64,000 bases of DNA, from contig CAWJLW010000006.1 of the NCBI GenBank assembly GCA_963843795.1, forward strand, positions 1,054,001 to 1,118,000. The letters are read 5' to 3'. The notes beneath the pieces are model-generated. The model was not told the origin of the DNA. It saw nothing but the letters and a program-made list of their open reading frames with translations, and searched no databases. Below, piece after piece: positions 1 to 64,000 of this stretch. Position 1 is the stretch's first letter. Each line of letters begins with the position of its first letter. The translations under genes were made by a program, and so were the position numbers. The stretch is from an uncultured bacterium (GTDB lineage: Bacteria > Armatimonadota > Abditibacteriia > Abditibacteriales > Abditibacteriaceae).

Positions 1-6
1 GTCGCG

Positions 7-807
7 CTATCTGAAAGCGATACCGAACAATTGTTGCGCGTTGCGCGCAGTTTGCGCGCCCAAGTCTTCAATTGTCACGCCGCGCAATTCGGCCAAAAAT
101 TGCGCCGTATAGGCCACAAACGCCGGTTCGTTGGTCTTACCACGTTTGGGAACCGGCGCGAGATAGGGCGCATCGGTTTCAATCAGTAAGCGTTCCACAG
201 GACACCATTTTGCGACTTCGCGCACGATGTGCGAATTCTTGAAAGTCATGATACCGCCGAAACCCAGGTAAAAACCCTGCGCAAGTACTTGCTGAGCCAA
301 TTCCCTGTCGCCGGTGAAACAGTGCACCACGCCACGCGCACCCGGTACGCTTTTTATTGCGTTCAGTAAGACTTGGTCGGCATCGCGATTGTGTAAAACC
401 ACTGGCAAATCGAGTTCGCGCGCGATTTGCATTTGCGCGCGCAAAACTTCGATTTGTCGTGCGCGCGTCGCGCCCGGATATTCCGCGTGCGAATCGTCGT
501 AAAACCAATCCAGACCAATTTCGCCGACCGCCACCATGCGCTGATTTTGCAACAATTCGCGCAATCTTTGCGGCGAACCGTCATCGTCCCACTCCAACGC
601 GCGCTGCGGATGCACGCCCGCCGACGCATAAATTTCGACGTTATGCGTTGGTTGTTGCAACTGTTGCTGGATAAATGTGGCTGTTTCCAAGCTATCGGCG
701 ACATTGAGAATCGCGCTGACATTCGCGGCGTGCGCGCGCTGTAAAACCGCGTCCCAATCGGACGCCAACTTTTCATCGGCCAAATGACAATGAGAATCGA
801 AAAGCAT
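7..807 (-). CDS. tatD: TatD family hydrolase/DNase
   Basis: DSHCH, GVHP, VAVGEIGLD, GVVHCF and LLIETDAPYLAP motifs. Start moved to ATG 807 because the longer ORF reads through the intergenic palindrome. Confidence 0.93.
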   Translation of the reverse strand: MLFDSHCHLADEKLASDWDAVLQRAHAANVSAILNVADSLETATFIQQQLQQPTHNVEIYASAGVHPQRALEWDDDGSPQRLRELLQNQRMVAVGEIGLDWFYDDSHAEYPGATRARQIEVLRAQMQIARELDLPVVLHNRDADQVLLNAIKSVPGARGVVHCFTGDRELAQQVLAQGFYLGFGGIMTFKNSHIVREVAKWCPVERLLIETDAPYLAPVPKRGKTNEPAFVAYTAQFLAELRGVTIEDLGAQTARNAQQLFGIAFR

Positions 808-848
808 AAAATCGGCCTGCAAGTACTTGCAAGGTGTAAAACGTAAAA

Positions 849-2132
849 TTAGCGGTACCAATCATCGCGCCGCAGCGGCAAATTCAGTTGTCCGCGTTTA
901 TCTGGCTTGGCCAAAAGGGTTTGAAAAATTGTCACGCGGTTGGTGCTGAAACCATAGGCCGAAGACGCCATATACAAACGCCACACGCGATAAGTCGCTT
1001 CATCGACGCATTGCAGCGCTCGCTCGCGATTGAGTTCCAAATTTTTCACCCAGTGGCGCAGCGTCAAGGTGTAATGTTCGCGCAACGACTCGACATCGCG
1101 CACTTCCCAACCGGCTTCTTCGGCACGCTGCAACGTGAGGTTTATCGGCACGGTTTCGCCATCGGGAAACACATAGGTGTCTATGAAATTGCCCGCTGAG
1201 GGCGGCTGATTGGTCGCGTTATACGCGATGCCATGGTTGAGAAAAACGCCCTGCGGCTGGAGATGCTCCAGAGCGCGCTCGAAATATTCGGCGAGCTTGG
1301 CGCTGCCGACGTGCTCGAACATTCCAATGCTTGCCAGCGCATCGTATTCTTGTCTTGTCTCGATGTCGCGGTAATCGCGTAATTGCACGCGACAGCGTGC
1401 GCTCAATCCGGCTTCTCGAATACGCTGGTGCGCAAGTTCAACTTGCGGCTCACTGAGCGTGATTCCGGTCGCATCGACGCCGTAATATTTGGCGGCGTGC
1501 ATCACCAGAGCGCCCCAACCGCAGCCCAAGTCGAGCAATTTTTGTCCGGGCTTCAAGCGCAACTTGCGACAAATTAAATCTAATTTCGCGGTTTGCGCAC
1601 TATCCAAATCGTCATTTTCGCTGGCGAAATACGCGCAGGAATAAACCATTTGCGCGTCGAGCCACAGACTGTAAAATTCATTCGACGCGTTGTAATGATA
1701 AGCAACGGCTTGCAAATCGCGTTGCGGCGAATGGCGTTCGCCTTTGAGTTGCGCCGGTGCGCGCGGTGTCAGATCGGTTTTGCTGCGCGGCAAGCGCAAC
1801 AATTTGATGGCCGCGCCCAATTTGCGCCCGACGCCTAGACGATTGAGTTCGAGTTCATCGGCCAAGCGCAAAACCGCTTCGATGTCGCCTTCAATGTCGA
1901 ATTCGTCGCGCAAAAAGCCTTCGCCCAAACCGCGTTCATGGCCGGATGCGAAAATCGTGCGCAACGCGCCGGGAAATTTCAAAACGACTGTCGCTGCGCG
2001 CGGCTTTTGATCGGGCCACAACGTGCCGTCCCACAAACGAATCGCGACGTTTTGCGCGCGCTCGCGGCCGACCAAGCGGTCTAAAACCGAAAGCGTGATA
2101 TGGCGCGCCTGAGAATTATCGGATGAAAGCAT
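849..2132 (-). CDS. Cyclopropane-fatty-acyl-phospholipid synthase family SAM methyltransferase
   Basis: HYN..NEFY..WLD, YSCAYF, LDLGCGWG, SIGMFEHVG, ESLREHY..TL. Confidence 0.9.
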   Translation of the reverse strand: MLSSDNSQARHITLSVLDRLVGRERAQNVAIRLWDGTLWPDQKPRAATVVLKFPGALRTIFASGHERGLGEGFLRDEFDIEGDIEAVLRLADELELNRLGVGRKLGAAIKLLRLPRSKTDLTPRAPAQLKGERHSPQRDLQAVAYHYNASNEFYSLWLDAQMVYSCAYFASENDDLDSAQTAKLDLICRKLRLKPGQKLLDLGCGWGALVMHAAKYYGVDATGITLSEPQVELAHQRIREAGLSARCRVQLRDYRDIETRQEYDALASIGMFEHVGSAKLAEYFERALEHLQPQGVFLNHGIAYNATNQPPSAGNFIDTYVFPDGETVPINLTLQRAEEAGWEVRDVESLREHYTLTLRHWVKNLELNRERALQCVDEATYRVWRLYMASSAYGFSTNRVTIFQTLLAKPDKRGQLNLPLRRDDWYR

Positions 2133-2167
2133 AGTGCAAGTACTTGCAGAGTTGTTTACGATTGTTT

Positions 2168-3250
2168 TTAGTCGATCAGCGTTTCGCGCCCGCTTTGTGC
2201 GCTTTGATAAATCGCATCAAGCATTTTCATCAGGGTCGCGCCTTGGGTGGCGTCGGGATCGGGAGTTTTGTCTTCTAAAATGCAATTGATGAAATGTTGC
2301 ATCTGGTTTTGCCACATGTCGCCAAAGCCGACTTCGATCATTTCGCTGTGCGGTTCGCCGTTGCGGTCGGTGTGAATTTTCACGGTTTCGCCCCATTCGC
2401 AACCGGCGTCGGGCCCGAAAATTTCTACGCCCTGTTGATCTTTTTCGGTGTGAATCGCCCACGAAACCTCGACATTAATGGTTTGGCCACCTTCAAAGCG
2501 AATCAATCCGACCGCCAAATCTTCCACATCGAAGGGCGCATTGTGGTCATCGTTGCGCGTGTTGCCTTTACCCAAGCCCTTACCAAGTGGCCCGAACTGC
2601 GCATAGGTCGCGCCCATCGCTGAAGTCGGGCGCGGACAGCCCATCAGCCACCACGCCACATCCAACATATGGACGCCAATATCGATAAGCGGTCCACCGC
2701 CGCTTTGCTCTTGGGCCGTGAACCAAGTGCCAAAGCCTGGAATTCCATAACGCCGCAGCCAGTAAGCGCGCCCGTAATAAGGCACGCCCATCGTGCCGTT
2801 TTCAATCCATTGCTTGAGATACAAAGCCTGCGGTGAAAAACGTTTGACCTGCGCGACCATGCATTTGCGCTTAAATTTGTCGGCTGCAAAAACAATTTCT
2901 TGTGCCTGAGCAGCACTTGTCGCGAGCGGTTTCTCGCACAAAACGTGTTTGCCCGCTGCGAGAGCGTCCATCGTGACCGGATGATGAAGCATATTGGGTA
3001 AGCACACCGAAACCGCGTCGATGTCATCGCGCGCCAGTAGTTCGTGGTAATCGGCCAAAATCGTCGCATCCGGTGCGCCATTTTCTTGCGCGGCGATGCG
3101 AGCGCGCTCGCGGTCTAAATCGCACACTGCAACGACCTGCGCTTGTGGCACACGCGCGTAACTTTTGATGTGAGAGCGCCCAATCCCTGCGCCAATGACG
3201 CCGATTTTGACGGCTTTTTCTGTGGTTTTCCTTGCGTGTTGCGATGTCAT
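2168..3250 (-). CDS. Gfo/Idh/MocA family oxidoreductase
   Basis: GVIGAGIG, GKHVLCEKP, GGGPLIDIGVH; ATG at 3250. Confidence 0.9.
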   Translation of the reverse strand: MTSQHARKTTEKAVKIGVIGAGIGRSHIKSYARVPQAQVVAVCDLDRERARIAAQENGAPDATILADYHELLARDDIDAVSVCLPNMLHHPVTMDALAAGKHVLCEKPLATSAAQAQEIVFAADKFKRKCMVAQVKRFSPQALYLKQWIENGTMGVPYYGRAYWLRRYGIPGFGTWFTAQEQSGGGPLIDIGVHMLDVAWWLMGCPRPTSAMGATYAQFGPLGKGLGKGNTRNDDHNAPFDVEDLAVGLIRFEGGQTINVEVSWAIHTEKDQQGVEIFGPDAGCEWGETVKIHTDRNGEPHSEMIEVGFGDMWQNQMQHFINCILEDKTPDPDATQGATLMKMLDAIYQSAQSGRETLID

Positions 3251-3352
3251 AAAATTCAGATTTCCCAAGCGATTGTAGCACGATAGGTTCGCATCATAAA
3301 GCACGCGCGTGTGTTGTCGGGCTTCCTTTTGCGCTGCGAGTACTTGCAGCGG

Positions 3353-3381
3353 TTGCGCAAAGAGGAACGGCCCGTTATAAT
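3353..3381 (+). promoter_or_regulatory. Sigma70-type promoter of rpsF
   Basis: TTGCGC (3353-3358), 17 bp spacer, TATAAT (3376-3381). Confidence 0.7.
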
Positions 3382-3400
3382 AAAAAGGCTTTCAAATTTG

Positions 3401-3506
3401 TCCTTCCTGCTGTTTGCACGCCATGTGCAACAGTCGTATCCGGTTCGCCCGCGTGAGTGCGGGTTTTAGACATGAAAGCTGAACCGAGATCGTCCAGGGG
3501 GAGGTG
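3401..3506 (+). promoter_or_regulatory. Structured rpsF 5' leader, candidate S6:S18 autoregulatory RNA
   Basis: TCCTTCCTG (3401) can pair with CAGGGGGAGG over the SD. Internal stems: TGTTTGCAC/GTGCAACA, CGGTTC/GAACCG, CCCGC/GCGGG. Confidence 0.5.
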
Positions 3507-3511
3507 AAAAC

Positions 3512-4135
3512 ATGGCAGAAGATACTACTCAAATCGACGAAACCGTCGCAACCGACGATGTCGATACCACGAACGTCGCAACTAGCGACGCTTCCGATAC
3601 CGAAGACAATTCGAGCGAAGCTGCAACCAGCGAAACCGCCGCAGGTGATGCCGCGGATGAAACCGCAGCGCCCGCCCAAACCGTTACTTCTGAAGTTTCT
3701 AATGATGATTCGTCTGATGACGATTCCTCTGATGATTCCGGTAGCGACAGTGCGAGCGAATCGCGCGCACGTCCCGCTTCCTCGGAGCTTTCCGAATCGC
3801 TGTCGCCTTTGGGTGACGTGAGCGAAGAGCGCAAAGAAGTCGAAGACGGTCGCTCTTACGAAATCATCTATATCGTGCGTCCCAGCGGCGACGATAGCAT
3901 TCAAAACGTGACCAATCGCGTGCGCACGATGATCGAAGAAGGCAACGGCGCCATCGACAACGTTCGCGTTTCTGAATCGCGTCGCTTGGCTTATCCCATC
4001 AAAAAAGAAATCGAAGGCTCGTATGTCGTTATCAATACGCGCTTCCACAAATCTCATTTGGATGAAATTAACCGTTTCTTCCAACTCGAAGATGCCGTTC
4101 TACGACACATGATCTTGCGCGAAGACGAAGCGTAA
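3512..4135 (+). CDS. rpsF: 30S ribosomal protein S6 with ~113-aa acidic N-terminal extension
   Basis: RSYEIIYIVRP...RRLAYPIKK...VLRHMI core; strong SD GGAGGTGA before ATG 3512; rpsF-ssb-rpsR order. Confidence 0.92.
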   Translation: MAEDTTQIDETVATDDVDTTNVATSDASDTEDNSSEAATSETAAGDAADETAAPAQTVTSEVSNDDSSDDDSSDDSGSDSASESRARPASSELSESLSPLGDVSEERKEVEDGRSYEIIYIVRPSGDDSIQNVTNRVRTMIEEGNGAIDNVRVSESRRLAYPIKKEIEGSYVVINTRFHKSHLDEINRFFQLEDAVLRHMILREDEA

Positions 4136-4220
4136 ATCAAACGAAATTTCATTTTTTGCGCCCCGAAAATTCAAAAATTCGGGGCGTAAAAAATGGTTTC
4201 AAAATTTTCAGTGAAATCAA

Positions 4221-4249
4221 TTGACGGGATACGCAAGAATTGTTAGAAT
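4221..4249 (+). promoter_or_regulatory. Sigma70-type promoter of ssb (extended -10)
   Basis: TTGACG, 17 bp spacer, TAGAAT preceded by TGn. Confidence 0.7.
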
Positions 4250-4347
4250 GGGTGTTGCCTTGTCCGAACCTGCGGGAAAATTTTCCAGTTCCGCGTCCAT
4301 GAATTTGTCGTTTCAGTGATTGGGGTTCGTCAAGAGAGGAGCCGAAA

Positions 4348-4953
4348 ATGCCGAGTTTAAACCGAGTGATTTTGATTGGCCGTTTGACGCGCGATCCCGA
4401 GATGCGCTATACGTCGTCGGGTTTGGCGGTCACGGGTTTTTCGATTGCAGTTGATCGCAATCGCAAGAGTGCCGATGGTCAGCAAAAGCAGACGGATTTT
4501 TTCCGTTGTAGCGCGTGGCGTCAGCTGGCCGAAATTGTCAACGAATATGCGCGCAAGGGCATGTTGGTGGCGATTGATGGCAGCATCCGCATTAACGAGT
4601 ATCAGGCGCAGGATGGCACGACCAAACAAAGCGTCGATGTAGATGTCGATAACTTTCAAATGCTTGAACGTGCCGGTGAAGCTGGCGTTGGTGGCGGCGA
4701 GAGCAGCTATCATCCCGACGATGAAGATCGTGCTCCGCGCGCTCCGCAGCGCGCCGCCGCTCCGGCTCGTGGCAGTCGCGATGACGATGAAGATCGTCCG
4801 GCGCGTCCGGCTCGTGCAGCGGCACCGGCAAGTCGTGGAGAGGCTCGTGGTGACGAGCGTCCGGCACCGCGCCGTGCGCCCGCCAAACCGGCTGCAGAAC
4901 CGATGTATCCCGAAGATGATTTCGACGACAGCGACCCGTTCGCTGATGAGTAA
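4348..4953 (+). CDS. ssb: Single-stranded DNA-binding protein
   Basis: LNRVILIGRLTRDPEMRYT OB fold; acidic tail DDFDDSDPFADE. Confidence 0.96.
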   Translation: MPSLNRVILIGRLTRDPEMRYTSSGLAVTGFSIAVDRNRKSADGQQKQTDFFRCSAWRQLAEIVNEYARKGMLVAIDGSIRINEYQAQDGTTKQSVDVDVDNFQMLERAGEAGVGGGESSYHPDDEDRAPRAPQRAAAPARGSRDDDEDRPARPARAAAPASRGEARGDERPAPRRAPAKPAAEPMYPEDDFDDSDPFADE

Positions 4954-4976
4954 AGATAGTTTCAGGAGTTGGAATC

Positions 4977-5234
4977 ATGCGTATGAACAGTAGCCGTTCG
5001 CGGCGTCCGTTGCGTCCCGTCAAAACCAAGCGCCCGCAGTATAGCGCCGAATTTATCGACGGACTCGACTATAAAAGCGCGTCGCAGTTGCGTCGTTTCA
5101 TTTCGGATCGTGGCAAGATTTTAGGTCGTCGCCACACCGGTTTGAACGCGCGCCAACAGCGTCACGTAGCCGAACAAATCAAGCGCGCCCGTTTCATGGC
5201 GTTGCTGCACTATACCGCCGATCAGATTCGTTAG
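4977..5234 (+). CDS. rpsR: 30S ribosomal protein S18
   Basis: LDYK...LRRFISDRGKI..RRHTG..QQR....IKRARFMALL. Confidence 0.95.
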   Translation: MRMNSSRSRRPLRPVKTKRPQYSAEFIDGLDYKSASQLRRFISDRGKILGRRHTGLNARQQRHVAEQIKRARFMALLHYTADQIR

Positions 5235-5260
5235 AGAATCGGATCGCACACGATGCGAAC

Positions 5261-5294
5261 AGGGTGACGGGGCGAAAGCCCGGTCGCCCTTTTT
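5261..5294 (+). terminator. Intrinsic terminator after rpsR
   Basis: AGGGTGACGGGGC-GAAA-GCCCGGTCGCCCT stem followed by TTTT. Confidence 0.7.
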
Positions 5295-5311
5295 GCGCGC
5301 GTGCCTTCAGA

Positions 5312-5424
5312 TTCAACGCGCAGAATGCGAAGGGCGCAAAAAACAGGAAAAATTTCGTGCCTGCAAGTACTTGCACCGCATAATCGCACCATTACCGAAA
5401 GCTTTTGCCGCCTTTGCGGTTGAA
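5312..5424. repeat. ~113-bp inverted-repeat element with central GCAAGTACTTGC (copy 1)
   Basis: Left arm TTCAACGCGCAGAATGCGAAGGGCGCAAAA; right arm reverse complement TTCAACCGCAAAGGCGGCAAAA; palindrome 5362-5375 at the centre. Confidence 0.6.
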
Positions 5425-5441
5425 GAAATGAGTTCTTGTCT

Positions 5442-6401
5442 ATGAAAATTTTAGGTCTTGATCTGGGCGGCACGACTTTCGCCGCCGCCGCCGTCGATGA
5501 AAAAGGCGCGATTTTTCACGAAACTGAAGAAGATACGCGCCAGCACGATGGACCGGATATTCTTTTGCCGCGCCTGGCTCAAGCGGCGCGCTTGGTCAAT
5601 GAACAATGCGAAAGTGCTGAAGCAAGTACTTGCGGCGCGCTGGGCATTGGCGTTCCCGGCGCGGTCAAGCATCGCGATGGAATTTGTATCTATGCGCCGA
5701 ATCTGGAAGGATGGCGTGATTTATTGGTCGCCGCACCTTTGAGCCAGGACTTAAATTTGCCGGTTTTTCTCATCAATGACGCCAAAGCCGCGACCTTAGC
5801 CGAAGCGCGTTTTGGAGCCGGACGTGGCGCGCAATCGATTTTGATGTTGACGCTGGGAACCGGCATCGGCAGCGGCCTCACGATTGATGGCAAATTGCAT
5901 TTGGGCGCGACGGATAGAGGCTCGGAAGTCGGACATATTACAGTTGATATCAATGACAAGCGCGGCAGTGCGGGCAATGTCGGAACTTTGGAGGCGATGT
6001 GCGGGCGCGATGCGATTGTGTGGCGCGCGATGCGTCATTTGACATGGGGCACAAAATCGCAATTGATTGATTTATGCAACGGCGATTTGACCAAGCTTAC
6101 TCCAAAAATTATCGCGCAAGCCGCGATTCTGGGCGACGAAATTGCCACGTTAACGATGGTTGAAACCGCGAGTTACTTAGCTGTCGGCATCACAAACGTC
6201 ATTCTCACCGTCGATGTCGAGCGTGTAGTTATCGGTGGCGGTGTGGCGCAGGCGGGCGATAGTTTACTGACACCGCTGAAGCGCGCTGTGCAAGCGCGCA
6301 CTTCGCGCATGACCTTCGATGTCGAACAAATTGTGCCTGCGCAACTGGGGCCAGACGCCGGAATTGTCGGCGCGGCGCAGTGGGCACGCGAACAAATGTA
6401 A
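5442..6401 (+). CDS. ROK family sugar kinase (glucokinase-like)
   Basis: GLDLGGT, INDAKAA.LAE, LTLGTGIGSG, EVGH, GGGV. Confidence 0.9.
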   Translation: MKILGLDLGGTTFAAAAVDEKGAIFHETEEDTRQHDGPDILLPRLAQAARLVNEQCESAEASTCGALGIGVPGAVKHRDGICIYAPNLEGWRDLLVAAPLSQDLNLPVFLINDAKAATLAEARFGAGRGAQSILMLTLGTGIGSGLTIDGKLHLGATDRGSEVGHITVDINDKRGSAGNVGTLEAMCGRDAIVWRAMRHLTWGTKSQLIDLCNGDLTKLTPKIIAQAAILGDEIATLTMVETASYLAVGITNVILTVDVERVVIGGGVAQAGDSLLTPLKRAVQARTSRMTFDVEQIVPAQLGPDAGIVGAAQWAREQM

Positions 6402-6409
6402 GTTTCCCA

Positions 6410-6521
6410 TTTCACGCAGAGCGCGGAGATTTCGCAGAAAAAGCAGATAAACCGAGAATTTCATCCTGCCAAGTACTTGCGGAAAGTTATCTGTTGAAAA
6501 CTTTACGCGCTCGGCGTGAAA
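6410..6521. repeat. ~112-bp inverted-repeat element with internal CAAGTACTTGC (copy 2)
   Basis: TTTCACGCAGAGCGCG ... CGCGCTCGGCGTGAAA (15/16 complementary); palindrome at 6470-6480. Confidence 0.65.
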
Positions 6522-6536
6522 CCAAACAAAAATATC

Positions 6537-9500
6537 ATGCAATTGTTGGATTTGCTGCATTCGATTCCGGTTCTGGCGCAGGCCGAACTGCAACTTAAAC
6601 CTCAAAACACGCTCTCGCTTTCAGGCGTGCCTTCGCCCGCGTGGGCTGTTGTTGCTGCCGACTTACAAAAGCGCAGCGGACGTGTGCTGATTCTGGTCGC
6701 GCCCAGCGAAGAAACGGCAGAAAACAGCACCAACGATTTGCGCGCCATTTTGGAAAATGAAGGCGAGGATAGCGTTCACGTGTTGTGGTATCCCGCGCCC
6801 GACCGCGACCGCGCGGGCGAAAACGCCGATCTCAATCCAGCTACGCCGCAACGTTTGGCCGCGCTTGAAGCGCTGCACAATGCCGCGCGTGGTGACGGCG
6901 ATCAATCGAAAGCGCTCATCATTGTGTGCACGATCACCGCGCTGGCTTATCCGACACTTCCACCCGATATCGCGCAAAGTGGCTACGATGAAATTGCGGT
7001 TGGCCAAACTCTACAACGCGAAGCGTTTATTGAACATCTCGCCGCGACTGGCTACGAGCGCGTCGTGCAAGTTGAAGCGCCCGGGCAGTTTGCTGCGCGC
7101 GGTGGTTTAATCGATTTTTTCGCGCCCGCTGAAGACGAACCTCTGCGCGTGGAATTGTTCGGCGAAGAAATCGATTCGCTGCGCCATTTCGATGTCGAAA
7201 CTCAGCGTTCGACCGAAAAAATTCAGCATTTTCGTTTGTCCTCGCCGCGCGAAATTTTTCTGACCGCGCAAAGCGGCGCACCGGTTGCCGAAGAATTGCG
7301 CGAGCGTTTGAAAGAACAAACTAAACGCTTGCGACAGCAAGGTGAAGACGACGCGGCGCAGAATTTGGAAACGCGCATCACGCGCGATATTGAGCGATTG
7401 GAGCAAGGTGTTTATTTTGCCGATTTGGAATTATACGCGCCGCTTTTGTATCCGCAACTGCCGACGTTATTGGATCATTTGCCCACTCAATCAATTGTGG
7501 TTTGGGCCGACCCCGAGCGCGCTGATAATCACCTGGGCCGCGTGCGCGAAGATTGGCTGGCGGCCAACGAGCGCCACGCCGAAACCGGCGAAGCCTTGCG
7601 TTTGCCGATTGCGCTAGCCGAATTCGAAGAGCTGCGCGAACGCGCTTGCAAGTACTTGCCGGTCGAATTTCACGTTGGTCAGGCCGATGGTGAAAATTTG
7701 GAAGTGCATCTGCCGCCCGCTTTTAGCGGCAAGTTGGATGCGTTCATCGAATATATCGGCAGCTGGACGCGGCGCGGTCGGAGAGCGGTCATTTCGACCA
7801 GTCACGCGCGTCGCGTGCGCGAAATTTTGGCCGATGGCGATGTGCGCCATGTGCATTTATTGGACGCGGTGAACGAAGTCGAAGACGGCGCGATTTTGAT
7901 TTTGCCTCAGCGCCTCACCGCCGGTTTTTCCCTTGGCGATGTTTTGGTTCTCACCGACAGCGAAATTTTCGGCTGGCAGCCCACGCAATCGCGCTTGAAT
8001 ACCAAACGGCGCGGCAAAAGAGGCGGCGAAGGTAAAAAGAAATGGAGTGAGAAATCGAGTGCTCTCACCAATTTAGCCGACCTGCGCGAAGGCGATTACG
8101 TGGTGCATATCAATCACGGCATAGCGCGTTATGGCGGCGTGACGCGGCGCGAAGTCGCGGGTGCCTTGAACGATTATTTGCAACTCGAATACGACGGCGA
8201 AGACCGACTGTATGTCCCTGTTGGGCAGTTGGATCGTGTGCAGAAATATCTTGGCCACGATGCAGTCGCGCCGCCGCTCACTTCGCTCAAAGGCGGTGGT
8301 TGGGAGCGCGCCAAAAAGCGCGTTCGCGAAGAAGCCGAGCGCGTGGCGAAAGAATTGGCCGCGCTTTATGCGGCGCGTGAACAAGCGGCCAAAGTGCCGA
8401 TTGGCGAAGATACGCCCTGGCAGCGCGAAATGGAATCGGCTTTTCCTTATGAAGAAACGCCTTCGCAGCTAACTGCGATCAAAGACACCAAGCGCGATTT
8501 AGAACAAGACAAGCCGATGGATCGCTTGGTTTGCGGTGATGTTGGCTTTGGTAAAACAGAAGTTGCTGTGCGCGCGGCGTTCAAAGTCGCGCAAGATGGG
8601 CGACAGGTTGCCGTTTTGGTTCCGACTACGGTTCTGGCGCAGCAGCATTACCAAACTTTCAGCGAGCGTTTGGCGCCGTATCCGATTCGTGTCGAAGTGC
8701 TATCGCGTTTTCGCACACCCGGAGAGGCGCGCAAAGTGATCGAAGATGTGCGCTTGGGCGCGGTCGATATTCTGATTGGCACACATCGCTTGCTGCAAAA
8801 CTCGCTGGAATTCCGTGATTTGGGCTTGGTCGTGGTCGATGAAGAACAGCGTTTTGGCGTGATGCAGAAAGAAAAACTCAAAGAAATGCGTCGCGAAGTC
8901 GATATTCTGACGCTTTCGGCCACGCCGATTCCGCGTACTTTGCAGTTTGCTCTGGGCGGAATGCGTGAAATTTCGCTCATCAACGATCCGCCGATTGGAC
9001 GTTTGCCGGTTCGCACCGTGGTTTCGCCGTTCAAAGACGAACTGATTCGCGGCGCGATTGAACGCGAGTTGGAGCGCGACGGGCAGGTTTATTACGTTCA
9101 TAATCGCATCGAGTCGATTTATCACATCGCGGAAAAAATCCGCCAATTAGTGCCGCGCGCGCGCATCGGCATCGGTCACGGACAGATGAGCGACGAAGAT
9201 TTGGAGCAAGTGATGCTCGACTTCGTGCATCATCGCACCGAAATCCTTCTGGCGACCACAATTATCGAAAATGGTTTGGATTTGCCAAACGTGAACACCA
9301 TTATCGTCGACCGCGCCGAGCGTTTGGGCCTGTCGCAGATGTATCAGTTGCGTGGCCGCGTCGGTCGCTCGAGCCGTCAGGCGTATGCGTATTTTCTGTA
9401 TGGCAGCCGAGGGCGCTTGAGCGAGGTCAGCGAAAACCGTTTCGCGGCGATTCAAGAGCACGCCGATTTGGGCGCGGGTTTTAAAATCGCCATGCGCGAT

Positions 9501-10181
9501 TTGGAAATTCGTGGCGCGGGCGATGTTTTGGGCTTGAAGCAAAGCGGCAGCATTAGCGCTGTCGGCTTTGAAATGTATACCGAAATGCTGCGCGAAGCTG
9601 TCTCGAATCTGCGTCAGGAACCTGTGATGCGGCGCGAAGAACTGCCCGAAGCCGACTTGCCGATTCCGGCATTTTTGCCCGACGGGTATGTGGAGCAGGA
9701 GCGCGACCGCTTAAATTTGTATCGCAAAATGTCGAACATCGAAAACGAGGACGATATTCAAAGTTTGCAAGAAGAACTGCGCGACCGCTTTGGCCCCCTG
9801 CCCGCGCCCGCGTTCAACCTGATTCGCATCCTGAAAGTTCGTTTAAATTTGCTCCATGCGCGAATGCGTGGCATCAACAAAAGCGAAGGCGAAGTTTTGG
9901 TGCGCCTCAAGCCCGGCGACCGTTTCGCCGATGAAGATATTTACGCCGTCAATAATCGCGTGAAAACTCTCAGCGATCAACGTTTGGCGCAACACGTCAT
10001 GCTACGTCCGTTGGACGGTTTCGCCATCGACACGCGCGTTTTGACTTCGACGCAAGTCTTGCGTTTGGCCGAAGAAGTTGTGCAAACCTTGGCCAATGTG
10101 CGTGCGCCAAGACTACTGGGCGCTGATGCGGCCAAAGAAGCGCGCCGCGAAAAGCGTCAGCGCGAAGCGGCGACGCGATAA
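6537..10181 (+). CDS. mfd: Transcription-repair coupling factor
   Basis: UvrB-like N-terminus, RID (GDYVVHINHGI), GDVGFGKT, DEEQRFG, SATPIPRT, QLRGRVGRS, TRCF C-terminus. Confidence 0.97.
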   Translation: MQLLDLLHSIPVLAQAELQLKPQNTLSLSGVPSPAWAVVAADLQKRSGRVLILVAPSEETAENSTNDLRAILENEGEDSVHVLWYPAPDRDRAGENADLNPATPQRLAALEALHNAARGDGDQSKALIIVCTITALAYPTLPPDIAQSGYDEIAVGQTLQREAFIEHLAATGYERVVQVEAPGQFAARGGLIDFFAPAEDEPLRVELFGEEIDSLRHFDVETQRSTEKIQHFRLSSPREIFLTAQSGAPVAEELRERLKEQTKRLRQQGEDDAAQNLETRITRDIERLEQGVYFADLELYAPLLYPQLPTLLDHLPTQSIVVWADPERADNHLGRVREDWLAANERHAETGEALRLPIALAEFEELRERACKYLPVEFHVGQADGENLEVHLPPAFSGKLDAFIEYIGSWTRRGRRAVISTSHARRVREILADGDVRHVHLLDAVNEVEDGAILILPQRLTAGFSLGDVLVLTDSEIFGWQPTQSRLNTKRRGKRGGEGKKKWSEKSSALTNLADLREGDYVVHINHGIARYGGVTRREVAGALNDYLQLEYDGEDRLYVPVGQLDRVQKYLGHDAVAPPLTSLKGGGWERAKKRVREEAERVAKELAALYAAREQAAKVPIGEDTPWQREMESAFPYEETPSQLTAIKDTKRDLEQDKPMDRLVCGDVGFGKTEVAVRAAFKVAQDGRQVAVLVPTTVLAQQHYQTFSERLAPYPIRVEVLSRFRTPGEARKVIEDVRLGAVDILIGTHRLLQNSLEFRDLGLVVVDEEQRFGVMQKEKLKEMRREVDILTLSATPIPRTLQFALGGMREISLINDPPIGRLPVRTVVSPFKDELIRGAIERELERDGQVYYVHNRIESIYHIAEKIRQLVPRARIGIGHGQMSDEDLEQVMLDFVHHRTEILLATTIIENGLDLPNVNTIIVDRAERLGLSQMYQLRGRVGRSSRQAYAYFLYGSRGRLSEVSENRFAAIQEHADLGAGFKIAMRDLEIRGAGDVLGLKQSGSISAVGFEMYTEMLREAVSNLRQEPVMRREELPEADLPIPAFLPDGYVEQERDRLNLYRKMSNIENEDDIQSLQEELRDRFGPLPAPAFNLIRILKVRLNLLHARMRGINKSEGEVLVRLKPGDRFADEDIYAVNNRVKTLSDQRLAQHVMLRPLDGFAIDTRVLTSTQVLRLAEEVVQTLANVRAPRLLGADAAKEARREKRQREAATR

Positions 10182-10210
10182 AACGTGTTGCAAGTACTTG
10201 CAGCACGTTT
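10181..10210. repeat. Extended palindrome centred on TGCAAGTACTTGCA (terminator-like)
   Basis: AAACGTGTTGCAAGTACTTGCAGCACGTTT, with one T.G mismatch. Confidence 0.75.
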
Positions 10211-10256
10211 AACAGTTAAGATTGTTTCATGCCGATAAATACGGGAAACTCTGACC

Positions 10257-11348
10257 ATGTTTGATTATTTAATTGTCGGTGCCGGTTTCGCCGGTAGCGT
10301 ATTGGCCGAGCGCCTCGCGCGCGATTCCAATAAAAAAGTTCTGATTTGTGATAAACGTCCGCACATCGCGGGTAATGCCTTTGATAAACACAATTCTCAT
10401 GGCATTTTGGAACACGTCTACGGCCCGCATATTTTTCACACTAATTCGCGCGAAGTTTTCGATTATTTGAGCCGTTTTACGCAGTGGCGACAGTATCAGC
10501 ACCGCGTTTTGGCCAATGTCGATGGGCAACTGGTGCCGATGCCGATCAATCTTGATACCATCAATCAACTTTACGGATTGAATTTGGATTCCAGCCAGGT
10601 CGAAGATTTCCTCGCCGCGCGCGCGGAAAAACCGGATTCAATTCGTACCAGCGAAGATGTGGTCGTCGCCAAAGTTGGGCGCGAACTTTACGAAAAATTC
10701 TTTCAAGGTTACACGCGCAAACAATGGGGGCTTGACCCGAGTGAACTCGATGCCAGCGTGACTTCGCGCGTGCCCACGCGCACCAATCGCGATGGACGTT
10801 ATTTCACTGACACTTATCAAGCGATGCCATTGCACGGCTTCACGCGAATGTTCGAGAATATGTTGGATCATCCCAATATCAAAGTTCTGTTGAATTGCGA
10901 TTACCGCGAAGTGAAAAATTATATTCCACATAAAGCGATGATCTATAGCGGGCCGATAGACGAGTTTTTCGATTTGCGTTATGGCAAATTGCCTTATCGT
11001 TCGTTAAATTTTCAATTTGAAACCCACGATACAGAACGTTATCAATGTGCGCCAGTAATTAATTATCCGAACGATTACGCGTATACACGTATCACCGAAT
11101 TCAAATACTTGACTGGACAAGAACACCGCAAAACGACAACGGTTGCAGAGTTTCCCACCAGTGAAGGCGATCCGTATTATCCGATTCCGCGTCCGGAAAA
11201 TGCCACGTTGTATAAGCAGTATCAAGACTTGATGGATAGCGAAAAGAATGTGCATTTCGTGGGTCGTCTGGCAACTTACAAATATTACAATATGGATCAG
11301 GTCACCGCCCAAGCATTGAGTCTCTACAAAAAAATCAAGGCGCAATAA
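10257..11348 (+). CDS. glf: UDP-galactopyranose mutase
   Basis: IVGAGFAG, IAGNAFD, YGPHIFHT, YTRKQWG, PYYP, GRLATYKYYNMDQV. Confidence 0.96.
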   Translation: MFDYLIVGAGFAGSVLAERLARDSNKKVLICDKRPHIAGNAFDKHNSHGILEHVYGPHIFHTNSREVFDYLSRFTQWRQYQHRVLANVDGQLVPMPINLDTINQLYGLNLDSSQVEDFLAARAEKPDSIRTSEDVVVAKVGRELYEKFFQGYTRKQWGLDPSELDASVTSRVPTRTNRDGRYFTDTYQAMPLHGFTRMFENMLDHPNIKVLLNCDYREVKNYIPHKAMIYSGPIDEFFDLRYGKLPYRSLNFQFETHDTERYQCAPVINYPNDYAYTRITEFKYLTGQEHRKTTTVAEFPTSEGDPYYPIPRPENATLYKQYQDLMDSEKNVHFVGRLATYKYYNMDQVTAQALSLYKKIKAQ

Positions 11349-11387
11349 AAACGTTCTGCAAGTACTTGCGGGCAACGTTTGAACAAA

Positions 11388-12110
11388 ATGGCGAAAAAAA
11401 TTGGGTTGTTTGAAACCGTAGAAGTCGATGAGAAGTTGCGCGAACGCGCCTTACTGGTTTACGAACGCTTGTTGGAATTGCACGGCGAAATTGAACTGGT
11501 GCCGCGGCGAGAGCCGATGCACGAGCTGATTTCGACAATGCTTTCGCACCGCACGACCGAGCACAATGAAGCCTTGGCTTATGCGCAAATGTGGGAAGCA
11601 TTTGGCTCTTGGGAAGCAATTCGCGATGCGCAAACGAGCGATTTGGCCGCCGCGATTGCGCCCGCAAATTATCCCGAAGCCAAAGCCTCTAACATTCAGA
11701 AAACTTTGAAGCAGATAATTGACGAACGCGGCGCGCCTGATATCGAATTTCTGCGCGAGTTATCCAATGAAGATGCGATGCAATGGCTGGTCAATTTGCC
11801 AGGTGTCGGCGTGAAAACGGCAACTTTGGTGCTGCTGTTTTGTTTTCATAAAACCGTGATTCCTGTTGATACGCATTTGCATCGTGTGTGCGGGCGCATT
11901 GGTTTAATCGGACCAAAGGTTTCGGCAGAAACAGCGCACGCGATTTTGTTGCAACTGCTGCCGCACGACGCTTATGTGCTTTATAACTTTCATATCGCGA
12001 TGTTAAGGCATGGACAGAAAATTTGTGTGTGGAAAAATCCGCGCTGTGAAAAATGTAATTTGCGCGAAATTTGCGATTGGTATCGGGAAAATCGCCAAAA
12101 CGAGGCTTGA
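11388..12110 (+). CDS. nth: Endonuclease III family DNA glycosylase
   Basis: HhH LPGVGVKTA, VDTH, C-X6-C-X2-C-X5-C Fe-S motif. Confidence 0.85.
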   Translation: MAKKIGLFETVEVDEKLRERALLVYERLLELHGEIELVPRREPMHELISTMLSHRTTEHNEALAYAQMWEAFGSWEAIRDAQTSDLAAAIAPANYPEAKASNIQKTLKQIIDERGAPDIEFLRELSNEDAMQWLVNLPGVGVKTATLVLLFCFHKTVIPVDTHLHRVCGRIGLIGPKVSAETAHAILLQLLPHDAYVLYNFHIAMLRHGQKICVWKNPRCEKCNLREICDWYRENRQNEA

Positions 12111-12122
12111 GTGAGATGTTCC

Positions 12123-12150
12123 AAGCCACTGCAAGTACTTGCAGTGGCTT
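12123..12150. terminator. Perfect 28-bp palindrome centred on the iterated motif; terminator-like
   Basis: AAGCCACTGCAAGTACTTGCAGTGGCTT followed by TT. Confidence 0.7.
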
Positions 12151-12201
12151 TTGCATGGTATTTTTCGCATAGTCGAATTGTGACAGACTGCGACGCACGA
12201 A

Positions 12202-13866
12202 ATGGCAAACTATCCAACGATTCCCGAACGTGTCGGGCCGTATGAGATTCGTGAACGCATTGGCGAAGGTGGCATGGCGGTGGTTTATCGCGCGTGGCAC
12301 AGCGGCCTGCATCGTTTCGAGGCGCTCAAGGTTCCGCGTCCGGGCTACGGCGATAGCGAGTATGTCCAGCGTTTGCTATCCGAAGCGCGCATGGCGGCGC
12401 GCCTCCATCATCCCAATATTGTAGCAATTCATTCGATCAGCGAAAGCGACGCCAAGCAGCATTTTTTCGCGATGGATTTAATTGATGGCGTCGATCTCGA
12501 AACCCTGTTGGAAAACCGCACTTTGCTGCCGCCCACCGAAGCGTTGGGCATCGTGCGGCAGATCGCGAGCGCATTGGATTACGCGCACGCGCAGGGCGTG
12601 ATTCATCGTGACATCAAGCCGGGCAACATCCTGTTGCAAGAACATCCCGAACGATTGCTGTCCGAACGCTGGACAGTGAAAGTGGTTGACTTTGGAATTT
12701 CGCGCGCTGCCGAAGATATCGACGGCACGCGATTGACCAAAAATGGAATGCTGGTCGGCACTCCTGAATATATGAGCCCCGAACAAGCGGGCAGCGGCGA
12801 AATTGTCGATTATCGCACCGATTTGTATTCGCTGGCAGTTGTGACTTACGAGATGTTGACGGGAAGCCCACCGTTTTTAGCGGGCGATGGCGTGAGTCGG
12901 ATGTCGATTTTGATGTCGCACGTCGCACATCCACCGCGTCCGCCACGCGAAATTGTACCAGAAATTTCGCCCGCGCTTAACGATGCGATTTTGTATGCGA
13001 TGGGCAAAAAGCCCGCAGATCGCTTTGTCAACGCCAAAGCCTTTCTGCGCGCCGCTGAAGCCACCCCCAAAAAAGCTCTGCCCGTGGAAACGCTTCAAAT
13101 TCCTCCGATAGAAAGCGAAGATAGAAAATCCGGTCACTTTCCAGTTGCACAATCGCCACTTTCATCACGAGCTGTTACGCCGACTGCGTTTGAAGCTTCC
13201 TTGAAAGCCCCTAAAGACGGCCCATATTCGTCGTCTGTTGCAGCACCTCTGGCCCACACAGCGCAAAGTCGCAATTTATTCTTTGCCATTATGCTGGGTA
13301 CTGGCATTGTGTGCGCGCTATTGTGGTCGCTGATGCAAAACCGTATTCCCTCACGTTCGCAAATCGCGCCCGTCACGCTCTCGGCGACCGCTACGCCTGA
13401 GGCATCAACGCTGGTTAGCGAAGAGACACCTGATGCGCCCAAAACTCCGCAGGCAACTGCAATGCCGCAGGCGACAGCAACACCACAAACTGTGACGCGC
13501 AAGGTAGTGGAAAAGCGTCCAATTGCATTCGAACACCAAACGCGTCGCACATCGGCTTTGCTACGCGGCCAAACGCGTGTAGTGCAAACTGGTCGCGCGG
13601 GAGTGCGCGAAGTGACTTTGCAAATTGTCACGCGCGGCAGCGGCAAAAATTTGCGTGAAATTTCGCGTCGCGTTATCGCACAACGCGTTTTGAGTGCTCC
13701 GCGCGCGCAAATTACCCAAATCGGCACGCAAGCGCCGCGTCGTCCGGCCCGAGTGACTAGCCCGCGGCGCGAGCCCCGACGTCCGGTAACGCGACCCAAA
13801 ACAAAAACTCATCCCAAAACCAGTGTCAAAGTGCGCCGGCCCCGCGAAGCGCCGTTGCCGCCGTAA
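12202..13866 (+). CDS. Hanks-type Ser/Thr kinase with one TM helix and C-terminal G5-like domain
   Basis: GEGGMAVVY, ALK, HRDIKPGN, DFG, GTPEYMSPE; TM LFFAIMLGTGIVCALLWSL; G5-like IAFEHQTR...VVQTGRAG...QIGT. Confidence 0.9.
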   Translation: MANYPTIPERVGPYEIRERIGEGGMAVVYRAWHSGLHRFEALKVPRPGYGDSEYVQRLLSEARMAARLHHPNIVAIHSISESDAKQHFFAMDLIDGVDLETLLENRTLLPPTEALGIVRQIASALDYAHAQGVIHRDIKPGNILLQEHPERLLSERWTVKVVDFGISRAAEDIDGTRLTKNGMLVGTPEYMSPEQAGSGEIVDYRTDLYSLAVVTYEMLTGSPPFLAGDGVSRMSILMSHVAHPPRPPREIVPEISPALNDAILYAMGKKPADRFVNAKAFLRAAEATPKKALPVETLQIPPIESEDRKSGHFPVAQSPLSSRAVTPTAFEASLKAPKDGPYSSSVAAPLAHTAQSRNLFFAIMLGTGIVCALLWSLMQNRIPSRSQIAPVTLSATATPEASTLVSEETPDAPKTPQATAMPQATATPQTVTRKVVEKRPIAFEHQTRRTSALLRGQTRVVQTGRAGVREVTLQIVTRGSGKNLREISRRVIAQRVLSAPRAQITQIGTQAPRRPARVTSPRREPRRPVTRPKTKTHPKTSVKVRRPREAPLPP

Positions 13867-13955
13867 GATGCTGGCATTTTAAGCGTCGGTGGGTTGCCTG
13901 CAAGTACTTGCGGGGCATACTGGAAAGCGTTGTGCGATATTTGTGCTTTCTGAAT

Positions 13956-15293
13956 ATGAAAAGAATCTATCTATTCCACCGTCTTTTGTGCGCCGCAATC
14001 ACGGGTTGCTTTACTTTTGCACCTTATGGCTTTTGTGGCCCGCGTGCCGCGGCCCAAATTCCGCCTGCACAGGTCTCACCGCAACGCGCGCGCGCCATCG
14101 AATTGGTAAGTCGCGCGGCGCAAAGTTTCGTGGCCAAGCGTTACGCAGAAACCGTGAATTTGTGCCGTGAGGCGATCAATTCCGACGCCAAATACGTGCG
14201 CTCGTATACGTGGCTGGGCGCGGCGCAGCAGAAATTGGGACGCTCTGAATTGGCGCGCGCCGCTTACGAACGTGTGCTTGCCCTCGCGCCAAAAAGTTCC
14301 GATGCGACACGTGCGCGTCGTGGTCTGCGCGAACTGCCGCCGCGTCGTCAGGCCAGCACGGCTTCTCCAATTACTCGCTCTTCCCGTTCGCAACCGTACA
14401 TTGCGTTTCGTTTGAGCGTTCACGGCTCGGATACGCGCGCCTTAGCGTGGTCGCCTGACGGGCGCACATTGGCTGCGGGCGGGCAAGATAAAATCGTTCA
14501 TTTATGGGATGTAAAAACTCGGCGGGTTCTGGGCGCGTGGAAAGGTCATAACGACGTAGTAAGCGCGTTGGCGTGGTCGCCCGATGGCCGCAAATTGGCT
14601 TCGGGCAGTTTCGACAACACGGTGCGCGTGTGGGAGTTCAACTCTGCCAGGCGGGCGCAGCGCGGGCAGTTTCAGCGCTTTCAAGGCGATGGTTTCGATT
14701 TTGACTCGCTTGCGTGGTCGGAAAACGGGAGCATTCTGGCGGGTGGTGCCGGTAATGGACGCGTTTGGTTGTGGAACATCGGGAAAGGCGGCGATTTGTT
14801 GAATATCGTTGCCGGTCATCGCGGCGCGGTGCTATCCCTTTCGTTTGGTCAAGTCGATAAACGCGCGGTCTTGCTATCGAGTGGTTTTGGTGGCGCGACG
14901 TTTTTGTGGGATGTAAAAAGTGGCAAGCCGTTGGAAACAGTGACGCGCGGCAGTGGCGCTTTGGCAGCCCTCAGCGGCGATAGTCGCATTTTCGCTATCG
15001 GCAGTGGCGACGAAATCAGCCTGCTTTTGACGAAAAACGCGGTTTATCGCCGCGCTTTTAAGGCATCGAAAAGTTCGGTGTCGGCGCTGATGTTCGCGCC
15101 GGTGGGAAGCTGGTTGGCAGCCGGTTCTTACGAAGGCACCGCGCGTTTGTGGGATTTGGCGGGCAAACGCGAACCTCGCGTTTTGAAAGGGCAGGGCAGC
15201 GCTGTGCGCGCGTTGGCATGGTCGCCCGATGGACAAATGCTGGCGGTTGGTAGCAACGATCAAGTCATCGAAGTCTGGCGCGTTGGCAAGTGA
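13956..15293 (+). CDS. Probably exported TPR + WD40-repeat protein
   Basis: Signal-like N-terminus, TPR-like helices (YTWLGAA...AYERVLAL), repeated ALAWSPDG..LA.G..D..V..WD units. Confidence 0.85.
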   Translation: MKRIYLFHRLLCAAITGCFTFAPYGFCGPRAAAQIPPAQVSPQRARAIELVSRAAQSFVAKRYAETVNLCREAINSDAKYVRSYTWLGAAQQKLGRSELARAAYERVLALAPKSSDATRARRGLRELPPRRQASTASPITRSSRSQPYIAFRLSVHGSDTRALAWSPDGRTLAAGGQDKIVHLWDVKTRRVLGAWKGHNDVVSALAWSPDGRKLASGSFDNTVRVWEFNSARRAQRGQFQRFQGDGFDFDSLAWSENGSILAGGAGNGRVWLWNIGKGGDLLNIVAGHRGAVLSLSFGQVDKRAVLLSSGFGGATFLWDVKSGKPLETVTRGSGALAALSGDSRIFAIGSGDEISLLLTKNAVYRRAFKASKSSVSALMFAPVGSWLAAGSYEGTARLWDLAGKREPRVLKGQGSAVRALAWSPDGQMLAVGSNDQVIEVWRVGK

Positions 15294-15345
15294 AATGGCG
15301 CTGCGATTCGCTGCAGGTACTTGTAGTACACCAAATAAAATTTCT

Positions 15346-16902
15346 ATGAAAATTTTTTCTGTGTATCGAGGTCGTGAATCTACCCATAGTTTTGAAATCC
15401 AAGATTCTGGTACTTTCCAGCTTGTGCTGGGCCGTCCGCGCACCGGTACGCCTGCGCCCGACTTCGATTTAACGCCGGATTACACCGTTTCGCGTCCGCA
15501 CGCGCGCATTTTTGCGCGCGACAACGCACTTTTCATCGAAGATTTGGGTTCAACCCACGGCACGCGCTTGAACGAGCGCGAAATCAAAGCCTGCGGTCCG
15601 CAGCGCTTGAAACCGGGCGATTATGTGCGCGTGGGTGAAACGCTTTTGCGCATTAACGAACAATTGGAAATCGGCGAGCCGGGTGTTGAAATCGGTCAGG
15701 TTTTGGACGCAGCTTTGAGCGTGCCGAGCTTAATTGCGCCCGAAGGCGGCGACCGAGAAGCAGCGCGGCGTTACGCGCTGATTTGTGATTTGCCGCTGCA
15801 ATTTGCGCGCGAAAGTCGGTTGGAAGAACTTTTGCAAACTATCGTGCGTTGTGCCGTGGAAGTGATTCCCGAAGCGGCGCGCGGCGCGTTGGTGCTGCGC
15901 GAACGCGGATTTGAACGTCCTAACCAACCGGTTGCCAGCAGTGAGGAAGGCTCGCTGATGCCGCAAGCGTATTTTCCCACCGATGGTCCTCCGGTAGTGA
16001 GTCGGACGCTGGCGCGCCGCGCGATTCGCGGGCAGGAAAGTTTCATCTGGCGGCGCGGCGAAGAAGGCGGTAATGTCGAAAGCGGTTCGATTATTCGTTA
16101 TCAAATCGAAACTGGAATGTATGCGCCGCTGATGTGGCAGGGCCGCGCTCTCGGCGCGATTTGTCTGGATAATCCGCATGCCGACAACGCGTTCTCTCGC
16201 GACGATTTGCGTTTGCTGTTGATGCTGGCTCAATACGCGGCGATGGCGGTCGCCAATCAACAATTGCAAGAAGATTTGAGGCAGGCGTGGGCGGGCACCC
16301 TGGACGCCTTGACTTCGGCGCTTGCGACGCGCGATTCCGATACGCAAGCGCATTGTTACCGGACCGTCGAACTTGCGGTTTCATTGGCGCGCGCGATGAA
16401 GCTGCCTACCGATGAAGTCGCTGCGATTGCGCGCGGCGCGCTGCTGCACGACATCGGAAAAATTGGCATTTCCGATACGATTCTCCTCAAACCCGGCAAG
16501 CTGACCACCGAGGAACGCACCGAAATGCAGCGCCATTCGCGTTTGGGTCACGATATGTTGTTGCATATTCCATTTTTCTCCGATGCGCTGCCAATCGTAC
16601 TTCATCACCATGAATCCTACGATGGTAACGGTTATCCCGAGCGTTTGTGCGGCGAAGATATTCCACGCGGTGCGCGCATTTTTCATGTCGTCGATTTATA
16701 CGATGCCTTGACGCAGGAACGTCCTTACAAAGCCGCGTGGAGCCACGAAGATGCGATGAAAGAATTGAAAAATTTGGCGGGCAAGCATTGCGATCCCGAA
16801 GTTGTGGAAGCGCTTTGTTCCCTTGAACCCGAAGAATTTGAAACTATTCGCGCGCGCACCGATTTTCCACCCGGCATTCGCGAATTACTGGCGCAAGTTT
16901 AA
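15346..16902 (+). CDS. FHA-GAF-HD-GYP protein (putative cyclic-dinucleotide phosphodiesterase)
   Basis: FHA (LGR, VSRPHA, DLGSTHGT), GAF (APL...LGAI.LD...FSRDDL), LLHDIGK, HHESYDGNGYP, DLYDALT.ERPYK. Confidence 0.9.
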   Translation: MKIFSVYRGRESTHSFEIQDSGTFQLVLGRPRTGTPAPDFDLTPDYTVSRPHARIFARDNALFIEDLGSTHGTRLNEREIKACGPQRLKPGDYVRVGETLLRINEQLEIGEPGVEIGQVLDAALSVPSLIAPEGGDREAARRYALICDLPLQFARESRLEELLQTIVRCAVEVIPEAARGALVLRERGFERPNQPVASSEEGSLMPQAYFPTDGPPVVSRTLARRAIRGQESFIWRRGEEGGNVESGSIIRYQIETGMYAPLMWQGRALGAICLDNPHADNAFSRDDLRLLLMLAQYAAMAVANQQLQEDLRQAWAGTLDALTSALATRDSDTQAHCYRTVELAVSLARAMKLPTDEVAAIARGALLHDIGKIGISDTILLKPGKLTTEERTEMQRHSRLGHDMLLHIPFFSDALPIVLHHHESYDGNGYPERLCGEDIPRGARIFHVVDLYDALTQERPYKAAWSHEDAMKELKNLAGKHCDPEVVEALCSLEPEEFETIRARTDFPPGIRELLAQV

Positions 16903-16908
16903 AGTCAG

Positions 16909-16940
16909 AAAAGGCGCTGCAAGTACTTGCAGCGCCTTTT
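16909..16940. terminator. Perfect 32-bp motif-centred palindrome; bidirectional terminator between convergent genes
   Basis: AAAAGGCGCTGCAAGTACTTGCAGCGCCTTTT. Confidence 0.8.
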
Positions 16941-16958
16941 TTGCTATTTGCTAGCTTT

Positions 16959-17240
16959 TTAAACCCGCCGCCGTCGATTCAAAATTAAACGCAAAACCGT
17001 GACGAAAAGCGCGCCGCCCAGCACCGACCACACAACGGGAAAGTTTGTGCCTCCGACGTTCACTGTCAGAAAATCGGGCAGCTTGAAAGCGTCTCGCATC
17101 CAGCGTCCGATAAACGCGCCCACGAAACCAACCACGATGCTCATGAAACAGCCGCCCGGCGAGTAGCCGCCAATCGCTTCACCAATCGCACCAATAATCG
17201 CCGCTACCAGCAGTAAAACCAAAAATTCGCCGATATTCAT
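16959..17240 (-). CDS. GlsB/YeaQ/YmgE family small membrane protein
   Basis: 93 aa, three hydrophobic helices, SIVVGFVGAFIG and SVLGGAL patterns. Confidence 0.8.
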   Translation of the reverse strand: MNIGEFLVLLLVAAIIGAIGEAIGGYSPGGCFMSIVVGFVGAFIGRWMRDAFKLPDFLTVNVGGTNFPVVWSVLGGALFVTVLRLILNRRRRV

Positions 17241-17353
17241 AATTCTCCCTCACCGTTATCTACTGCAAGTACTTGCAGGCCGTAAACTTTTCCGTCGCAC
17301 AGTTCGATTGCAGGAAAAATGCCCGAATATTGTTATTTGGGTTTCGCTAGAGT

Positions 17354-18871
17354 TCACGCGTGTTTGCGTTCGGCATCCAAAGGTGCGCGCCCGTAAATCT
17401 GCTCGTATAGCGCGTTTTGACGTTCCAATGCGCGCTCGTAACGCTGCGTCTGCGCGTGAACGGGTTGCAAGGTTTGGCCGCGCGCGGCGGGAACATCGGC
17501 TAAATCTTTTATTAAACCCAACGTTTCTAACGCTAACAGCGCCGCGCCGCGCGCCGAACCTTCTTTTTCGCGGCTTTCGATCAGGTCGCGGCCCAGCACA
17601 TCGCACATGATTTGCGCCCACGCGGGTGACGCATCCAGGGCGCCGCCGCTGTAGATGATCGGCACTTCGTCTTCTAAACCGGCCTCACGCATTGCCGCGC
17701 GCAACGCATCGGCGATAACCCGAAAACGCAACGATGCGCCTTCAAGATAAGCGCGCAGCATTTCCAAGCTTGTTGTGTCCAGCGTCGCACCCGCCAGCGC
17801 CGCATGAGCGCGCGCGTTCCACAGAGGCGAGCGTTCGCCCGCCAGAAACGGCAACACGTCCAGACCATGCGCGACCTGTTGATTTTGAGCGGGACGCGCC
17901 AATTGCGCATCCCAATCGGCGGGCAATTTCAAAGTATTTAATGCCCATTGCAACACATTGCCCGCATTGGAAAGCGCGCCGCCCATCACGACACGATTTC
18001 TATCAACGCGATACCGCCATAAGCCGCGCGGCGCCGCGTCCTGCCAATTTTTCAAAACGATGCGCAGCGCGCCCGAAGTGCCGCAGTTCATCACAATTTG
18101 GCTCGCATCAATGCCGCCGCTGCCGATGTTGGAACACGCGCCATCGCCCAGCGCGGGAAACCAACGGGCGTTTTTCAATTGCGGCCAGCGGCTTTGATAT
18201 TTTTCGTGCAACGCGGGTATAGCATCAGCGGCGTCGCATAATGGCGACAATTGTTCGCGTAATATAGGCAACGCGGCAAGAACTTGCGTATCCCAATCGC
18301 ACGAATTTTGGTCGAACAAGCCGGTACCCGAAGCCATTGATAAGCTGACGCGCGCTGCTCCAGTCAATTGCAGCGCCAAGTATTCGCCGAACGACATCCA
18401 ACGCACATTTTTAGAATTGAAAAGCGTGGGCTGCGTGGCTTGCAACCACAGCAATTTCGCGGGCCAATACGAAGGATGAAACACGCAACCGGTGCGCGCA
18501 TGAACTTCGATAGCATCTAAAGCGGCGTGCAATGGCTCGACCCAAGGAGCGGCGCGATTGTCGGCCCACGAATAAACCGGCGTGAGTGCGCGATGGTTGT
18601 CATCAACGGCCAAAATCGAATGCCAGAAACACGAGCACGCCACGCCTACGATTTGTATGTTTTGGTTGTCGCGTAATAGTTCATCAATGCAGCGCAGTGT
18701 GAGATGGCACAGTTCCTCCGCGTCGGTCTGGACGCCACCATCGGGCGTCGTTGTGTTGTGATAGGAATGTTGCGCAGTCTGGCCAACACTGTAACCTTGC
18801 GTATCGAAAAGCAAAGCGCGCGTGGACGAAGTGCCGATATCGAGGGCGAGAATGTGAGATGGAGTGGACAC
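17354..18871 (-). CDS. FGGY family carbohydrate kinase, gluconokinase-like
   Basis: LDIGTSS, SCFWHS, WADNRA, ASGTGL, GDGACSNIGSG, GTSGALR, FLAGERSP. Confidence 0.88.
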   Translation of the reverse strand: MSTPSHILALDIGTSSTRALLFDTQGYSVGQTAQHSYHNTTTPDGGVQTDAEELCHLTLRCIDELLRDNQNIQIVGVACSCFWHSILAVDDNHRALTPVYSWADNRAAPWVEPLHAALDAIEVHARTGCVFHPSYWPAKLLWLQATQPTLFNSKNVRWMSFGEYLALQLTGAARVSLSMASGTGLFDQNSCDWDTQVLAALPILREQLSPLCDAADAIPALHEKYQSRWPQLKNARWFPALGDGACSNIGSGGIDASQIVMNCGTSGALRIVLKNWQDAAPRGLWRYRVDRNRVVMGGALSNAGNVLQWALNTLKLPADWDAQLARPAQNQQVAHGLDVLPFLAGERSPLWNARAHAALAGATLDTTSLEMLRAYLEGASLRFRVIADALRAAMREAGLEDEVPIIYSGGALDASPAWAQIMCDVLGRDLIESREKEGSARGAALLALETLGLIKDLADVPAARGQTLQPVHAQTQRYERALERQNALYEQIYGRAPLDAERKHA

Positions 18872-18893
18872 AAGAATGGATTTTAACGCAACA

Positions 18894-18923
18894 AAACGCC
18901 CTGCAAGTACTTGCAGGGCGTTT
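18894..18923. repeat. Perfect 30-bp motif-centred palindrome
   Basis: AAACGCCCTGCAAGTACTTGCAGGGCGTTT. Confidence 0.8.
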
Positions 18924-18939
18924 GATGAGAAAACTGAAT

Positions 18940-20304
18940 TTATTTGCTGCCGAAAATCTGCGTGTGAAAGTGGTTGTTGCGCAGAAAAGTTTTAATTAAA
19001 ATCGGCGCACCGGTATTGTTGCGGAATTTCATATCTTTGCTGCCCCAGTAAATTGTCGCGTCGCGCGAAGAGGGAGCATACGAGACCGGCAGCGAATGCG
19101 AATGCCGCTCGACGATTTGCAATTTCGCACCCAGCGCGGCGTTGTAAACCGTCGTCGCGCTTTGACAAATGCCGCCGCCAACGCCATCGACGACTTGTTT
19201 GCCCATGAAAATATGTGCGGTTTTAAATCCGCGCGAAGTGTCGCGTGGCCCAATGGCCTTGTTGGTCGAAAACACAGCGCCGTTTTCGACAATCGTACCA
19301 TTAATTTCGCGCGCTGCAATGCGCAAATTCTCGCTACGACCTTTCAAACGCGGATTATATTTGGTCGAAAAATCGGCCAGCAAGATCGGAAAACGTGCGT
19401 CGCCGCTGCTTGGCCCTTGGAGTTTAGGCTGAATGATCTGCGGCACGAACGGCACCGGACGAGTCATCAAATCAATCTGCAGTGCAGAAGGTTCGCCTTC
19501 GATGCCCTGCGACACGCGCACAATCGAGCCACCGATGTTCAACTCTTCTCCATCCGTCCCCGTCGTGCGATTATTAACGACGCCGGTATTTTTGACTTCT
19601 TTAGCCACATCAGGCGCGATTTCATTCAAAACCGACAAGGCTTGCGCCCGGTCGAGCGTGAAACGCAGTGGAATTTTCACATCGACGCCGTTTTTATCCG
19701 GCGCGACGGCTTTGGCCGCTTTGATCATGGATTCGTAAGGAATCGAAACTCCCAATTCCGCCCGTGTGCGCCACCATTCGCGCTTGCCCAATCGCAGCAC
19801 AATCGGCTGCTGCAAGCGTCCATCGTGCGCTTCCTGCAATAATTGCAGAGCTTCGATGTTGTCTAATCCGGCGATTTGTACTCCACCAACCATGCGCGAA
19901 ATTTTCTTCGCAGGCGAAGCGACGGGCGGTTCTTTGGCAATCGGATTATCGGACGGATTCGGATTCTGCGGCGGCAGGATTTGCACGCCATCATTATCGC
20001 TATGAGGCGCGCTGTCTCCGTCGATAAGGGTCGTGTCGCTGTTATCATCGCGCGTCTGCGTGCCGCCCGCTGGTGGAGGCAGAGCGGGCGATGCGCCGCG
20101 CTTTTCTTCGGGTGCAGTGGGCGTGGTCGAACGCGCAGGTGGTGCGGCGGGTGGTGCGTTTTCCGATGTCTTGGCGGGTGCTTTTTTTTCGGGCGCGTTC
20201 GCGGGCGTGGGCAAATCTTGTGCATGTGCCGCACCGAGTGTAGGGGCGCAGATGGAAAAAGCAAGCGCGCAATTTCGGGCGATAAAATGTAAGTTTGGTG
20301 TCAT
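18940..20304 (-). CDS. VanW family exported protein
   Basis: FSTKY...RSENL.IAA..ING, GGGICQSATT.YNA, ERHSHS, RDATI, D.KFRN; signal peptide and Pro-rich linker; start uncertain (20304 or 20328). Confidence 0.85.
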   Translation of the reverse strand: MTPNLHFIARNCALAFSICAPTLGAAHAQDLPTPANAPEKKAPAKTSENAPPAAPPARSTTPTAPEEKRGASPALPPPAGGTQTRDDNSDTTLIDGDSAPHSDNDGVQILPPQNPNPSDNPIAKEPPVASPAKKISRMVGGVQIAGLDNIEALQLLQEAHDGRLQQPIVLRLGKREWWRTRAELGVSIPYESMIKAAKAVAPDKNGVDVKIPLRFTLDRAQALSVLNEIAPDVAKEVKNTGVVNNRTTGTDGEELNIGGSIVRVSQGIEGEPSALQIDLMTRPVPFVPQIIQPKLQGPSSGDARFPILLADFSTKYNPRLKGRSENLRIAAREINGTIVENGAVFSTNKAIGPRDTSRGFKTAHIFMGKQVVDGVGGGICQSATTVYNAALGAKLQIVERHSHSLPVSYAPSSRDATIYWGSKDMKFRNNTGAPILIKTFLRNNHFHTQIFGSK

Positions 20305-20341
20305 CAAGTTTCTCCTTTTCCCGGCCATCGAACTGTTAAAA

Positions 20342-20438
20342 ATGGCACTGCAGGTACTTGCAGCGGGGAAATCGGGATTGAGTATGCAATTGTCATCGTC
20401 TACGCGTTATGACGTGCTGCAAGTACTTGCAGTGCCAT
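20342..20438. repeat. Inverted pair of 23-bp arms, each containing the palindrome
   Basis: ATGGCACTGCAGGTACTTGCAGC (20342-20364) and GCTGCAAGTACTTGCAGTGCCAT (20416-20438); 22/23 complementary. Confidence 0.75.
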
Positions 20439-20440
20439 CT

Positions 20441-23245
20441 TTAAGCATCATCTTCGCCGCGCGCGCGCCGTTTGGCCGCCCGCAAACGCGCCATCGCATC
20501 GGCGGGATCGTCGACAAATTCCGGTTCCTGCGCATGGGGCGGCGCGGCTTCATCTGCGCGCTGTGGTGGCGTTGACGTATTTTTAGTCTGCGCCGTTCGT
20601 TCTCGATTTGCCATGTCGCGTGTTGTCGTCACCGTCACTGTGCGCGGCGCTTCTCTGAGCGCAGAGGTTTGATTTGCTTCGTCTTTGGTAATTTTGCGTT
20701 CCCACATCAAGCGCCGCGCGGCCACATCGAGGGGAAATAAACACGCGGCAATTGCCAGAAGCGGCAGCCAGATATCGGTCGGTGAACGCACCCATTCGCG
20801 CGCGCGTTCAAAAACGTTTTGCGGCTTGTCCATCGCCAGTTCCGCGCCGCGCGTTTCATCGCCTAATCTGGCCAAAAGCGGCGCGTTGGTACCGATCGAA
20901 TTGTATTCCGGCGAATAGGGCAGCACGCCGCCCGTGACCTGCGACTTGTTCTGCCCGTTTTGTTCGGTGCGAATGTTCACCAGATAAGTTCCCAAACGCC
21001 GCGCATCGAATTCGGCCTGATAACGGCCCGGCCCGACTTGATCCAAACTCAAATCTTCGCCTTTCAAATCTGGCGTCACCAAGCGCGCTTTCGGGTCGAG
21101 AAAGTTCAGCAAATTACCACGTTCATCGACGGCTTCAACCGTGACTTTGCCGCGTCCTTTGTCGATATTCACCAGCGTTTGCAAATCGCTGCCGCTGCTT
21201 TGTCGCATCGACCAGCGCACGGTTTGCGCCCAGAATTTCGAGTAGCCGCTCCAACTAATCCAACCCGCCGCCCAGCGCTGGCGCGCATCGCTGGTAAACG
21301 CCACGCCGCGCCCCAAGCCGTATTGCCAGGTCGCGAGAATCGGGTCGTCATCTTTCGATGTCAGCACGTTTTGTGCGCTGTCTTTGATGCTGGTTCCGAC
21401 GTAACCCAAAAGCGGCGGCATCTGCGTGATGCCTTTGATGATCGCGTTGGAATCGCTCAGGCGCGGCACAAACGCGCCTTCGATAATCGCCGAGCGCGAA
21501 ACTGTCGCGGCTTCTTTCAAGAAAATATTGGGAATCTGGCGCGGATTGGCGACGCGATAAAATCGCCCGCCGTGCTGATCGGCGATGCGCTTCATGCTGA
21601 CGTAACCGCTGTTGTCGTGCGGCTGAATCGCCACGGTGGAAACCGTGATGCGCGCCGCGTTGAAACGCGCAACCAGTTCGGGCGCGGGCGGGCTTGGGTC
21701 GCCATCGGACAGAATAATGACGTGTTTGAGATAGGCTTTGGTTTTGATTAAACCGTCGTAGCACAGGTTTAAAGCGGCATCGAAATCGGGCATATCGCCG
21801 GGATTGATGCCGCGAATTTGTGTCAGCATTTTCGAGCGATTGGGGCCGACTTTGAGCATCGGATACACCCAGTTCGGCTTCATGCCGAAGATTACCAAAC
21901 CGCTGTAATCGTTCTCGCCCAGTTGCCGCGTGACCTGCGAACAGACGGCTTTGGCCCACTCGTTTCCGTTCTCAAATTCCATCGAGTGCATGACCATCGC
22001 GACCGCGCCGCCCGGAATGAACTGCTGGTTTTTGATGTCCATCGTGACCGGCAAGGCTTCTTCAATTGGCGTCGAGCGATAACCTCCCGGCCCGAATGAA
22101 TTTTCGCCGCCCACCATCACCAAACCACAGCCCAAATCGCGCACATAGGCTTGCAGTGAAAGCATCTGCTTTTCGCTCAATTCCCACGCGGGGACGTTGC
22201 CCAGAATAATCGCGTCATACGGCTGCATTTCGCGCAGTTGCGTCGGTAAACCGCCCGCGCCGCGCAGTTCGACCTGCACTTTTTCGGTTCTGAGCGCGTT
22301 GACCAGAAAGCGCGCCTGATTCGGATCGTCATCGACCAGAAGCACTTTGGGCTGTCCTCGCACGTTGACAAAGCCCAGCGCGCGGTTGTTTTCCGGCTGC
22401 GTATCGGTGTTTTTATCGACTTCGATTTGCGCTTCAAAAGTCTGCGCGCCCGCGCTATCGACGACTTGCGGAAACGCGAACGCGTTGCGACCCGCGTTCA
22501 ATTCGACGCTTTTGCTGCCCAAGTACTTGCCGTTGCGAAACAACTTAATCGTGGCGGGTGTGGCGACAGTTGAACGCGCCAGAATACGCACATCGACCGG
22601 TTCGCCAATTTTGGCTTCGCCGGGCAAATTCAAGTTCTCTAAAAGTACTTCGCGGCGCGCCGGAGAAGTTAAAGGCACGACATCAATCGCCACATCATTG
22701 GCGCGCGCGACCGGCGCTTCTTGTAAAGCATCGCCCAAATTCTCGTTGCCATCGGATAAAACCACGATGCGTTTGCGCGTGCCATCGGGCAGCGAAGCCA
22801 TAGCGAGACGAATTGCGGCGGCCAAGTCGGTGAACTCGGTCGGCGGCACGGTTTGCACTGCTGGAAGGTTGGTGGCCTGGCCTGGCGTCTGGTCAACGAA
22901 GGCTTCGCGTCCGAAAACGATGCGACCCCAGACATCGTTTTCGCGCTTGTTTTTAATCGCTTCCTGAATGAAACGCTCGGCGCGCGTTTTGGCGTCGGGG
23001 CCAACTGAATCCGAATAATCGACCACAAACATCACGCTCTGATCGCGGTTAAAGCGAACTAATTGCGCGCCTGCCAAAGCGCCGATAACCAGTGTGAGGA
23101 CAATTAAGCGCAGTGCGATAGACAGATTGCGACGAGCGACCGAAAGATTGGCTAATGAGCGCCGCGCTACCCAGACGAAATACCATGCCAGCAGCGGCCA
23201 CAACAGCCACGCCAGAGGGTTAGTAAACGAAAGACCAAAATTCAT
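20441..23245 (-). CDS. Membrane-anchored VWA + glutamine-amidotransferase-like domain protein
   Basis: BatA-like N-terminal TMs, VVDYSDS, IVVLSDGNEN, GLVMVGGENSFGPGGY, second VWA (IILSDG), WQYGLGR..AFTSD. Confidence 0.85.
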   Translation of the reverse strand: MNFGLSFTNPLAWLLWPLLAWYFVWVARRSLANLSVARRNLSIALRLIVLTLVIGALAGAQLVRFNRDQSVMFVVDYSDSVGPDAKTRAERFIQEAIKNKRENDVWGRIVFGREAFVDQTPGQATNLPAVQTVPPTEFTDLAAAIRLAMASLPDGTRKRIVVLSDGNENLGDALQEAPVARANDVAIDVVPLTSPARREVLLENLNLPGEAKIGEPVDVRILARSTVATPATIKLFRNGKYLGSKSVELNAGRNAFAFPQVVDSAGAQTFEAQIEVDKNTDTQPENNRALGFVNVRGQPKVLLVDDDPNQARFLVNALRTEKVQVELRGAGGLPTQLREMQPYDAIILGNVPAWELSEKQMLSLQAYVRDLGCGLVMVGGENSFGPGGYRSTPIEEALPVTMDIKNQQFIPGGAVAMVMHSMEFENGNEWAKAVCSQVTRQLGENDYSGLVIFGMKPNWVYPMLKVGPNRSKMLTQIRGINPGDMPDFDAALNLCYDGLIKTKAYLKHVIILSDGDPSPPAPELVARFNAARITVSTVAIQPHDNSGYVSMKRIADQHGGRFYRVANPRQIPNIFLKEAATVSRSAIIEGAFVPRLSDSNAIIKGITQMPPLLGYVGTSIKDSAQNVLTSKDDDPILATWQYGLGRGVAFTSDARQRWAAGWISWSGYSKFWAQTVRWSMRQSSGSDLQTLVNIDKGRGKVTVEAVDERGNLLNFLDPKARLVTPDLKGEDLSLDQVGPGRYQAEFDARRLGTYLVNIRTEQNGQNKSQVTGGVLPYSPEYNSIGTNAPLLARLGDETRGAELAMDKPQNVFERAREWVRSPTDIWLPLLAIAACLFPLDVAARRLMWERKITKDEANQTSALREAPRTVTVTTTRDMANRERTAQTKNTSTPPQRADEAAPPHAQEPEFVDDPADAMARLRAAKRRARGEDDA

Positions 23246-23451
23246 TTGTTGGATGCGGCTTCGTCGTCGAACTTTTCATCGCCGGGCAGCTCGCGCGGCG
23301 TCAGCTGCGAAGGCGGCACTCGCACCACGCGCCCGTCCTGCCAAACCACAATCGAATGCCCTATCTGCCGATGTTCTTCGATGGCGTTGGCGACAGCTTC
23401 TCGCATCCACGCTTCCATTTGAGCAAAAGAATCATTCGAAATCGAATTCAT
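23242..23451 (-). CDS. Small hypothetical protein (69 aa)
   Basis: ATG start, ATGA overlap with the VWA gene start; AV..AIEEHR..G..IVVW.DG.VV pattern. Confidence 0.7.
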   Translation of the reverse strand: MNSISNDSFAQMEAWMREAVANAIEEHRQIGHSIVVWQDGRVVRVPPSQLTPRELPGDEKFDDEAASNK

Positions 23452-23692
23452 GGATGTGATCGCTTTTCAATCGTTGGATAAGCAGCCTGTGTAGCGACTG
23501 AGATATTCAACGGGTTGTAGTTTGACCGATTAAAAGCTCTTGCGGGGGATCTTAAGAAACTCGGCCTACTATCTCGATCAAAATCGCCAATTGTCAGTTT
23601 CGGTGTGTAAGCCAGTACTTGAGGGGTGCGCTATCGCCGAAACCGCTTTTCAAATGATCCCGAAATGCAAAAATTGCAACTTCCCTAAAGAT

Positions 23693-23728
23693 CAAAAGCG
23701 CGTTGCAAGTACTTGCAGCGCGCTTTTG
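23693..23728. repeat. 36-bp motif-centred palindrome, terminator-like
   Basis: CAAAAGCGCGTTGCAAGTACTTGCAGCGCGCTTTTG, one mismatch. Confidence 0.75.
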
Positions 23729-23751
23729 TAGTGATTTGAAAGATTAAAAGA

Positions 23752-25842
23752 TTAGCCGGGCATCAGTTGGTGCCCGACGCGGCCTTGCCAGCAATCGATG
23801 CAAATCCACAGCAGCATCATGAAAACGTCGCCCAGAGCCAAGCCCAAAAAGCCGGGTAGGGCTTTTTTATAAGAATCGTAACCGCCGAATTTGGTAATTA
23901 AGGTTTTGCACGTCCAACCCGTGAACATCGAAAACCACAAAGTGCTGGCGGGATAAGTCACGGCCATCACGTAACCAATCGGGTGCAATGGGAACCATGC
24001 GAAGTGAGCGCGGAGAGCGGTGAGAACCAGTGTGAAACCGATGCCGACCGAAAGCCAAATCCAGTTAATCCAGCTCACATCTGGAACGGGTTGACTTAAA
24101 AGTTTGGCGTTGCTGGCCATTTGTTTCGGGCCTGATTCACGCAGCCAGCCTTGCATGCTCAGGCCGCCATTATCGTAACCCATGCGCACGTTCATCTGCA
24201 GGCCGATGACGAAGGTGATGACAGTGACGGCCAGTATTAGTAAGCCCAATTTGCGTCCCGAAATGCCTCGGTCGTAAGCTAATTTCCAGCTTTGCACAAA
24301 GCTTGGCATCAAGGAAGCGCGGTAATCTTGCACCGTCGAGGCTTCGATTACTGCAGCGGGAATAATGCCTTGCGCGGTCGACATCATCGAGCCGGGACCG
24401 GTGCCGACCAATTGTCCCCACGTCGCGAGTGGCATCCACGAGTGATGCACGAAAATCAATCCGCCCGCTGCGACAACACGCGAAAGTACAATGGCAATCG
24501 TGAGCCACGAAACCCATGCGACCGTTGCCAGTGGAATTGAAACGCCCGCGTAATGCGACCAGCCGATGAGCGCAAGCATTCCCAGCACAAATCCCCAGAA
24601 CGCGATCGGATAACTCATCACTTCGCCGCGTTCGCCAATTTGCGCCCGTTCGCGGAAAGTGGCGCGCCGCCAAATATGGGCGAAATGTTCGCGCGCCGTC
24701 CACATAATAATGCCAACAAAGGCCAGATGCGCGCCCGCTTCTTGATAATTGATGAAAATTTTGTTGCCGGTCATCACACCGTTGGGTAGCGAACTGGGTG
24801 GAAAACCGAGGGTGTAAGCGCCCATAAGCTGAAATTTCATCAGCCAGTAAAACGCCCAGATCGAAAACGAAATTTCAGTCGGCAGCAAAAACGCCATGCC
24901 TATGGCAATTGGCCACACCACAATCGACACGCCGCCGATCTGGTTCCACGGCGCCTCGGTAAACAGCACGCCGGTATCCACCGACATCGAAATGCTCGGC
25001 AAATCGGGGAAATACAAGTGCAAACCGTTCAAGCCTTGAATCGCAACCGCGACCGTAAAGCCAATCCACATCACCGGTTCGCGAAAAAAGGGCGGCCACA
25101 AACCGCTGGTGCGACTGCTCGGAATGTCGTCCAAACCTTCCGTTAAGGCCAGCGGCAGTTTCAAAAGCGGAAAGCTTAAGGCTTCGCGTTCGCCCCACTG
25201 CGCCCGTAACATTACGCTCATGCAGCACAGCGTCCAGAACGAAACCAGCATCATGCCGCCCCACATTAATAAGGGCAGCGCCCATTGCGCCCACGGAATT
25301 TGCCCGCCCGGTGGCAAGCCAACGTACCACCCTTCGACCAATTTCGCATTGTAACTGCCATCGGAGTTCAATGCGGGCGTCATCCAAGTCGGCAGTACCC
25401 TGAGCACTTCGAACCAGCCGTTTTCTTTGGAAGCGTAATAAAACGAACCAATGATAAACGAAGTGAAATAATTGTTGCCGCCAATGCCCGGAATCAAGCA
25501 AGAAAACAAGCACGAAATGTAAACCACCAACATTTCATCGCGCGAAAACCGATAACGCGGCCCCGCAAGTACTTGCAACAAGGGATTGACGATTAAAAGC
25601 AAAACCAGCAGCGCGCCGACCGCGCCTGGCGGGAGATGAGTCGCGCCCAAAAAGGTGTTGGTAAATTTGTAATCAACGACGGGAATCAAGTAGCCAAAAG
25701 CCGCACCAATCGCCAGACACAAGAAGACCACGCGCGGCGTGATGGCGCGCGTCGCGGGTACGATGCCCGGTGGCCACATCGAAGGTTGAGCGTTAACAAT
25801 TTCTTCGTCTTGAACGTCAAGTGATGGTGGCGAAACGGGCAT
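23752..25842 (-). CDS. Multi-pass membrane protein, DUF6785/DUF6784-like
   Basis: Many TM segments; QW...E.L.FPL..LP, WFPLHPIGY and GLALGD patterns; family name from recall. Confidence 0.7.
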   Translation of the reverse strand: MPVSPPSLDVQDEEIVNAQPSMWPPGIVPATRAITPRVVFLCLAIGAAFGYLIPVVDYKFTNTFLGATHLPPGAVGALLVLLLIVNPLLQVLAGPRYRFSRDEMLVVYISCLFSCLIPGIGGNNYFTSFIIGSFYYASKENGWFEVLRVLPTWMTPALNSDGSYNAKLVEGWYVGLPPGGQIPWAQWALPLLMWGGMMLVSFWTLCCMSVMLRAQWGEREALSFPLLKLPLALTEGLDDIPSSRTSGLWPPFFREPVMWIGFTVAVAIQGLNGLHLYFPDLPSISMSVDTGVLFTEAPWNQIGGVSIVVWPIAIGMAFLLPTEISFSIWAFYWLMKFQLMGAYTLGFPPSSLPNGVMTGNKIFINYQEAGAHLAFVGIIMWTAREHFAHIWRRATFRERAQIGERGEVMSYPIAFWGFVLGMLALIGWSHYAGVSIPLATVAWVSWLTIAIVLSRVVAAGGLIFVHHSWMPLATWGQLVGTGPGSMMSTAQGIIPAAVIEASTVQDYRASLMPSFVQSWKLAYDRGISGRKLGLLILAVTVITFVIGLQMNVRMGYDNGGLSMQGWLRESGPKQMASNAKLLSQPVPDVSWINWIWLSVGIGFTLVLTALRAHFAWFPLHPIGYVMAVTYPASTLWFSMFTGWTCKTLITKFGGYDSYKKALPGFLGLALGDVFMMLLWICIDCWQGRVGHQLMPG

Positions 25843-25880
25843 AATTGAAGGCTCGCAAATCTGGAATGCTTAATAGCATA

Positions 25881-25918
25881 CAATAAGCACCCTGCAAGTA
25901 CTTGCAGGGTGCTTATTG
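25881..25918. repeat. Perfect 38-bp motif-centred palindrome
   Basis: CAATAAGCACCCTGCAAGTACTTGCAGGGTGCTTATTG. Confidence 0.8.
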
Positions 25919-25920
25919 GT

Positions 25921-26481
25921 TCAACCTCCGCGTCTATCAGGTGGCGTTTTTTGATATAAATCAATCGCGTCTCGCACCATTTTTATCGCTTTGTCTTGCC
26001 CAACGATTCCGGTCAATTCGATTTGGTTGCCTTCAAAAGTTTGATAATCGCTGAGAAAGGCTTCAATTTCGCGTAGCAAACGTGGCGACACATCATCAAG
26101 GGAACGCACTTCATCCCACGTCGAGGCCGCGCCAGAAAGCGAAATCGGCACACCAATCAAACGGTCGTTTTGCTGGCCGTTCTTTTTTAATCCTATCGCG
26201 CCAACAACGCGCGTGCGTACCAAACAGCCCGGAAACGTTGGCTCATCGATCAACAGCGCCAAGTCGAGCGCATCGCCATCTTCGGCCAGAGTTTGTGGGA
26301 TGAAGCCGAAATCGCAAGGCCACGCCATGCCGCCGCGCAAAATGCGCCGCAGTTCGATGACGCCAAATTCGGGTTTCAATGCGTATTTGTGGCGCGAACC
26401 ACGCGGCGTTTCCATGATGGCGTTCACACCACACGGTTCAGCTCGGTATAAAGCGGGGATGTGCGAATAATCAAGTCTCAT
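25921..26481 (-). CDS. ppa: Family I inorganic pyrophosphatase
   Basis: ETPRGSRHKY, DFGFIPQTLAEDGDALD, NDRLI. Confidence 0.85.
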   Translation of the reverse strand: MRLDYSHIPALYRAEPCGVNAIMETPRGSRHKYALKPEFGVIELRRILRGGMAWPCDFGFIPQTLAEDGDALDLALLIDEPTFPGCLVRTRVVGAIGLKKNGQQNDRLIGVPISLSGAASTWDEVRSLDDVSPRLLREIEAFLSDYQTFEGNQIELTGIVGQDKAIKMVRDAIDLYQKTPPDRRGG

Positions 26482-26489
26482 AGTAAAAA

Positions 26490-27452
26490 TTAAAAGTGAA
26501 ATTTCTGAATGCGATGGTTTTGCGTGTCGGCAACGTAAATCGCGCCGGTTTCATCGACGCCCAAACCCCACGGATTGGCCAACTGTCCGACTTGGCGGCC
26601 CGGTGTGCCCCAACTGGCGACGAACTTTCCTTCAGGCGTCCATTTTTGCACGCGATGTTCGCCGTATTCGACCGTATAGATGAAGCCGTTTTTATCGACC
26701 GCAACACCATAGGGATAAGTCAATTGTCCCTTATCGTGGCCGCGCGGGCCGAGCGCGCTGGAATCCTTGCACTTTCCCGTAACGGCGTCCAAACGTTGAA
26801 TGCGATGATTGGCGATATCGGCGACCAGTAAATCGCCTTCGCGTGAAATCGCGAGTCCGCACGGGCGGCGAAACTGGCGCGGGCCGGAACCGTGACCGCT
26901 CCAACTTGCCAGCAGTTTTCCAGAGCGCGTCCATTTGGAAACGCGGTCGAATTCACCACCGTAATCGGCAGTATAAATGTTATCGGCTTTGTCGATGCAA
27001 ATGCCCGTCACCAGCAAAAAACCGCCTTTTTGCGTGCCGTACGTGCCGAATTTGCTTAATAATTTTCCGCTGGAATTATAAATCAGAACGCGCGAATAAT
27101 GGGTGTCGGTAACGGCCAAATCGCCGTTGCTAAAAATTGCCACGCCTTCGGGGCGACCTTTTTCGATTGAAGGCGCTTGCCACGCGCGCACAAATTTTCC
27201 TTCGCGCGTCCAGGTGTGAATGCGACCCGATGAATCGACGATGTAGGCGAATTTTTGACCAACGGCGATGGCGCGCGGCTCGTAGAATTCGCCGTCTTTG
27301 GTGCCGCGACGGCCCCAGACTTCAATTTTTTTTGTGGCAGTTGCGGGCGCATGCACTGTTTGTGCGTCGTGGCGCGCGTTTAACGTGGTACAGCCGCTGA
27401 GGAAGCAGAGAGCAATGATACATGACAAATATAAGTCGTGCGGCAGTTTCAT
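26490..27452 (-). CDS. NHL-repeat beta-propeller lipoprotein
   Basis: Lipobox-like LSGC; repeated GQF/L..P.G.AVD..G.IYVAD..NHRIQ units; ATG 27452 overlaps the upstream stop. Confidence 0.85.
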   Translation of the reverse strand: MKLPHDLYLSCIIALCFLSGCTTLNARHDAQTVHAPATATKKIEVWGRRGTKDGEFYEPRAIAVGQKFAYIVDSSGRIHTWTREGKFVRAWQAPSIEKGRPEGVAIFSNGDLAVTDTHYSRVLIYNSSGKLLSKFGTYGTQKGGFLLVTGICIDKADNIYTADYGGEFDRVSKWTRSGKLLASWSGHGSGPRQFRRPCGLAISREGDLLVADIANHRIQRLDAVTGKCKDSSALGPRGHDKGQLTYPYGVAVDKNGFIYTVEYGEHRVQKWTPEGKFVASWGTPGRQVGQLANPWGLGVDETGAIYVADTQNHRIQKFHF

Positions 27453-28072
27453 GCTCGCGAACTCTCCGGCGCTACAATTTTCAGCACGCGAAAGCCGCTT
27501 TGTAAAGCGATTGGCTGGCAGTTTCCCCACTGTGTTTCCAGTTTGCGCGCCCAACTTTTCGCGCCTTGCGCGGTGCGCACGACAATCCATAGCGCTCCCT
27601 GCTTTTGCAAACAGCGCGCGCAATCATCGAACAATTGTTGAATGACAGTGTTTCCGGCGCGAATTGGTGGATTGCATAGAATCGCATCGAAAATTTGGTC
27701 GTGCACCGCGCTCAAACCATCACCACAGAAAACGTGGGCGTTGGGCAGCGCATTATCCGCAGCGCTGCGCGCGGCCAATTGCGTAGCATGGCGATTGATG
27801 TCGCACAAAGTTACTCGTGCGTGCGGGCGCTGTTGAGCGAGCGCGCAGCCAATAATACCTAGACCACACCCTAAATCGCAGATGTTTTGCGATTTTTCGT
27901 CGTAGTTCAAGAAAGTTTGCAATAGGAGGCGTGAACCGGCGTCGAATTCGTTTTTGGAGAATACGCCACGCCCGCTGCGCATCTGCAAATGGGCACCGGC
28001 GACGGTGATTTCTAAAGAACGCGACGCAGCTTTTAGCGACACGTCGGTAGAATGGGAGAAGTAATGAGACAT
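27449..28072 (-). CDS. RsmC/MTS family SAM methyltransferase
   Basis: MSHYF, GVFS...DAGSRLL, DLGCGLG, NPPIRAG. Confidence 0.85.
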   Translation of the reverse strand: MSHYFSHSTDVSLKAASRSLEITVAGAHLQMRSGRGVFSKNEFDAGSRLLLQTFLNYDEKSQNICDLGCGLGIIGCALAQQRPHARVTLCDINRHATQLAARSAADNALPNAHVFCGDGLSAVHDQIFDAILCNPPIRAGNTVIQQLFDDCARCLQKQGALWIVVRTAQGAKSWARKLETQWGNCQPIALQSGFRVLKIVAPESSRA

Positions 28073-28082
28073 AGCGAAATGA

Positions 28083-28148
28083 GCGCTGCAAGTACTTGCA
28101 GGTTACAACAAGAAGCGCGATAAATAACACAGCAAGTACTTGCAGCGC
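28083..28148. repeat. Inverted pair of palindromes in a divergent intergenic region
   Basis: GCGCTGCAAGTACTTGC (28083) and GCAAGTACTTGCAGCGC (28132-28148). Confidence 0.7.
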
Positions 28149-28221
28149 AGCTTGTAAGAACAAAAGCTTAAACTAAAGCCGTAAAACCGGCTATAATGAA
28201 AGCGGTTCAGATGAGGAAATT

Positions 28222-29373
28222 ATGGCAAATTGTTTTCCCGTGCGCCGTGCGCTCCAAAAGTCGCCACGAAAACCTCTGCAAGTACTTGCAGGCGCTTTTG
28301 CACTTTCTTTCGCGCTTACGAGCACAGTTTCGGTGCGCGCCCAAAACGCCGCGCCAGACATTACAACGAAACAAAATGCCGCGCCTGAAATTACAGACGA
28401 TGCCGAAGCGCGCGCGTGGGAAGAGGCGCGCGTCAGTTTGCAATTGAAACAAGTCCCGCTGTCGCAAATGTTGTGGCTGTTAGGTGCGCAAAGCGCGGTG
28501 CGCTTTCGTTATGCGACTGTGCCCGACATGGAAACCAGCGTCGAACTCAAAGATGCGCTGTTGCGACCGACGTTGCGCGATGTGCTGGCTACGTTAGGTT
28601 TTCGCGTGCAGCCGAGCGCGCTGGGACGCATTCCCTTTACCACGCCAACTTTGTGGGTCGCGCGCGAAAATCGTTTGCCTGCTTTGATGGGCGCCAATAC
28701 GCAAAGTGCCGGTAATAGTGCCAGTAACGCGAGGAAAAGCGCGCAGAACTTGGTCGCTGCGCTGGCTCCCAAACCACAAGTCGCCACACCAACGTGGCAG
28801 ATGTGGACGAAAGTTGATGCGCCAGACATCAATTGGATGCGACCTGCGATGCCTGCGGTGGGCGCGTTTTCCGGAACTGTTGGCCCCAACGGGCAAACTT
28901 TGAAATTCGATAGTAAAAATTCGGCGTCCGAAAAACCGACGCCGGGCGTGCCGGGCCTCGATCCGGTCGGGGTGCGCGTGCAATGGCGCGGAACCGGAGC
29001 GCGCGAAGAAAGTGGCTGGTCAACGCTTGATTTCGCACTCGATGAAACTCCGGCGCGCCCTGGCGTGCAGATGAAACTGCCTGACAGGTTGCAAAGCACT
29101 GATGGCAGCGTGCGCCTGCGCTGGCCATTAGAACTGCGCCGCGTGCCGCCGCGCGTGCAATTGTGGCTCGAAACCGACCGAACCGGGGCATTTTATGTCA
29201 ATGGCGCGCGTATGTTAAGCTGGACGGGCGCGCGTCGCCTTGATCTCAGCAGCGTATTACAAAGTGGAACCAATATTCTGGCCATCGTGTGGAGCGCGCC
29301 AAGTGACAAAAACGCCCCAGAGCAGGCGTCGCCAGTACCGCAATTGCGTTATGAATGGTTGGCTGGCGAATAA
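28222..29373 (+). CDS. Hypothetical exported protein
   Basis: Signal-like N-terminus ending VRA-Q; upstream TATAAT (28192) and GAGG SD; C-terminal YVNG...LQSGTNILAI resembles a jelly-roll. Confidence 0.7.
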   Translation: MANCFPVRRALQKSPRKPLQVLAGAFALSFALTSTVSVRAQNAAPDITTKQNAAPEITDDAEARAWEEARVSLQLKQVPLSQMLWLLGAQSAVRFRYATVPDMETSVELKDALLRPTLRDVLATLGFRVQPSALGRIPFTTPTLWVARENRLPALMGANTQSAGNSASNARKSAQNLVAALAPKPQVATPTWQMWTKVDAPDINWMRPAMPAVGAFSGTVGPNGQTLKFDSKNSASEKPTPGVPGLDPVGVRVQWRGTGAREESGWSTLDFALDETPARPGVQMKLPDRLQSTDGSVRLRWPLELRRVPPRVQLWLETDRTGAFYVNGARMLSWTGARRLDLSSVLQSGTNILAIVWSAPSDKNAPEQASPVPQLRYEWLAGE

Positions 29374-29561
29374 AACTGTGTGGTTTGGGCAACAAAATCG
29401 CAACGCATTTCCTGTCAGGGCGTCATTTTACCCATCGCAGTCGTCTAGAACTGTAGTGAGGAAATATCGCCAACGTGCAGCAAAAGCCAATCGTTCACGC
29501 TTCTCGTTGGCGATTTTGTTGTTAATCTTTAATTGATTTTTTAAGGGTGAGGTGACAATTG

Positions 29562-30314
29562 ATGAACCAAGATATTGGCCCAATGCTTGATGGATGGCCT
29601 TATAATTCTAACGAAGTCACGGTGCGTAAAATTATCGGCGTCGATGGACGTGAAAAAATTCAGATGCGCCTTGATTTGGGTGTTTTGCAAATGGAAACCC
29701 AGGGTCGCCCCGACTCTGAACGCCCGCACGGCTTTGAATCGCTGCTTGAATATCATCTCGACCGCTTGAAGCGTCATCGACGTCAGCACGGTGGCGATGA
29801 CGGTTTCTGGATCGACGAAGAAGAATGCGGCGAAATGAAGCAGGAGGCGATGCAATATTACTATCGCTATCTCAGCTCGTTTCACTTGGGAGATTACGAT
29901 GATGTGATGCGCGACACAGCGCGTAACTTGGTCGCCTTCGATTTTCTGCGTGAACATGCCCAGGAAGAGCACGACCGTATGTCACTGGAACAGTTCCGAC
30001 CTTATGTAATGATGATGCAAACCCGCGCGCGTGCCTGCATTGAAATCGAAGATGGTTCGTTCGATTATGCGCTCGATGTAATAGGTGAAGGCATCGAAAA
30101 CATCGAAGAGTTTTTGCGCGAACACGGGCGCGATGACATGGTCGAACAGTGTCGCGAAATCCATTTTCTGGAAGAATGGCGCGAACGCGTTCAAAGCAAT
30201 CGCCCGCTTTCACCCGAAGAGAAATTGCGCCGCGAACTCGAATCAGCGGTTGAGACCGAAAATTATGAGCGCGCGGCACAGTTGCGCGACGAACTTAAAT
30301 CTATGGTCTTTTAA
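29562..30314 (+). CDS. UvrB/UvrC (UVR) motif-containing protein
   Basis: C-terminal LE.AV..ENYERAAQLRDEL; SD GAGGTGA. Confidence 0.8.
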   Translation: MNQDIGPMLDGWPYNSNEVTVRKIIGVDGREKIQMRLDLGVLQMETQGRPDSERPHGFESLLEYHLDRLKRHRRQHGGDDGFWIDEEECGEMKQEAMQYYYRYLSSFHLGDYDDVMRDTARNLVAFDFLREHAQEEHDRMSLEQFRPYVMMMQTRARACIEIEDGSFDYALDVIGEGIENIEEFLREHGRDDMVEQCREIHFLEEWRERVQSNRPLSPEEKLRRELESAVETENYERAAQLRDELKSMVF

Positions 30315-30331
30315 GAATTAATTCTGCAATA

Positions 30332-30377
30332 CAACAAAAAACGCTTCTGCAAGTACTTGCAGAAGCGTTTTTTGTTG
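30332..30377. terminator. Perfect 46-bp motif-centred palindrome, terminator-like
   Basis: CAACAAAAAACGCTTCTGCAAGTACTTGCAGAAGCGTTTTTTGTTG. Confidence 0.8.
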
Positions 30378-30518
30378 CATTTGTCTTCAATATTTCACCA
30401 TAACTCCAAATTTAGGTAGCGTCCACGTCTTAGAATTCAACAATGACTTGCAACCGAACAAACTGCTACAATTGCTTTATCATTCCAATGGAATTCCCGA
30501 TTTTAAAAGGGGCTTTGT

Positions 30519-33059
30519 ATGTCATTTCGCTTCAAAAGTCGCGCTTCTATCGCATTGATTCTGCTGAGATTGACCGTAATTGCATTACTTCTTTGCGCTG
30601 TGTTCAAATTTGCCGCGCACACTGATGTGGCGCGCGCCGATGATGCTGCGCTACGCACTGAAGCCGAATCCGCTGTGCGAACGGCGCAAACTCCGGTGGA
30701 AAAAATTAACGCGCTGGTTATGCGCGCGAACTTACCGAGCAAATTGGAAGACGCGACAACGGAAGATTGGAAAGCCGCCGCTGTGGATATGGACGAAGCT
30801 TTGCGCATCGTCGCGGAAGTCGAAAAAGATGGCCAGACCAAAATTAGCCAGCAATCGACGCTGTATTTCCGGCGCGCTTTTGTGCGCGCGCATCTGAAAG
30901 AATACGCGGCGGCGATTGCCGATTATGACAGCGCCGAAAAAGCGGGCTACGCTGCCGATTTCGCCAATACCCAAGCCAAAGGTTCTACTTTGTGGAACAA
31001 CCGGGCGCAGGCCAAAGTTCATCTGGACGATTACGCGGGTGCTGTGGCCGATTACGATCGCGCCATTGAACTTCAAGATACGTGGCTGTATCGAAAAAAT
31101 CGTGCGTTGTATCGGTTTGAACTTGGCGATTATGACGGCGCGATGAGCGATTGGAAAGTTGCGCTGGAAGCGCATCCGCCAGTGGGAAAAGCACCGTTCA
31201 ATCCCGCGCTGGCTCCGCTAAATAAAGCGGTTGCCGAACAGCCTCAAAGCGCCGCTCCACTGATTGAGCGCGCGCGGTTCTTAGTCAAACTGGCGCGCGC
31301 GCAGGCCGTGCGCGACAAGAACTTTTCGGAAAACATCTTTTTCGTGGCCTATGAACCGGTCGCGCAAGATGAAGATGACGAAGAAGAGACAGGCCCAACG
31401 GTTGAAGAATTGATGAATTCGGCGCTAAGTGACCTTGATCGTGCAATAAAAATCGAACCTGATTTGGCATTAGCGTGGCTAGAACGCGGACGCACGCGCG
31501 CCCTGGCGATGGAATGGAAACTCACGCAAAATGGTCTGAAATTTCAGGATGCTCAGGTTGTGGACGATTTCAATCGCGCGACCGAAGTCGATTCGAAAAG
31601 TGCCATTGCTTGGTATGAATTGGGCAAGAAACGTTTGAAAATCGTCAAGGCTGACGAACTGCCGACGCTTGGCCAAAGCGAAGCCGAATGGAACCTACAA
31701 AAAGTCGAAAAGTTGCAAATGGCCATCGCCAACTTGAGTCGCGCGATTTATCTGTCGCCTACGAAAGCGGGCTGGGCGCACTATCTGCGCGCTTATGCCG
31801 AGCGCATGAAACCCGCGCCCGATCGTTATGCGGTTCTGATCGATTATGGCGCGGCTATTGAGCAAAAATTGAATTTTTTGGACGGCGATCCAGAAAGCAG
31901 TACAACCGATTCGATAGCTTTGGCCGAAGCCCACCAAATACGCGGCTTGATTCTCAACGATCAAGGACAATGGACGGCAGCGCTGACGGAATTTGACGCG
32001 GCCATCGCGCTCAATGATAAAGACTTTCAGTCGCGTTTTGAACGTGCCAAAATTCGACTGCAACGCGGCGAATACGATGCGGCAATCGCGGATTTTGATG
32101 TCATCACTAAAGCTCGCCCCAATTACGCCGAAGCGTGGCTGATTCGCGCGGGCGCTTATGACGCCAAAGGCGAAATTGAAAAAGCCAAATCCGATCTGAA
32201 AGAAGCGTTCCGGCTCGATGCGACGCTAAGCGAACGCGTGGCCGGTTCGCGTTACGACATAAAAAATCCCAAAGCCGATGTCGGTTTGGCGCCCGCGCCG
32301 ATCAAAGGCGATCCGCAAGTACTTCAGGGAACTGCGCTGGAACACAAAAATGCGGGCAATGTGCTAAACGCGAAGGGCGACAAAGATGGCGCGCTCGCTG
32401 AATACAGCGTGGCGCTGCGCATCGACCCGAAATTTGCCGACGCTTATAGCAATCGCGCCGGTGTTTACAATGAGCGCGGCGAATACGATCTGGCGCTGGA
32501 CGATTACAATTCTGCGATCCAGTTCGATCCCAAACATCGCGCGGCTTTTCTCAATCGCGCGCTCACTTGGCGCAATCTGGGCGAAGACACTAAAGAACGC
32601 GCCGATTTTGATCGCGCTATCGAATACGCCGACAACGAAACTATACGCGCCGCTGCCTACAACGGACGCTCTGTCACGCGCGAGAACGCTGGCGACGCTG
32701 CGGGCGCGCTTGACGATGCTAAACGCGCCACGACTTTAGCACCCAAAGATACTGGCTTTTGGAGTCATTTGGGCGAGTTGCAGCTCAATAGCGGTGAAGT
32801 CACTTCGTCCATCAACAGTTATCGGCAGGCGTTGCAAATCGAACCCGATTATTTGCTGGCACGCGCCAATCTCGCCCTTGCTCTGGCACAGGCCAATGAT
32901 GCGAGCGCCACGGCCGAACTCGATAAAGTGCTGGCCAAATCGACGCCCGAACAAGTAGCTGCCATTCTTCGCGTCGTCGAACACGCCTTGAAAAAAATGC
33001 CACAATCGGCCACGCTACAAAGCTTGCAACGGCACACCATTCAAGCCGGAAAAAAATAA
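30519..33059 (+). CDS. Exported tetratricopeptide-repeat protein
   Basis: Many AY.NR...GEYD.A..DY..AI..DP units; hydrophobic N-terminus. Confidence 0.9.
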   Translation: MSFRFKSRASIALILLRLTVIALLLCAVFKFAAHTDVARADDAALRTEAESAVRTAQTPVEKINALVMRANLPSKLEDATTEDWKAAAVDMDEALRIVAEVEKDGQTKISQQSTLYFRRAFVRAHLKEYAAAIADYDSAEKAGYAADFANTQAKGSTLWNNRAQAKVHLDDYAGAVADYDRAIELQDTWLYRKNRALYRFELGDYDGAMSDWKVALEAHPPVGKAPFNPALAPLNKAVAEQPQSAAPLIERARFLVKLARAQAVRDKNFSENIFFVAYEPVAQDEDDEEETGPTVEELMNSALSDLDRAIKIEPDLALAWLERGRTRALAMEWKLTQNGLKFQDAQVVDDFNRATEVDSKSAIAWYELGKKRLKIVKADELPTLGQSEAEWNLQKVEKLQMAIANLSRAIYLSPTKAGWAHYLRAYAERMKPAPDRYAVLIDYGAAIEQKLNFLDGDPESSTTDSIALAEAHQIRGLILNDQGQWTAALTEFDAAIALNDKDFQSRFERAKIRLQRGEYDAAIADFDVITKARPNYAEAWLIRAGAYDAKGEIEKAKSDLKEAFRLDATLSERVAGSRYDIKNPKADVGLAPAPIKGDPQVLQGTALEHKNAGNVLNAKGDKDGALAEYSVALRIDPKFADAYSNRAGVYNERGEYDLALDDYNSAIQFDPKHRAAFLNRALTWRNLGEDTKERADFDRAIEYADNETIRAAAYNGRSVTRENAGDAAGALDDAKRATTLAPKDTGFWSHLGELQLNSGEVTSSINSYRQALQIEPDYLLARANLALALAQANDASATAELDKVLAKSTPEQVAAILRVVEHALKKMPQSATLQSLQRHTIQAGKK

Positions 33060-33131
33060 AGCCAGATTTGCGCTTTTGACACTGCAAGTACTTGCAGCGG
33101 TCTATGGAGTCGGGTGCGAAAAATAGTAACT

Positions 33132-36100
33132 ATGCAACTACGATTCAAAAAATTATTCTGCCGAAATCTCGTTTGTTCGACCGTCGCTTTGGGTTGCGCT
33201 GCAACCTCGCAAGCTCAAAACCCTGCCATGCCAGCCGCATCGCATCCGCCAATTCCTATCGAATTTAATCTGCAAGAAGCCGGTTTCGTCACGCTCGTCA
33301 TCGAAGACGCGCAGGGCCATCGCGTGCGCAATTTGGTTTCCGAAACGCCGTTCGTCAAAGGCCAAAACACGGCGTGGTGGGACGGTTTGGACGACATCGG
33401 GCGCGACCCGCGCGCCTATGATCGTGGCGTATATTCGATTCCGGGCAAAATCGTCGCGCCCGGACAGTATCGAGTGCGCGGTTTGTGGCGTCCCGAACTG
33501 AAATTGCGTTATCAGCTCACACCTTACAATCAGGCCAAATTGCCTTGGCGAACGGCGGATAGCAGCAGCGGTTGGCTTACCAATCACACTCCGCCGCGCG
33601 CGATCTTATTTGTGCCGCCAAAAACCGCGCCCACGCGCGATAAGCAGCCGACTTCCGATGGTGCGCAAATTCTGGTCGGTTCATCGGTTTCCGAGGGTGG
33701 TTCGGGGCTGGCGTGGTTGGATGCCAACGGGAATAAATTGCATGGTCAAGAATGGCTGGGCGGCGTATGGACGGGCGTGCAATATCTGGCGCGCAATGCT
33801 GGCCCGAACGCGAGTCAGGGCGTTTATGCTTATAGCGTTCATGCCTGGGACGACGAATTGCGTTTGCAAGAGCTGCTTAATAAGCCCGGAGCGGCGGCGC
33901 GCGACACGCGCATGGGCGCGGGTGATGATGTGCCGGTTTTGTCGCCGACGTGGAAGTTTCCACCCGGCACCAAGCTCAACGATCACACCGACGAACGCGG
34001 CGTAGGCGGGCTGGCAGCTTTCAATGGCCTCATCGCGGTTTCTCTTCCCATCACAAACCAAATTTTGTTCGTCGATGGCAAGCAACATCGCGCGATTGGC
34101 ACCGTGCCTTTCCGCAATCCGGGTGCGCTCGCATTCGATAATCAAGGCCGCTTGCTCTTATTCTCTGGCAAACGACTGCTGCGCTATACGTTGCCAGCCG
34201 ATTTGAAAACCTTTGTCGAACCCAGTGCCTTGCCCGAAGGTGAAGCGTTGTCGAAAGCGAATTGGAAAGCCACAGCCGATAAGAATTCTGAAACAGCGCA
34301 GGCAGCGATTGATCGTAGCGATGCAACGCGTTACGAATCGCGCGAATCGCAACATCCGGGCGATAGCCTGATGATTGACATGGGCGCGCCACAGCGTTTC
34401 ACCAGTGTGCAAATTTTCACGCCTTGGCCGCCCGACTGGACGCGCGCCTTTGAAATTTATGCCTCGAATGATGGGGAAAATTGGGGTGTACCGCTTGCCA
34501 AAGGCAAAGGCCAACCCGACCATTTGACAATTCCTGTGCCGCCAACAACGGCCCGTTATTTCAAGATCGTGCAAACCGGCAACGCCAACAATTGGTGGGC
34601 GATCAACGAAATTACACTTTTCAATGATGAACCTTTTGATGGGCCAGTGGCAGCGCCTAAGCCTTTGCCCGCGCCGCGAATTCTCATCGCCAGCGGTCTG
34701 GATGAGCCGCAGAACATCGAAATTTCGCAGAACGGCAATTTGTATATCGCCGATTGGGGACAACATCATAACGTGCGGGTATTTGATGCCAATGGCAAGT
34801 ACTTGCGTAGCATCGGTAAGCCGGGCGTGCCGCGCGCGGGCACTTATGACCCGACCAAAATGCACCATCCAACCGGCGTGACGCTGGACGACAAAAATCA
34901 GTTGTGGGTCGCCGAAGAAGATTTTCAGCCCAAGCGCGTTTCGATTTGGAACGCGAACAACGGACAATTTGTCAAAGCGTTTTACGGGCCGCAGCGTTAC
35001 GGCGGCGGCGGCGAACTCGATACCAAGGATAAAAATCTTTACTACTACGATGGGATGAAATTCGCGCTGGATTACCAAAAACAAACCAGCCATCCGGTTT
35101 CGATTTTCTACCGGCCCGCGCCCGGCGAAGTGACTATCGGCGGCGATTCGGTGAACGCATTTATGCCGCAAACGCCGCTTTATTTCGGCGGCCAGCAATT
35201 CTTCACCAACGCTTACAATTCCAATCCGACCAACGGCACGAGCATTAGCGGAATCTGGCAGATGATGCCCGATGGCGTTGCGCGACCGGTCGCCGTGATG
35301 GGACAGGCCAACGATTACGCATTATTCCGCGATTTGGGCGAACAAAAACAAAACTTGTCGGTGCGTTGGACGGGCGTTGTGAGCGCGCCGCAAAGTGGCG
35401 ATTATACCTTTACCACGCTGTCCGATGACGGAGTGCGATTATCAATCGGCTCAAAGCTGGTTATTGATAATTGGACGCCGCACGGCACAACTGAAGATAA
35501 AGCGACCATTCATCTCAACGCCGGCCAAAGTGTGCCCATAAAATTGGAATATTTTCAGGGTGGTGGCGGTGGAACAATTCATTTGTATTGGCAAATCGCA
35601 GGTGGCGAACGCACTGTCGTACCCACAACGGCGCTACGCGCTTCAGCCAATGCGCAGGGGCAAGGATTGCGTGGCGAATATTTTTCCGGTATCAATTTCG
35701 ACAAACCGCGTGCGACACGAATTGATGCGACTATTGACTTTAACGATCCGGCATTGCCGCCGGTCGCGGGCAAAGCCGAATTTGCCGCGCGCTTGCCACA
35801 AGGTGCAAATCCGGGCGCGGATGCCAATGAAAACTCGGTATTTTTCTGCTGGCAAGACTTGAATTCAGACCGGAAAATGCAAGGCGAAGAAGTCACTTTT
35901 CAGAAACTCCAGAGTGGGCGTATTGAAGGCGTTACCGTGATGGGCGACGGCGCGTTTATCGTTTTTAACCACAACCAAAAAACTGTGCGTTTCGCGCCCA
36001 AGCTTGATAAAAGCGGCGTGCCACGTTATGACATCCGTGTGCCGCAAGTACTTGCCACGGGCGTGCAGCATCCGACAACGACCGGTGGTGGTCAGGCGTT

Positions 36101-37373
36101 GGCAGGGCAAAATGGCTGGACAGTGGTTTATCCTTCGCCGCAGCCATTCGCGCCCTATGGAGTGGCGGGTGTGAAAAATGGCCAAGCGATGTGGAGTTAC
36201 CCCAGTTTGTGGCCCGGTTTGCACGCATCGCACAACTCGCCCAAGCCGCAATTCGCGGGCGAAATGATTGGCACGACACGAATGCTTGGCACGCCGTTCA
36301 CTCCCAACTCACAAGTTGGGCCGCTGTTTGCCTTGAACGGAAATATGGGCGAATTTTACGTGATGACGACTGATGGCTTGTTTGTCGCCACGCTGTTCAA
36401 AGATATTCGTTTGGCCTCGACATGGAATTTCCCCGCTGCAACCAAAGAACTCGAAGTTGGCGGCACGAGTTTGCATGACGAATCGTTTTGGCCTTTCATC
36501 ACGCAGACGCCCGATGGCACTTTCGCTTCAGTCAACGGTTCAATCGTGCGCGTCGATGGCTTGGATCAAATGCGCCGCTTACCTACGCAAATGTTAGAAA
36601 TTAACGCGCCAATGTTAGTGCAAGCACAAAACTATTTTGTGGCACGCGAAGCCGAACGCCAAGAGCGCGACGCGGCGCAGCAAAAGCCGCTGAAGGTTGC
36701 AATTGTTCAAACTGCGCCGGTTGTCGATGGAAAATTGGACGATTGGGCCAATGCGCAATGGGCGACCGTCGATACCAAATGGGTCGGCGGGCTGGGCGGT
36801 TGGGGCAATGAGCAAAACAGCATCGAAGCCGCCTTGAAAATCAGTGGCGAGCGTTTGTATGCGGCATTTAAAACCGATGATGCGAACTTGCTTCAAAACA
36901 AGCCAGATAATCTCAATACGCTGTTCAAAAGCGGCGGCGCATTGGATTTAATGTTGAACAATGTCAAAGGCGGACAGCGTTTGTTAATTTCGCGTGTCGG
37001 CGAGAAAATCGCGGCGGTTTTGTATCGTCCGCGCGATGAGAAAGCCGCTGGCGAGCCGGTAAAATTCATTTCCAGCATCGGCACTACGCGAACGGTCACG
37101 ATGGCAAGTGTGCGCGATGTGAGCGAACAAACGGTTCTCGCGCAAGATGGAAATAATTACGAACTGAGCGTACCTTTAAGTTTGCTGGAGTGGACGCCAC
37201 AAGTCGGGCAGAGCATCAAAGGCGACATCGGTGTTTTGCGCGGCAACGGTTTTCAAACTACGCAGCGCGCCTATTGGCACAACAAATCGACCGGCCTAAC
37301 CGCCGATTTGGCCAGCGAAGCCGAACTAACACCGCAATTGTGGGGTGAATGGGCGTTGGAAACCGAAAAGTAA
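33132..37373 (+). CDS. Large secreted multidomain protein (FlgD-like Ig, NHL-like propeller, F5/8-type, PA14, CBM9-like)
   Basis: Signal peptide; GFVTLVIED..G.RVRNL...WDGLDD; WKATA...IDMG...S.DG.NW...ARYFKI; SVRWTG...SDDGVRL; PVVDGKLDDW. Confidence 0.8.
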   Translation: MQLRFKKLFCRNLVCSTVALGCAATSQAQNPAMPAASHPPIPIEFNLQEAGFVTLVIEDAQGHRVRNLVSETPFVKGQNTAWWDGLDDIGRDPRAYDRGVYSIPGKIVAPGQYRVRGLWRPELKLRYQLTPYNQAKLPWRTADSSSGWLTNHTPPRAILFVPPKTAPTRDKQPTSDGAQILVGSSVSEGGSGLAWLDANGNKLHGQEWLGGVWTGVQYLARNAGPNASQGVYAYSVHAWDDELRLQELLNKPGAAARDTRMGAGDDVPVLSPTWKFPPGTKLNDHTDERGVGGLAAFNGLIAVSLPITNQILFVDGKQHRAIGTVPFRNPGALAFDNQGRLLLFSGKRLLRYTLPADLKTFVEPSALPEGEALSKANWKATADKNSETAQAAIDRSDATRYESRESQHPGDSLMIDMGAPQRFTSVQIFTPWPPDWTRAFEIYASNDGENWGVPLAKGKGQPDHLTIPVPPTTARYFKIVQTGNANNWWAINEITLFNDEPFDGPVAAPKPLPAPRILIASGLDEPQNIEISQNGNLYIADWGQHHNVRVFDANGKYLRSIGKPGVPRAGTYDPTKMHHPTGVTLDDKNQLWVAEEDFQPKRVSIWNANNGQFVKAFYGPQRYGGGGELDTKDKNLYYYDGMKFALDYQKQTSHPVSIFYRPAPGEVTIGGDSVNAFMPQTPLYFGGQQFFTNAYNSNPTNGTSISGIWQMMPDGVARPVAVMGQANDYALFRDLGEQKQNLSVRWTGVVSAPQSGDYTFTTLSDDGVRLSIGSKLVIDNWTPHGTTEDKATIHLNAGQSVPIKLEYFQGGGGGTIHLYWQIAGGERTVVPTTALRASANAQGQGLRGEYFSGINFDKPRATRIDATIDFNDPALPPVAGKAEFAARLPQGANPGADANENSVFFCWQDLNSDRKMQGEEVTFQKLQSGRIEGVTVMGDGAFIVFNHNQKTVRFAPKLDKSGVPRYDIRVPQVLATGVQHPTTTGGGQALAGQNGWTVVYPSPQPFAPYGVAGVKNGQAMWSYPSLWPGLHASHNSPKPQFAGEMIGTTRMLGTPFTPNSQVGPLFALNGNMGEFYVMTTDGLFVATLFKDIRLASTWNFPAATKELEVGGTSLHDESFWPFITQTPDGTFASVNGSIVRVDGLDQMRRLPTQMLEINAPMLVQAQNYFVAREAERQERDAAQQKPLKVAIVQTAPVVDGKLDDWANAQWATVDTKWVGGLGGWGNEQNSIEAALKISGERLYAAFKTDDANLLQNKPDNLNTLFKSGGALDLMLNNVKGGQRLLISRVGEKIAAVLYRPRDEKAAGEPVKFISSIGTTRTVTMASVRDVSEQTVLAQDGNNYELSVPLSLLEWTPQVGQSIKGDIGVLRGNGFQTTQRAYWHNKSTGLTADLASEAELTPQLWGEWALETEK

Positions 37374-37390
37374 CAAATTGCCTTTCGAGG

Positions 37391-37422
37391 AAAAGCTGCT
37401 GCAAGTACTTGCAGCAGCTTTT
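37391..37422. terminator. Perfect 32-bp motif-centred palindrome, terminator-like
   Basis: AAAAGCTGCTGCAAGTACTTGCAGCAGCTTTT. Confidence 0.8.
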
Positions 37423-37504
37423 TTCGCTTCAATTACGTGCCGGAGAGTATTCGTTAAAATTAAGCTGTTTGCGCAGCCAATGCACGTATTTAACCCCACT
37501 TTTT

Positions 37505-38626
37505 ATGACGATTCTGAAGCCGAGGTTGCTGACCGTTTTTCGCGAATTCATCAGCGGCAAAGTCAATCGTCGCTGGCCGCGCCGTCGCGTGCGTCGCGGT
37601 GACCGCAATCGGCCTCTGGTGGCTGCCGACCGCGTGGCCGAAGCCGCTATTCAGCGCGCGCGTGTCTCGTTTTTTCTGGCCGGAATCGTGCTGATTTATG
37701 GCACCATTGGCTACATTCTCATCGAGAAATTGAGCTTGTTGGATGCCTTTTATCAAACTGTTATCACCATTTTTGGCATCGGTTTCAGCGAAATCGGCCA
37801 CACCTTCAGTCCTCAGGGTCGCTTATTCACGATTTCTTTAGTGATGGGCGGCACGGGCGTGGCGTTGTATGCTTTGGCTTCGGGCATCGAACTGCTAATT
37901 TCGGAACAATTTTCTCACTGGAGGCAAAGGCGCAAAATGCAATATCAAATCGACGACATGAAAGCTCATTTCATCGTTTGTGGTTATGGCCGCATCGGGC
38001 GCCAGCTCGCTGCCGATTTTCTCGATAGCGGCGTGCAATTTGTCGTCATCGATGCCGATCCCAAACGCTGCGAGCAACTTTTGGAAGATAATGTTCCCCA
38101 CATCGAAGGCGACGCGACGTTAGACGAAACGTTGTTTGAAGCTGGCATCGACCGCGCGCGCGGGCTTCTAAGCGTTTTAAATTCCGACGCCAGCAACGTG
38201 ATGACGGTCGTTTCTGCACGCGGACTGAATCCGAAATTGCTAATTATCGCGCGCGCCGCAGTGCCCGAAGCCGAGAAAAAATTGTATCGCGCCGGTGCTG
38301 ATGATGTGATTTCGCCGTATGTTGTGGGCGCTCGCCGGATGTCTCTGACTTTGTTACGTCCCGCAGTAGCGAGTTTTTTGAACGCGGTTTTATACGACCG
38401 CGAATTGCAAGCCGAAATTAACGAAATTCCAATTGATGAAAAATCACAGTGGAGCGGTCAAACCTTAAATGAAGCCGGACTCGCCCACGACGACGATATC
38501 GTGCCCCTGGCGATTTTACGCGATGGACGTTTGATGTTTTCGCCACTTGCAACTACAGTTTTAGAACTTGGTGACGTGCTGATTATCGTCACGCCGACCG
38601 CGAGTTTCAAACTCGCGCAGCGTTAA
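37505..38626 (+). CDS. Two-TM ion channel with RCK (TrkA-N/C) domain
   Basis: DAFYQTVITIFGIGF pore region, HFIVCGYGRIG, GDAT, AGADDVISP; start uncertain. Confidence 0.88.
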   Translation: MTILKPRLLTVFREFISGKVNRRWPRRRVRRGDRNRPLVAADRVAEAAIQRARVSFFLAGIVLIYGTIGYILIEKLSLLDAFYQTVITIFGIGFSEIGHTFSPQGRLFTISLVMGGTGVALYALASGIELLISEQFSHWRQRRKMQYQIDDMKAHFIVCGYGRIGRQLAADFLDSGVQFVVIDADPKRCEQLLEDNVPHIEGDATLDETLFEAGIDRARGLLSVLNSDASNVMTVVSARGLNPKLLIIARAAVPEAEKKLYRAGADDVISPYVVGARRMSLTLLRPAVASFLNAVLYDRELQAEINEIPIDEKSQWSGQTLNEAGLAHDDDIVPLAILRDGRLMFSPLATTVLELGDVLIIVTPTASFKLAQR

Positions 38627-38677
38627 TACACGCTGCAAGTACCTGCAACACAAAATTACAAATTGACAGGAGAACTT

Positions 38678-39148
38678 ATGTCTAAAGAATTGATTGTCAG
38701 CCTTATCCAAAGCGGTCACGCTCAACTGGTGAGCACCGCCCAAGCCACGCCCGATGATAAGTTGAATTGGAAGCCGTTGGACAATGGCCGCACCGCGCTC
38801 GATTTGCTGGGCGATGCCGCGCAGACGGCGAAAATGACGCGCCAAATGCTGGAAAGTAAAGGCGATTTCAAACCCTCGCGCGAAGAATTTGGCAAGCTCA
38901 AAGCCGAAAGCGCCACTTGGACGCGTGAAGATGCGATGAAGCATTTGAACAATAACACAGAACAATTGCTGGAATCGTTACGCGAAACTCCCAGTGAAGT
39001 GTTGGATCAGCCGCTACATCTGCCGATGGGCGGTGGCATGACGATGCCGCTGGGCGGCTGGGTAATGATGACTTATCGCACCTTCGTTTCGCGCATGGCA
39101 CAAATCAATTACATCCAAACTTTGTATGGCGATTTCGATTCGCATTGA
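38678..39148 (+). CDS. DinB-like superfamily protein
   Basis: PDDKLNWKP...RTAL, QINYIQTLYGD; SD AGGAG. Confidence 0.7.
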   Translation: MSKELIVSLIQSGHAQLVSTAQATPDDKLNWKPLDNGRTALDLLGDAAQTAKMTRQMLESKGDFKPSREEFGKLKAESATWTREDAMKHLNNNTEQLLESLRETPSEVLDQPLHLPMGGGMTMPLGGWVMMTYRTFVSRMAQINYIQTLYGDFDSH

Positions 39149-39165
39149 CGAAATATCAAGCCGCC

Positions 39166-39197
39166 AAAGCGCTGTGCAAGTACTTGCACAGCGCTTT
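39166..39197. terminator. Perfect 32-bp motif-centred palindrome between convergent genes
   Basis: AAAGCGCTGTGCAAGTACTTGCACAGCGCTTT followed by TTT. Confidence 0.8.
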
Positions 39198-39209
39198 TTT
39201 GTCTTTGAT

Positions 39210-40340
39210 TTAGGAAAGTTCGCGATAAAAATTTTCCCAGCGCGCGGCAATTTTCGGTGCGCCGAATTGCTCGACGATGCGCGCGCGGCCATTGCGTCCC
39301 AAAAGCGCGCTCAATTTGGTATCTTGCAAAACGCGTTCAATAGAATTGGCCAGCGCATTGGCATTAGCGGGTGGCACCAAGAGGCCGGAAATTTCGTTCT
39401 CGATTAAATCGGTCAATCCGCCGACTTTGGTTGTAATCGTTGGGCGTTGCAAAAGCATCGCTTCGGCGGGCGCGAGGCCGAAACCTTCTTGCAGCGAGGG
39501 CAGCACGAATACATCGGCGCTTTGCACCAAAGGCATCATCTGCGCGTGCGGCAAAACGCCCGCGAAAACCACGCGCTCTTGAAGACCCAGCTGCGTTGCC
39601 AGTTTTTCCAGTTCCGCGCGGCGCGGGCCATCGCCTAACAATAACAAATGAGGAAATACGTTGCGCGCTGCAAGTACTTGCAGCGCTTTCAATAAATGCT
39701 GATGACCTTTTTCCGGTGCTAAGCGCGCGACGGTGACGATTAACGGCGCGTCGTCGGGAACACCGATTTGCGCGCGTATTTGCATACGATTTAAGTGGGA
39801 ATCGGGCGCGAGAGTCGTAGGAAATGAGTTGGGAATCCACGTCGGATTGAGGTCCGGAACATGAGCGTTAAAATGTTCTTTCACCGGTCGGCTCACGGCG
39901 CTGCATCCATCGAAGCCGCGTCGCAAAACGGTTGGCAACAATCGCGCGGCGAGTTGTCCGGCGCGGCTGCCCTGAAAGAAATCGAAATCTGTGTTGTGCA
40001 AGGTGCAAACGCGGCGCGTTTTCGCGGGCAACGGGCGCGCGGTGGCGACTGCGAAGTTGGCGAAAAGCAGATGAGAATGCAGGATGTCGTAATCGCCGCG
40101 TCGCGCCAATCGTTGCACGCGTTGCGCGCTGCGCACAAAATTCCAACGCCGCGCGTAATCGAGATGAAGGCGATGCACGCGCACGCCTACCATTTCCAGA
40201 TCACCTTGCAAATCGTAAGGTGGCCACAGAACCGCGACGTGGTTTTCGAGGCCGCGCGCGTTTAGTTCGGGCAGCAAATTCAGCAAAACCTGCTCGGCCC
40301 CAGCGCGCCCCAGCGATTCAATAACGTGCAAAACTTTCAT
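39210..40340 (-). CDS. GT4 family glycosyltransferase
   Basis: GAEQVL, VARLAPEKG, DVFVLPS..EGFGL..AEAM. Confidence 0.92.
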   Translation of the reverse strand: MKVLHVIESLGRAGAEQVLLNLLPELNARGLENHVAVLWPPYDLQGDLEMVGVRVHRLHLDYARRWNFVRSAQRVQRLARRGDYDILHSHLLFANFAVATARPLPAKTRRVCTLHNTDFDFFQGSRAGQLAARLLPTVLRRGFDGCSAVSRPVKEHFNAHVPDLNPTWIPNSFPTTLAPDSHLNRMQIRAQIGVPDDAPLIVTVARLAPEKGHQHLLKALQVLAARNVFPHLLLLGDGPRRAELEKLATQLGLQERVVFAGVLPHAQMMPLVQSADVFVLPSLQEGFGLAPAEAMLLQRPTITTKVGGLTDLIENEISGLLVPPANANALANSIERVLQDTKLSALLGRNGRARIVEQFGAPKIAARWENFYRELS

Positions 40341-40375
40341 GAAAAATGGAAATAAGGCGAGGTGGTTTCGCCCTA

Positions 40376-41794
40376 TTAAATGCGTGCGATGAGGCGAAAA
40401 ATCGTGGTCGCCAGCTTTTGTGAATGGTGGCGCACCAGATTCGAGTCATCAATAAAATTGCCGTGAATCGGTCGCACGCCCAGAACTTCAATCGCCGCTT
40501 CGTCGGCCTCGACGTAATCAGCACCCACGCGCGCGTAATTCTCCAAAACTTCGGGCTTGACGTGGCCGTTATTAATTAAAGCGTGGGTGACACTGCCCTG
40601 ACCGATGTGACGGATGATCGCTGCGACATGATCGGAGGCTTTGTAATGCGAAGTTTCGCCGGGCTGCGTCATCACGTTGCACACATACAATTTTGGCGCG
40701 CGCGAAGCTTTGATGGCGCGCGCAATTTCCGGCACCAATAAATTGGGCAAAATCGAAGTGTAAAGACTGCCCGGCCCAATTAAAATCACATCGGCTTCGG
40801 CAATCGCGCGCACTACGTCGGGCAAGGCTCGCGGGCTTTCTGGCACCAAAAACACCTGTTGAATGTTGCTGGTCGTGTTGATGTTTTTCTGTCCCAGGAC
40901 TTCGCTACCGTCTTTGAGCAAAGCGCCTAGACGCACGTCGTCCAGCGTCGAGGGCAAAACGCGCCCGCGAATCGCCAATACCTTGGAAGTTTCACGCACC
41001 GCACTTTCATAATCGCCTTGAATTTCACACATCGCAGCGACAATCAAGTTACCCAGCGAATGACCTTCGAGCGGGCCAAGTCCGCTGAAGCGATGCTGAA
41101 ACAGTTGCACCATCAGTGGTTCCGATTCGGCTAAGGCCGCCATGCAGTTGCGCAAATCGCCGGGCGGCAAAACGCCATGTTCGCGCAGCATTCCCGACGA
41201 GCCGCCATCATCGGCCATCGTGACAACCGCTGTGATATTGGACGAATACTGTTTCAATCCGCGCAGCATGGTCGAAAGTCCGGTGCCTCCGCCAATGGCA
41301 ACGATTTTAGCTTTGCCCGTTTTCTGACGCTGGCGCAGCGCGGTTTCGAGAAAATTGCTTTTGGCCTGCCCCGAATTTTCATAAGCGCGCTCGACGGCTT
41401 TCATGCCGCCGCGCGTGCCGATTAAAACGCATAGCACGCCGATAGCGATGAGAACCGCGCCCACCATTTCCGTATTGATAAGCCGGTTGAAGTTAAACGA
41501 AACCCACTCAACCAGCTCCACACTCCATTCCACGGCCAGGTAAGCAGTGAACAAGGCCGAGCCTGCGGTCGCGCACACCAAACCCAACAAACCAATCAAC
41601 ACCCAGCGCTTGACGCCAATTCCCGGCGTCATCCACATCAACCGTCGCTTCCAACCCGAATTTTGCGGTGCCTCGGCTCCGACTGGCGGCGCTTTCAAAT
41701 TGGGCACGCCAGCTTTGGTATTGGTTTGAGGCACCGAGCGCTCGATTTGTGGTTTAACAGTTTCGGGTTTCAGAGGCGGCGCGGGTTCAATCAC
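40376..41794 (-). CDS. yvcK: YvcK/GlmR (CofD-like) family protein with N-terminal TM helices
   Basis: IGGGTGLS, MADDGGSSG, PPGDLRNC, GHSLGNL, GPGSLYTSILPNL, NVMTQPGET. Confidence 0.92.
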   Translation of the reverse strand: MIEPAPPLKPETVKPQIERSVPQTNTKAGVPNLKAPPVGAEAPQNSGWKRRLMWMTPGIGVKRWVLIGLLGLVCATAGSALFTAYLAVEWSVELVEWVSFNFNRLINTEMVGAVLIAIGVLCVLIGTRGGMKAVERAYENSGQAKSNFLETALRQRQKTGKAKIVAIGGGTGLSTMLRGLKQYSSNITAVVTMADDGGSSGMLREHGVLPPGDLRNCMAALAESEPLMVQLFQHRFSGLGPLEGHSLGNLIVAAMCEIQGDYESAVRETSKVLAIRGRVLPSTLDDVRLGALLKDGSEVLGQKNINTTSNIQQVFLVPESPRALPDVVRAIAEADVILIGPGSLYTSILPNLLVPEIARAIKASRAPKLYVCNVMTQPGETSHYKASDHVAAIIRHIGQGSVTHALINNGHVKPEVLENYARVGADYVEADEAAIEVLGVRPIHGNFIDDSNLVRHHSQKLATTIFRLIARI

Positions 41795-42801
41795 GAGCGC
41801 GCCTCCGTTTTGGCGGCGCTCTGCGCGTTGGAAGTACTGGCAACGCCGTTTTGCGAGTCTTCGGCATCGGAACTACCGGAATCTGGCGCGGAAAGCGTGC
41901 GCGGTTCGTGCGCCGAGCGATCCAAATCGCGATGCGTCGCGGTCGCGTTGTGACCGGCTTTGATTAAATCGTTGGCCAACCAATTCGCAATGGCTACGCT
42001 GCGATGACGTCCGCCAGTGCAGCCGACGGCGATTGTCAGATAACTTTTGCCTTCGCGCTCGAACTGTGGCACGCAAAAGCTGGTGAAATCGTGCAAATGA
42101 CGCAGAAAATCCTGCGTGACTTGCTCACGCATCACATATTCAATAACTGGCGCACAGTTACCGTCCAAATGGCCGATTTCGCGGTCATAGTTTGGGTTGG
42201 GCAAAAAACGCAAATCGAAGACTAAATCGGCATCGAGTGGCAAGCCATGTTTGAAGCCAAACGATTGCACGCGAATCAGCATCTGCGCGCTATCGGCCTG
42301 ATCGAGGAAGATTTTGCGAATTTCTTCACGCAAATCGCGCGGGGCGACGCGGCTGGTGTTGATAACTTTATCAGCGCGCGTGCGCAGCTCAATCAAGGCT
42401 TCACGTTCGCGCGCGATGGCTTCGTTGAGATCGGGAAATTCATCGGCCAAAGGATGCCGCCGTCGCGTTTCGCGGAAACGCGCGATCAGAGAGCTGTCTT
42501 CGGCGTCGAGATATAAAATGCGAAAACGCAAGCCCAAATTTTTCAATTGTTCCAGTGCCTGATTGAGTTCGTTGAAAAATTGTCCGCCCCGCACATCGGT
42601 GACGACCGCGACGCGCCCGACATCGCCGCGTTGGCAAAGTTCGGCCAGCATCGGTAGCAATTGCGGCGGCAAATTATCGACGCAGAAAAAGCCAAAATCC
42701 TCGAAATGGTTCATCGCGAGCGCTTTGCCCGCGCCGCTCATACCGGTGATGACAATAAATTGAAGAGGAATTTTTTCGTCAGTTTTGGGTGAAATGTTCA
42801 T
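41791..42801 (-). CDS. rapZ: RNase adapter RapZ/YvcJ
   Basis: ITGMSGAGK, VDNLP, SFGFKHG, DLRFLPNP, GCTGGRHRSV. Confidence 0.95.
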   Translation of the reverse strand: MNISPKTDEKIPLQFIVITGMSGAGKALAMNHFEDFGFFCVDNLPPQLLPMLAELCQRGDVGRVAVVTDVRGGQFFNELNQALEQLKNLGLRFRILYLDAEDSSLIARFRETRRRHPLADEFPDLNEAIAREREALIELRTRADKVINTSRVAPRDLREEIRKIFLDQADSAQMLIRVQSFGFKHGLPLDADLVFDLRFLPNPNYDREIGHLDGNCAPVIEYVMREQVTQDFLRHLHDFTSFCVPQFEREGKSYLTIAVGCTGGRHRSVAIANWLANDLIKAGHNATATHRDLDRSAHEPRTLSAPDSGSSDAEDSQNGVASTSNAQSAAKTEARS

Positions 42802-43181
42802 TTTTCGTCTTCTTTGCGCATTAAAATCGTAATCAGCGCATTGACGCCCGATAAGACCAGCGCGCCCCATAAAGCGGGCACAAATCCCTTGACTTGAAAG
42901 CCCGGAATTAAACCGCTACCACAGAAATAAAAGATCAATCCATTGAGTAGCCAGCTCAATAGCAAACTACTGAGGCCCAACGTTAGGCACGACAAAACGC
43001 ACGTCATACTGACGGCGATATATTGCAATATCGGTTTGACGATGGCGTTGGCCAAGCCCAGAATAACGGCGGCCACAAGAGCGGCGCCAAAGCCGCCGAC
43101 CACGATTTGACCAGCGCTGGCTCCGGCGATGGCGAGCAGCGCGATGGCACTGACTACAGTGCGAATGATAAATGAAATCAT
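42798..43181 (-). CDS. YvlD-like ('phage holin family') membrane protein
   Basis: ALVAAVILGLANAIVKPIL...LTLGL...LNGL...PGF.V.GF..AL.GAL. Confidence 0.85.
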   Translation of the reverse strand: MISFIIRTVVSAIALLAIAGASAGQIVVGGFGAALVAAVILGLANAIVKPILQYIAVSMTCVLSCLTLGLSSLLLSWLLNGLIFYFCGSGLIPGFQVKGFVPALWGALVLSGVNALITILMRKEDEK

Positions 43182-43273
43182 AAAGTTGTATGAAATTATC
43201 TGCAAGTACGTGCAGAGCGCTTTAAACAGTCGTGGAGTATAGCTTTGTAATGGTGCAAGTACTTGCGGCACCT

Positions 43274-45259
43274 TTATTCGGTTTTGGTCAGAACTCGCAA
43301 ATACTTCTGCAAATCTTCGGCAAGTTTCAAATTCATGCCCGGCGCGGCTGCAATTTCTTCCACGCCCGCCGCGCGAATTTTTTGCAAGCTGCCGAAATGA
43401 TTCAATAACGCATTGCGCCGCGTTTCGCCGATTCCGGGCACGTCATCAAGCAGAGAATGCACAGCCGCTTTGCCGCGTCGCTTGCGATGATGGGTAATCG
43501 CAAAACGGTGCGCTTCATCGCGCAGTCGTTGCAACAAATGCAGCGCCTGACTGTTGCGTGGCAAGGCCAGAGGATCGCTTTTGCCGGGCACAAATAGCAG
43601 TTCATATTGCTTGGCCAAGCCCACTGTCGGAATCATTTCCAGTGTTTTTTCGCGCAAGACATCTAAAGCCACGCCCAATTGTCCTTTTCCGCCATCGACC
43701 AGCAACAAATCGGGCAAGGGCAAAAACTTTTCATCGCCTTCTATCGCCCGCTGAAAACGTCGCCGCAACACTTCGCGCATCATTTCGAAATCGTTCGGCT
43801 CGCGCCCGCCGGTAATTTCCAGTGTGTGCTTGATGGTGAAATGACGATAATTGCGTTTGTCGGGCTTGCCGTCGGTAAAAACCACCATTGAACCGACTGA
43901 AAATGCGCCTTGCACCGTCGAAATATCGTAGCATTCGATGCGACGCGGCGGCGCTTCCAATTTCAGTTGTCCCTGCAAATCTTCCAACAAGGCATCGTTT
44001 ACACGCGCGGCTGTTGCTTGATACGATAAATGTTCGCGCAGTGATAATTCGGCGTTGCGCTGCGCCATTTCGATGATTTTGGTTTTGTCGCCGCGCTGGG
44101 GTGTGCGAATTTCGACGCGCTGTTTTTTGCCATCCGGCGAACTTTTGTCGCTCAACCATTCGCCAATCGGCGCGGCGTCTTCAATCGCTTCCGGTAATAA
44201 AATCTCGCGCGGCGCACTAATCGGACCATCGTAGTGTTGGCGCACGAAAGTCGACAACACTTCGGCTTCTTCGCGCCCTTCGACCGGCTGCAAAAAGAAA
44301 TGCTGGTCGCCCAGTAATTTGCCGCCGCGCACAATCAAAATCGTCACGCTGGCAATTCCGGCTTCGATATAAAGCCCGATTGCATCGTAATCTTCGTTCT
44401 GGCCCGAAACAACTTGCTGTTTCTCGACGACGCTTTGCACCGCTTCGATCTGGTCGCGCCATTTGGCCGCGTCCTCGAAATTCATGTTCGCAGCGGCCTC
44501 TTTCATCTTGGCTTCAAGCTCTTTGAGTAAGTCGCCGGCGCGGCCTTCGAGGAAGTTTTTCAATGCGCGCGCCTGCATTTTGTAATCTTCGTCCGACACT
44601 GCCGCCACGCACGGCCCACTGCAACGGTCGATGTGAAATTCCAGACATGGTTTGTCCAACAATTGCTTGGTATCGCGCCATGGACAGCCGCCCCATTTGC
44701 GATCCGAAATTAACGCGCCGCTACGCACCTTGAAAACTTTTTTGGCCAGCGCAACCGTTTGGCGCATTTTGCCCGCGCCCGCATAAGGCCCGAAATAAGT
44801 CGCTTTGTCATTTTTTGGCTGACGCACTTCCAACAAGGCCGGATAACGTTCGTTGAGCGTTAATTTTAGATACGGATAACGTTTGTCATCTTTAAGCCGA
44901 ATATTGTATTGCGGCTTGTGCATCTTGACCAGATTATTTTCCAGTATCAAGGCTTCTTTTTCTGTGCGCGTGACAATGATTTCAAAATCGGCAATGAGCT
45001 TGACCATCTTGCGCGTAAACGGACTGTGGCCGCCATCTTTAGCAAAATAAGAGCGCACGCGATTTTTTAAATTGAGCGCCTTGCCGATGTAAAGTACTTT
45101 GCCCGTGTTATCTTTGTGCAGATAAACACCGGGCGCATCTGGTAGCGAAGCCAGCTTTTCTTGCAACGTGCCCGCTTCAATCAAACTCGACGGCATTAAC
45201 GTCAATTCGCCGTTCGATTCTGAATGGGATTCGCTGGAGTTATTTTCAGTGTGCGCCAT
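43274..45259 (-). CDS. uvrC: Excinuclease ABC subunit C
   Basis: PGVY, YIGKALNLKNRVRSYF, RIECYDIS, DGGKGQ, RDEAHRFA, HhH tail. Confidence 0.97.
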   Translation of the reverse strand: MAHTENNSSESHSESNGELTLMPSSLIEAGTLQEKLASLPDAPGVYLHKDNTGKVLYIGKALNLKNRVRSYFAKDGGHSPFTRKMVKLIADFEIIVTRTEKEALILENNLVKMHKPQYNIRLKDDKRYPYLKLTLNERYPALLEVRQPKNDKATYFGPYAGAGKMRQTVALAKKVFKVRSGALISDRKWGGCPWRDTKQLLDKPCLEFHIDRCSGPCVAAVSDEDYKMQARALKNFLEGRAGDLLKELEAKMKEAAANMNFEDAAKWRDQIEAVQSVVEKQQVVSGQNEDYDAIGLYIEAGIASVTILIVRGGKLLGDQHFFLQPVEGREEAEVLSTFVRQHYDGPISAPREILLPEAIEDAAPIGEWLSDKSSPDGKKQRVEIRTPQRGDKTKIIEMAQRNAELSLREHLSYQATAARVNDALLEDLQGQLKLEAPPRRIECYDISTVQGAFSVGSMVVFTDGKPDKRNYRHFTIKHTLEITGGREPNDFEMMREVLRRRFQRAIEGDEKFLPLPDLLLVDGGKGQLGVALDVLREKTLEMIPTVGLAKQYELLFVPGKSDPLALPRNSQALHLLQRLRDEAHRFAITHHRKRRGKAAVHSLLDDVPGIGETRRNALLNHFGSLQKIRAAGVEEIAAAPGMNLKLAEDLQKYLRVLTKTE

Positions 45260-45353
45260 GTAATTTCCTTTGGTTGAACCAATAATAGTTAATCACAGCG
45301 CAGCACGCGCATTGCCAGTCGCAAGTACTTGCAGTGTCAGAATTGGCCCGATT

Positions 45354-47966
45354 CTATGGCTTGACGGTGAAATAGCGCGCGGCGAAATCTAAAAACGTGG
45401 GCCAGTTCGGGCCAACAGTGTGGCCACCACTGTGCTGACGAAAAGCCAGATCGCCTTTGACTAATGAGGTTTCGATGGGTGGCATTTCACTTGTCCCCAA
45501 ACTCTTTTTGCCCAGCAGTTGATAAACCGGCCCGGCTTCGACAGCAGCTAAAAACTGACCGCGACTATCAACCCAGTTGCCCTCGACGTTGGGCGAACCG
45601 GCGCTGATAAAAACCGGACGTGGCGCGCATAGGGCAATCAGTTCATGCGCATCAACTGGCAAATCGTTGGCAGTCAATGGGCCGGCATATTTGAGAAAAT
45701 TGCCCGCCATCCAATGATATTCGCCCGATGAGGCCACATTTTCGACCATTTCACCGAAATTGCGACGATGCAATTTCGCGCCGCCTTCGCCGGACGAGCC
45801 GACCAGAGCGATGGCAAAACGAGAATCATAAGCCATCGTAACCAGCGCAGCTTTGCCATAGCGCGACAATCCTTCAATCGCCACGCGACGCGCATCCACA
45901 CTTTTGTCGCTTTCCAGATAATCCAGTGTACGGCTCGCACCCCACGCCCACGCGCGCAAAGCTCCCCAATCATCGGCCTTGCGCGCTTGACCTTTGTTGA
46001 CCAAACCGATAATGCCCTGACGCAACCCGGCCCCGTTATCGGCTTGAATGCTGGCCGGAATTAGAATGGCATAGCCCCAGCCTCGCGCAAGTACTTGCTG
46101 CTGCCAACTGGGTTCGCCGCCAGCATTGGCGTTGTTCAGTGGCGTTCCCGGTCGGCGTGGAAAATTGAAGCCGAATTCCATAATGACCGGCACCGGCCCG
46201 ACTGCGTTCGCGGGTGTGGTCAGCGTTAAATCAATATCGACTTTGACATCGGGATAAGCCGAATTATCGACGTGACCAATAAGTTTTTTGGTGATGACCG
46301 CGAATTCCCCATTGGTTTCGGGCGTCGTTTTGACAACTTCCCAATCGACTTTTGGCGTGTTGGCGGGCACGCGCCCATAAACTTCGCGGTCGAAATCCTC
46401 GATGATTTCAGACCGACGCGTATTCCACCACTGCGCAGGCGTGGTCACCGCGCGCCCATTCTTCAAAATTAGCGGGTCGGGCAAGCTGATGTAAGATTTG
46501 GCTTTGGTTTCGTCGCTATTGGCGGCGTTGGGTGCTTTGGGGTCGCCGCTCGGGCCGGGCCGCAGCGCCGTGATGCCCAGAAGCTGCAGCATTGCTTGAT
46601 GATCCTGTTCGGCAGAAATGGGAGTCGCAGCGCGCGGTGTTGAGGTGTTGTCGGCTGAAGTGTTTGTCATTGTCTTAATATCGGGCGCATTGCCCTGAGC
46701 GATTTGCTGAAGCCACTGATTCGAACGCTGATAATACGCGGCTTGCGCGTTGTTGTGGCCTTGATGGTCGGAGCGCGGCATGACCAGCAGTTCTTTTGGC
46801 CCTTGCATCTGGTTGAACGCTGCGATAACGCCGTGACTCGGACAGGTCTCGTCAATCAATCCGACTGCAACTAAGGCCGGAGATTTAATGTGACGAGCGA
46901 AATTCACTACATCGAAATACTTGCTGGTCGCCAAAACTTTGTCTTTATCTTTGCCTTGCGCTTGATAAATCCACTGCGGCCAACCCGGTTTGCGTCCGAC
47001 CAGTGGACCGGTTTGGTCGCAGCCCGCAGGCACATTGGCGATGAGCGCAGTGATTTTTGGATGCAAGCCAGCGATCATAATTGATTGCAAGCCGCCTTGA
47101 CTGGTGCCCATTACGACCAGCGTTTTTCCATCCCAATCATCGCGATGGATCAAATACTCCGCCGCGCGATAACACGATAAATACATGCGCAGAAAGTAAC
47201 TGGTTTCGCGGTCTTCGTTGCCGATGGCCGGATAATTTTTCAAAGCATTGTTCGACTGTTGTGTATAAAAATCGGGCGTTTCATCAATCGGCAAATCGTG
47301 CGCATTGATGTTGAGAGCCAGCCAGCCTTGACGTGCTTGATTAGTGACCCAATCTTTGTTCAATCCGTAAACGCCCGCCCACTGCACAATGAGTAAAGCC
47401 GGAAATTTCGCGCCGGTTTTGGGCCGTGCGACTTGTCCCTGGATTTTGGTGCCGCGAATATTATCGAGTGTGATTTTGGAATATTCAACCGCATCATTGC
47501 CGCTCTCGCCACGTTCCAAAACCGGATCTGTTGGAATCTTATTTAATTCGGCGACTTTGGCTTTCCAAAACTCATCAAAATCATCCGGCGCAGGTGCCGA
47601 CGGCGCAATTTTTTCGGGTGCAACAACCGCTCCGGCCAAGTTCTTAATCGGCGCTTTAGCTGGCACATTCGCAGTCAATTCCGCTAAAACGCTACCCGCT
47701 TCATCGAGTCGGGTTTCCAAGTCGGCGACATTATTTTCGAGCGTCAATTCGCCGCGTCCAATTTCGGTCAACTGGCCTTTTTTCAGCACGTAAGCAATTT
47801 TTTTGATCTCTTGCGCGCCTTCGCCCTTAACTTCCAAATGCCAGACAATTTTCTCACCGATGGCATAAACACTGTTGGGTTTGGCCGCGCTGACAGTAAT
47901 TTCCTGAGCGTGACAACTGGCACAAAACAAAGCGACGGCAAGCATGAATCCGAACAATGATCTCAT
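45354..47966 (-). CDS. Secreted double esterase: CE7-like acetylxylan esterase fused to CE15-like glucuronoyl esterase
   Basis: P.DFDEFW, GTSQGG, YFD.VNFA, DETCP (CE7-like); AWAWGASR.LDYL, GLSRYGK, HELIALCAPRP (CE15-like). Confidence 0.85.
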   Translation of the reverse strand: MRSLFGFMLAVALFCASCHAQEITVSAAKPNSVYAIGEKIVWHLEVKGEGAQEIKKIAYVLKKGQLTEIGRGELTLENNVADLETRLDEAGSVLAELTANVPAKAPIKNLAGAVVAPEKIAPSAPAPDDFDEFWKAKVAELNKIPTDPVLERGESGNDAVEYSKITLDNIRGTKIQGQVARPKTGAKFPALLIVQWAGVYGLNKDWVTNQARQGWLALNINAHDLPIDETPDFYTQQSNNALKNYPAIGNEDRETSYFLRMYLSCYRAAEYLIHRDDWDGKTLVVMGTSQGGLQSIMIAGLHPKITALIANVPAGCDQTGPLVGRKPGWPQWIYQAQGKDKDKVLATSKYFDVVNFARHIKSPALVAVGLIDETCPSHGVIAAFNQMQGPKELLVMPRSDHQGHNNAQAAYYQRSNQWLQQIAQGNAPDIKTMTNTSADNTSTPRAATPISAEQDHQAMLQLLGITALRPGPSGDPKAPNAANSDETKAKSYISLPDPLILKNGRAVTTPAQWWNTRRSEIIEDFDREVYGRVPANTPKVDWEVVKTTPETNGEFAVITKKLIGHVDNSAYPDVKVDIDLTLTTPANAVGPVPVIMEFGFNFPRRPGTPLNNANAGGEPSWQQQVLARGWGYAILIPASIQADNGAGLRQGIIGLVNKGQARKADDWGALRAWAWGASRTLDYLESDKSVDARRVAIEGLSRYGKAALVTMAYDSRFAIALVGSSGEGGAKLHRRNFGEMVENVASSGEYHWMAGNFLKYAGPLTANDLPVDAHELIALCAPRPVFISAGSPNVEGNWVDSRGQFLAAVEAGPVYQLLGKKSLGTSEMPPIETSLVKGDLAFRQHSGGHTVGPNWPTFLDFAARYFTVKP

Positions 47967-48137
47967 AATATTTAGCCTCTTTTCGCTGTGGAGTGGAATC
48001 AATTTTAACGCCAGCCTGCAAGTACTTGCACCAATGTTTTTCGGGCAAACATCGTGACCCGACAAGCTGTTTTTGCGCGCTCAGCGTGGAAATAAGAACG
48101 CCGCAAGTAACTTGCAGCGCGCTTTTTATTCAATTTC

Positions 48138-50216
48138 TCAATTTCTATCGCGCGAAAATGCACTGTCGGGAATCGGTTGTTGGGCGAAATTTGGCCCGCT
48201 CCATTGCAGCGTGGCGCTGGGACCGTTGGCGCCGAGGGCAGAAAGGTAAAGCCGAAACGGATGTTTGCCTTTTTGCAGGTGAATTTTCGCGTTGGTTTCA
48301 CTGTTGCCTGTGTAGCCAAAATCGGCGTCGATGAGCTGGGTTTCGTGCAAGCGCAAAAAGGCCTTACCAGGCGTGGTGAGACGAAAAGTGTATTCGCCAT
48401 CGCGCGGTGCTTCGATAAAACCTTCGTAGAGCAGAGCGCCGGTTTGCGGGCGCGGCATGACACGCCCGTTGGCGTTGGAAATGGAACCATTTGCGAAAAA
48501 TTGTAAAGCGGTCAATTCGGGCACGTAAGAAAATTGGCCACTGTAAGCTTTCCAATTGACGCCACTTTGCGCGCCGACGTTATCCAAAGCGGGAACGAGT
48601 TCGTCGTCGTAAGGACGTTTGGTCGATGAATTGGGGCGGCGCGATTGCAACGTGAGCGCTTGCATTTTCTGCTGCAACGCGGGCATTTGTGGCGCGAGAT
48701 TGCGTTTTTCCTGCGGGTCTTTGATGATGTTGTAAATTTCGAAATTATCGGCCTGCGATTGCACATCGTAGCGCACGCCGATTAAATCGCCGATGCGCAA
48801 AAACTGCATCTGCTTGCGCGCGCGATTGCGATGTTTGGGCAGAAAATCGGCGTAAGCCGGAGTTTTGCCGCCCTCGAAATATTCGATGTAAACCGTGCTG
48901 TTTTTCTGCGCGCCCCGTCCGGTGAGCGATGGCAGCAAAGAAACGCCATCGCTGCGTGCCGGAACGGGCAGGTTGGCGGCAGCTGAAAACGTCGCGAGCC
49001 AGTCCCAGAAGCCCGAAGGGGTGTTCGAGATACGACCGGCAGGAATTTTCGCGGGCCAGCGCGCCAGAGCGCCGACGCGAATACCGCCCTCCCACACGTC
49101 GCGCTTGATGCCATCGAAGGGGCCAAACGAATTGAAGAAATCGGGCTCGTAATCTTCCGGCAGATATGATTCGCGGCTGGGCCCATTGTCGGTCGTGAAA
49201 ACGACCAGCGTGTTATTGTCGATTTTTAAATCTTTCAATTGCTGCATCAAGTCGCCCAGGCCATCGTCAATGCGGCGCACATCGGTCGCGTAGCGCTTGT
49301 AAACATCGGGCCACGCGACTTCGGGCGTAGCGGGGTTTTTGTCGTCGTCCCACGTCGCGCGCGCGTAATCGGGATGATAATACGAGTCGGGCGCGCCAGT
49401 CGCGGTGTTAATCATTTGCCCGCCTTTGCCCGTCCATTGTACGCCACCTTTCAATCCGCCGCCTTTGGGATAAGGGCCGGGCGGCAGTTGCAGTTTGGCG
49501 TGCGGCGTGTCGTAGGCGAGATAAAGGAAAAACGGCTTATCGGGCGTTTGCGCGCGCTCGTCAGCGATCCATTTTTTGGCGCGCGCGGTGAACAAATCGG
49601 TGGTGTAACATTTGTCCAATTCTTGCGAAATTTCGTTGTGGCCGTCGTAAACTTCGCGGCCATCTTCTTTGGGGTAATGAAAGTGGCCGTCCTGATGACG
49701 AATGTAGCCGAAATAATTATCGAAACCACGATTTTGGGGATGCGCGCGCCAATCGCCATCACCAGTCTTTTGGCCTTGCAAACCCCATTTGCCAATCGCG
49801 CACGTCGTGTAACCGCCCGCTTTTAAAACGCTGGCAACAGTGTGATTATTCTCCAGCGCTTTATCGAACTGATTGTCGCGCACATTGGCGTGGCCTTGCG
49901 TGACGCCTAATAGAAACGAAGCGCGCGAAGGCGCGCACACCGGAGCCGGACAATAATGATTCGGCAATTGCGCGCCTTGTGCCGCAAATTTATCGAGGTT
50001 GGGCGTCGAGTGCCACGGTTCACTGCGATTTTTAGTGCGTGCACGCAAATTTTGAAAAAACACGCCATAGTCGCCGAACCCCATGTCGTCGCACAACACG
50101 AAAATGATGTTCGGCTGGCGCTCAACTGGTGTTGCTCGAACGCTGGCTGACAGCGGTGCGGACAAGAGGGCGCAGGTAGCAAGAAGCTTTTTCATGGTGA
50201 ATTGCGAGGGGAACAT
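48138..50216 (-). CDS. Secreted S1 sulfatase with C-terminal PA14-like domain
   Basis: PNIIFVLCDD, CAPSR (CxPxR), IGKWGL, TDNG, KRDVWEGG; start 50216 or 50195. Confidence 0.9.
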   Translation of the reverse strand: MFPSQFTMKKLLATCALLSAPLSASVRATPVERQPNIIFVLCDDMGFGDYGVFFQNLRARTKNRSEPWHSTPNLDKFAAQGAQLPNHYCPAPVCAPSRASFLLGVTQGHANVRDNQFDKALENNHTVASVLKAGGYTTCAIGKWGLQGQKTGDGDWRAHPQNRGFDNYFGYIRHQDGHFHYPKEDGREVYDGHNEISQELDKCYTTDLFTARAKKWIADERAQTPDKPFFLYLAYDTPHAKLQLPPGPYPKGGGLKGGVQWTGKGGQMINTATGAPDSYYHPDYARATWDDDKNPATPEVAWPDVYKRYATDVRRIDDGLGDLMQQLKDLKIDNNTLVVFTTDNGPSRESYLPEDYEPDFFNSFGPFDGIKRDVWEGGIRVGALARWPAKIPAGRISNTPSGFWDWLATFSAAANLPVPARSDGVSLLPSLTGRGAQKNSTVYIEYFEGGKTPAYADFLPKHRNRARKQMQFLRIGDLIGVRYDVQSQADNFEIYNIIKDPQEKRNLAPQMPALQQKMQALTLQSRRPNSSTKRPYDDELVPALDNVGAQSGVNWKAYSGQFSYVPELTALQFFANGSISNANGRVMPRPQTGALLYEGFIEAPRDGEYTFRLTTPGKAFLRLHETQLIDADFGYTGNSETNAKIHLQKGKHPFRLYLSALGANGPSATLQWSGPNFAQQPIPDSAFSRDRN

Positions 50217-50218
50217 AA

Positions 50219-50258
50219 AAAATCACCGCGTGGCAAGTACTTGCCACGCGGTGATTTT
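50219..50258. repeat. Perfect 40-bp motif-centred palindrome filling the whole intergenic gap
   Basis: AAAATCACCGCGTGGCAAGTACTTGCCACGCGGTGATTTT. Confidence 0.8.
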
Positions 50259-51268
50259 CAGGTCGCAGTGCGATGACGGAAGCGATCTAAAGCGACCGCA
50301 CCGATAATGATGATGCCGGTCACGATTTCCTGCACCCAGTTGGCGAAATCCATTTTGGTGCAGCCATTAGCAACCATGGTCATAATCAGCGCACCGACCA
50401 GAGTGCCGAAAATGCTGCCCTGACCGCCGCTTAATGAAGCGCCACCGATGACAACTGCGGCGATAATATCGAGTTCCAGGCCGCCCGCTGTGGTCGGATC
50501 GCCCAGAGTCAGATATGAAAATTGCAGCACGCCCGCGATGCCCGCGAAGGCCGCGCCCAACATATAGATCGCCAGCTTAGTGCGCTCGACTGGCACGCCA
50601 CATAATCGCGCGGTTTGTTCGTTCGAGCCAATGGCAAAAATATGACGGCCAAAGCGCGTATAGCGCAGCATCGCTGCTACCAGAACCGCGCCAATTAACA
50701 GCAGCCACACGCCGATTGGGAAAATGCGCCATTTTTGGCCTTCATCCAAAGTTGTCAAAAGCCCATTAATCCAAGTTTCGGGTGCTTGCACGGTTTGTTC
50801 GTTGGCCAATCCTTTGGCCAAACCTCGCAAACCGCCCCACAGACCCAGCGTGACGATGAACGGCGATAATTGTAGGCGCGTGATAAGCGTTCCGATTAGC
50901 AAACCGCACAGCGCACCGGTCGCAATACCACCCACAATGGCGACAACCGGCGAAACACCTTTGGCCAGAAGCAATGCGACCGTAACTGTGCATAATGCGA
51001 TGTTGGAACCGACACTGAGGTCGATGCCGCCGGAGATAATCACCAGCGTCATTCCCAGCGCCGCCATGCCCACAACGGCGGTTTGCAGCAGAATCAATTG
51101 CGCGTTGTCCACTGTGGCGAAGGTTTGTGGGCGCAGCGCAGCGAACAATCCGAACACGAATGCCAGTCCTAAAACCGGCCCGATTTTATCGAACAAAGCG
51201 CGCGCATCCGGCATCCGCGCTCGAGTTGCCGTGAGTTCGGCTTGATTTTGGGAAAGATTGGGTGTCAT
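50258..51268 (-). CDS. Sugar ABC transporter permease (RbsC-like)
   Basis: GGIDLSVG, FIVTLG, AIGSNEQTARLCG, ELDIIAAVVIGGASLSGG. Confidence 0.93.
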   Translation of the reverse strand: MTPNLSQNQAELTATRARMPDARALFDKIGPVLGLAFVFGLFAALRPQTFATVDNAQLILLQTAVVGMAALGMTLVIISGGIDLSVGSNIALCTVTVALLLAKGVSPVVAIVGGIATGALCGLLIGTLITRLQLSPFIVTLGLWGGLRGLAKGLANEQTVQAPETWINGLLTTLDEGQKWRIFPIGVWLLLIGAVLVAAMLRYTRFGRHIFAIGSNEQTARLCGVPVERTKLAIYMLGAAFAGIAGVLQFSYLTLGDPTTAGGLELDIIAAVVIGGASLSGGQGSIFGTLVGALIMTMVANGCTKMDFANWVQEIVTGIIIIGAVALDRFRHRTAT

Positions 51269-51324
51269 AGAAAAATCATCTGGCTCGTTCGAATTGTCAT
51301 TTTGTGTGGCAAGTACTTGCAGCG

Positions 51325-52842
51325 CTATTTTGCGGAAGAAACTGCGTTTTCGCTGGCTTCAAGTTCGGTTCCTGTCGCTTCGAGCATGATCGAATGTTCG
51401 CTCCATTCGCCGACCGGGCGCGCTGGCCCCAACTCGCCGCGACACATCACGGCGATGCGGTCGCAGATGCCCAACAGTTCGGGCAGATAGGAGCTGACCA
51501 TCAGAATTGCTTTGCCTTCGCGCGCCAAGGCATCGATCACGCGATAAATTTCGGCTTTCGAACCGACATCAATGCCGCGCGTTGGTTCGTCTAAAAACAG
51601 TACGTCACAGCCATGATAAAGCAAACGTGCAATGGCGACTTTTTGTTGATTGCCACCGCTCAAGTCGCCCACATTTTGTCGCACGTCGCGTCGCTTCACG
51701 CCCAGCGTATCGGCCCATTTTTCCGCATTCTGATCGCGCTGCGCGGGTTGGAAAACTGTCGGGGTTTTGGTTAAAGTCAGATTTTCGGAGATTGACAAAT
51801 CTAAGGCCAAACCTTCGAGCTTGCGATCTTCCGAAACCATGCCGATGCCTTGATTCCAGCGTTGGGCGGGAAGCGCCGCACCGCTGAACTGGCCGATTTT
51901 GATTTCACCGCGTTTCACAACATCCAAGCCGAAAAGCGCGCGCAACAGTTCGGTGCGGCCTGCGCCGACCAAACCAGCAATGCCAACGACTTCGCCGCGT
52001 CGCAATTCCAAACTGGCACGGTTGGGCTTGATAATGCCCGCCACATCATCGAGCGTAAGCACCACTTCGGCGGGGGCGCGCGCGCTGCGTGGATACAAAT
52101 CTTTGACATCGCGCCCAACCATCATCGCGATAATTTGCGAATTTTCAAATTCTGATGTCGCGCCGCCTCCGACACTTTTTCCATCGCGCAGCACGGTAAA
52201 GCGGTCACCGAGTTCACGCACTTCTTCCAGAAAATGCGAAATGTAAATGATGGCTGCGCCCTGCGCGCGCAATCGCTTGACCAGCTCAAACAAACGCACG
52301 ATGTCGCTTTGCGTCAGGCTCGAAGTCGGTTCGTCCAACACCAAAACGCGACTACCCAGCGCCACAGCGCGCGCGATTTCGACCAACTGGCGCTCGGCCA
52401 CGCTTAATTTCGCGACAATCGTGTGCGGTGACATTTGATTCAAACCGACTTGTCCCAAAGCATCGTGCGCCACGCTTTGCATTTGCCCACGTTTGAGAAT
52501 GCCCCGCGTGTGCGGCTCAACACCAAGCAAAATATTTTCGGCCACGCTAAGATGCGGCGCGAGCGACAATTCCTGATAAATCATCGCTACGCCCGCGCGC
52601 CTCGCATCGAGCGGATTTTTCGGCGCGTAAGATTGGCCGTCTAAAGTCATGTGGCCTGCATCGGGCGCGTGCGCACCCGATAACACTTTCATCAGCGTCG
52701 ATTTACCCGCGCCATTTTCGCCCACCAGGGCCAGCACTTCGCCGCTATCGACGTGCAAATCGACGCCATCGAGCGCGACTGTCGCGCCAAAACGTTTTTG
52801 AACGCCCTGCATTTGGAGAAGTGGCTGAGAAGTAGAATTCAT
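51325..52842 (-). CDS. Sugar ABC transporter ATP-binding protein (RbsA-like)
   Basis: GENGAGKST, LDEPT twice, LSGGNQQK, GIDVG. Confidence 0.94.
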   Translation of the reverse strand: MNSTSQPLLQMQGVQKRFGATVALDGVDLHVDSGEVLALVGENGAGKSTLMKVLSGAHAPDAGHMTLDGQSYAPKNPLDARRAGVAMIYQELSLAPHLSVAENILLGVEPHTRGILKRGQMQSVAHDALGQVGLNQMSPHTIVAKLSVAERQLVEIARAVALGSRVLVLDEPTSSLTQSDIVRLFELVKRLRAQGAAIIYISHFLEEVRELGDRFTVLRDGKSVGGGATSEFENSQIIAMMVGRDVKDLYPRSARAPAEVVLTLDDVAGIIKPNRASLELRRGEVVGIAGLVGAGRTELLRALFGLDVVKRGEIKIGQFSGAALPAQRWNQGIGMVSEDRKLEGLALDLSISENLTLTKTPTVFQPAQRDQNAEKWADTLGVKRRDVRQNVGDLSGGNQQKVAIARLLYHGCDVLFLDEPTRGIDVGSKAEIYRVIDALAREGKAILMVSSYLPELLGICDRIAVMCRGELGPARPVGEWSEHSIMLEATGTELEASENAVSSAK

Positions 52843-52872
52843 GAAAATGAATGAACAAGTTGGACAGGGATT

Positions 52873-53868
52873 TCAACTGCCCAGCAATTCTTTAGTTTCT
52901 GCCGTGTTGACGTTGTTTTTGTCGATGACTGCGATTCCGGTGTCGATCTTTTCCGGCACTTTTTCGCCTTTGACGGCGGCGACGGCGGTTTTGACACCTT
53001 CGTAGCCCATTTTCTTCGGATTCTGCACCACCAGAGCGTCGATTTCGCCTTTGTTCAAGCCTTCCAAAAGTTGGGGTGAACTATCGAATCCGACAAATTT
53101 CTTTTTGCCAGCCAGTGCGCTTTGACGTAATGCCAACAGCATTCCCAGCGTGCTCGATTCATTAGGGCAGTAAATTCCATCGGCTGCGCGCAGTTTATCG
53201 ACCATTTGCATCGAAGCATCTTTCGATTCGCCCGCCGTCGCGCCGCCGTAACGATTATCGGAAAGCATCGTAAGGCCAGGATTTTTCTTCATTACCGAAA
53301 GAAAACCTTCTTCGCGGTTATGGGTCGAATCGCTGCCTTCCTGATAGCGCAGCATTACAACTTTACCTTTTCCATTGAGCAGTTTCGCCATGCGTTCGCC
53401 CGCCAACACGCCGCCCTGATAATTATCGGTGGCAACGAACGAAACGAAATCTTTACCGACTTGACCTTTGAGCGCGGAGTCAATAATGACAACGGGAATT
53501 TTCTTATTCGCCGCGCGTTGCACCGAATTCACCAGGGCCGTATCATCGAGCGGCGCCAAAACGATAGCCGAAGTGCCCTCGGAAACGAATTGCTGCACGA
53601 TACCGATTTGACCGGCGCGATCGCTTTCTTTGAGCGGACCTTTCCATTGAATTTCGGCGCCCAGTTCTTTACCTGCCTGACGAGCTCCGGCTTCGATAGA
53701 TTTCCAAAAAACGTGCGTCGTGCCTTTGGGAATCACTGCGATTGTCATCTTGTTCGCGCTTGCTGTGCCGCTGGAATTTTGAGCGGTTGTGGTGTCGGAT
53801 GGCGCGTTATTGCAGCCGGCAATGGCTAAAATTGCGGCGCAAGGCAAAATCAGTTGGGTGAATTTCAT
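52873..53868 (-). CDS. Sugar ABC transporter substrate-binding lipoprotein (RbsB-like)
   Basis: Lipobox IAGC, IPKGTTHVFW, VATDNYQGG, VGFD, QNP.KMG. Confidence 0.92.
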   Translation of the reverse strand: MKFTQLILPCAAILAIAGCNNAPSDTTTAQNSSGTASANKMTIAVIPKGTTHVFWKSIEAGARQAGKELGAEIQWKGPLKESDRAGQIGIVQQFVSEGTSAIVLAPLDDTALVNSVQRAANKKIPVVIIDSALKGQVGKDFVSFVATDNYQGGVLAGERMAKLLNGKGKVVMLRYQEGSDSTHNREEGFLSVMKKNPGLTMLSDNRYGGATAGESKDASMQMVDKLRAADGIYCPNESSTLGMLLALRQSALAGKKKFVGFDSSPQLLEGLNKGEIDALVVQNPKKMGYEGVKTAVAAVKGEKVPEKIDTGIAVIDKNNVNTAETKELLGS

Positions 53869-54158
53869 AAGTTCCTTAAGTTTCCTTGTTGATTGTATTG
53901 ATCTTCTTTCTACAAACACCGACATCGCGTATTGGGATCACCGACAGGCATCTAAAACTGAAATTTTGGGAATCTGGAAAGTTTTGCACCGGCTTCAGCG
54001 CCCACATTTTTAAGGCGATGAGCCAGCGCTTCGCTGCAAGTACTTGCAGCCGTTCTTACAGAATTGTAACGCAAAAACGGGTCGAAATCGGATGAAGAAA
54101 CGGTAATGTGTTGAAACTTTAGCGCAACGCGAGCGGTTGTGCCACTGAAAAATGCAAA

Positions 54159-54202
54159 AAGCGCGTTAGCAAGTACTTGCGCAAGTACTTGCTAACGCGC
54201 TT
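54159..54202. repeat. Perfect 44-bp palindrome with two tandem copies of the 12-mer
   Basis: AAGCGCGTTA-GCAAGTACTTGC-GCAAGTACTTGC-TAACGCGCTT. Confidence 0.85.
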
Positions 54203-54229
54203 CAAGTGGTTTATGGGAATTTCTGTTGT

Positions 54230-54751
54230 TTATTTGGTGTCGGTCGAGGTTTTAGTATCGGCCTGGCTGGCTTCGCCTACGCTTTCCGTTCCCGGCGAAG
54301 CGACATCGGGGCGCACGGCGTCCTGGGGAGTGGCATCATTTGTCGTCGGTTCGTGCGGAGCGCCGTCGGCGTTAATCTCGATAGCAACGTTATCGTCACT
54401 GCTTTCGGTGAGCGAACTGGAGGCGGCGATTTTGTCGGCGCCGGTGCCCATTCCAATGGCGCTATCGGCGGTGTCGGGCGCGGCGGGCTGACCTTTGGTA
54501 GATTTGGCGCGCGATTTACGCGTTTTGGCGGGCGTGGCTTCGGGCGCCGCATCGGGATCGCCCATCACGAACGTAATTTTGCCTTGCACGATTTCGTCGA
54601 TAGCCACGCTCAGTGGATTGGGTGCGCGCACTTCGGTTAGCGGCGTGGCACCACCCTGTAATTGGCGCGCACGCTCGGCTACGGCACGAGTCAAAGCATA
54701 TTTGCCGCCGGGAACGCGTCTTTTCAATTCGGTGATATTGTCTAATGGCAT
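54230..54751 (-). CDS. rpoZ: RNA polymerase omega subunit with long C-terminal extension
   Basis: KYAL..AVAERARQL, NPLSVAIDEI..GKI; SD GGAGG before ATG 54751. Confidence 0.85.
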   Translation of the reverse strand: MPLDNITELKRRVPGGKYALTRAVAERARQLQGGATPLTEVRAPNPLSVAIDEIVQGKITFVMGDPDAAPEATPAKTRKSRAKSTKGQPAAPDTADSAIGMGTGADKIAASSSLTESSDDNVAIEINADGAPHEPTTNDATPQDAVRPDVASPGTESVGEASQADTKTSTDTK

Positions 54752-54992
54752 AAAAGCCCTCCTGGGCACAATCAATGATTGCAGTGCGATAAAGCCTTTC
54801 GATTTTATCAAAAATTAGCTTTTTCGACAACCCTCACTAGATTTCATACTAGTTTTTCGTTCCGCGACGTCAGCGCCACGATTTGTCTCTTGTGTTGTCT
54901 TTCGTGCTGGAAAATAGATGCGAAAAGGCAGCCAACGGAACGTGAAAGCTTGTTTTGCTTCCTCTGACTGGCGCAAAACGCCAGAGGAAATC

Positions 54993-55742
54993 ATGAATTT
55001 TAAATTATCGATACACAGATTATTAACCCCTAAAGCGCTGTATGGAATCGCGGCTGCAGGCGCAGTGACTGTGTTGCTGTTGAGTGCAGCAGAACCCGCC
55101 GTCAGCGCTCCGGCTCTGGACGCTGCCGACAATCGTGTCACTGCGGCTTTAACGCGCGTTTTGCGCGCTCGTGTCACTAGCCCGGGTGGTCTCAAGTTGA
55201 CAATTAAGCCCACAACGCGCGCCAGTGAAGGTTATTTTGCCCAGATTGCGATGGCGGGCAAACCGACAAAAATCAAAAATCTGCAATTGTCCGAACTCAC
55301 TCTGGACGCGCGCAATGTGCGCCTCGATGTGCCCGCCTTGTTGCGCAACAACGACATTAATACCCTGCAAGCGACTACAACTTTTCGTGCTGTGGTCAGC
55401 GAGAGCGATTTGACCCGCGTGATGGCGCAAGGCAAAGCGACGCAGGATATGAAGCTGCGCGTTAAGTATTTGCCCGATGGACGCATGAAAGTGACCGGAC
55501 AGCTCAATTACACCTTGGTCAACGGGCCGGTGCAGGGCATCGGGCGTTTGGTTTTAAAGCCTGGTTCGAAAGTCAATCTCGAAATTCAGTCGTTGAAATT
55601 GCGCGGCCACGAAGTGCCGCAGTTCATCAAAGATCAGTTGTCTTCGCGCATTAATCCTGTCATCGATTACGCCGATGTGCCGTTCAAGCCGCGCTTTCGC
55701 AGCCTTAAAGTTGTCGGTTCGCGTGCGATTTTGAGTTCTTAA
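54993..55742 (+). CDS. LmeA/DUF2993-like protein
   Basis: N-terminal TM or signal, beta-rich elongated domain with V.ESDLT and INPVID; family from recall. Confidence 0.6.
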   Translation: MNFKLSIHRLLTPKALYGIAAAGAVTVLLLSAAEPAVSAPALDAADNRVTAALTRVLRARVTSPGGLKLTIKPTTRASEGYFAQIAMAGKPTKIKNLQLSELTLDARNVRLDVPALLRNNDINTLQATTTFRAVVSESDLTRVMAQGKATQDMKLRVKYLPDGRMKVTGQLNYTLVNGPVQGIGRLVLKPGSKVNLEIQSLKLRGHEVPQFIKDQLSSRINPVIDYADVPFKPRFRSLKVVGSRAILSS

Positions 55743-55773
55743 ATCAATTATTGAAATCGTCGTTTGATTTGTT

Positions 55774-55809
55774 AAATTGGTTCCTGCAAGTACTTGCAGG
55801 AACCAATTT
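55774..55809. repeat. Perfect 36-bp motif-centred palindrome
   Basis: AAATTGGTTCCTGCAAGTACTTGCAGGAACCAATTT. Confidence 0.8.
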
Positions 55810-55822
55810 TAGTTTGAGGACA

Positions 55823-56716
55823 ATGAACATCAACTGGGAAACGTTGGGAATTCGGGGTTGGCACGATTTAGCTGGCGCAGCAATTGTGCTGGTCGGTGCG
55901 CTTTTCTACTGGGCGGTTTTAGCGCGCATTTCGCAGCGCAGCAAACGTCGCTTCGAGCTGTTGCTCGCTGATGCTGAAAACGACGATATTCGCGATTGGG
56001 GCGCACTACAGCGGCGTCTTACCGCGTTGCGCTTAGTCATCAACGCGGCGCGTTACGGCGGCGCGCTGGTATTTGCGTTGCTGCTTTTGTCGCAGTTCGA
56101 TATTCGTGTCAACTCGCTGCTTTTACCGGCGGGCTTTTTCGGCGCGGCTTTGGGCGTGGGTGCGCAGGGCGTAGTGCGCGATACTTTGTCGGGCTTATTT
56201 ATTTTGTTCGAAGGCCAGTTCGCGGTCGGCGATGTGGTGACGATTAATGGCACGACGGGCACGGTCGAAGAAATTGGCGTGCGCGTCACACGATTGCGCG
56301 ATGACAACGGGCAAATTGCTTATTTTCCCAACGGCGCTATCACCAATGTCGCGCGCTTTCCCACGCGCGTTGTGCCACTTTTCGTGCGTGTGCCAATTCT
56401 ACGCTCCGGTCGTCACGACGAAATTGGCATTGTTGTGCAGTTAGCGCTGGAAGAACTTTCCGCGCAGATCGACCCCTCGGCACACGGTTTCGAAGCGGCT
56501 TCTCAACCGCTCGATTTGGTAGAAAGTGAACCGTCGGAAGCAGACTTACGCGAGGACACGATTGGTTACGCGCTATGGCGCTGGGACGTGCATCCGACGC
56601 GCGCTCAGCTATGGCGCGACACAATTCCTTCGCAAGTTGCGGCGGCATTGCGTCGTGCGGGCTTGAACGAAGCCGGCAGCGAAATCGAAGCGTTTCGCGC
56701 GCCAGTCATTTCGTAA
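55823..56716 (+). CDS. MscS family mechanosensitive channel
   Basis: GAQGVVRD.LSG.FILFE.QF.VGD.V, GTVEEIG.R.T, FPNG. Confidence 0.9.
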   Translation: MNINWETLGIRGWHDLAGAAIVLVGALFYWAVLARISQRSKRRFELLLADAENDDIRDWGALQRRLTALRLVINAARYGGALVFALLLLSQFDIRVNSLLLPAGFFGAALGVGAQGVVRDTLSGLFILFEGQFAVGDVVTINGTTGTVEEIGVRVTRLRDDNGQIAYFPNGAITNVARFPTRVVPLFVRVPILRSGRHDEIGIVVQLALEELSAQIDPSAHGFEAASQPLDLVESEPSEADLREDTIGYALWRWDVHPTRAQLWRDTIPSQVAAALRRAGLNEAGSEIEAFRAPVIS

Positions 56717-56738
56717 TTTCTTGAGCAAATCGACACCA

Positions 56739-56772
56739 AAAAGCCGCTCATCAACTTCGATGAGCGGCTTTT
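56739..56772. terminator. Bidirectional intrinsic terminator without the motif
   Basis: AAAAGCCGCTCATC-AACTTC-GATGAGCGGCTTTT between convergent genes. Confidence 0.8.
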
Positions 56773-56780
56773 CTTGTTTT

Positions 56781-56819
56781 TGTACTGGCAAGCATTGGCA
56801 AGTACTGGCAAGTACTTGC
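56781..56819. repeat. 10-bp-period degenerate tandem array ending in an exact motif
   Basis: TGTACTGGCA AGCATTGGCA AGTACTGGCA AGTACTTGC. Confidence 0.8.
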
Positions 56820-56828
56820 TAACGGGGT

Positions 56829-57569
56829 TTAGCGTCCGCCAGTGCGCACTGAATAGGAATTCGTCGAGGTCGTGTTGCTGCCGCCGAATGTCACGCCGCC
56901 ACGTCGCCCGCCAATTGTTACGCTGCCATAAGCCGTAGAAGTGTTGCTATTAGGGTAACCGTAGCTCGGATAGGCCGGGTAGCCGTAACTTGGATAAGCC
57001 GGATAGCCATAACTCGGATACGTTTGCGTATAAATGGTCGTTCCAGCAGGCGCTGTCGTAATATACGGCTGCGTGTTGTAGTTTGGATTGGCCCAGTTCG
57101 GTATGATGTTGGGCGGCCCAATTGGTCCGTTGTAATAGCCACCGGGCGTAATAATCGTTGTATTCGGCGGATAAATCACCGTGGGCGGGTAAGCGTACTG
57201 CGGCACGACATAACCCGGCGGGCAGTAGCCTGGAACATAGGTGTATGTGCTGTCGATGCGAGTATTGGCGCGTGGCTCGAATGTGTTATTCGGACTGCCC
57301 ACACGAATGCGATTGTCGATGGGCGGCGGATTGTTGATCGAGAAAGTATCACGCCGATTGCTGGGTTTGAGTCGACCTGGTCCGTCATAAGAACCGTCAC
57401 GATGATTGCGATTTCCATCGCGGTCGGGCGCAGTCTGAGTAGTTTGTGTACTGCCATCAGGCCGCACTGTCACCCAATCGGCACGCGCTGGAACGCTCGC
57501 TAAAGTAAGCGCCAAGGCTCCCATCGCCAAATAGCGGGTGCCCGTCGATGTGTAATTTTCGTGATTCAT
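56829..57569 (-). CDS. Secreted low-complexity Pro/Tyr/Gly/Thr-rich protein
   Basis: SD GAGGAG, signal peptide ending ARA-D, three YPSYGYP(A) repeats. Confidence 0.75.
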   Translation of the reverse strand: MNHENYTSTGTRYLAMGALALTLASVPARADWVTVRPDGSTQTTQTAPDRDGNRNHRDGSYDGPGRLKPSNRRDTFSINNPPPIDNRIRVGSPNNTFEPRANTRIDSTYTYVPGYCPPGYVVPQYAYPPTVIYPPNTTIITPGGYYNGPIGPPNIIPNWANPNYNTQPYITTAPAGTTIYTQTYPSYGYPAYPSYGYPAYPSYGYPNSNTSTAYGSVTIGGRRGGVTFGGSNTTSTNSYSVRTGGR

Positions 57570-57700
57570 AACGATTCTCCTCTGCTATTATGTCTCTTTG
57601 TTCTAAAGCAACAGTGAGTAGGACGTTCACGCCGCGCTAATTGTTCAGATATTCTGCGCTTTCGGTGCCAAAAATTTTTTGCATTTGTTTGTAGCGCATT

Positions 57701-58486
57701 TCAATCGTCTTCTATTGTAAATAACCACAACACAGTTTTGTTCTTTCCGTCGACCGCATCGTTCACATTATGCGTTTGCATTAGCGAATTTAATTTTTGA
57801 GCTTTCACATGGCCGTCGCAGTACAAAACATTGGTCGTTTCCAGATGCCGCTCGACGATTTTATCCAACTGACGCTGACCGTTGATAATCGTCACCGGCG
57901 GCACGCTCGTGGCATCGGCCCAACTAAAGCCGTAAGATCCATTGGCTTCCTCGCGGTTATTCGTATCAGTGGCCCAAACAATTTGCGAAGGCGAACCTAA
58001 CGACGCCAAAGTCACTGTATAAGCCGCCGAACGTGGCGGCGTTTGCGCATCGCCTGCATTGCGATAAGCGCCATTTTGTCCGTACGAACCGTAAGCGATG
58101 CTGCTTTTCCCGTTGGGGATGTTTTTGCTGTAAACAAAGCTCGCGCCACCATCGCTGGGACAAACGAAAATCTGCTCGCTTTTCACATACGGGTAAATTG
58201 CGTCCATCCATTTATACGCTGTGCTATTATTGGTTTCATTGGCCACGCCGCCGACCGCTGAAGGTGGCAACGACTCGTCATAATCCCCGATATATTGCAG
58301 CAAACCTAGACCGATTTGCTTCAAATTCGATTGGCAACTGGCCCTCCGCGCATTTTCGCGCGCACGCGCAAAAACCGGAAACAAAATGGCGGCGAGAATG
58401 GCGATTATCGCTATCACAACGAGCAGTTCAATGAGCGTAAAAGCCGATTTACGACGGTGCAAGTACTTGCGGGACAGTAGAAACAT
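57701..58486 (-). CDS. Prepilin-type N-terminal cleavage / DUF1559 / H-X9-DG protein
   Basis: [62 protein letters not shown]. Confidence 0.93.
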
Positions 58487-59564
58487 GATCGGGGTGAAAA
58501 AGTGTCAAATTATCGCGGTGAATCGCTTCGCGTGGTGCGGTTCGATTCAGAACTACAGAGACTTGGGACGAATGTCGGCCCGCAATGCTCCGCAAATCCG
58601 CAGCCGAAAAATTGCTAACGCCGCGCCCATACTCGCCGCGTTCGTCGCAAATCGAAACTGTTTCACCCGCTTCGAAGTCGCCTTCGACACTGATGATTCC
58701 AATCGGCAATAGCGACGATCCGCGCTGCTGTAAGATTTCGCGCGCTTCGCTTTTCATCATCAATCGGCCACGCGTTGTCCGTCCATAAGCGATCCAGCGT
58801 TTGCGTCCACTGAGAGTGGCGACCGGCAAAAATCGCGTGCCGATGCTTTCGCCACGCGCCACGCGACTGACAATTTCGGGCGCGCGCCCATGCGCAATCA
58901 CAAATTCAATTCCCGCTTGTGTCGCAATGCGTGCCGCTTCGATTTTGGTTTTCATGCCGCCAGTTCCGCCAACTGAACCTGCGCCACCTGCTGCGGCTTC
59001 GATTTCCGGTGTGATTTGCGCGATTAAGTTTTCTGGCGCCGATTTTTCCGGCAGATAAAAACCGTCGATGTCGCTCAACAACAAGACGCAGTTCGCTTCT
59101 GCAACGAGCGCAGTCAAAGATGCCAGCGCGTCGTTGTCGCCGAAGCGAATTTCTTCTGTCGCGACAGTGTCGTTTTCGTTGACAATCGGGACGACATTCC
59201 ATGAAAACAACTGCGTCATCGTATGGCGAGCGTTCAAAAATCGCCGCCGGTCACCTATGTCGCCGCGCGTCAAAAGCAGTTGCGCGACCGGTAACTGATG
59301 GCGCTCGAACGTGCGCCGATACGCGCGCATCAGCAAACTTTGCCCAATCGCAGCGGCGGCTTGTTTTTCTGCCAAAGTCACCGCGCGCGCGCGTCCGATA
59401 ACGTCCAAACCCACGCGCACCGCGCCGGACGTGACAACGACTACGCGCCAATTTTCCGCGCGTAATTCGTCAATCTGATTCGCCAAATCGTCAAGAAACT
59501 TTTCATCGACGGCACCATCCCGAATAAGCGTGCTGGTGCCAATTTTCACCACTAACGTTTTCAT
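58449..59564 (-). CDS. proB: Glutamate 5-kinase
   Basis: [39 protein letters not shown] domain. Confidence 0.96.
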
Positions 59565-59573
59565 TTGTGTGTC

Positions 59574-59688
59574 TTCAGTGCGCCGCAAAGTCTGCAAAGG
59601 GAAAAGAAAAATGAGAAAACAGCCCGGCAGGTACTTGCAGGGCGAATTCTTCCAAGCTCTTTGCGTGCTTCGTGTCCTTTGCGGTGAA
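59574..59688. repeat. ~115-bp inverted-repeat element with central GCAGGTACTTGC (copy 3)
   Basis: Left TTCAGTGCGCCGCAAAGTCTGCAAAG; right reverse complement TTCACCGCAAAGGACACGAAGCACGCAAAG; motif variant at 59627-59639. Confidence 0.5.
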
Positions 59689-59690
59689 TG

Positions 59691-60998
59691 TTATTCTTCA
59701 AATTCAAAAGCAATTTCGCCAACATGAACCAAATCGCCCGGCTTGACGCCCGCTTTTTTCATATCTTCCAACACGCCCTGCTGCTCCAGCAGGCGATGTA
59801 CATAAATCACCGCTTCGTGGCTTTGAATGTCAAAACGCTCAATCGTGCGTTCGAGCAAACCGCCACTCGCTTCCCATTCGCTCATGCCATCGGCGTAGCG
59901 CGCGATTTCTTTAATGCCGAACGGCTTCTGCGGATCAACGCGCGTGAGGGTTATCTCCGGCGGAATCTCGACGTTGGCATTTTCCGCACGCGCCACATCG
60001 ACCAGTTCCTGAATGCGCCACATCAGCGGCGTCAAATTTTCGCCGGTCGCAGCGGAAATCTCGAAAACTTCGCAGCCGCGCGCCAGTAATTTCGCTTTGA
60101 ATTGCGCCACTTCATCTTGATATTCTTCGTCGCCCGCGATGGCGTCAATTTTATTGATCGCCACTAATTGCGGACGTTCGATCAATTCGGGCTGCCACAT
60201 TTTTAATTCGCGATTGATGCTCATAAAAGCGCGCCAAAGCTGGGTGCAAGTACTTGCACTCGCGTCCAGCAGATGCACGAAAACCGGCGCGCGTTCGATG
60301 TGCTTTAAAAACTGATGGCCTAAGCCCGAACCTTTGTGCGCGCCACGAATCAGGCCCGGAATATCGGCTGCCACGAACTGATTCTCGGCATCCAAGCGCA
60401 CCACGCCCAAGTTCGGCACTAAAGTTGTGAACGGATAATCGGCGATCTTCGGAGTGGCCGCAGAAACCGTTGAAATTAATGTGCTTTTGCCCGCGTTGGG
60501 CAGGCCGATAAAGGCCACGTCCGCCAGAATTTTCAAGCTGAGTTTCACGTTGCGCAGTTCGGCTTTGCCACCGCGCTCGGCAAATCGCGGCGCCTGCCGC
60601 GTCGAAGAAACAAAGCGTGGATTGCCCAAACCGCCCTTCCCTCCGCGTGCCACGACAACGGTTTGGCCATCGGCCAATAAATCGGCCAGCACATTTCCAG
60701 TTTCGCTGTCAATAACCTGGGTGCCAAGCGGCACGGAAAGCACGATATCTTCGCCATCGCTGCCTTTTTTGCGCCCGCCCTGTCCGTGTTGCCCGCGCTG
60801 CGCTTTGTAATGCCGCTTGCGTGAAATGTCGATTAGCGTTTTGACTTGCACCGCAGCGCGCAAAATCACGTTGCCGCCATCGCCGCCATCGCCACCGGAC
60901 GGCCCGCCATACGGCATATATTTCTCGCGGCGAAATGCGACGACACCGTCGCCGCCGTCGCCACCTTTGAGTTCTAACGTCGTTTCATCTATAAACAT
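59691..60998 (-). CDS. obgE: GTPase ObgE
   Basis: MFIDE..GGDGG.G.VAFRREK, GLPNAGKST, DYPFTT, DIPG, NKID, C-terminal OCT domain. Confidence 0.97.
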   Translation of the reverse strand: MFIDETTLELKGGDGGDGVVAFRREKYMPYGGPSGGDGGDGGNVILRAAVQVKTLIDISRKRHYKAQRGQHGQGGRKKGSDGEDIVLSVPLGTQVIDSETGNVLADLLADGQTVVVARGGKGGLGNPRFVSSTRQAPRFAERGGKAELRNVKLSLKILADVAFIGLPNAGKSTLISTVSAATPKIADYPFTTLVPNLGVVRLDAENQFVAADIPGLIRGAHKGSGLGHQFLKHIERAPVFVHLLDASASTCTQLWRAFMSINRELKMWQPELIERPQLVAINKIDAIAGDEEYQDEVAQFKAKLLARGCEVFEISAATGENLTPLMWRIQELVDVARAENANVEIPPEITLTRVDPQKPFGIKEIARYADGMSEWEASGGLLERTIERFDIQSHEAVIYVHRLLEQQGVLEDMKKAGVKPGDLVHVGEIAFEFEE

Positions 60999-61020
60999 AA
61001 TTGGGTGCTGATAATCAGCA

Positions 61021-61049
61021 AAAAGCCGCTGCAGTTGTTCGCAGCGGCC
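61021..61049 (-). terminator. Terminator-like hairpin between the DUF2945 gene and obgE
   Basis: Minus strand GCCGCTGC-GAACAACT-GCAGCGGC-TTTTT. Confidence 0.6.
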
Positions 61050-61072
61050 TTCATTTTAACATTAAGCTGGTT

Positions 61073-61282
61073 TCATGAACGCTTGCTCAGCGCGTCCGGC
61101 TTGTGAATCGCGTGTGCGCCGGTCTCATCGCTTTTCACTTCATACTGTGGCTCGTCTTCGCTCGCGCGCACTTGATGGCCTTCTATATGTGTGTCGATCG
61201 TCACTTTGCGCACGACCGTGCCCTCAATTTTACCTTGCGAAGAATTCCAACTCACTTTGTCTCCCTGCTTGAAATCGCTCAT
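61073..61282 (-). CDS. DUF2945 (HVA1, Tudor-like) small protein
   Basis: FKQGDKVSWNS..G.I.G.V...ASEDEPQYEVKSD.TG..A.HKP.AL; SD GGAGG. Confidence 0.85.
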   Translation of the reverse strand: MSDFKQGDKVSWNSSQGKIEGTVVRKVTIDTHIEGHQVRASEDEPQYEVKSDETGAHAIHKPDALSKRS

Positions 61283-61316
61283 TCTGCCTCCTGGAATTTC
61301 AGGTTCAGGCAAGCAA

Positions 61317-61350
61317 AAACGACGCCTGCAAGTACTTGCAGGCGTCGTTT
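61317..61350. terminator. Perfect 34-bp motif-centred palindrome after rpmA
   Basis: AAACGACGCCTGCAAGTACTTGCAGGCGTCGTTT, with a U-tract on the minus strand. Confidence 0.8.
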
Positions 61351-61381
61351 CGATGCAAATCTCAATGTAAATGCAGCGAAT

Positions 61382-61669
61382 TTACGCAGCGGCTTCTTCG
61401 GCGACCGGCGCGGGATGCACCGAGATTTGACGACCACTGCTTTTGGCGCGGTGGCACGGCTCGAAAGTAACTACGCCGTGAACTTTGGCGAACAAGGTGT
61501 GATCGGTACCCAGACCAACGTTCGTGCCTGGGTGAAATTTCGTGCCGCGCTGGCGCACTAAAATGCTGCCAGCAGTAACGGTTTGACCACCAAACGCTTT
61601 GACGCCCAAACGTTGAGAATTGGAATCGCGCCCGTTGCGCGAACTGCCCATGCCTTTCTTATGTGCCAT
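61382..61669 (-). CDS. rpmA: 50S ribosomal protein L27
   Basis: [32 protein letters not shown]. Confidence 0.98.
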
Positions 61670-61687
61670 TGAATTTGTCCTTTGTGT

Positions 61688-61999
61688 TTAAACAGAAATG
61701 CTATCGATGCGCAGCAAAGTTTGGTGCGCGCGCGAACCAATGCGGCGGCGATAATTCTTCTTTGCTTTGTACTTGAAAACGTTGATTTTCGGCCCTTTGC
61801 TGTGACGAACGACAGTCGCTGCCACTTTAGCACCCGAAACTGTGGGCGCACCGATCTGCATGTCGTCGCCTTCGCCAACCATTAAAACTTCGACGCCTTC
61901 AAAATTGCTGCCTTCGTCGTGATGCAAGCGATCTACCAAAAGCTCTTGGCCATCTTGTACACGAAATTGTTTGCCGCCCACGCGGATTAATGCGAACAT
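61688..61999 (-). CDS. rplU: 50S ribosomal protein L21
   Basis: MFALIRVGGKQFRV, GAPTV.GAKV, KYKAKKNYRR. Confidence 0.96.
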   Translation of the reverse strand: MFALIRVGGKQFRVQDGQELLVDRLHHDEGSNFEGVEVLMVGEGDDMQIGAPTVSGAKVAATVVRHSKGPKINVFKYKAKKNYRRRIGSRAHQTLLRIDSISV

Positions 62000-62050
62000 A
62001 ATTTTTCTCCCGACTAATCTGTCTTTGACTCTCTTAAAAACGCCCAGCAA

Positions 62051-62079
62051 ATTTTAGCAGCATCGCCCCTCAACGTCAA
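62051..62079 (-). promoter_or_regulatory. Sigma70-type promoter of rplU
   Basis: Minus strand TTGACG, 17 bp spacer, TAAAAT with extended TGn. Confidence 0.7.
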
Positions 62080-62098
62080 TGTCGGGATTCGAGCACAC

Positions 62099-62128
62099 TT
62101 GCCGCAGGTCGGCTGGACGCGCTATAAT
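62099..62128 (+). promoter_or_regulatory. Sigma70-type promoter of rpsB
   Basis: TTGCCG, 18 bp spacer, TATAAT. Confidence 0.65.
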
Positions 62129-62145
62129 TACAGGGTTTGTTATTT

Positions 62146-62222
62146 CGCACCCCGTTCGTTTTGGGTCGGTTCTTATTTTATCAAGGAATCGTAAACCGGA
62201 TGTGGGGATGTGTAACCCAAAG
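62146..62222 (+). promoter_or_regulatory. Candidate S2 (rpsB) leader RNA with pseudoknot
   Basis: CGCACCCC/GGGGATGTG stem; TTGGGT (62161) complementary to ACCCAA (62215), which lies just before the SD. Confidence 0.6.
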
Positions 62223-62229
62223 GAGATTT

Positions 62230-63318
62230 ATGCCCGTCAGTTCAATGAAAGACCTGTTGGAAGCCGGAGTTCACTTCGGTCATCATACGCGCAAGTGGAA
62301 CCCGAAAATGAAACGTTTCATTTACGGTGAGCGCAACGACATTTACATCATCGACCTCCACAAAACCCGCAAAAAACTTGAAGAATGCTACGAAGAAGTG
62401 CGCAAGCGCGCTTTCAACGGCGACAAATTCCTCTTTGTCGGCACCAAAAAACAAGCGCAAGATTCCATCGCCGAAGCCGCGCAAGAATGCGGCATGCACT
62501 TTGTCAACCATCGTTGGTTGGGCGGAATGCTGACCAACTGGCAGACGATTCAGGCGCGCATCGACCGCTTGAACCAGCTCGACAAGATGAACGACGATGG
62601 CACGATGGAAAAATTGCCCAAAAAAGAATCGGCGCGTTTGAACGAAGAGCGCGACAAATTGCAAATGACGCTCGGCGGCATTCGTAATATGGGCGGTTTG
62701 CCGGACGTGCTGTTTATCATCGACTGCAAGAAAGAACACATCGCAATTCAGGAAGCGCATCGCTTGGAGATTCCGATTGTTGCGGTGGTTGATACCAACT
62801 GCGATCCCGACGAAATTGATTATGTAATTCCGGGTAACGACGACGCGATTCGCGCCGTGAAACTGATGGCATCGCAGATGGCCGAAGCGATCAACGAAGG
62901 TCGCGGCATGGCGCAATCGGCGCGCGAGCAGGTCGCCGAACACGTTGGCGAAGCGGGCGGCGCGGTGCATATCGGAGAAGGTGGCCGCATCGAATATGTT
63001 GGCGCTCCGCAAATCGAAATGCCGCCGGTCGAAAATAGCGACGGTAGCAACGATGACGACGATGTGACGATGGACAGTGTTGACCTTGCGAATGCGCGCA
63101 AAGATGGCGAAGACGACGACGTGGTCGCAGAAGCCATCAATAGCGACGCGGTCGGCGTGATTGCCGAGCGCACCGGCGATCAATCCATTGCACGTCAGGA
63201 AGCGATGGGCGATGATCAACCGACTCAGGCGATGCACGCCGTCGAAGCCGCTGATCAACGCATCGGCAGCGCGCAAAGCGATCCGGCGTTAGCGGTTGGC
63301 GCAGGCGAAGAACAGTAA
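62230..63318 (+). CDS. rpsB: 30S ribosomal protein S2 with long acidic C-terminal tail
   Basis: [36 protein letters not shown]. Confidence 0.97.
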
Positions 63319-63329
63319 AAAGGACGTGG

Positions 63330-63378
63330 AACGCCGTGCAAGCACTTGCAGAACTTCCGCAAGTACTTGCACGGCGTT
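63330..63378. terminator. Inverted pair of motif copies forming a hairpin between rpsB and tsf
   Basis: AACGCCGTGCAAGCACTTGCA-GAACTTC-CGCAAGTACTTGCACGGCGTT followed by TT. Confidence 0.7.
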
Positions 63379-63435
63379 TTGGCGTGTGACAGACGGATTG
63401 AAACAGATAATAAACAACCATAAAGAGGTAGAAAA

Positions 63436-64000
63436 ATGGCGACAGTGAATGCGGGCGATGTGAAGCGCCTGCGCGAAATGACGAATGCGGGCATTATGGA
63501 TTGCAAACGCGCGCTGGTCGAATGCGAAGGCGATTTCGACCGCGCCGTGACTTTTCTGCGCGAAAAAGGGATCGCTGGTGCGGGCAAAAAAGCTGGCCGC
63601 GCAACCGGTGAAGGATTGATCGGTTTACACGTCAGCGAAGATGGTCAAACTGCGGGCATTATTGAATTGAACTGCGAAACCGACTTCGTAGCACGCAACG
63701 AAAACTTTCAACAGTTGGCCACGCAGTTGGCACAACAAGTCGAAGGCGGCGCTAGCGATGTCGATGTCTTGCTCAAGCAACCGTTTATCGGTGACAGCAG
63801 CAAAACCGTCGAGGAACACGTGCGCGAATCCATTGCGACTATCGGCGAGAATATCGTCGTCCAGCGTTTAGAACATTTGAAGGCCGGAAGCGGCGTTCTG
63901 GGCGCTTACGTGCATTCCGATGGAAAGCAGGCTGCGATTGTCGAAATTGCCAGCGATGCGCCGGACGAACGGGCCGAACAATTAGCGCGCGACTTGGCGA
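63436..64000 (+). CDS. tsf: Elongation factor Ts (partial; runs off the window)
   Basis: Translated by hand: MATVNAGDVKRLREMTNAGIMDCKRAL...ELNCETDFVARN; follows rpsB. Confidence 0.96.
   Translation, partial: MATVNAGDVKRLREMTNAGIMDCKRALVECEGDFDRAVTFLREKGIAGAGKKAGRATGEGLIGLHVSEDGQTAGIIELNCETDFVARNENFQQLATQLAQQVEGGASDVDVLLKQPFIGDSSKTVEEHVRESIATIGENIVVQRLEHLKAGSGVLGAYVHSDGKQAAIVEIASDAPDERAEQLARDLA

What the first reader, a model, noticed from the sequence alone, without database searches (positions are those of the whole stretch)
281..63371. Highly iterated 12-14 bp palindrome GCAAGTACTTGC: a candidate HIP1/uptake-sequence-like system
Seen: about 42 exact copies in 64 kb, against about 0.004 expected for a given 12-mer at equal base frequencies, plus about 10 near-variants. 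About 31 copies are intergenic and occupy most gaps longer than ~40 bp, whether tandem, convergent or divergent. Flanks are mostly unrelated, so the conserved unit is the 12-14-mer itself. Known: similar densities describe cyanobacterial HIP1 (GCGATCGC) and Neisseria/Pasteurellaceae DNA uptake sequences. I do not recognise this motif as a described one. Inference: a dedicated factor maintains it, such as a DNA-uptake receptor, a nucleoid or chromosome-organising protein, or a methylation/repair-linked process. No such gene is evident in this window.
Basis: partly seen in the sequence, partly recalled or inferred. Interest (0 to 1): 0.92.

Follow-up and report, generated by a model that had tools for sequence, protein, structure and literature searches.

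The report
Species-specific DNA tag, bend-phased palindrome
This uncultured bacterium carries one 12-letter DNA palindrome 2,567 times, spread evenly through its genome and flanked by a helical A/T rhythm that is predicted to bend the DNA; related species carry their own versions of the word, so it is likely a "self" label for taking up DNA from the same species, although the protein that reads it has not been found.

Summary
In detail: 42 exact GCAAGTACTTGC in the window (0 in shuffles) and 2,567 genome-wide, on all 11 contigs.

It is a family-level system (likely Abditibacteriaceae). At least 10 of 27 family genomes carry a species-specific word at 0.6-1 per kb: palindromes with an AGTACT core, or asymmetric words.

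Properties seen here:
- Coding copies arise mostly by substitution.
- Copies avoid mobile islands, and one metal-efflux contig carries other species' words.
- Coding copies are about 2-fold rarer next to an intergenic copy.
- 71% of convergent-gap copies extend into terminator hairpins.
- Sites average 10.5-bp-phased A/T flanks reaching about 60 bp each side; these are one-sided in an asymmetric relative.

Best reading (about 0.5): a DNA-uptake-sequence-like self tag that accumulates by biased uptake. Rivals are nucleoid-protein sites and a HIP1-type methylation ratchet. An orphan methyltransferase is family-wide but is neither necessary nor sufficient for a tag. Gyrase, RAYT, Ssn and MutH were tested and not supported. 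The reader protein is unknown.

The scan already noted this family system on other DNA (e1-5297255). Six paper searches found no report of it.

The parts
281..63370 (.). 42 exact copies of the palindrome GCAAGTACTTGC (12 bp each): 32 intergenic, 10 coding
16909..16942 (.). Copy extended into a perfect hairpin with an A-run before and a T-run after, between convergent genes (predicted bidirectional intrinsic terminator)
   Evidence: -29 kcal/mol, z -6.8, 0 of 200 shuffles as good; gene calls
39166..39200 (.). Second convergent-gap copy extended into a predicted terminator hairpin
   Evidence: z -4.6, 0 of 200 shuffles
7648..7659 (+). Coding copy in mfd, reading (C)KYL(P); five relatives align without a gap in the core and have other residues
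5622..5633 (+). Coding copy in a ROK kinase, reading ASTC
281..292 (-). Coding copy in tatD, reading QVLA (the commonest frame, 491 of 749 genome-wide)
13900..13911 (.). Intergenic copy without a significant hairpin, bridged by an identical contig from a public run
   Evidence: z -1.7
28088..28289 (.). Three copies in a divergent gap, where no terminator is expected
54169..54192 (.). Two abutting copies (spacing 12)
3336..63349 (.). 10 one-mismatch variants (3336, 6469, 18276, 20350, 22519, 38635, 43202, 56798, 59627, 63338)

Best explanation
The palindrome is a species-specific DNA tag that is likely read by a sequence-specific, DNA-bending protein of the natural-transformation machinery, so that tagged DNA would be taken up and recombined preferentially and the word would accumulate until most DNA lies within about 1-2 kb of a copy. 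Shown: abundance, even spacing, substitution origin in genes, avoidance of mobile islands, dialects, phased flanks and presence of competence genes. Inferred: that a protein binds the word, that the phased A/T flanks help bend the DNA at the site (uptake is thought to start by kinking DNA internally), that this protein belongs to the uptake step, and that biased uptake rather than selection on each site writes the word. Because this dialect is a palindrome, one copy can also serve as a terminator stem, where asymmetric dialects use an inverted pair.
For: (1) 2,567 copies, flat at 47-83 per 100 kb along C6 between 0.1 and 3.6 Mb. (2) Dialects: AGTACT occurs 2,813-4,733 times in 6 of 31 class genomes, as GCAAGTACTTGC, CAAAGTACTTTG, TCGAGTACTCGA and CGAGTACTCG. 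Asymmetric words occur at like density: AGTACGGTCG 2,567 times in G006, and CGTGGCTG 2,676-3,503 times in 3 of 31 genomes, with no local strand bias. (3) Coding copies: 749 observed against 0-5 in 5 synonymous shuffles. 53 of 66 aligned comparisons have no gap in the core. 5 of 20 are shared with the congeneric G001 in its own spelling. Density falls to 0.04/kb in the 150 most codon-biased genes against 0.25/kb in the least biased. (4) The two longest empty stretches (26 kb each) contain transposase-like or restriction-system-like ORFs by my reading of their sequences, and the last 33 kb of C6 (VirB-like ORFs; 64% GC over the last 28 kb) has no copy. Contig C2 carries 5 own copies plus 7 of the genome's 74 foreign-dialect words in 0.4% of its length, like ancillary DUS dialects in neisserial islands (PMC7371117). 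(5) Saturation: coding density rises from 0.075/kb within 100 bp of an intergenic copy to 0.35-0.5/kb at 1.6-2.5 kb. Within 300 bp of a gap it is 0.108/kb (85 copies) if the gap is occupied and 0.234/kb (117) if it is empty. (6) A 10.5-bp A/T rhythm with amplitude 0.047 (coding) and 0.052 (intergenic), against 0.015 or less for 7 control word sets in each class. It is two-sided in palindromic dialects and one-sided in G007 (0.057 against 0.025; null 99% 0.031), like the one-sided phased T-tracts of the Haemophilus USS (PMC3458573). (7) Terminator co-option: arms pair at 8 or more of 10 positions in 71% of 297 convergent copies, 11% of 270 divergent and 1% of 749 coding. (8) comEC, comEA, dprA and a pilB/pilT-type locus with pilin-like genes are present.
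Against: No receptor gene was identified and no uptake assay exists. comEC (30 of 31) and dprA (29 of 31) are just as common in genomes without a detected tag, so they do not discriminate. Described DUS and USS are not palindromes. The density here (one per 1.7 kb) is below the one per 400-1,100 bp quoted for DUS (PMC7371117). Flank phasing out to 60 bp or more is longer than the two tracts of the USS and would suit a wrapping chromosomal protein. Kilobase-scale saturation is equally predicted by a repair ratchet (PMC4390886). Whether the GTAC-free CGTGGCTG word belongs to the same system is inferred, not shown. pilC is split in this assembly, but so are fusA and rpsG, so these are probably sequencing indels.
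Confidence: 0.5

Rival explanations
1. The word is the binding site of an abundant dimeric nucleoid or chromosome-organising protein that wraps about 110-130 bp of DNA, and selection keeps one site every 1-2 kb.
For: The A/T phasing is dyad-symmetric with constant phase; its amplitude falls from 0.118 (10-31 bp) to 0.033, 0.017 and 0.011 (73-94 bp). Close neighbours are helically phased (144 pairs, period 10.5, R 19.3 against a jitter-null maximum of 10.1 in 500). Spacing is even, and copies occur even inside the ribosomal-protein operon. A structural role has been proposed for HIP1 (PMC5861425).
Against: Left- and right-arm phasing scores of single sites are uncorrelated (rho -0.08 to 0.07), and relatives have asymmetric words with one-sided flanks, so two-fold symmetry is not needed. 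The word is re-spelled between congeners of 65% amino-acid identity, and no tag was found in the sampled DNA of the other family genomes examined; that is hard for an essential structural site. No histone fold was found in 5 of 5 genomes; HU is single-copy and ordinary in 5 of 5.
Confidence: 0.2
2. A HIP1-type ratchet: an orphan methyltransferase marks the central GTAC, and a methylation-directed nicking or repair step preferentially fixes mutations that create the preferred context, up to about one site per kb.
For: One orphan beta-class methyltransferase (C6:2517365-2518135, closest solved relative M.RsrI) is found in 21 of 31 class genomes, including all 7 AGTAC-type ones, and in none of the 227 sampled phylum genomes outside the family. 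It has no conserved neighbour gene. GTAC was the most depleted of all 4-mers in 14 genomes with the enzyme compared with 4 without (log2 -2.19). The kilobase saturation scale matches Elhai's prediction (PMC4390886, section 3.4).
Against: The enzyme's specificity is unknown. It is present in 12 family genomes with neither tag detected (counted), and it was not found in G016, which has a tag without GTAC. The 4-mer comparison left out three enzyme-lacking genomes that are still GTAC-poor (G016 0.07, G002 0.28, G025 0.23), and three of the four comparison genomes form one clade. One-mismatch variants that break GTAC (140) are about as common per position as those that keep it (366 over twice as many positions). 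No MutH was found in G000 or in any of the 10 tag-bearing genomes, and no Vsr or PabI-type gene in G000. The model does not explain phased flanks.
Confidence: 0.15
3. A REP-like or Ssn-associated mobile hairpin spread by a single-strand transposase or nuclease.
For: 72% of copies are outside genes, some form hairpins, and gaps coincide with the core in 13 of 66 aligned comparisons against a 3% background.
Against: Most coding copies are substitutions. There are no long conserved ends and no clusters larger than 3. The only Y1 transposase is a weak single hit, and its flanking frames show a different repeat. There is no small GIY-YIG protein in G000, only 672- and 450-aa frames.
Confidence: 0.05
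4. The copies are simply a homogenised family of intrinsic terminators.
For: There is strong arm covariation in convergent gaps (z 5-15), and the hairpins are followed by T-runs.
Against: 749 coding and 270 divergent copies mostly lack extended pairing (1% and 11%), yet coding copies keep the flank rhythm.
Confidence: 0.03
5. Strong gyrase sites with the 4-bp staggered cut on GTAC.
For: The E. coli gyrase motif is also symmetric, about 130 bp long and periodic (PMC6379681). Gyrase is the only type IIA A-subunit found per genome (one match in each of 29 of 31).
Against: The published consensus has A/T peaks about 19, 29, 38, 50 and 61 bp from the centre. Here the peaks lie at about 14.5, 25, 36 and 46 and the troughs at 19.5, 30.5, 41.5 and 51, i.e. 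in anti-phase. GyrA shows no tag-linked change.
Confidence: 0.02

Closest known systems
DNA uptake sequences: DUS of Neisseriaceae and USS of Pasteurellaceae (PMC7371117, PMC3458573, PMC7811141; passages read)
   Same: Thousands of copies at roughly kilobase spacing. Species dialects around a shared core. Tolerated in genes and rarer in constrained genes and acquired islands. Foreign dialects on mobile DNA. Co-opted as terminators. Helically phased A/T flanks, as in the USS.
   Different: Different sequence and phylum. This dialect is a perfect palindrome with flanks phased on both sides out to about 60 bp, and one copy forms the terminator. It is somewhat sparser. No receptor is known and uptake is untested.
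HIP1 (GCGATCGC) and alternate HIPs of cyanobacteria (PMC4390886, PMC5861425, PMC13756078, bioRxiv 10.1101/2024.09.10.611283)
   Same: A highly iterated palindrome in coding and non-coding DNA, lineage variants, a conserved orphan methyltransferase in the lineage, and a proposed role in transformation.
   Different: 12 bp rather than 8, a different core, a strong intergenic bias, asymmetric sister words, and 10.5-bp-phased flanks (I saw none described for HIP1 in the passages read). Methylation of the core is unproven.
Methylated RAATTY uptake signal of Campylobacter jejuni (CtsM) (PMC10046745, passages read)
   Same: A palindromic self-mark for DNA uptake that is tied to a methyltransferase.
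   Different: A short degenerate 6-mer. RAATTY is not enriched here (observed/expected 0.83-1.02 in 18 genomes).
REP/RAYT and NTS/Ssn hairpin repeats (Ssn: PMC11893778, passages read; REP features recalled)
   Same: Abundant, mostly intergenic palindromes, some acting as hairpins.
   Different: No flanked nuclease or transposase gene, substitution rather than insertion origin, no clustering, and many coding copies.

Membership tests
DUS/USS uptake sequences | Thousands of copies, about kilobase spacing, genome-wide | tested here: met
   2,567 copies, median spacing 1,340 bp on C6; sparser than DUS
DUS/USS uptake sequences | Species dialects sharing a core | tested here: met
   AGTAC(T) core in 7 of 27 family genomes plus metagenome loci L214-L217
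DUS/USS uptake sequences | Depleted in acquired DNA, rRNA and constrained genes; foreign dialects on islands | tested here: met
   0 copies in 16S and 23S (about 3 expected, so weak)
DUS/USS uptake sequences | Co-option as intrinsic terminators | tested here: met
   inverted pairs in G006 (64 of 110) and L215 (8 of 12)
DUS/USS uptake sequences | Non-palindromic word | tested here: not met
   Perfect palindrome in this genome; asymmetric only in G006, L215 and G007/G016/G018
DUS/USS uptake sequences | Competence machinery present | tested here: inconclusive
   comEC, comEA, dprA and pilus ATPases are present, but comEC and dprA also occur in genomes without a tag
DUS/USS uptake sequences | Preferential uptake of DNA bearing the word through a specific receptor | not testable with these tools
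   Needs an uptake assay; receptor not identified
HIP1 / alternate HIPs | Highly iterated palindrome in coding and non-coding DNA | tested here: met
HIP1 / alternate HIPs | Sequence GCGATCGC or a described variant, in cyanobacteria | tested here: not met
   Different word; homolog names point to Abditibacteriaceae
HIP1 / alternate HIPs | Contains the target of a resident methyltransferase | tested here: inconclusive
   Orphan enzyme present; GTAC depletion tracks it only partly; no D12 or C5 methyltransferase found in G000
REP/RAYT | RAYT gene flanked by this repeat; insertion origin | tested here: not met
NTS/Ssn | Small GIY-YIG nuclease gene flanked by the repeat | tested here: not met
   only 672- and 450-aa GIY-YIG frames in G000
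Strong gyrase sites | Flank periodicity in the phase of the gyrase motif | tested here: not met
   Anti-phase
Chi/KOPS (features recalled) | Asymmetric word polarised along replichores | tested here: not met
   Palindrome here; asymmetric sister words are balanced between strands in the 15 20-kb stretches examined

The most novel reading that the evidence does not exclude
Abditibacteriaceae hold an independently evolved DNA-uptake-signal system with an undescribed receptor. The signal is a short core inside a bend-programmed arm of about 60 bp. It switches between asymmetric and palindromic spellings from species to species, rewrites genomes and proteomes within a genus, and is recorded as mixed dialects on mobile islands that have passed between species.
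Probability: 0.4. Interest if true: 0.87.

Novelty: new variant of a known kind. Interest (0 to 1): 0.72.

Why it matters
Long sequence-specific uptake tags are described in only a few lineages, and the cause of HIP1 is still open after three decades. This family offers many natural dialects, both palindromic and asymmetric, as well as apparent losses of the tag, within one clade. The family includes a cultured species. The measured 1-2 kb saturation scale and the 10.5-bp flank rhythm are concrete predictions that can also be checked on HIP1. The dialect words also serve as species barcodes for binning (they expose L020 as mis-binned) and for tracing donors of islands.

Tried and rejected
Phage copies. 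Four viral records carry the 12-mer (20, 5, 3 and 4 copies), but G041 and G043 overlap G042 at 99.9-100%. G042 is 39% GC, uses different flanks and 17 copies of a centre variant, and shows only generic protein matches to this genome. I treat it as a probably unrelated phage operator, not as support.

Genome collection scan. It covered 15 of 64 parts and returned 36 single hits; only L020 was informative.

Sequencing runs. No RNA holder was listed. X2 and X3 held small shares and were not used. No polymorphism at a copy was seen in X1, but coverage was patchy.

Candidate factors not found: RAYT for this word, Ssn, histone fold, MutH (74), Vsr, PabI-type enzyme, D12 and C5 methyltransferases, a second type IIA topoisomerase. 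GyrA, HU and ComEA alignments showed nothing tag-specific. A search for dense clusters marking an autoregulated gene gave only 9 triplets beside unrelated genes. A codon-bias screen for an abundant small basic protein failed first (one reference gene) and gave no clear candidate when repeated. GAATTC, RAATTY, GANTC and GTWWAC show no methyltransferase-linked signal; GTTAAC is lower in enzyme-bearing genomes, on small counts.

Other. A peptide control for site sharing returned no sites, so the 5-of-20 sharing is uncontrolled for protein constraint. One search stopped with an error at its last print; its earlier output is used.


Full report
OBSERVATION. The window holds 42 exact copies of GCAAGTACTTGC from 281 to 63370; 100 dinucleotide shuffles gave none. 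There are 10 one-mismatch variants, and my gene calls place 32 copies between genes and 10 inside them. The whole assembly (4.30 Mb, 11 contigs) has 2,567 copies on every contig, and 506 one-mismatch variants. Density on C6 is flat at 47-83 per 100 kb from 0.1 to 3.6 Mb, with no change across the GC-skew switch. A contig of public run X1 bridges the copy at 13900 without a difference (X1 may be the source sample). L020, an independent contig 77% identical to this genome, has the word at the orthologous intergenic site and an exact copy where this genome has a one-mismatch form. The feature is real. Homolog labels of one gene name Abditibacterium and Abditibacteriaceae, so that family is the likely home. 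The assembly has indel errors (fusA, rpsG and pilC are split) and my gene caller is home-made, so the coding/intergenic split is approximate.

ANATOMY. Of 2,567 copies, 749 are coding, 1,229 lie in tandem gaps, 297 in convergent and 270 in divergent gaps, and 22 are at edges or partial. About 50-76% of gaps of 40 bp or more are occupied, except short divergent gaps (5 of 22). The core is sharp, and the flanks carry a soft mirror-image consensus. Arms covary strongly in convergent gaps and not at all in genes. Eight or more of ten arm positions pair in 71% of convergent, 27% of tandem, 11% of divergent and 1% of coding copies. Of 8 window copies folded as RNA, the two clearest hairpins lie in convergent gaps (z -6.8 and -4.6). 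Terminator use is therefore a secondary job. Averaged over sites, A/T content oscillates with a period of 10.5 bp on both sides, with peaks near 14.5, 25, 36 and 46 bp from the centre. The amplitude is 0.047 in coding and 0.052 in intergenic copies, against at most 0.015 for seven control word sets in each class. It decays from 0.118 to 0.033, 0.017 and 0.011 with constant phase out to about 90 bp. It persists in the 1,922 C6 copies with no neighbour within 150 bp (0.040) and is absent at 2,422 other GTAC sites (0.002). Close neighbours are also helically phased (144 pairs, R 19.3 against a null maximum of 10.1). Left and right arm scores of single sites are independent.

ORIGIN AND SPACING. 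Synonymous shuffling of the proteome yields 0-5 copies against 749 observed; 118 of 133 ASTC and 550 of 932 QVL peptides use the core. In codon alignments to 15 relatives, 53 of 66 comparisons show no gap in the core. The 13 with a gap exceed the 3% background, so variable loops are favoured or some copies are insertions. Five of 20 copies sit where the congener G001 has its own spelling (not controlled for protein constraint), and none of 27 where three genus-g6 genomes do. Coding density is 0.04/kb in the most codon-biased genes and 0.25/kb in the least. Coding copies fill gaps: density climbs from 0.075/kb next to an intergenic copy to 0.35-0.5/kb at 1.6-2.5 kb, while three control words stay roughly flat on small counts. 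Within 300 bp of a gap, density is 0.108/kb if the gap is occupied and 0.234/kb if it is empty; the effect is weak in the most biased third of genes. The benefit of a new copy thus saturates at about 1-2 kb. The two 26-kb empty stretches contain transposase-like or restriction-system-like ORFs, and the end of C6 with VirB-like ORFs has none (labels from my reading of the sequences). There is no copy in 16S or 23S rRNA (about 3 expected).

DIALECTS. The 12-mer occurs 0-3 times in 40 relatives, and AAGTACTT at most 97 times in 250 other phylum genomes (G001 was not in that sample). But AGTACT occurs 2,813-4,733 times in 6 of 31 class genomes: as CAAAGTACTTTG in G001, TCGAGTACTCGA in G009, G015 and G019, and CGAGTACTCG in G012. 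Metagenome loci show AAAAGTACTTTT. G006 has the asymmetric AGTACGGTCG 2,567 times, often as an inverted pair, and L215 has a similar AAAAGTACGCC form. G007, G016 and G018 have CGTGGCTG 2,676-3,503 times. At least 10 of 27 family genomes therefore carry a word at 0.6-1 per kb. For most of the others I sampled only 10-100 kb and saw no dispersed word. Phased flanks recur in G001, G009 and G012 (0.018-0.025, above the 99% null). They are one-sided in G007 (0.057 against 0.025) and G018 (18 sites only), borderline in G016, and not clear in G006. On a GyrA tree of 27 genomes the tags are patchy, which implies losses or repeated gains. Contig C2 of this genome, which carries metal-transport-like genes, holds five own copies and seven words of four other dialect types, out of 74 such words genome-wide. 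Genome-wide there is no correlation between own density and the G001-type word.

CANDIDATE FACTORS. None lies in the window. comEC, comEA, dprA, pilus ATPases and pilin-like genes are present, but comEC and dprA are class-wide. One orphan beta-class methyltransferase, whose closest solved relative is M.RsrI, is confined to this family among the genomes searched. It is present in all seven AGTAC-type genomes, but also in G007, G018 and 12 genomes with no detected tag, and it was not found in G016. GTAC is the 4-mer most depleted in 14 enzyme-bearing genomes against 4 lacking it. However, I left three enzyme-lacking, still GTAC-poor genomes out of that contrast, and three of the four comparison genomes are one clade. 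Its target is therefore a guess. RAYT, Ssn, MutH, Vsr, PabI, histone and a second topoisomerase were not found as partners. The E. coli gyrase consensus is in anti-phase to these flanks. The phage copies are probably an unrelated operator.

MECHANISM. I favour an uptake-sequence-like self tag (0.5). A receptor on the transformation machinery would bind the core and bend the flanks; biased uptake plus recombination would then write the word by point mutation until most fragments carry one. This accounts together for the dialect turnover, the loss in some lineages, the island pattern, the saturation, the terminator co-option and the one-sided phasing of asymmetric dialects. Binding, the receptor's identity and drive are all inferred. 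A wrapping nucleoid protein (0.2) explains the long symmetric phasing best but explains dialect turnover poorly. A HIP1-type methylation ratchet (0.15) predicts the 1-kb scale but not the flanks or the GTAC-free words. It works like DUS/USS, but it cannot be filed as a member, since palindromy differs and uptake is untested. It is not HIP1.

LITERATURE. No paper holds the 12-mer. Searches combining the lineage, dialect words, HIP1 and uptake terms listed nothing on this system (with 30 of 206 listed, 50, 95). The library lacks most subscription journals. Seen as passages: PMC11893778, PMC6379681 (plus the DS10 consensus row of its supplement), PMC13756078, PMC3458573, PMC5861425, PMC7811141, PMC7371117, PMC10046745. 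Seen as passages and part 1 of section 3.4: PMC4390886. Seen as abstract and outline: bioRxiv 10.1101/2024.09.10.611283. Seen as a search listing only: PMC2588503. I saw it after finding the dialects myself and do not count it as support.

VERDICT. Real, family-wide and not found in print. It is a new variant of a known kind (highly iterated genomic tags) with an unknown reader. Interest 0.72.

Noticed in passing
G005, G008, G011, G013, G014, G016, G018, G022, G024, G225, G259 (sampled loci; AGTACT counts): GTAC is almost absent (1-15% of expectation) in genus g5 and much of g2, with CTAG also very low. It recovers in the G010/G021/G023 clade, where the orphan methyltransferase was not found. 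The cause is unexplained; no PabI-type enzyme was found in the 5 genomes searched.
   Followed up: partly
G000:C6:2517365-2518135 (L302:1486-2253, minus): Orphan beta-class DNA methyltransferase, 56-75% conserved and confined to this family among 251 phylum genomes; it has stops in G022 and G013; specificity unknown.
   Followed up: partly
G000:C2:1-18681: Contig with metal-transport-like genes carrying a mosaic of own and foreign dialect words, suggesting passage through several family members.
   Followed up: partly
L224-L227 (G042) and L228-L232 (G044): Phage G042 has 20 exact and 17 centre-variant copies of GTGCAAG-NN-CTTGCAC, often just upstream of ribosome-binding-like sites. G044 has about 50 copies of an odd-centred TTGCAAG(A/T)CTTGCAA. 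These are probably phage-specific operators or promoters.
   Followed up: partly
L020 (JBPCNJ010000134.1): Contig binned as Gemmatimonadaceae but 77% identical to this genome and carrying its word; probably mis-binned.
   Followed up: yes
L439:3228-4750 and L440:7273-10445: 16S and 23S-5S rRNA genes lie about 3 Mb apart on C6 (unlinked rRNA genes, or an assembly effect).
   Followed up: no
G000:C6:3590136-3623414: The end of the main contig has no copy, is 64% GC over its last 28 kb and has VirB-like ORFs: a recent conjugative element or a chimeric join.
   Followed up: no
G006 loci L200-L201: The asymmetric word AAGTACGGTCGAAT differs by one letter from the Haemophilus USS core as I recall it; probably coincidence.
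   Followed up: no
L001:1378-1800; G017 L202; G002 L236; G007 L196-L197: Separate repeat families exist in the family: a RAYT-like gene with its own repeat, GTAG-type repeats in G017, a local repeat array in G002 and GTCATTCTGAG-type repeats in G007.
   Followed up: no
all class genomes; GyrA alignment: There is a single type IIA topoisomerase A subunit per genome, and most family members have an insertion of about 11-16 residues in GyrA that G003, G017 and the outgroups lack.
   Followed up: no
G000:C6:397450-399090, 2625477-2628460, 529517: Frameshifts in pilC, fusA and rpsG and a 289-base homopolymer run point to long-read assembly errors.
   Followed up: partly

Follow-up and report, generated by a model that had tools for sequence, protein, structure and literature searches.

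Occurrence of the palindrome

The perfect 12-bp palindrome GCAAGTACTTGC recurs throughout the window, a stretch of 64,000 nucleotides from the genome under study (G000, an Abditibacteriaceae genome whose closest relatives belong to the same family; other G-numbers denote comparison genomes), and it stands within core genes as well as between genes. This raises the question whether the word owes its presence to the encoded peptides, to the transcripts or to the DNA itself. A literature search covering the word of G000 alone in openly accessible main texts found no paper that contains it, and nothing related on palindromes in Abditibacteri- taxa or on uptake sequences in Armatimonad- taxa.

An exact-word count over the whole genome gave 2567 copies, about one per 1.7 kb (0.60 per kb), versus about 500 near-matches with one mismatch. 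According to the gene calls of a purpose-written script, whose gene starts may be misplaced, 752 copies lie in genes, 1800 (about 70 %) between genes and 15 at gene edges, and 605 of the 3433 genes contain at least one copy. Copy density in coding sequence is 14-fold lower than between genes, a disparity understated in the first-pass annotation of the window. CGATCG is strongly depleted in this genome.

The window holds 42 exact copies (281..63370), 11 of them coding (Table 1). Ten had been listed in the first-pass annotation, and each is an exact copy in the open reading frame and frame given there; the eleventh is that in proB. The names tatD, ROK kinase, mfd, GT4 and obgE agree with the best NCBIfam hits, whereas no NCBIfam hit is named DUF6785 or CE15. 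The remaining 31 copies are mostly intergenic or lie in extensions of reading frames 5′ of the probable start. The script placed the gene start at 28333 and so left the copy at 28278 non-coding; this was rejected because LQVLA is kept at that N-terminal position in three of five homologues (one differs and one lacks the N-terminus). An Rfam scan of the window gave no match. A search of sequencing runs listed none of RNA; three DNA runs provided short, thin cover of positions 1-20000, with a single-contig difference at 7655, within the motif, that may be an error.

Table 1 Copies of the palindrome in the window discussed in the text
Feature	Position	Strand	Remarks
tatD	281..292		QVLA on the minus strand; two orthologues align without gaps and lack the word
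ROK kinase	5622..5633		ASTC; loop of variable length; ASTC preserved in a homologue of 87 % identity
mfd	7648..7659		CKYL; SKYF in G001, whose own word CAAAGTACTTTG lies in exact register
Intergenic, terminator-like	16906..16943	+	Apex of a hairpin with 17 pairs; T's follow
696-aa gene (DUF6785-like in the first-pass annotation)	25565..25576		QVLA; 11 of 12 bases retained in one same-word species, other residues in six further homologues
28222 gene	28278..28289		QVLA; N-terminal stretch resembling a signal peptide
1419-aa gene (large secreted protein in the first-pass annotation), copy 1	34795..34806		KYL
1419-aa gene, copy 2	36044..36055		QVLA
GT4 glycosyltransferase	39670..39681		QVLA; GT4 is the best NCBIfam hit
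903-aa gene (CE15 domain in the first-pass annotation)	46087..46098		QVLA
Intergenic, tandem pair	54169..54192		Two head-to-tail copies form the centre of one hairpin
proB	58459..58470		QVLA, final codons; absent from the first-pass annotation
obgE	60246..60257		ASTC; loop of variable length; no net insertion relative to the nearest relatives

Peptides, codons and terminators

Genome-wide, 496 coding copies are read as QVLA, 141 as KYL and 115 as ASTC, and the use of three frames noticed in the window, core genes included, thus extends to the whole chromosome. All three peptides are enriched in the proteome: QVLA occurs 567 times (38 expected; 504 with the codons of the motif), ASTC 133 times (4 expected; 115 with these codons) and KYL 309 times (114 expected; 188 with these codons). 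The motif uses rare codons, GTA accounting for 8 % of valine and CTT for 9 % of leucine. In place of the 752 real coding copies, codon shuffling left a mean of 0.15 and synonymous shuffling that preserves the proteins a mean of 9 (20 shuffles each), which argues against a cause at the level of proteins or codon usage, as had been proposed from the frames.

It is highly improbable that the word acts solely as an RNA hairpin or terminator, or that it mirrors a preference for peptides or codons. The higher intergenic density fits such a role, and 520 of the 1800 intergenic copies (29 %) top terminator-like long perfect hairpins, namely 198 of 289 copies between convergent genes versus 23 of 266 between divergent genes. 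A terminator scan is weak by itself, since it gave 43 sites versus 38 in shuffles. However, 236 of 452 divergent spacers carry a copy, and the three frames, the rare codons and the shuffled nulls speak against this reading. Furthermore, in 610 of the 752 coding copies no more than one additional base pair prolongs the palindrome, yet such arm-less copies are retained in related species (see below), which supports the earlier suggestion of a role in DNA beyond termination. As the sole cause, termination or codon preference is refuted; some of the spacer copies likely serve secondarily as terminators.

Substitution or insertion

The first-pass annotation had also proposed that the word arises in genes by substitution. 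In comparison with G009 (1.22 of 3.83 Mb compared; for G006 0.42 of 3.6 Mb), 47 of the 80 G000 sites that could be anchored show zero net length change (matched controls 67 %) and four gain 4-5 residues (matched controls 3.4 %). Anchoring failed for 19 of the 99 sites in G000 and for 51 of the 214 in G009. A net length gain at G000 sites is marginally in excess (25 % versus 17.8 % in controls, P about 0.05). In three-way alignments one site of 27 is gapped. Among the window genes, tatD aligns without gaps and the mfd site has unrelated codons in motif-free relatives; for ROK kinase and ObgE the variable-length loops are a caveat.

Where two species share the word, one to four point changes separate their discordant sites, and two of 49 site look-ups are gapped. 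Among ungapped sites, two same-word species retain the exact core in 25 of 48 and 21 of 49 cases (controls 3.8 and 3.0 %), and codons for the same amino acid within the motif are identical in 88 of 111 cases (19.7 expected) and 87 of 107 cases (30.1 expected). At orthologous sites of motif-free relatives neither the peptides nor the codons of the motif are retained, and in G017 no intact AGTACT remnant was found at 13 ungapped sites (six further sites are gapped). The density of coding copies declines with protein conservation from 0.33 to 0.13 per kb. These alignments support the view that the word enters genes via point substitution at tolerant codons and is then retained.

Many palindromic hairpins between genes are typical of REP/RAYT elements, and they are likewise described, in the accessible text, for NTS/dRS3 with the Ssn nuclease (PMC11893778). 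A tiny mobile hairpin of REP/RAYT, Ssn/NTS or Rickettsia-palindrome type might accordingly have left the copies as insertions or stamps. The long perfect hairpins topped by intergenic copies, the few tandem or overlapping pairs and the marginal excess of length gains would fit this origin. However, the hairpin arms vary from site to site, hundreds of genic copies have no arms, 4-5-residue gains show no surplus, and sites in register across lineages are altered base by base. No small GIY-YIG gene was found in G000, Y1 transposases gave one weak hit in G000 and none in G006, and no cluster of copies lies beside any such gene. A conserved inserted element of 20-40 bp, as in REP/RAYT and NTS/Ssn, was not found either. 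For the coding copies this origin is largely refuted, and overall its probability appears very small.

Dialects in related genomes

Seven of the 27 family genomes carry a word of this kind, in five different forms, CAAAGTACTTTG and TCGAGTACTCGA being among the palindromes of the relatives. Every dialect contains GTAC and has perfect two-fold symmetry. This includes G006, whose word is a 26-bp palindrome; a non-palindromic reading was rejected, as 272 of 363 half-sites have a partner. Across six genomes, which between them use four words, the density of the core AGTACT is 0.75-1.23 per kb (0.75 per kb in G000), close to the 0.80-0.89 per kb given for USS and DUS in the accessible part of PMC2817400. 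The near relatives G017, G003 and G004 show no such word in the DNA sampled, an apparent word of G017 having been rejected as a local tandem repeat.

At 12 of 78 orthologous G000 sites the word of G009 stands in register (0.07 expected) with changed amino acids, and in the reverse comparison the G000 word does so at nine of 157 G009 sites. At the same codon positions re-spelling turns QVLA into RVLE, and KYL into EYS or KYF. Of the 43 G000 coding sites that were aligned, not one is within 20 bp of a G006 palindrome, which is uninformative because only 0.3 were expected. Sites are thus not only created, as first proposed, but also retained and re-spelt in place, a conclusion supported by these comparisons. 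Since the word differs in relatives at the same sites, it is likely a protein that reads it on the DNA.

Spacing and flanking sequences

The copies are evenly spread (variance/mean 0.53-0.63). In G000 gaps are filled: coding density is 0.08 per kb beside an intergenic copy and rises to 0.47 per kb at a distance of 2-3 kb. An equivalent contrast exists at gene ends in G009 and in the K and M data sets; the densities of the K, M and R loci are inflated because the 18-mer by which they were selected contains the motif. Within genes, copies in G009 repel each other (eight gaps below 300 bp versus 35 expected), whereas those in G000 do not (56 versus 53 expected). Beyond a short-range depletion, pair distances are flat from 1.2 to 8 kb in coarse 400-bp bins, without long-range periodicity, and G000 shows no origin-terminus gradient (47-83 copies per 100 kb outside the first bin). 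Copies are scarce in IS-rich regions. The two largest empty gaps measure 26 kb each and contain genes that, judged from their sequences, are presumably IS-like and restriction-like.

Around hairpin-free coding copies AA/TT/AT peaks stand at about 9, 20, 30 and 40 bp, with a period of 10-10.5 bp in all four data sets. The A/T flanks are helically phased and symmetric, spanning about 90 bp in total (40-50 bp per side).

Such flanks would suit a dimeric protein that organises the chromosome (a nucleoid protein, a topoisomerase helper or a condensin loader). It would wrap about 90 bp at intervals of about 1 kb, and selection on spacing would keep and create sites. The two-fold symmetry of all dialects, including the 26-bp palindrome of G006, the symmetric phasing, the even spacing and the gap filling favour this reading. 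The flanks are reminiscent of the gyrase motif, described as symmetric over 130 bp with a 10.75-bp periodicity in the accessible text of PMC6379681, and selection on HIP1 has been argued on similar grounds (PMC5861425, in the portion available). However, the lack of an origin-terminus gradient and of long-range periodicity, and the absence of any such word from the sampled DNA of G017, G003 and G004, speak against it; we consider it possible but rather unlikely.

Among known sites of this type, GTGAGTACTCAC is what we take to be the SlmA-binding sequence of E. coli. The string itself occurs in the accessible text of PMC3020112. This site is also a 12-bp palindrome with an AGTACT centre, and its inner 8 bp match the G012 core GAGTACTC. 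In contrast to SlmA, there are thousands of sites here and no gap at the terminus, and because a domain search found no TetR domain in G000 the reader is not SlmA-like. A Noc-like paralogue is absent, since G009 and G012 have one ParB each and no second.

Candidate proteins and the GTAC core

A search for m5C methyltransferases in G000 gave no candidate. A single beta-type (PF01555, DPPY) methyltransferase is encoded at C6:2517365-2518135, without a conserved neighbour; this orphan enzyme is present in 21 of 27 family genomes and in none of 374 other Armatimonadota genomes searched. It might drive a ratchet as proposed for HIP1, in which it would mark the GTAC core and methylation-directed repair would convert the flanks, up to about one site per kb, the density that Elhai's model predicts in the available text of PMC4390886. 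In favour are the invariance of GTAC across dialects, the restriction of the enzyme to the family and the near-purge of GTAC in motif-free genera (O/E 0.08; AGTACT has one copy in the 6.0 Mb of G005), with recovery in three related genomes without the enzyme. However, the purge is not GTAC-specific, because CTAG is purged and recovers in step; no Vsr-type shift from GTAC to GCAC was seen. G013, G016 and G027 are GTAC-poor without the enzyme, which also occurs in motif-free genomes and is conserved while the words differ. The closest relatives of known structure, RsrI, MboIIA, CcrM and others, are only distantly related to it, and PDB, PADLOC, Atlas and plasmid hits assign it no target. A neutral ratchet would moreover leave phased flanks 40 bp away unexplained. 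We regard this explanation as quite unlikely.

G000 possesses ComEC, DprA, a ComEA-type HhH gene and, named by eye, a type IV pilus-like cluster; a list of proteins resembling prepilins has 31 entries. ComEC is found in 30 and DprA in 29 of 31 genomes, DprA missing from motif-free G017 and motif-bearing G001, both incomplete. Being present with or without the motif, these genes permit an uptake model and no more. The ComP-type pilin profile PF16732 matched none of five genomes, but neither this search nor one for PabI matched any control, and both are uninformative. Among 129 new viral loci with the 14-mer, 17 overlapping loci have at least two copies; all of these are phage DNA of low GC in which GTAC is used normally, and they therefore point to no phage of this host.

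Comparison with known systems

Although it belongs to neither kind, the palindrome appears to work as DNA uptake sequences and HIP1 do. As far as the accessible portions of PMC2817400, PMC3630211, PMC7811141 and PMC1939737 describe them, the DUS of Neisseriaceae and the USS of Pasteurellaceae share a density of about one per kb, an even spread that is sparser in genes, enrichment of peptides with frame bias, permissive positions, origin by mutation and not insertion, lineage dialects, terminator hairpins and AT-rich flanks; competence genes are present here as well. In contrast, the word here is a perfect palindrome unrelated to the non-palindromic cores GCCGTCTGAA or AAGTGCGGT given in PMC2817400, its host belongs to the Armatimonadota, its symmetric flanks carry a phasing that spans about 90 bp, and no ComP-like receptor was found with the profile named above, which matched no control either.

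With HIP1 and the alternate HIP words (accessible parts of PMC4390886, PMC5861425, PMC13756078 and 10.1101/2024.09.10.611283) it shares hyper-abundance as a palindrome, three frames, conservation beyond codon selection, the use of different words in certain lineages, a density near one site per kb and an orphan methyltransferase in the genome. It differs in its length of 12 bp and its AT-rich GTAC core, where HIP words have GCGATCGC or a GC-rich alternate, in its non-cyanobacterial host, in being 70 % intergenic with terminator-like arms, and in lacking the quasi-periodic chromosome spacing described for HIP1.

The preferred explanation

The best explanation, to which we give about an even chance, is a lineage tag at the level of DNA read by a putative protein, most likely a self-DNA tag for natural transformation. 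The features observed are the abundance of the word, its origin by substitution and not by insertion, the conservation of rare codons, the change of spelling in register between lineages, even spacing, gap filling, phased A/T flanks and scarcity in IS-rich regions. The putative protein would read the word in double-stranded DNA, bending about 90 bp around it, and tag-bearing DNA would be taken up or recombined more often during transformation. A bias in uptake or recombination, molecular drive of the kind proposed for DUS and USS, could then convert near-matches into exact copies up to a density of about one site per kb. If the preference of the reader shifted, existing sites would be the nearest matches and would be rewritten, amino acids included, while spacer copies may secondarily serve as tops of terminator hairpins. 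According to the accessible text, HIP1 increases transformation efficiency (10.1101/2024.09.10.611283) and the DUS of Simonsiella are found as dyad pairs (PMC3630211).

Against a tag for uptake stand several points: DUS and USS are not palindromic as described in the available parts of PMC2817400 and PMC1939737, the phased flank of the present word is symmetric and exceeds in length the AT-rich segments described there for USS, copies within G000 genes lack mutual repulsion, net length gains are marginally in excess, and ComEC and DprA occur in motif-free genomes too. An intracellular DNA-binding protein would also account for every feature observed. A chromatin-like positioning code is also conceivable, though unlikely, in which a putative protein family would use a 12-bp palindrome in each kb to wrap about 90 bp of phased DNA, and changes in its specificity would have re-spelt thousands of sites, overriding amino acids of core genes, from a GTAC seed nearly purged in sister genera.

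Significance

To our knowledge, genome-wide self-tags of such density have been described solely from Neisseriaceae, Pasteurellaceae and cyanobacteria. The palindrome described here is an apparently independent case in another phylum and stands between the two known kinds, being palindromic like HIP1 and resembling DUS and USS in its dialects, terminator use and A/T flanks. Because seven of 27 family genomes hold five words, three near relatives show none in the DNA sampled and orthologous sites are traceable from word to word, the family offers a natural series for the origin, maintenance and genome-wide dialect switch of such motifs. Pressure at the level of DNA here alters protein sequence, which bears on annotation and on the reading of substitutions as protein adaptation.

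Abundance and coding use of the palindrome

The palindrome GCAAGTACTTGC occurs in 42 exact copies in the 64-kb window and in 2567 copies in the whole 4.3-Mb genome (G000), against only about 500 copies with one mismatch, the commonest class of which is the GCAGGTACTTGC type. With the 3433 genes called by our own script, 752 copies fall within and 1800 between genes, with the other 15 at gene edges; the density between genes is 14 times that within genes. The ten coding sites listed in the first-pass annotation are all exact and in the frames assigned to them. Its claim that three frames are used extends to the genome, where the coding copies encode QVLA (496), KYL (141) or ASTC (115), far above the 0.15 copies expected after codon shuffling and the 9 left when only synonymous codons were shuffled. 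The three peptides are 3- to 34-fold enriched in the proteome and use rare codons.

Coordinates of features in the window and on contig C6 of G000
Feature	Location	Strand	Observation
rpsF-ssb region	window 3512-5234		No coding copy; consistent with lower density in conserved genes
VanW-like domain protein	window 18940-20328	-	Weak, sub-threshold match
One-mismatch copy (GCAGGTACTTGC type)	window 20346-20365 and 20419		Lies about 60 bp away from an exact copy, within another hairpin of similar form
rpsB	window 62137-64000		No coding copy; consistent with lower density in conserved genes
Type IV pilus-like cluster	G000:C6:389000-402500		ATPases, a platform protein, a prepilin peptidase and several pilins; assigned by eye
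Predicted orphan beta-type DNA methyltransferase (DPPY)	G000:C6:2517365-2518135 (L317:1483-2253)	-

Conservation and re-spelling

A metagenome scan found the same 10-bp core in at least two further species, the loci of which are called K and M. The exact core is retained at G000 coding sites in 25 of 48 (K) and 21 of 49 (M) ungapped positions, compared with control values of 3.8 and 3.0 %, and the codons of unchanged residues inside the motif are identical in 88 of 111 cases (19.7 expected). Coding copies mostly lack the hairpin arms, yet are retained in this way, which agrees with the earlier claim of a DNA-level role beyond terminators; a function of the word in RNA only is very improbable.

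The exact 12-mer reaches at most three copies in each of 60 relatives. Several of them have palindromes of their own: CAAAGTACTTTG in G001 (1231 copies), TCGAGTACTCGA in G009 (2770), G015 (2510) and G019 (2261), a word with a GAGTACTC core in G012 and a 26-bp palindrome made of two AAGTACGGTCGA halves in G006 (1340 half-sites). This last word (L126-L145, L048) is 83 % intergenic; the words of the relatives measure 8-12 bp. Of 78 ungapped G000 sites, 12 have the G009 word in register in the G009 gene, with 10 or more of its 12 bases matching (0.07 expected); the reverse comparison gives 9 of 157. The re-spelling alters the protein (QVLA to RVLE or RVLD, KYL to EYS). In mfd of the window the G001 word occupies the same bases.

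The closest named relatives of the ObgE of the window are Abditibacteriaceae. In the ObgE tree the carriers of such words fall within one clade (support 100/99), whose base has no clear branching order, together with G003, G004 and G017; no such word was seen in the DNA sampled from these three. Sites common to the lineages imply a common origin, with a probable loss in G017. Eighteen copies of the G001 word, grouped on few contigs of G017 (C59, C26; L340, L341), may be remnants, contamination of the bin or DNA acquired from a carrier. The recurrent GC-rich words ACACCAGCCACGTCC and CGCCAAATGGCC of an Abditibacterium genome (G016; L058, L164, L165) may be a REP-like repeat. Low-GC tailed-phage contigs (L398, L416, L422, L458) repeat GTGCAAGTACTTGCAC in the DNA immediately preceding genes; it is probably an operator of these phages that resembles the G000 motif by convergence.

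Substitution or insertion

The first-pass annotation attributed the coding copies to substitution rather than insertion. In 404 orthologue pairs of G000 and G009 (1.22 of the 3.83 Mb of G009), 80 of 99 G000 sites could be anchored. Net length was unchanged at 47 and increased by 4-5 residues at 4 of the 80, against 67 and 3.4 % in controls matched for local divergence; amino-acid identity was 0.29 at motif sites and 0.59 at random positions. Any net gain was in slight excess at G000 sites (25 vs 17.8 % in controls, P about 0.05), and no excess was found at G009's own sites. Across 48 K-M gene pairs, identity is complete at 19 of 22 and 19 of 25 ungapped sites; the others differ by 1-4 bases, and two look-ups were gapped. 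Three-way alignments of 36 genes contain one gapped site in 27, and some sites differ by synonymous changes only. In ObgE and in ROK, the site falls within a loop of variable length among homologues, with no length gain tied to the motif; the ROK loop spans 63 residues between anchors, equal to 24 other homologues, the commonest span being 59. Because of these length, gap and base-difference data, insertion is, as judged from the alignments, not the origin of the coding copies, and the reading of the copies as insertions is hardly credible. The substitution claim therefore stands.

Hairpins, flanks and spacing

Long hairpins with A/T tails are topped by 520 of the 1800 intergenic copies: 198 of 289 in convergent, 296 of 1238 in co-directional and 23 of 266 in divergent spacers. 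Since they are commonest between convergent and rarest between divergent genes, the pattern fits a secondary use as terminators. The coding copies have a flank signal, AA/TT/AT peaks about 9, 20, 30 and 40 bp away on both sides (relative to phase-matched controls). The period is 10-10.5 bp in all four data sets (G000, G009, K and M), and the amplitude in G000 is 6.2, whereas two control words give 1.3 and 0.1.

Copies are spread more evenly than random (variance/mean 0.53-0.63). Coding density is 0.08 per kb beside an intergenic copy and reaches 0.47 per kb at a distance of 2-3 kb. In each of the four data sets, copies are about one-third as numerous at gene ends adjoining motif-bearing spacers. 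Mutual repulsion within genes is seen in G009 (8 gaps below 300 bp, 35 expected) and not in G000 (56, 53 expected). No origin-terminus gradient was found in G000. The two largest copy-free stretches (26 kb each) presumably contain IS-like and restriction-like genes.

The GTAC core

GTAC is common to every dialect word. AGTACT has a density of 0.75-1.23 per kb across six carriers and is nearly missing from the motif-free genera g2 and g5 (one copy in 6.0 Mb of G005), where GTAC itself has an O/E of 0.08. Both GTAC and CTAG are below one-tenth of expectation in G005, G008, G011, G014 and most g2 genomes, and both are recovered in the G010/G021/G023 clade. A search for the predicted orphan methyltransferase located it in 21 Abditibacteriaceae genomes out of 27, in one of them as a broken gene, and found no copy among 374 further Armatimonadota genomes. 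Genomes that encode GTAC restriction-modification systems are reported to avoid GTAC strongly (PMC2588503). Three related genomes that lack the enzyme have regained GTAC. However, CTAG was lost and regained in parallel, and three genomes without the enzyme are still GTAC-poor, so that its link to GTAC depletion is a lead only. A methylation ratchet as proposed by Elhai (PMC4390886) is an unlikely cause of the word.

Proposed recognition and relation to known systems

The symmetry of the word, its retention at the DNA level, the phased bendable flanks and a density of about one per kb suggest recognition in double-stranded DNA by a protein. There is an even chance that the word would serve as a self-DNA tag for natural transformation. 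G000 possesses ComEC, DprA, a ComEA-type gene and the pilus-like cluster, but competence genes occur family-wide and do not discriminate between explanations. Its 31 prepilin-like proteins were noted, and the cluster is a candidate place for a DNA receptor. A cytoplasmic protein wrapping DNA at the sites would account for symmetry and phasing as well as, or better than, a transformation tag; however, searches of carrier genomes revealed no reader of the SlmA, Noc, Ssn or RAYT type, and this reading is doubtful.

No published account of this motif was found in the literature searched. The word resembles the DUS/USS uptake sequences: both are evenly spread at a similar density, occupy permissive positions, enrich the encoded peptides, form terminator pairs, exist as dialects and arise by mutation and recombination (PMC2817400, PMC3630211, PMC7811141). 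The G000 word is, however, palindromic and unrelated in sequence. HIP1, for which a role in transformation is proposed (10.1101/2024.09.10.611283), is a different word in a different host phylum. The word of G000 thus belongs to neither DUS/USS nor HIP1, yet works like both.
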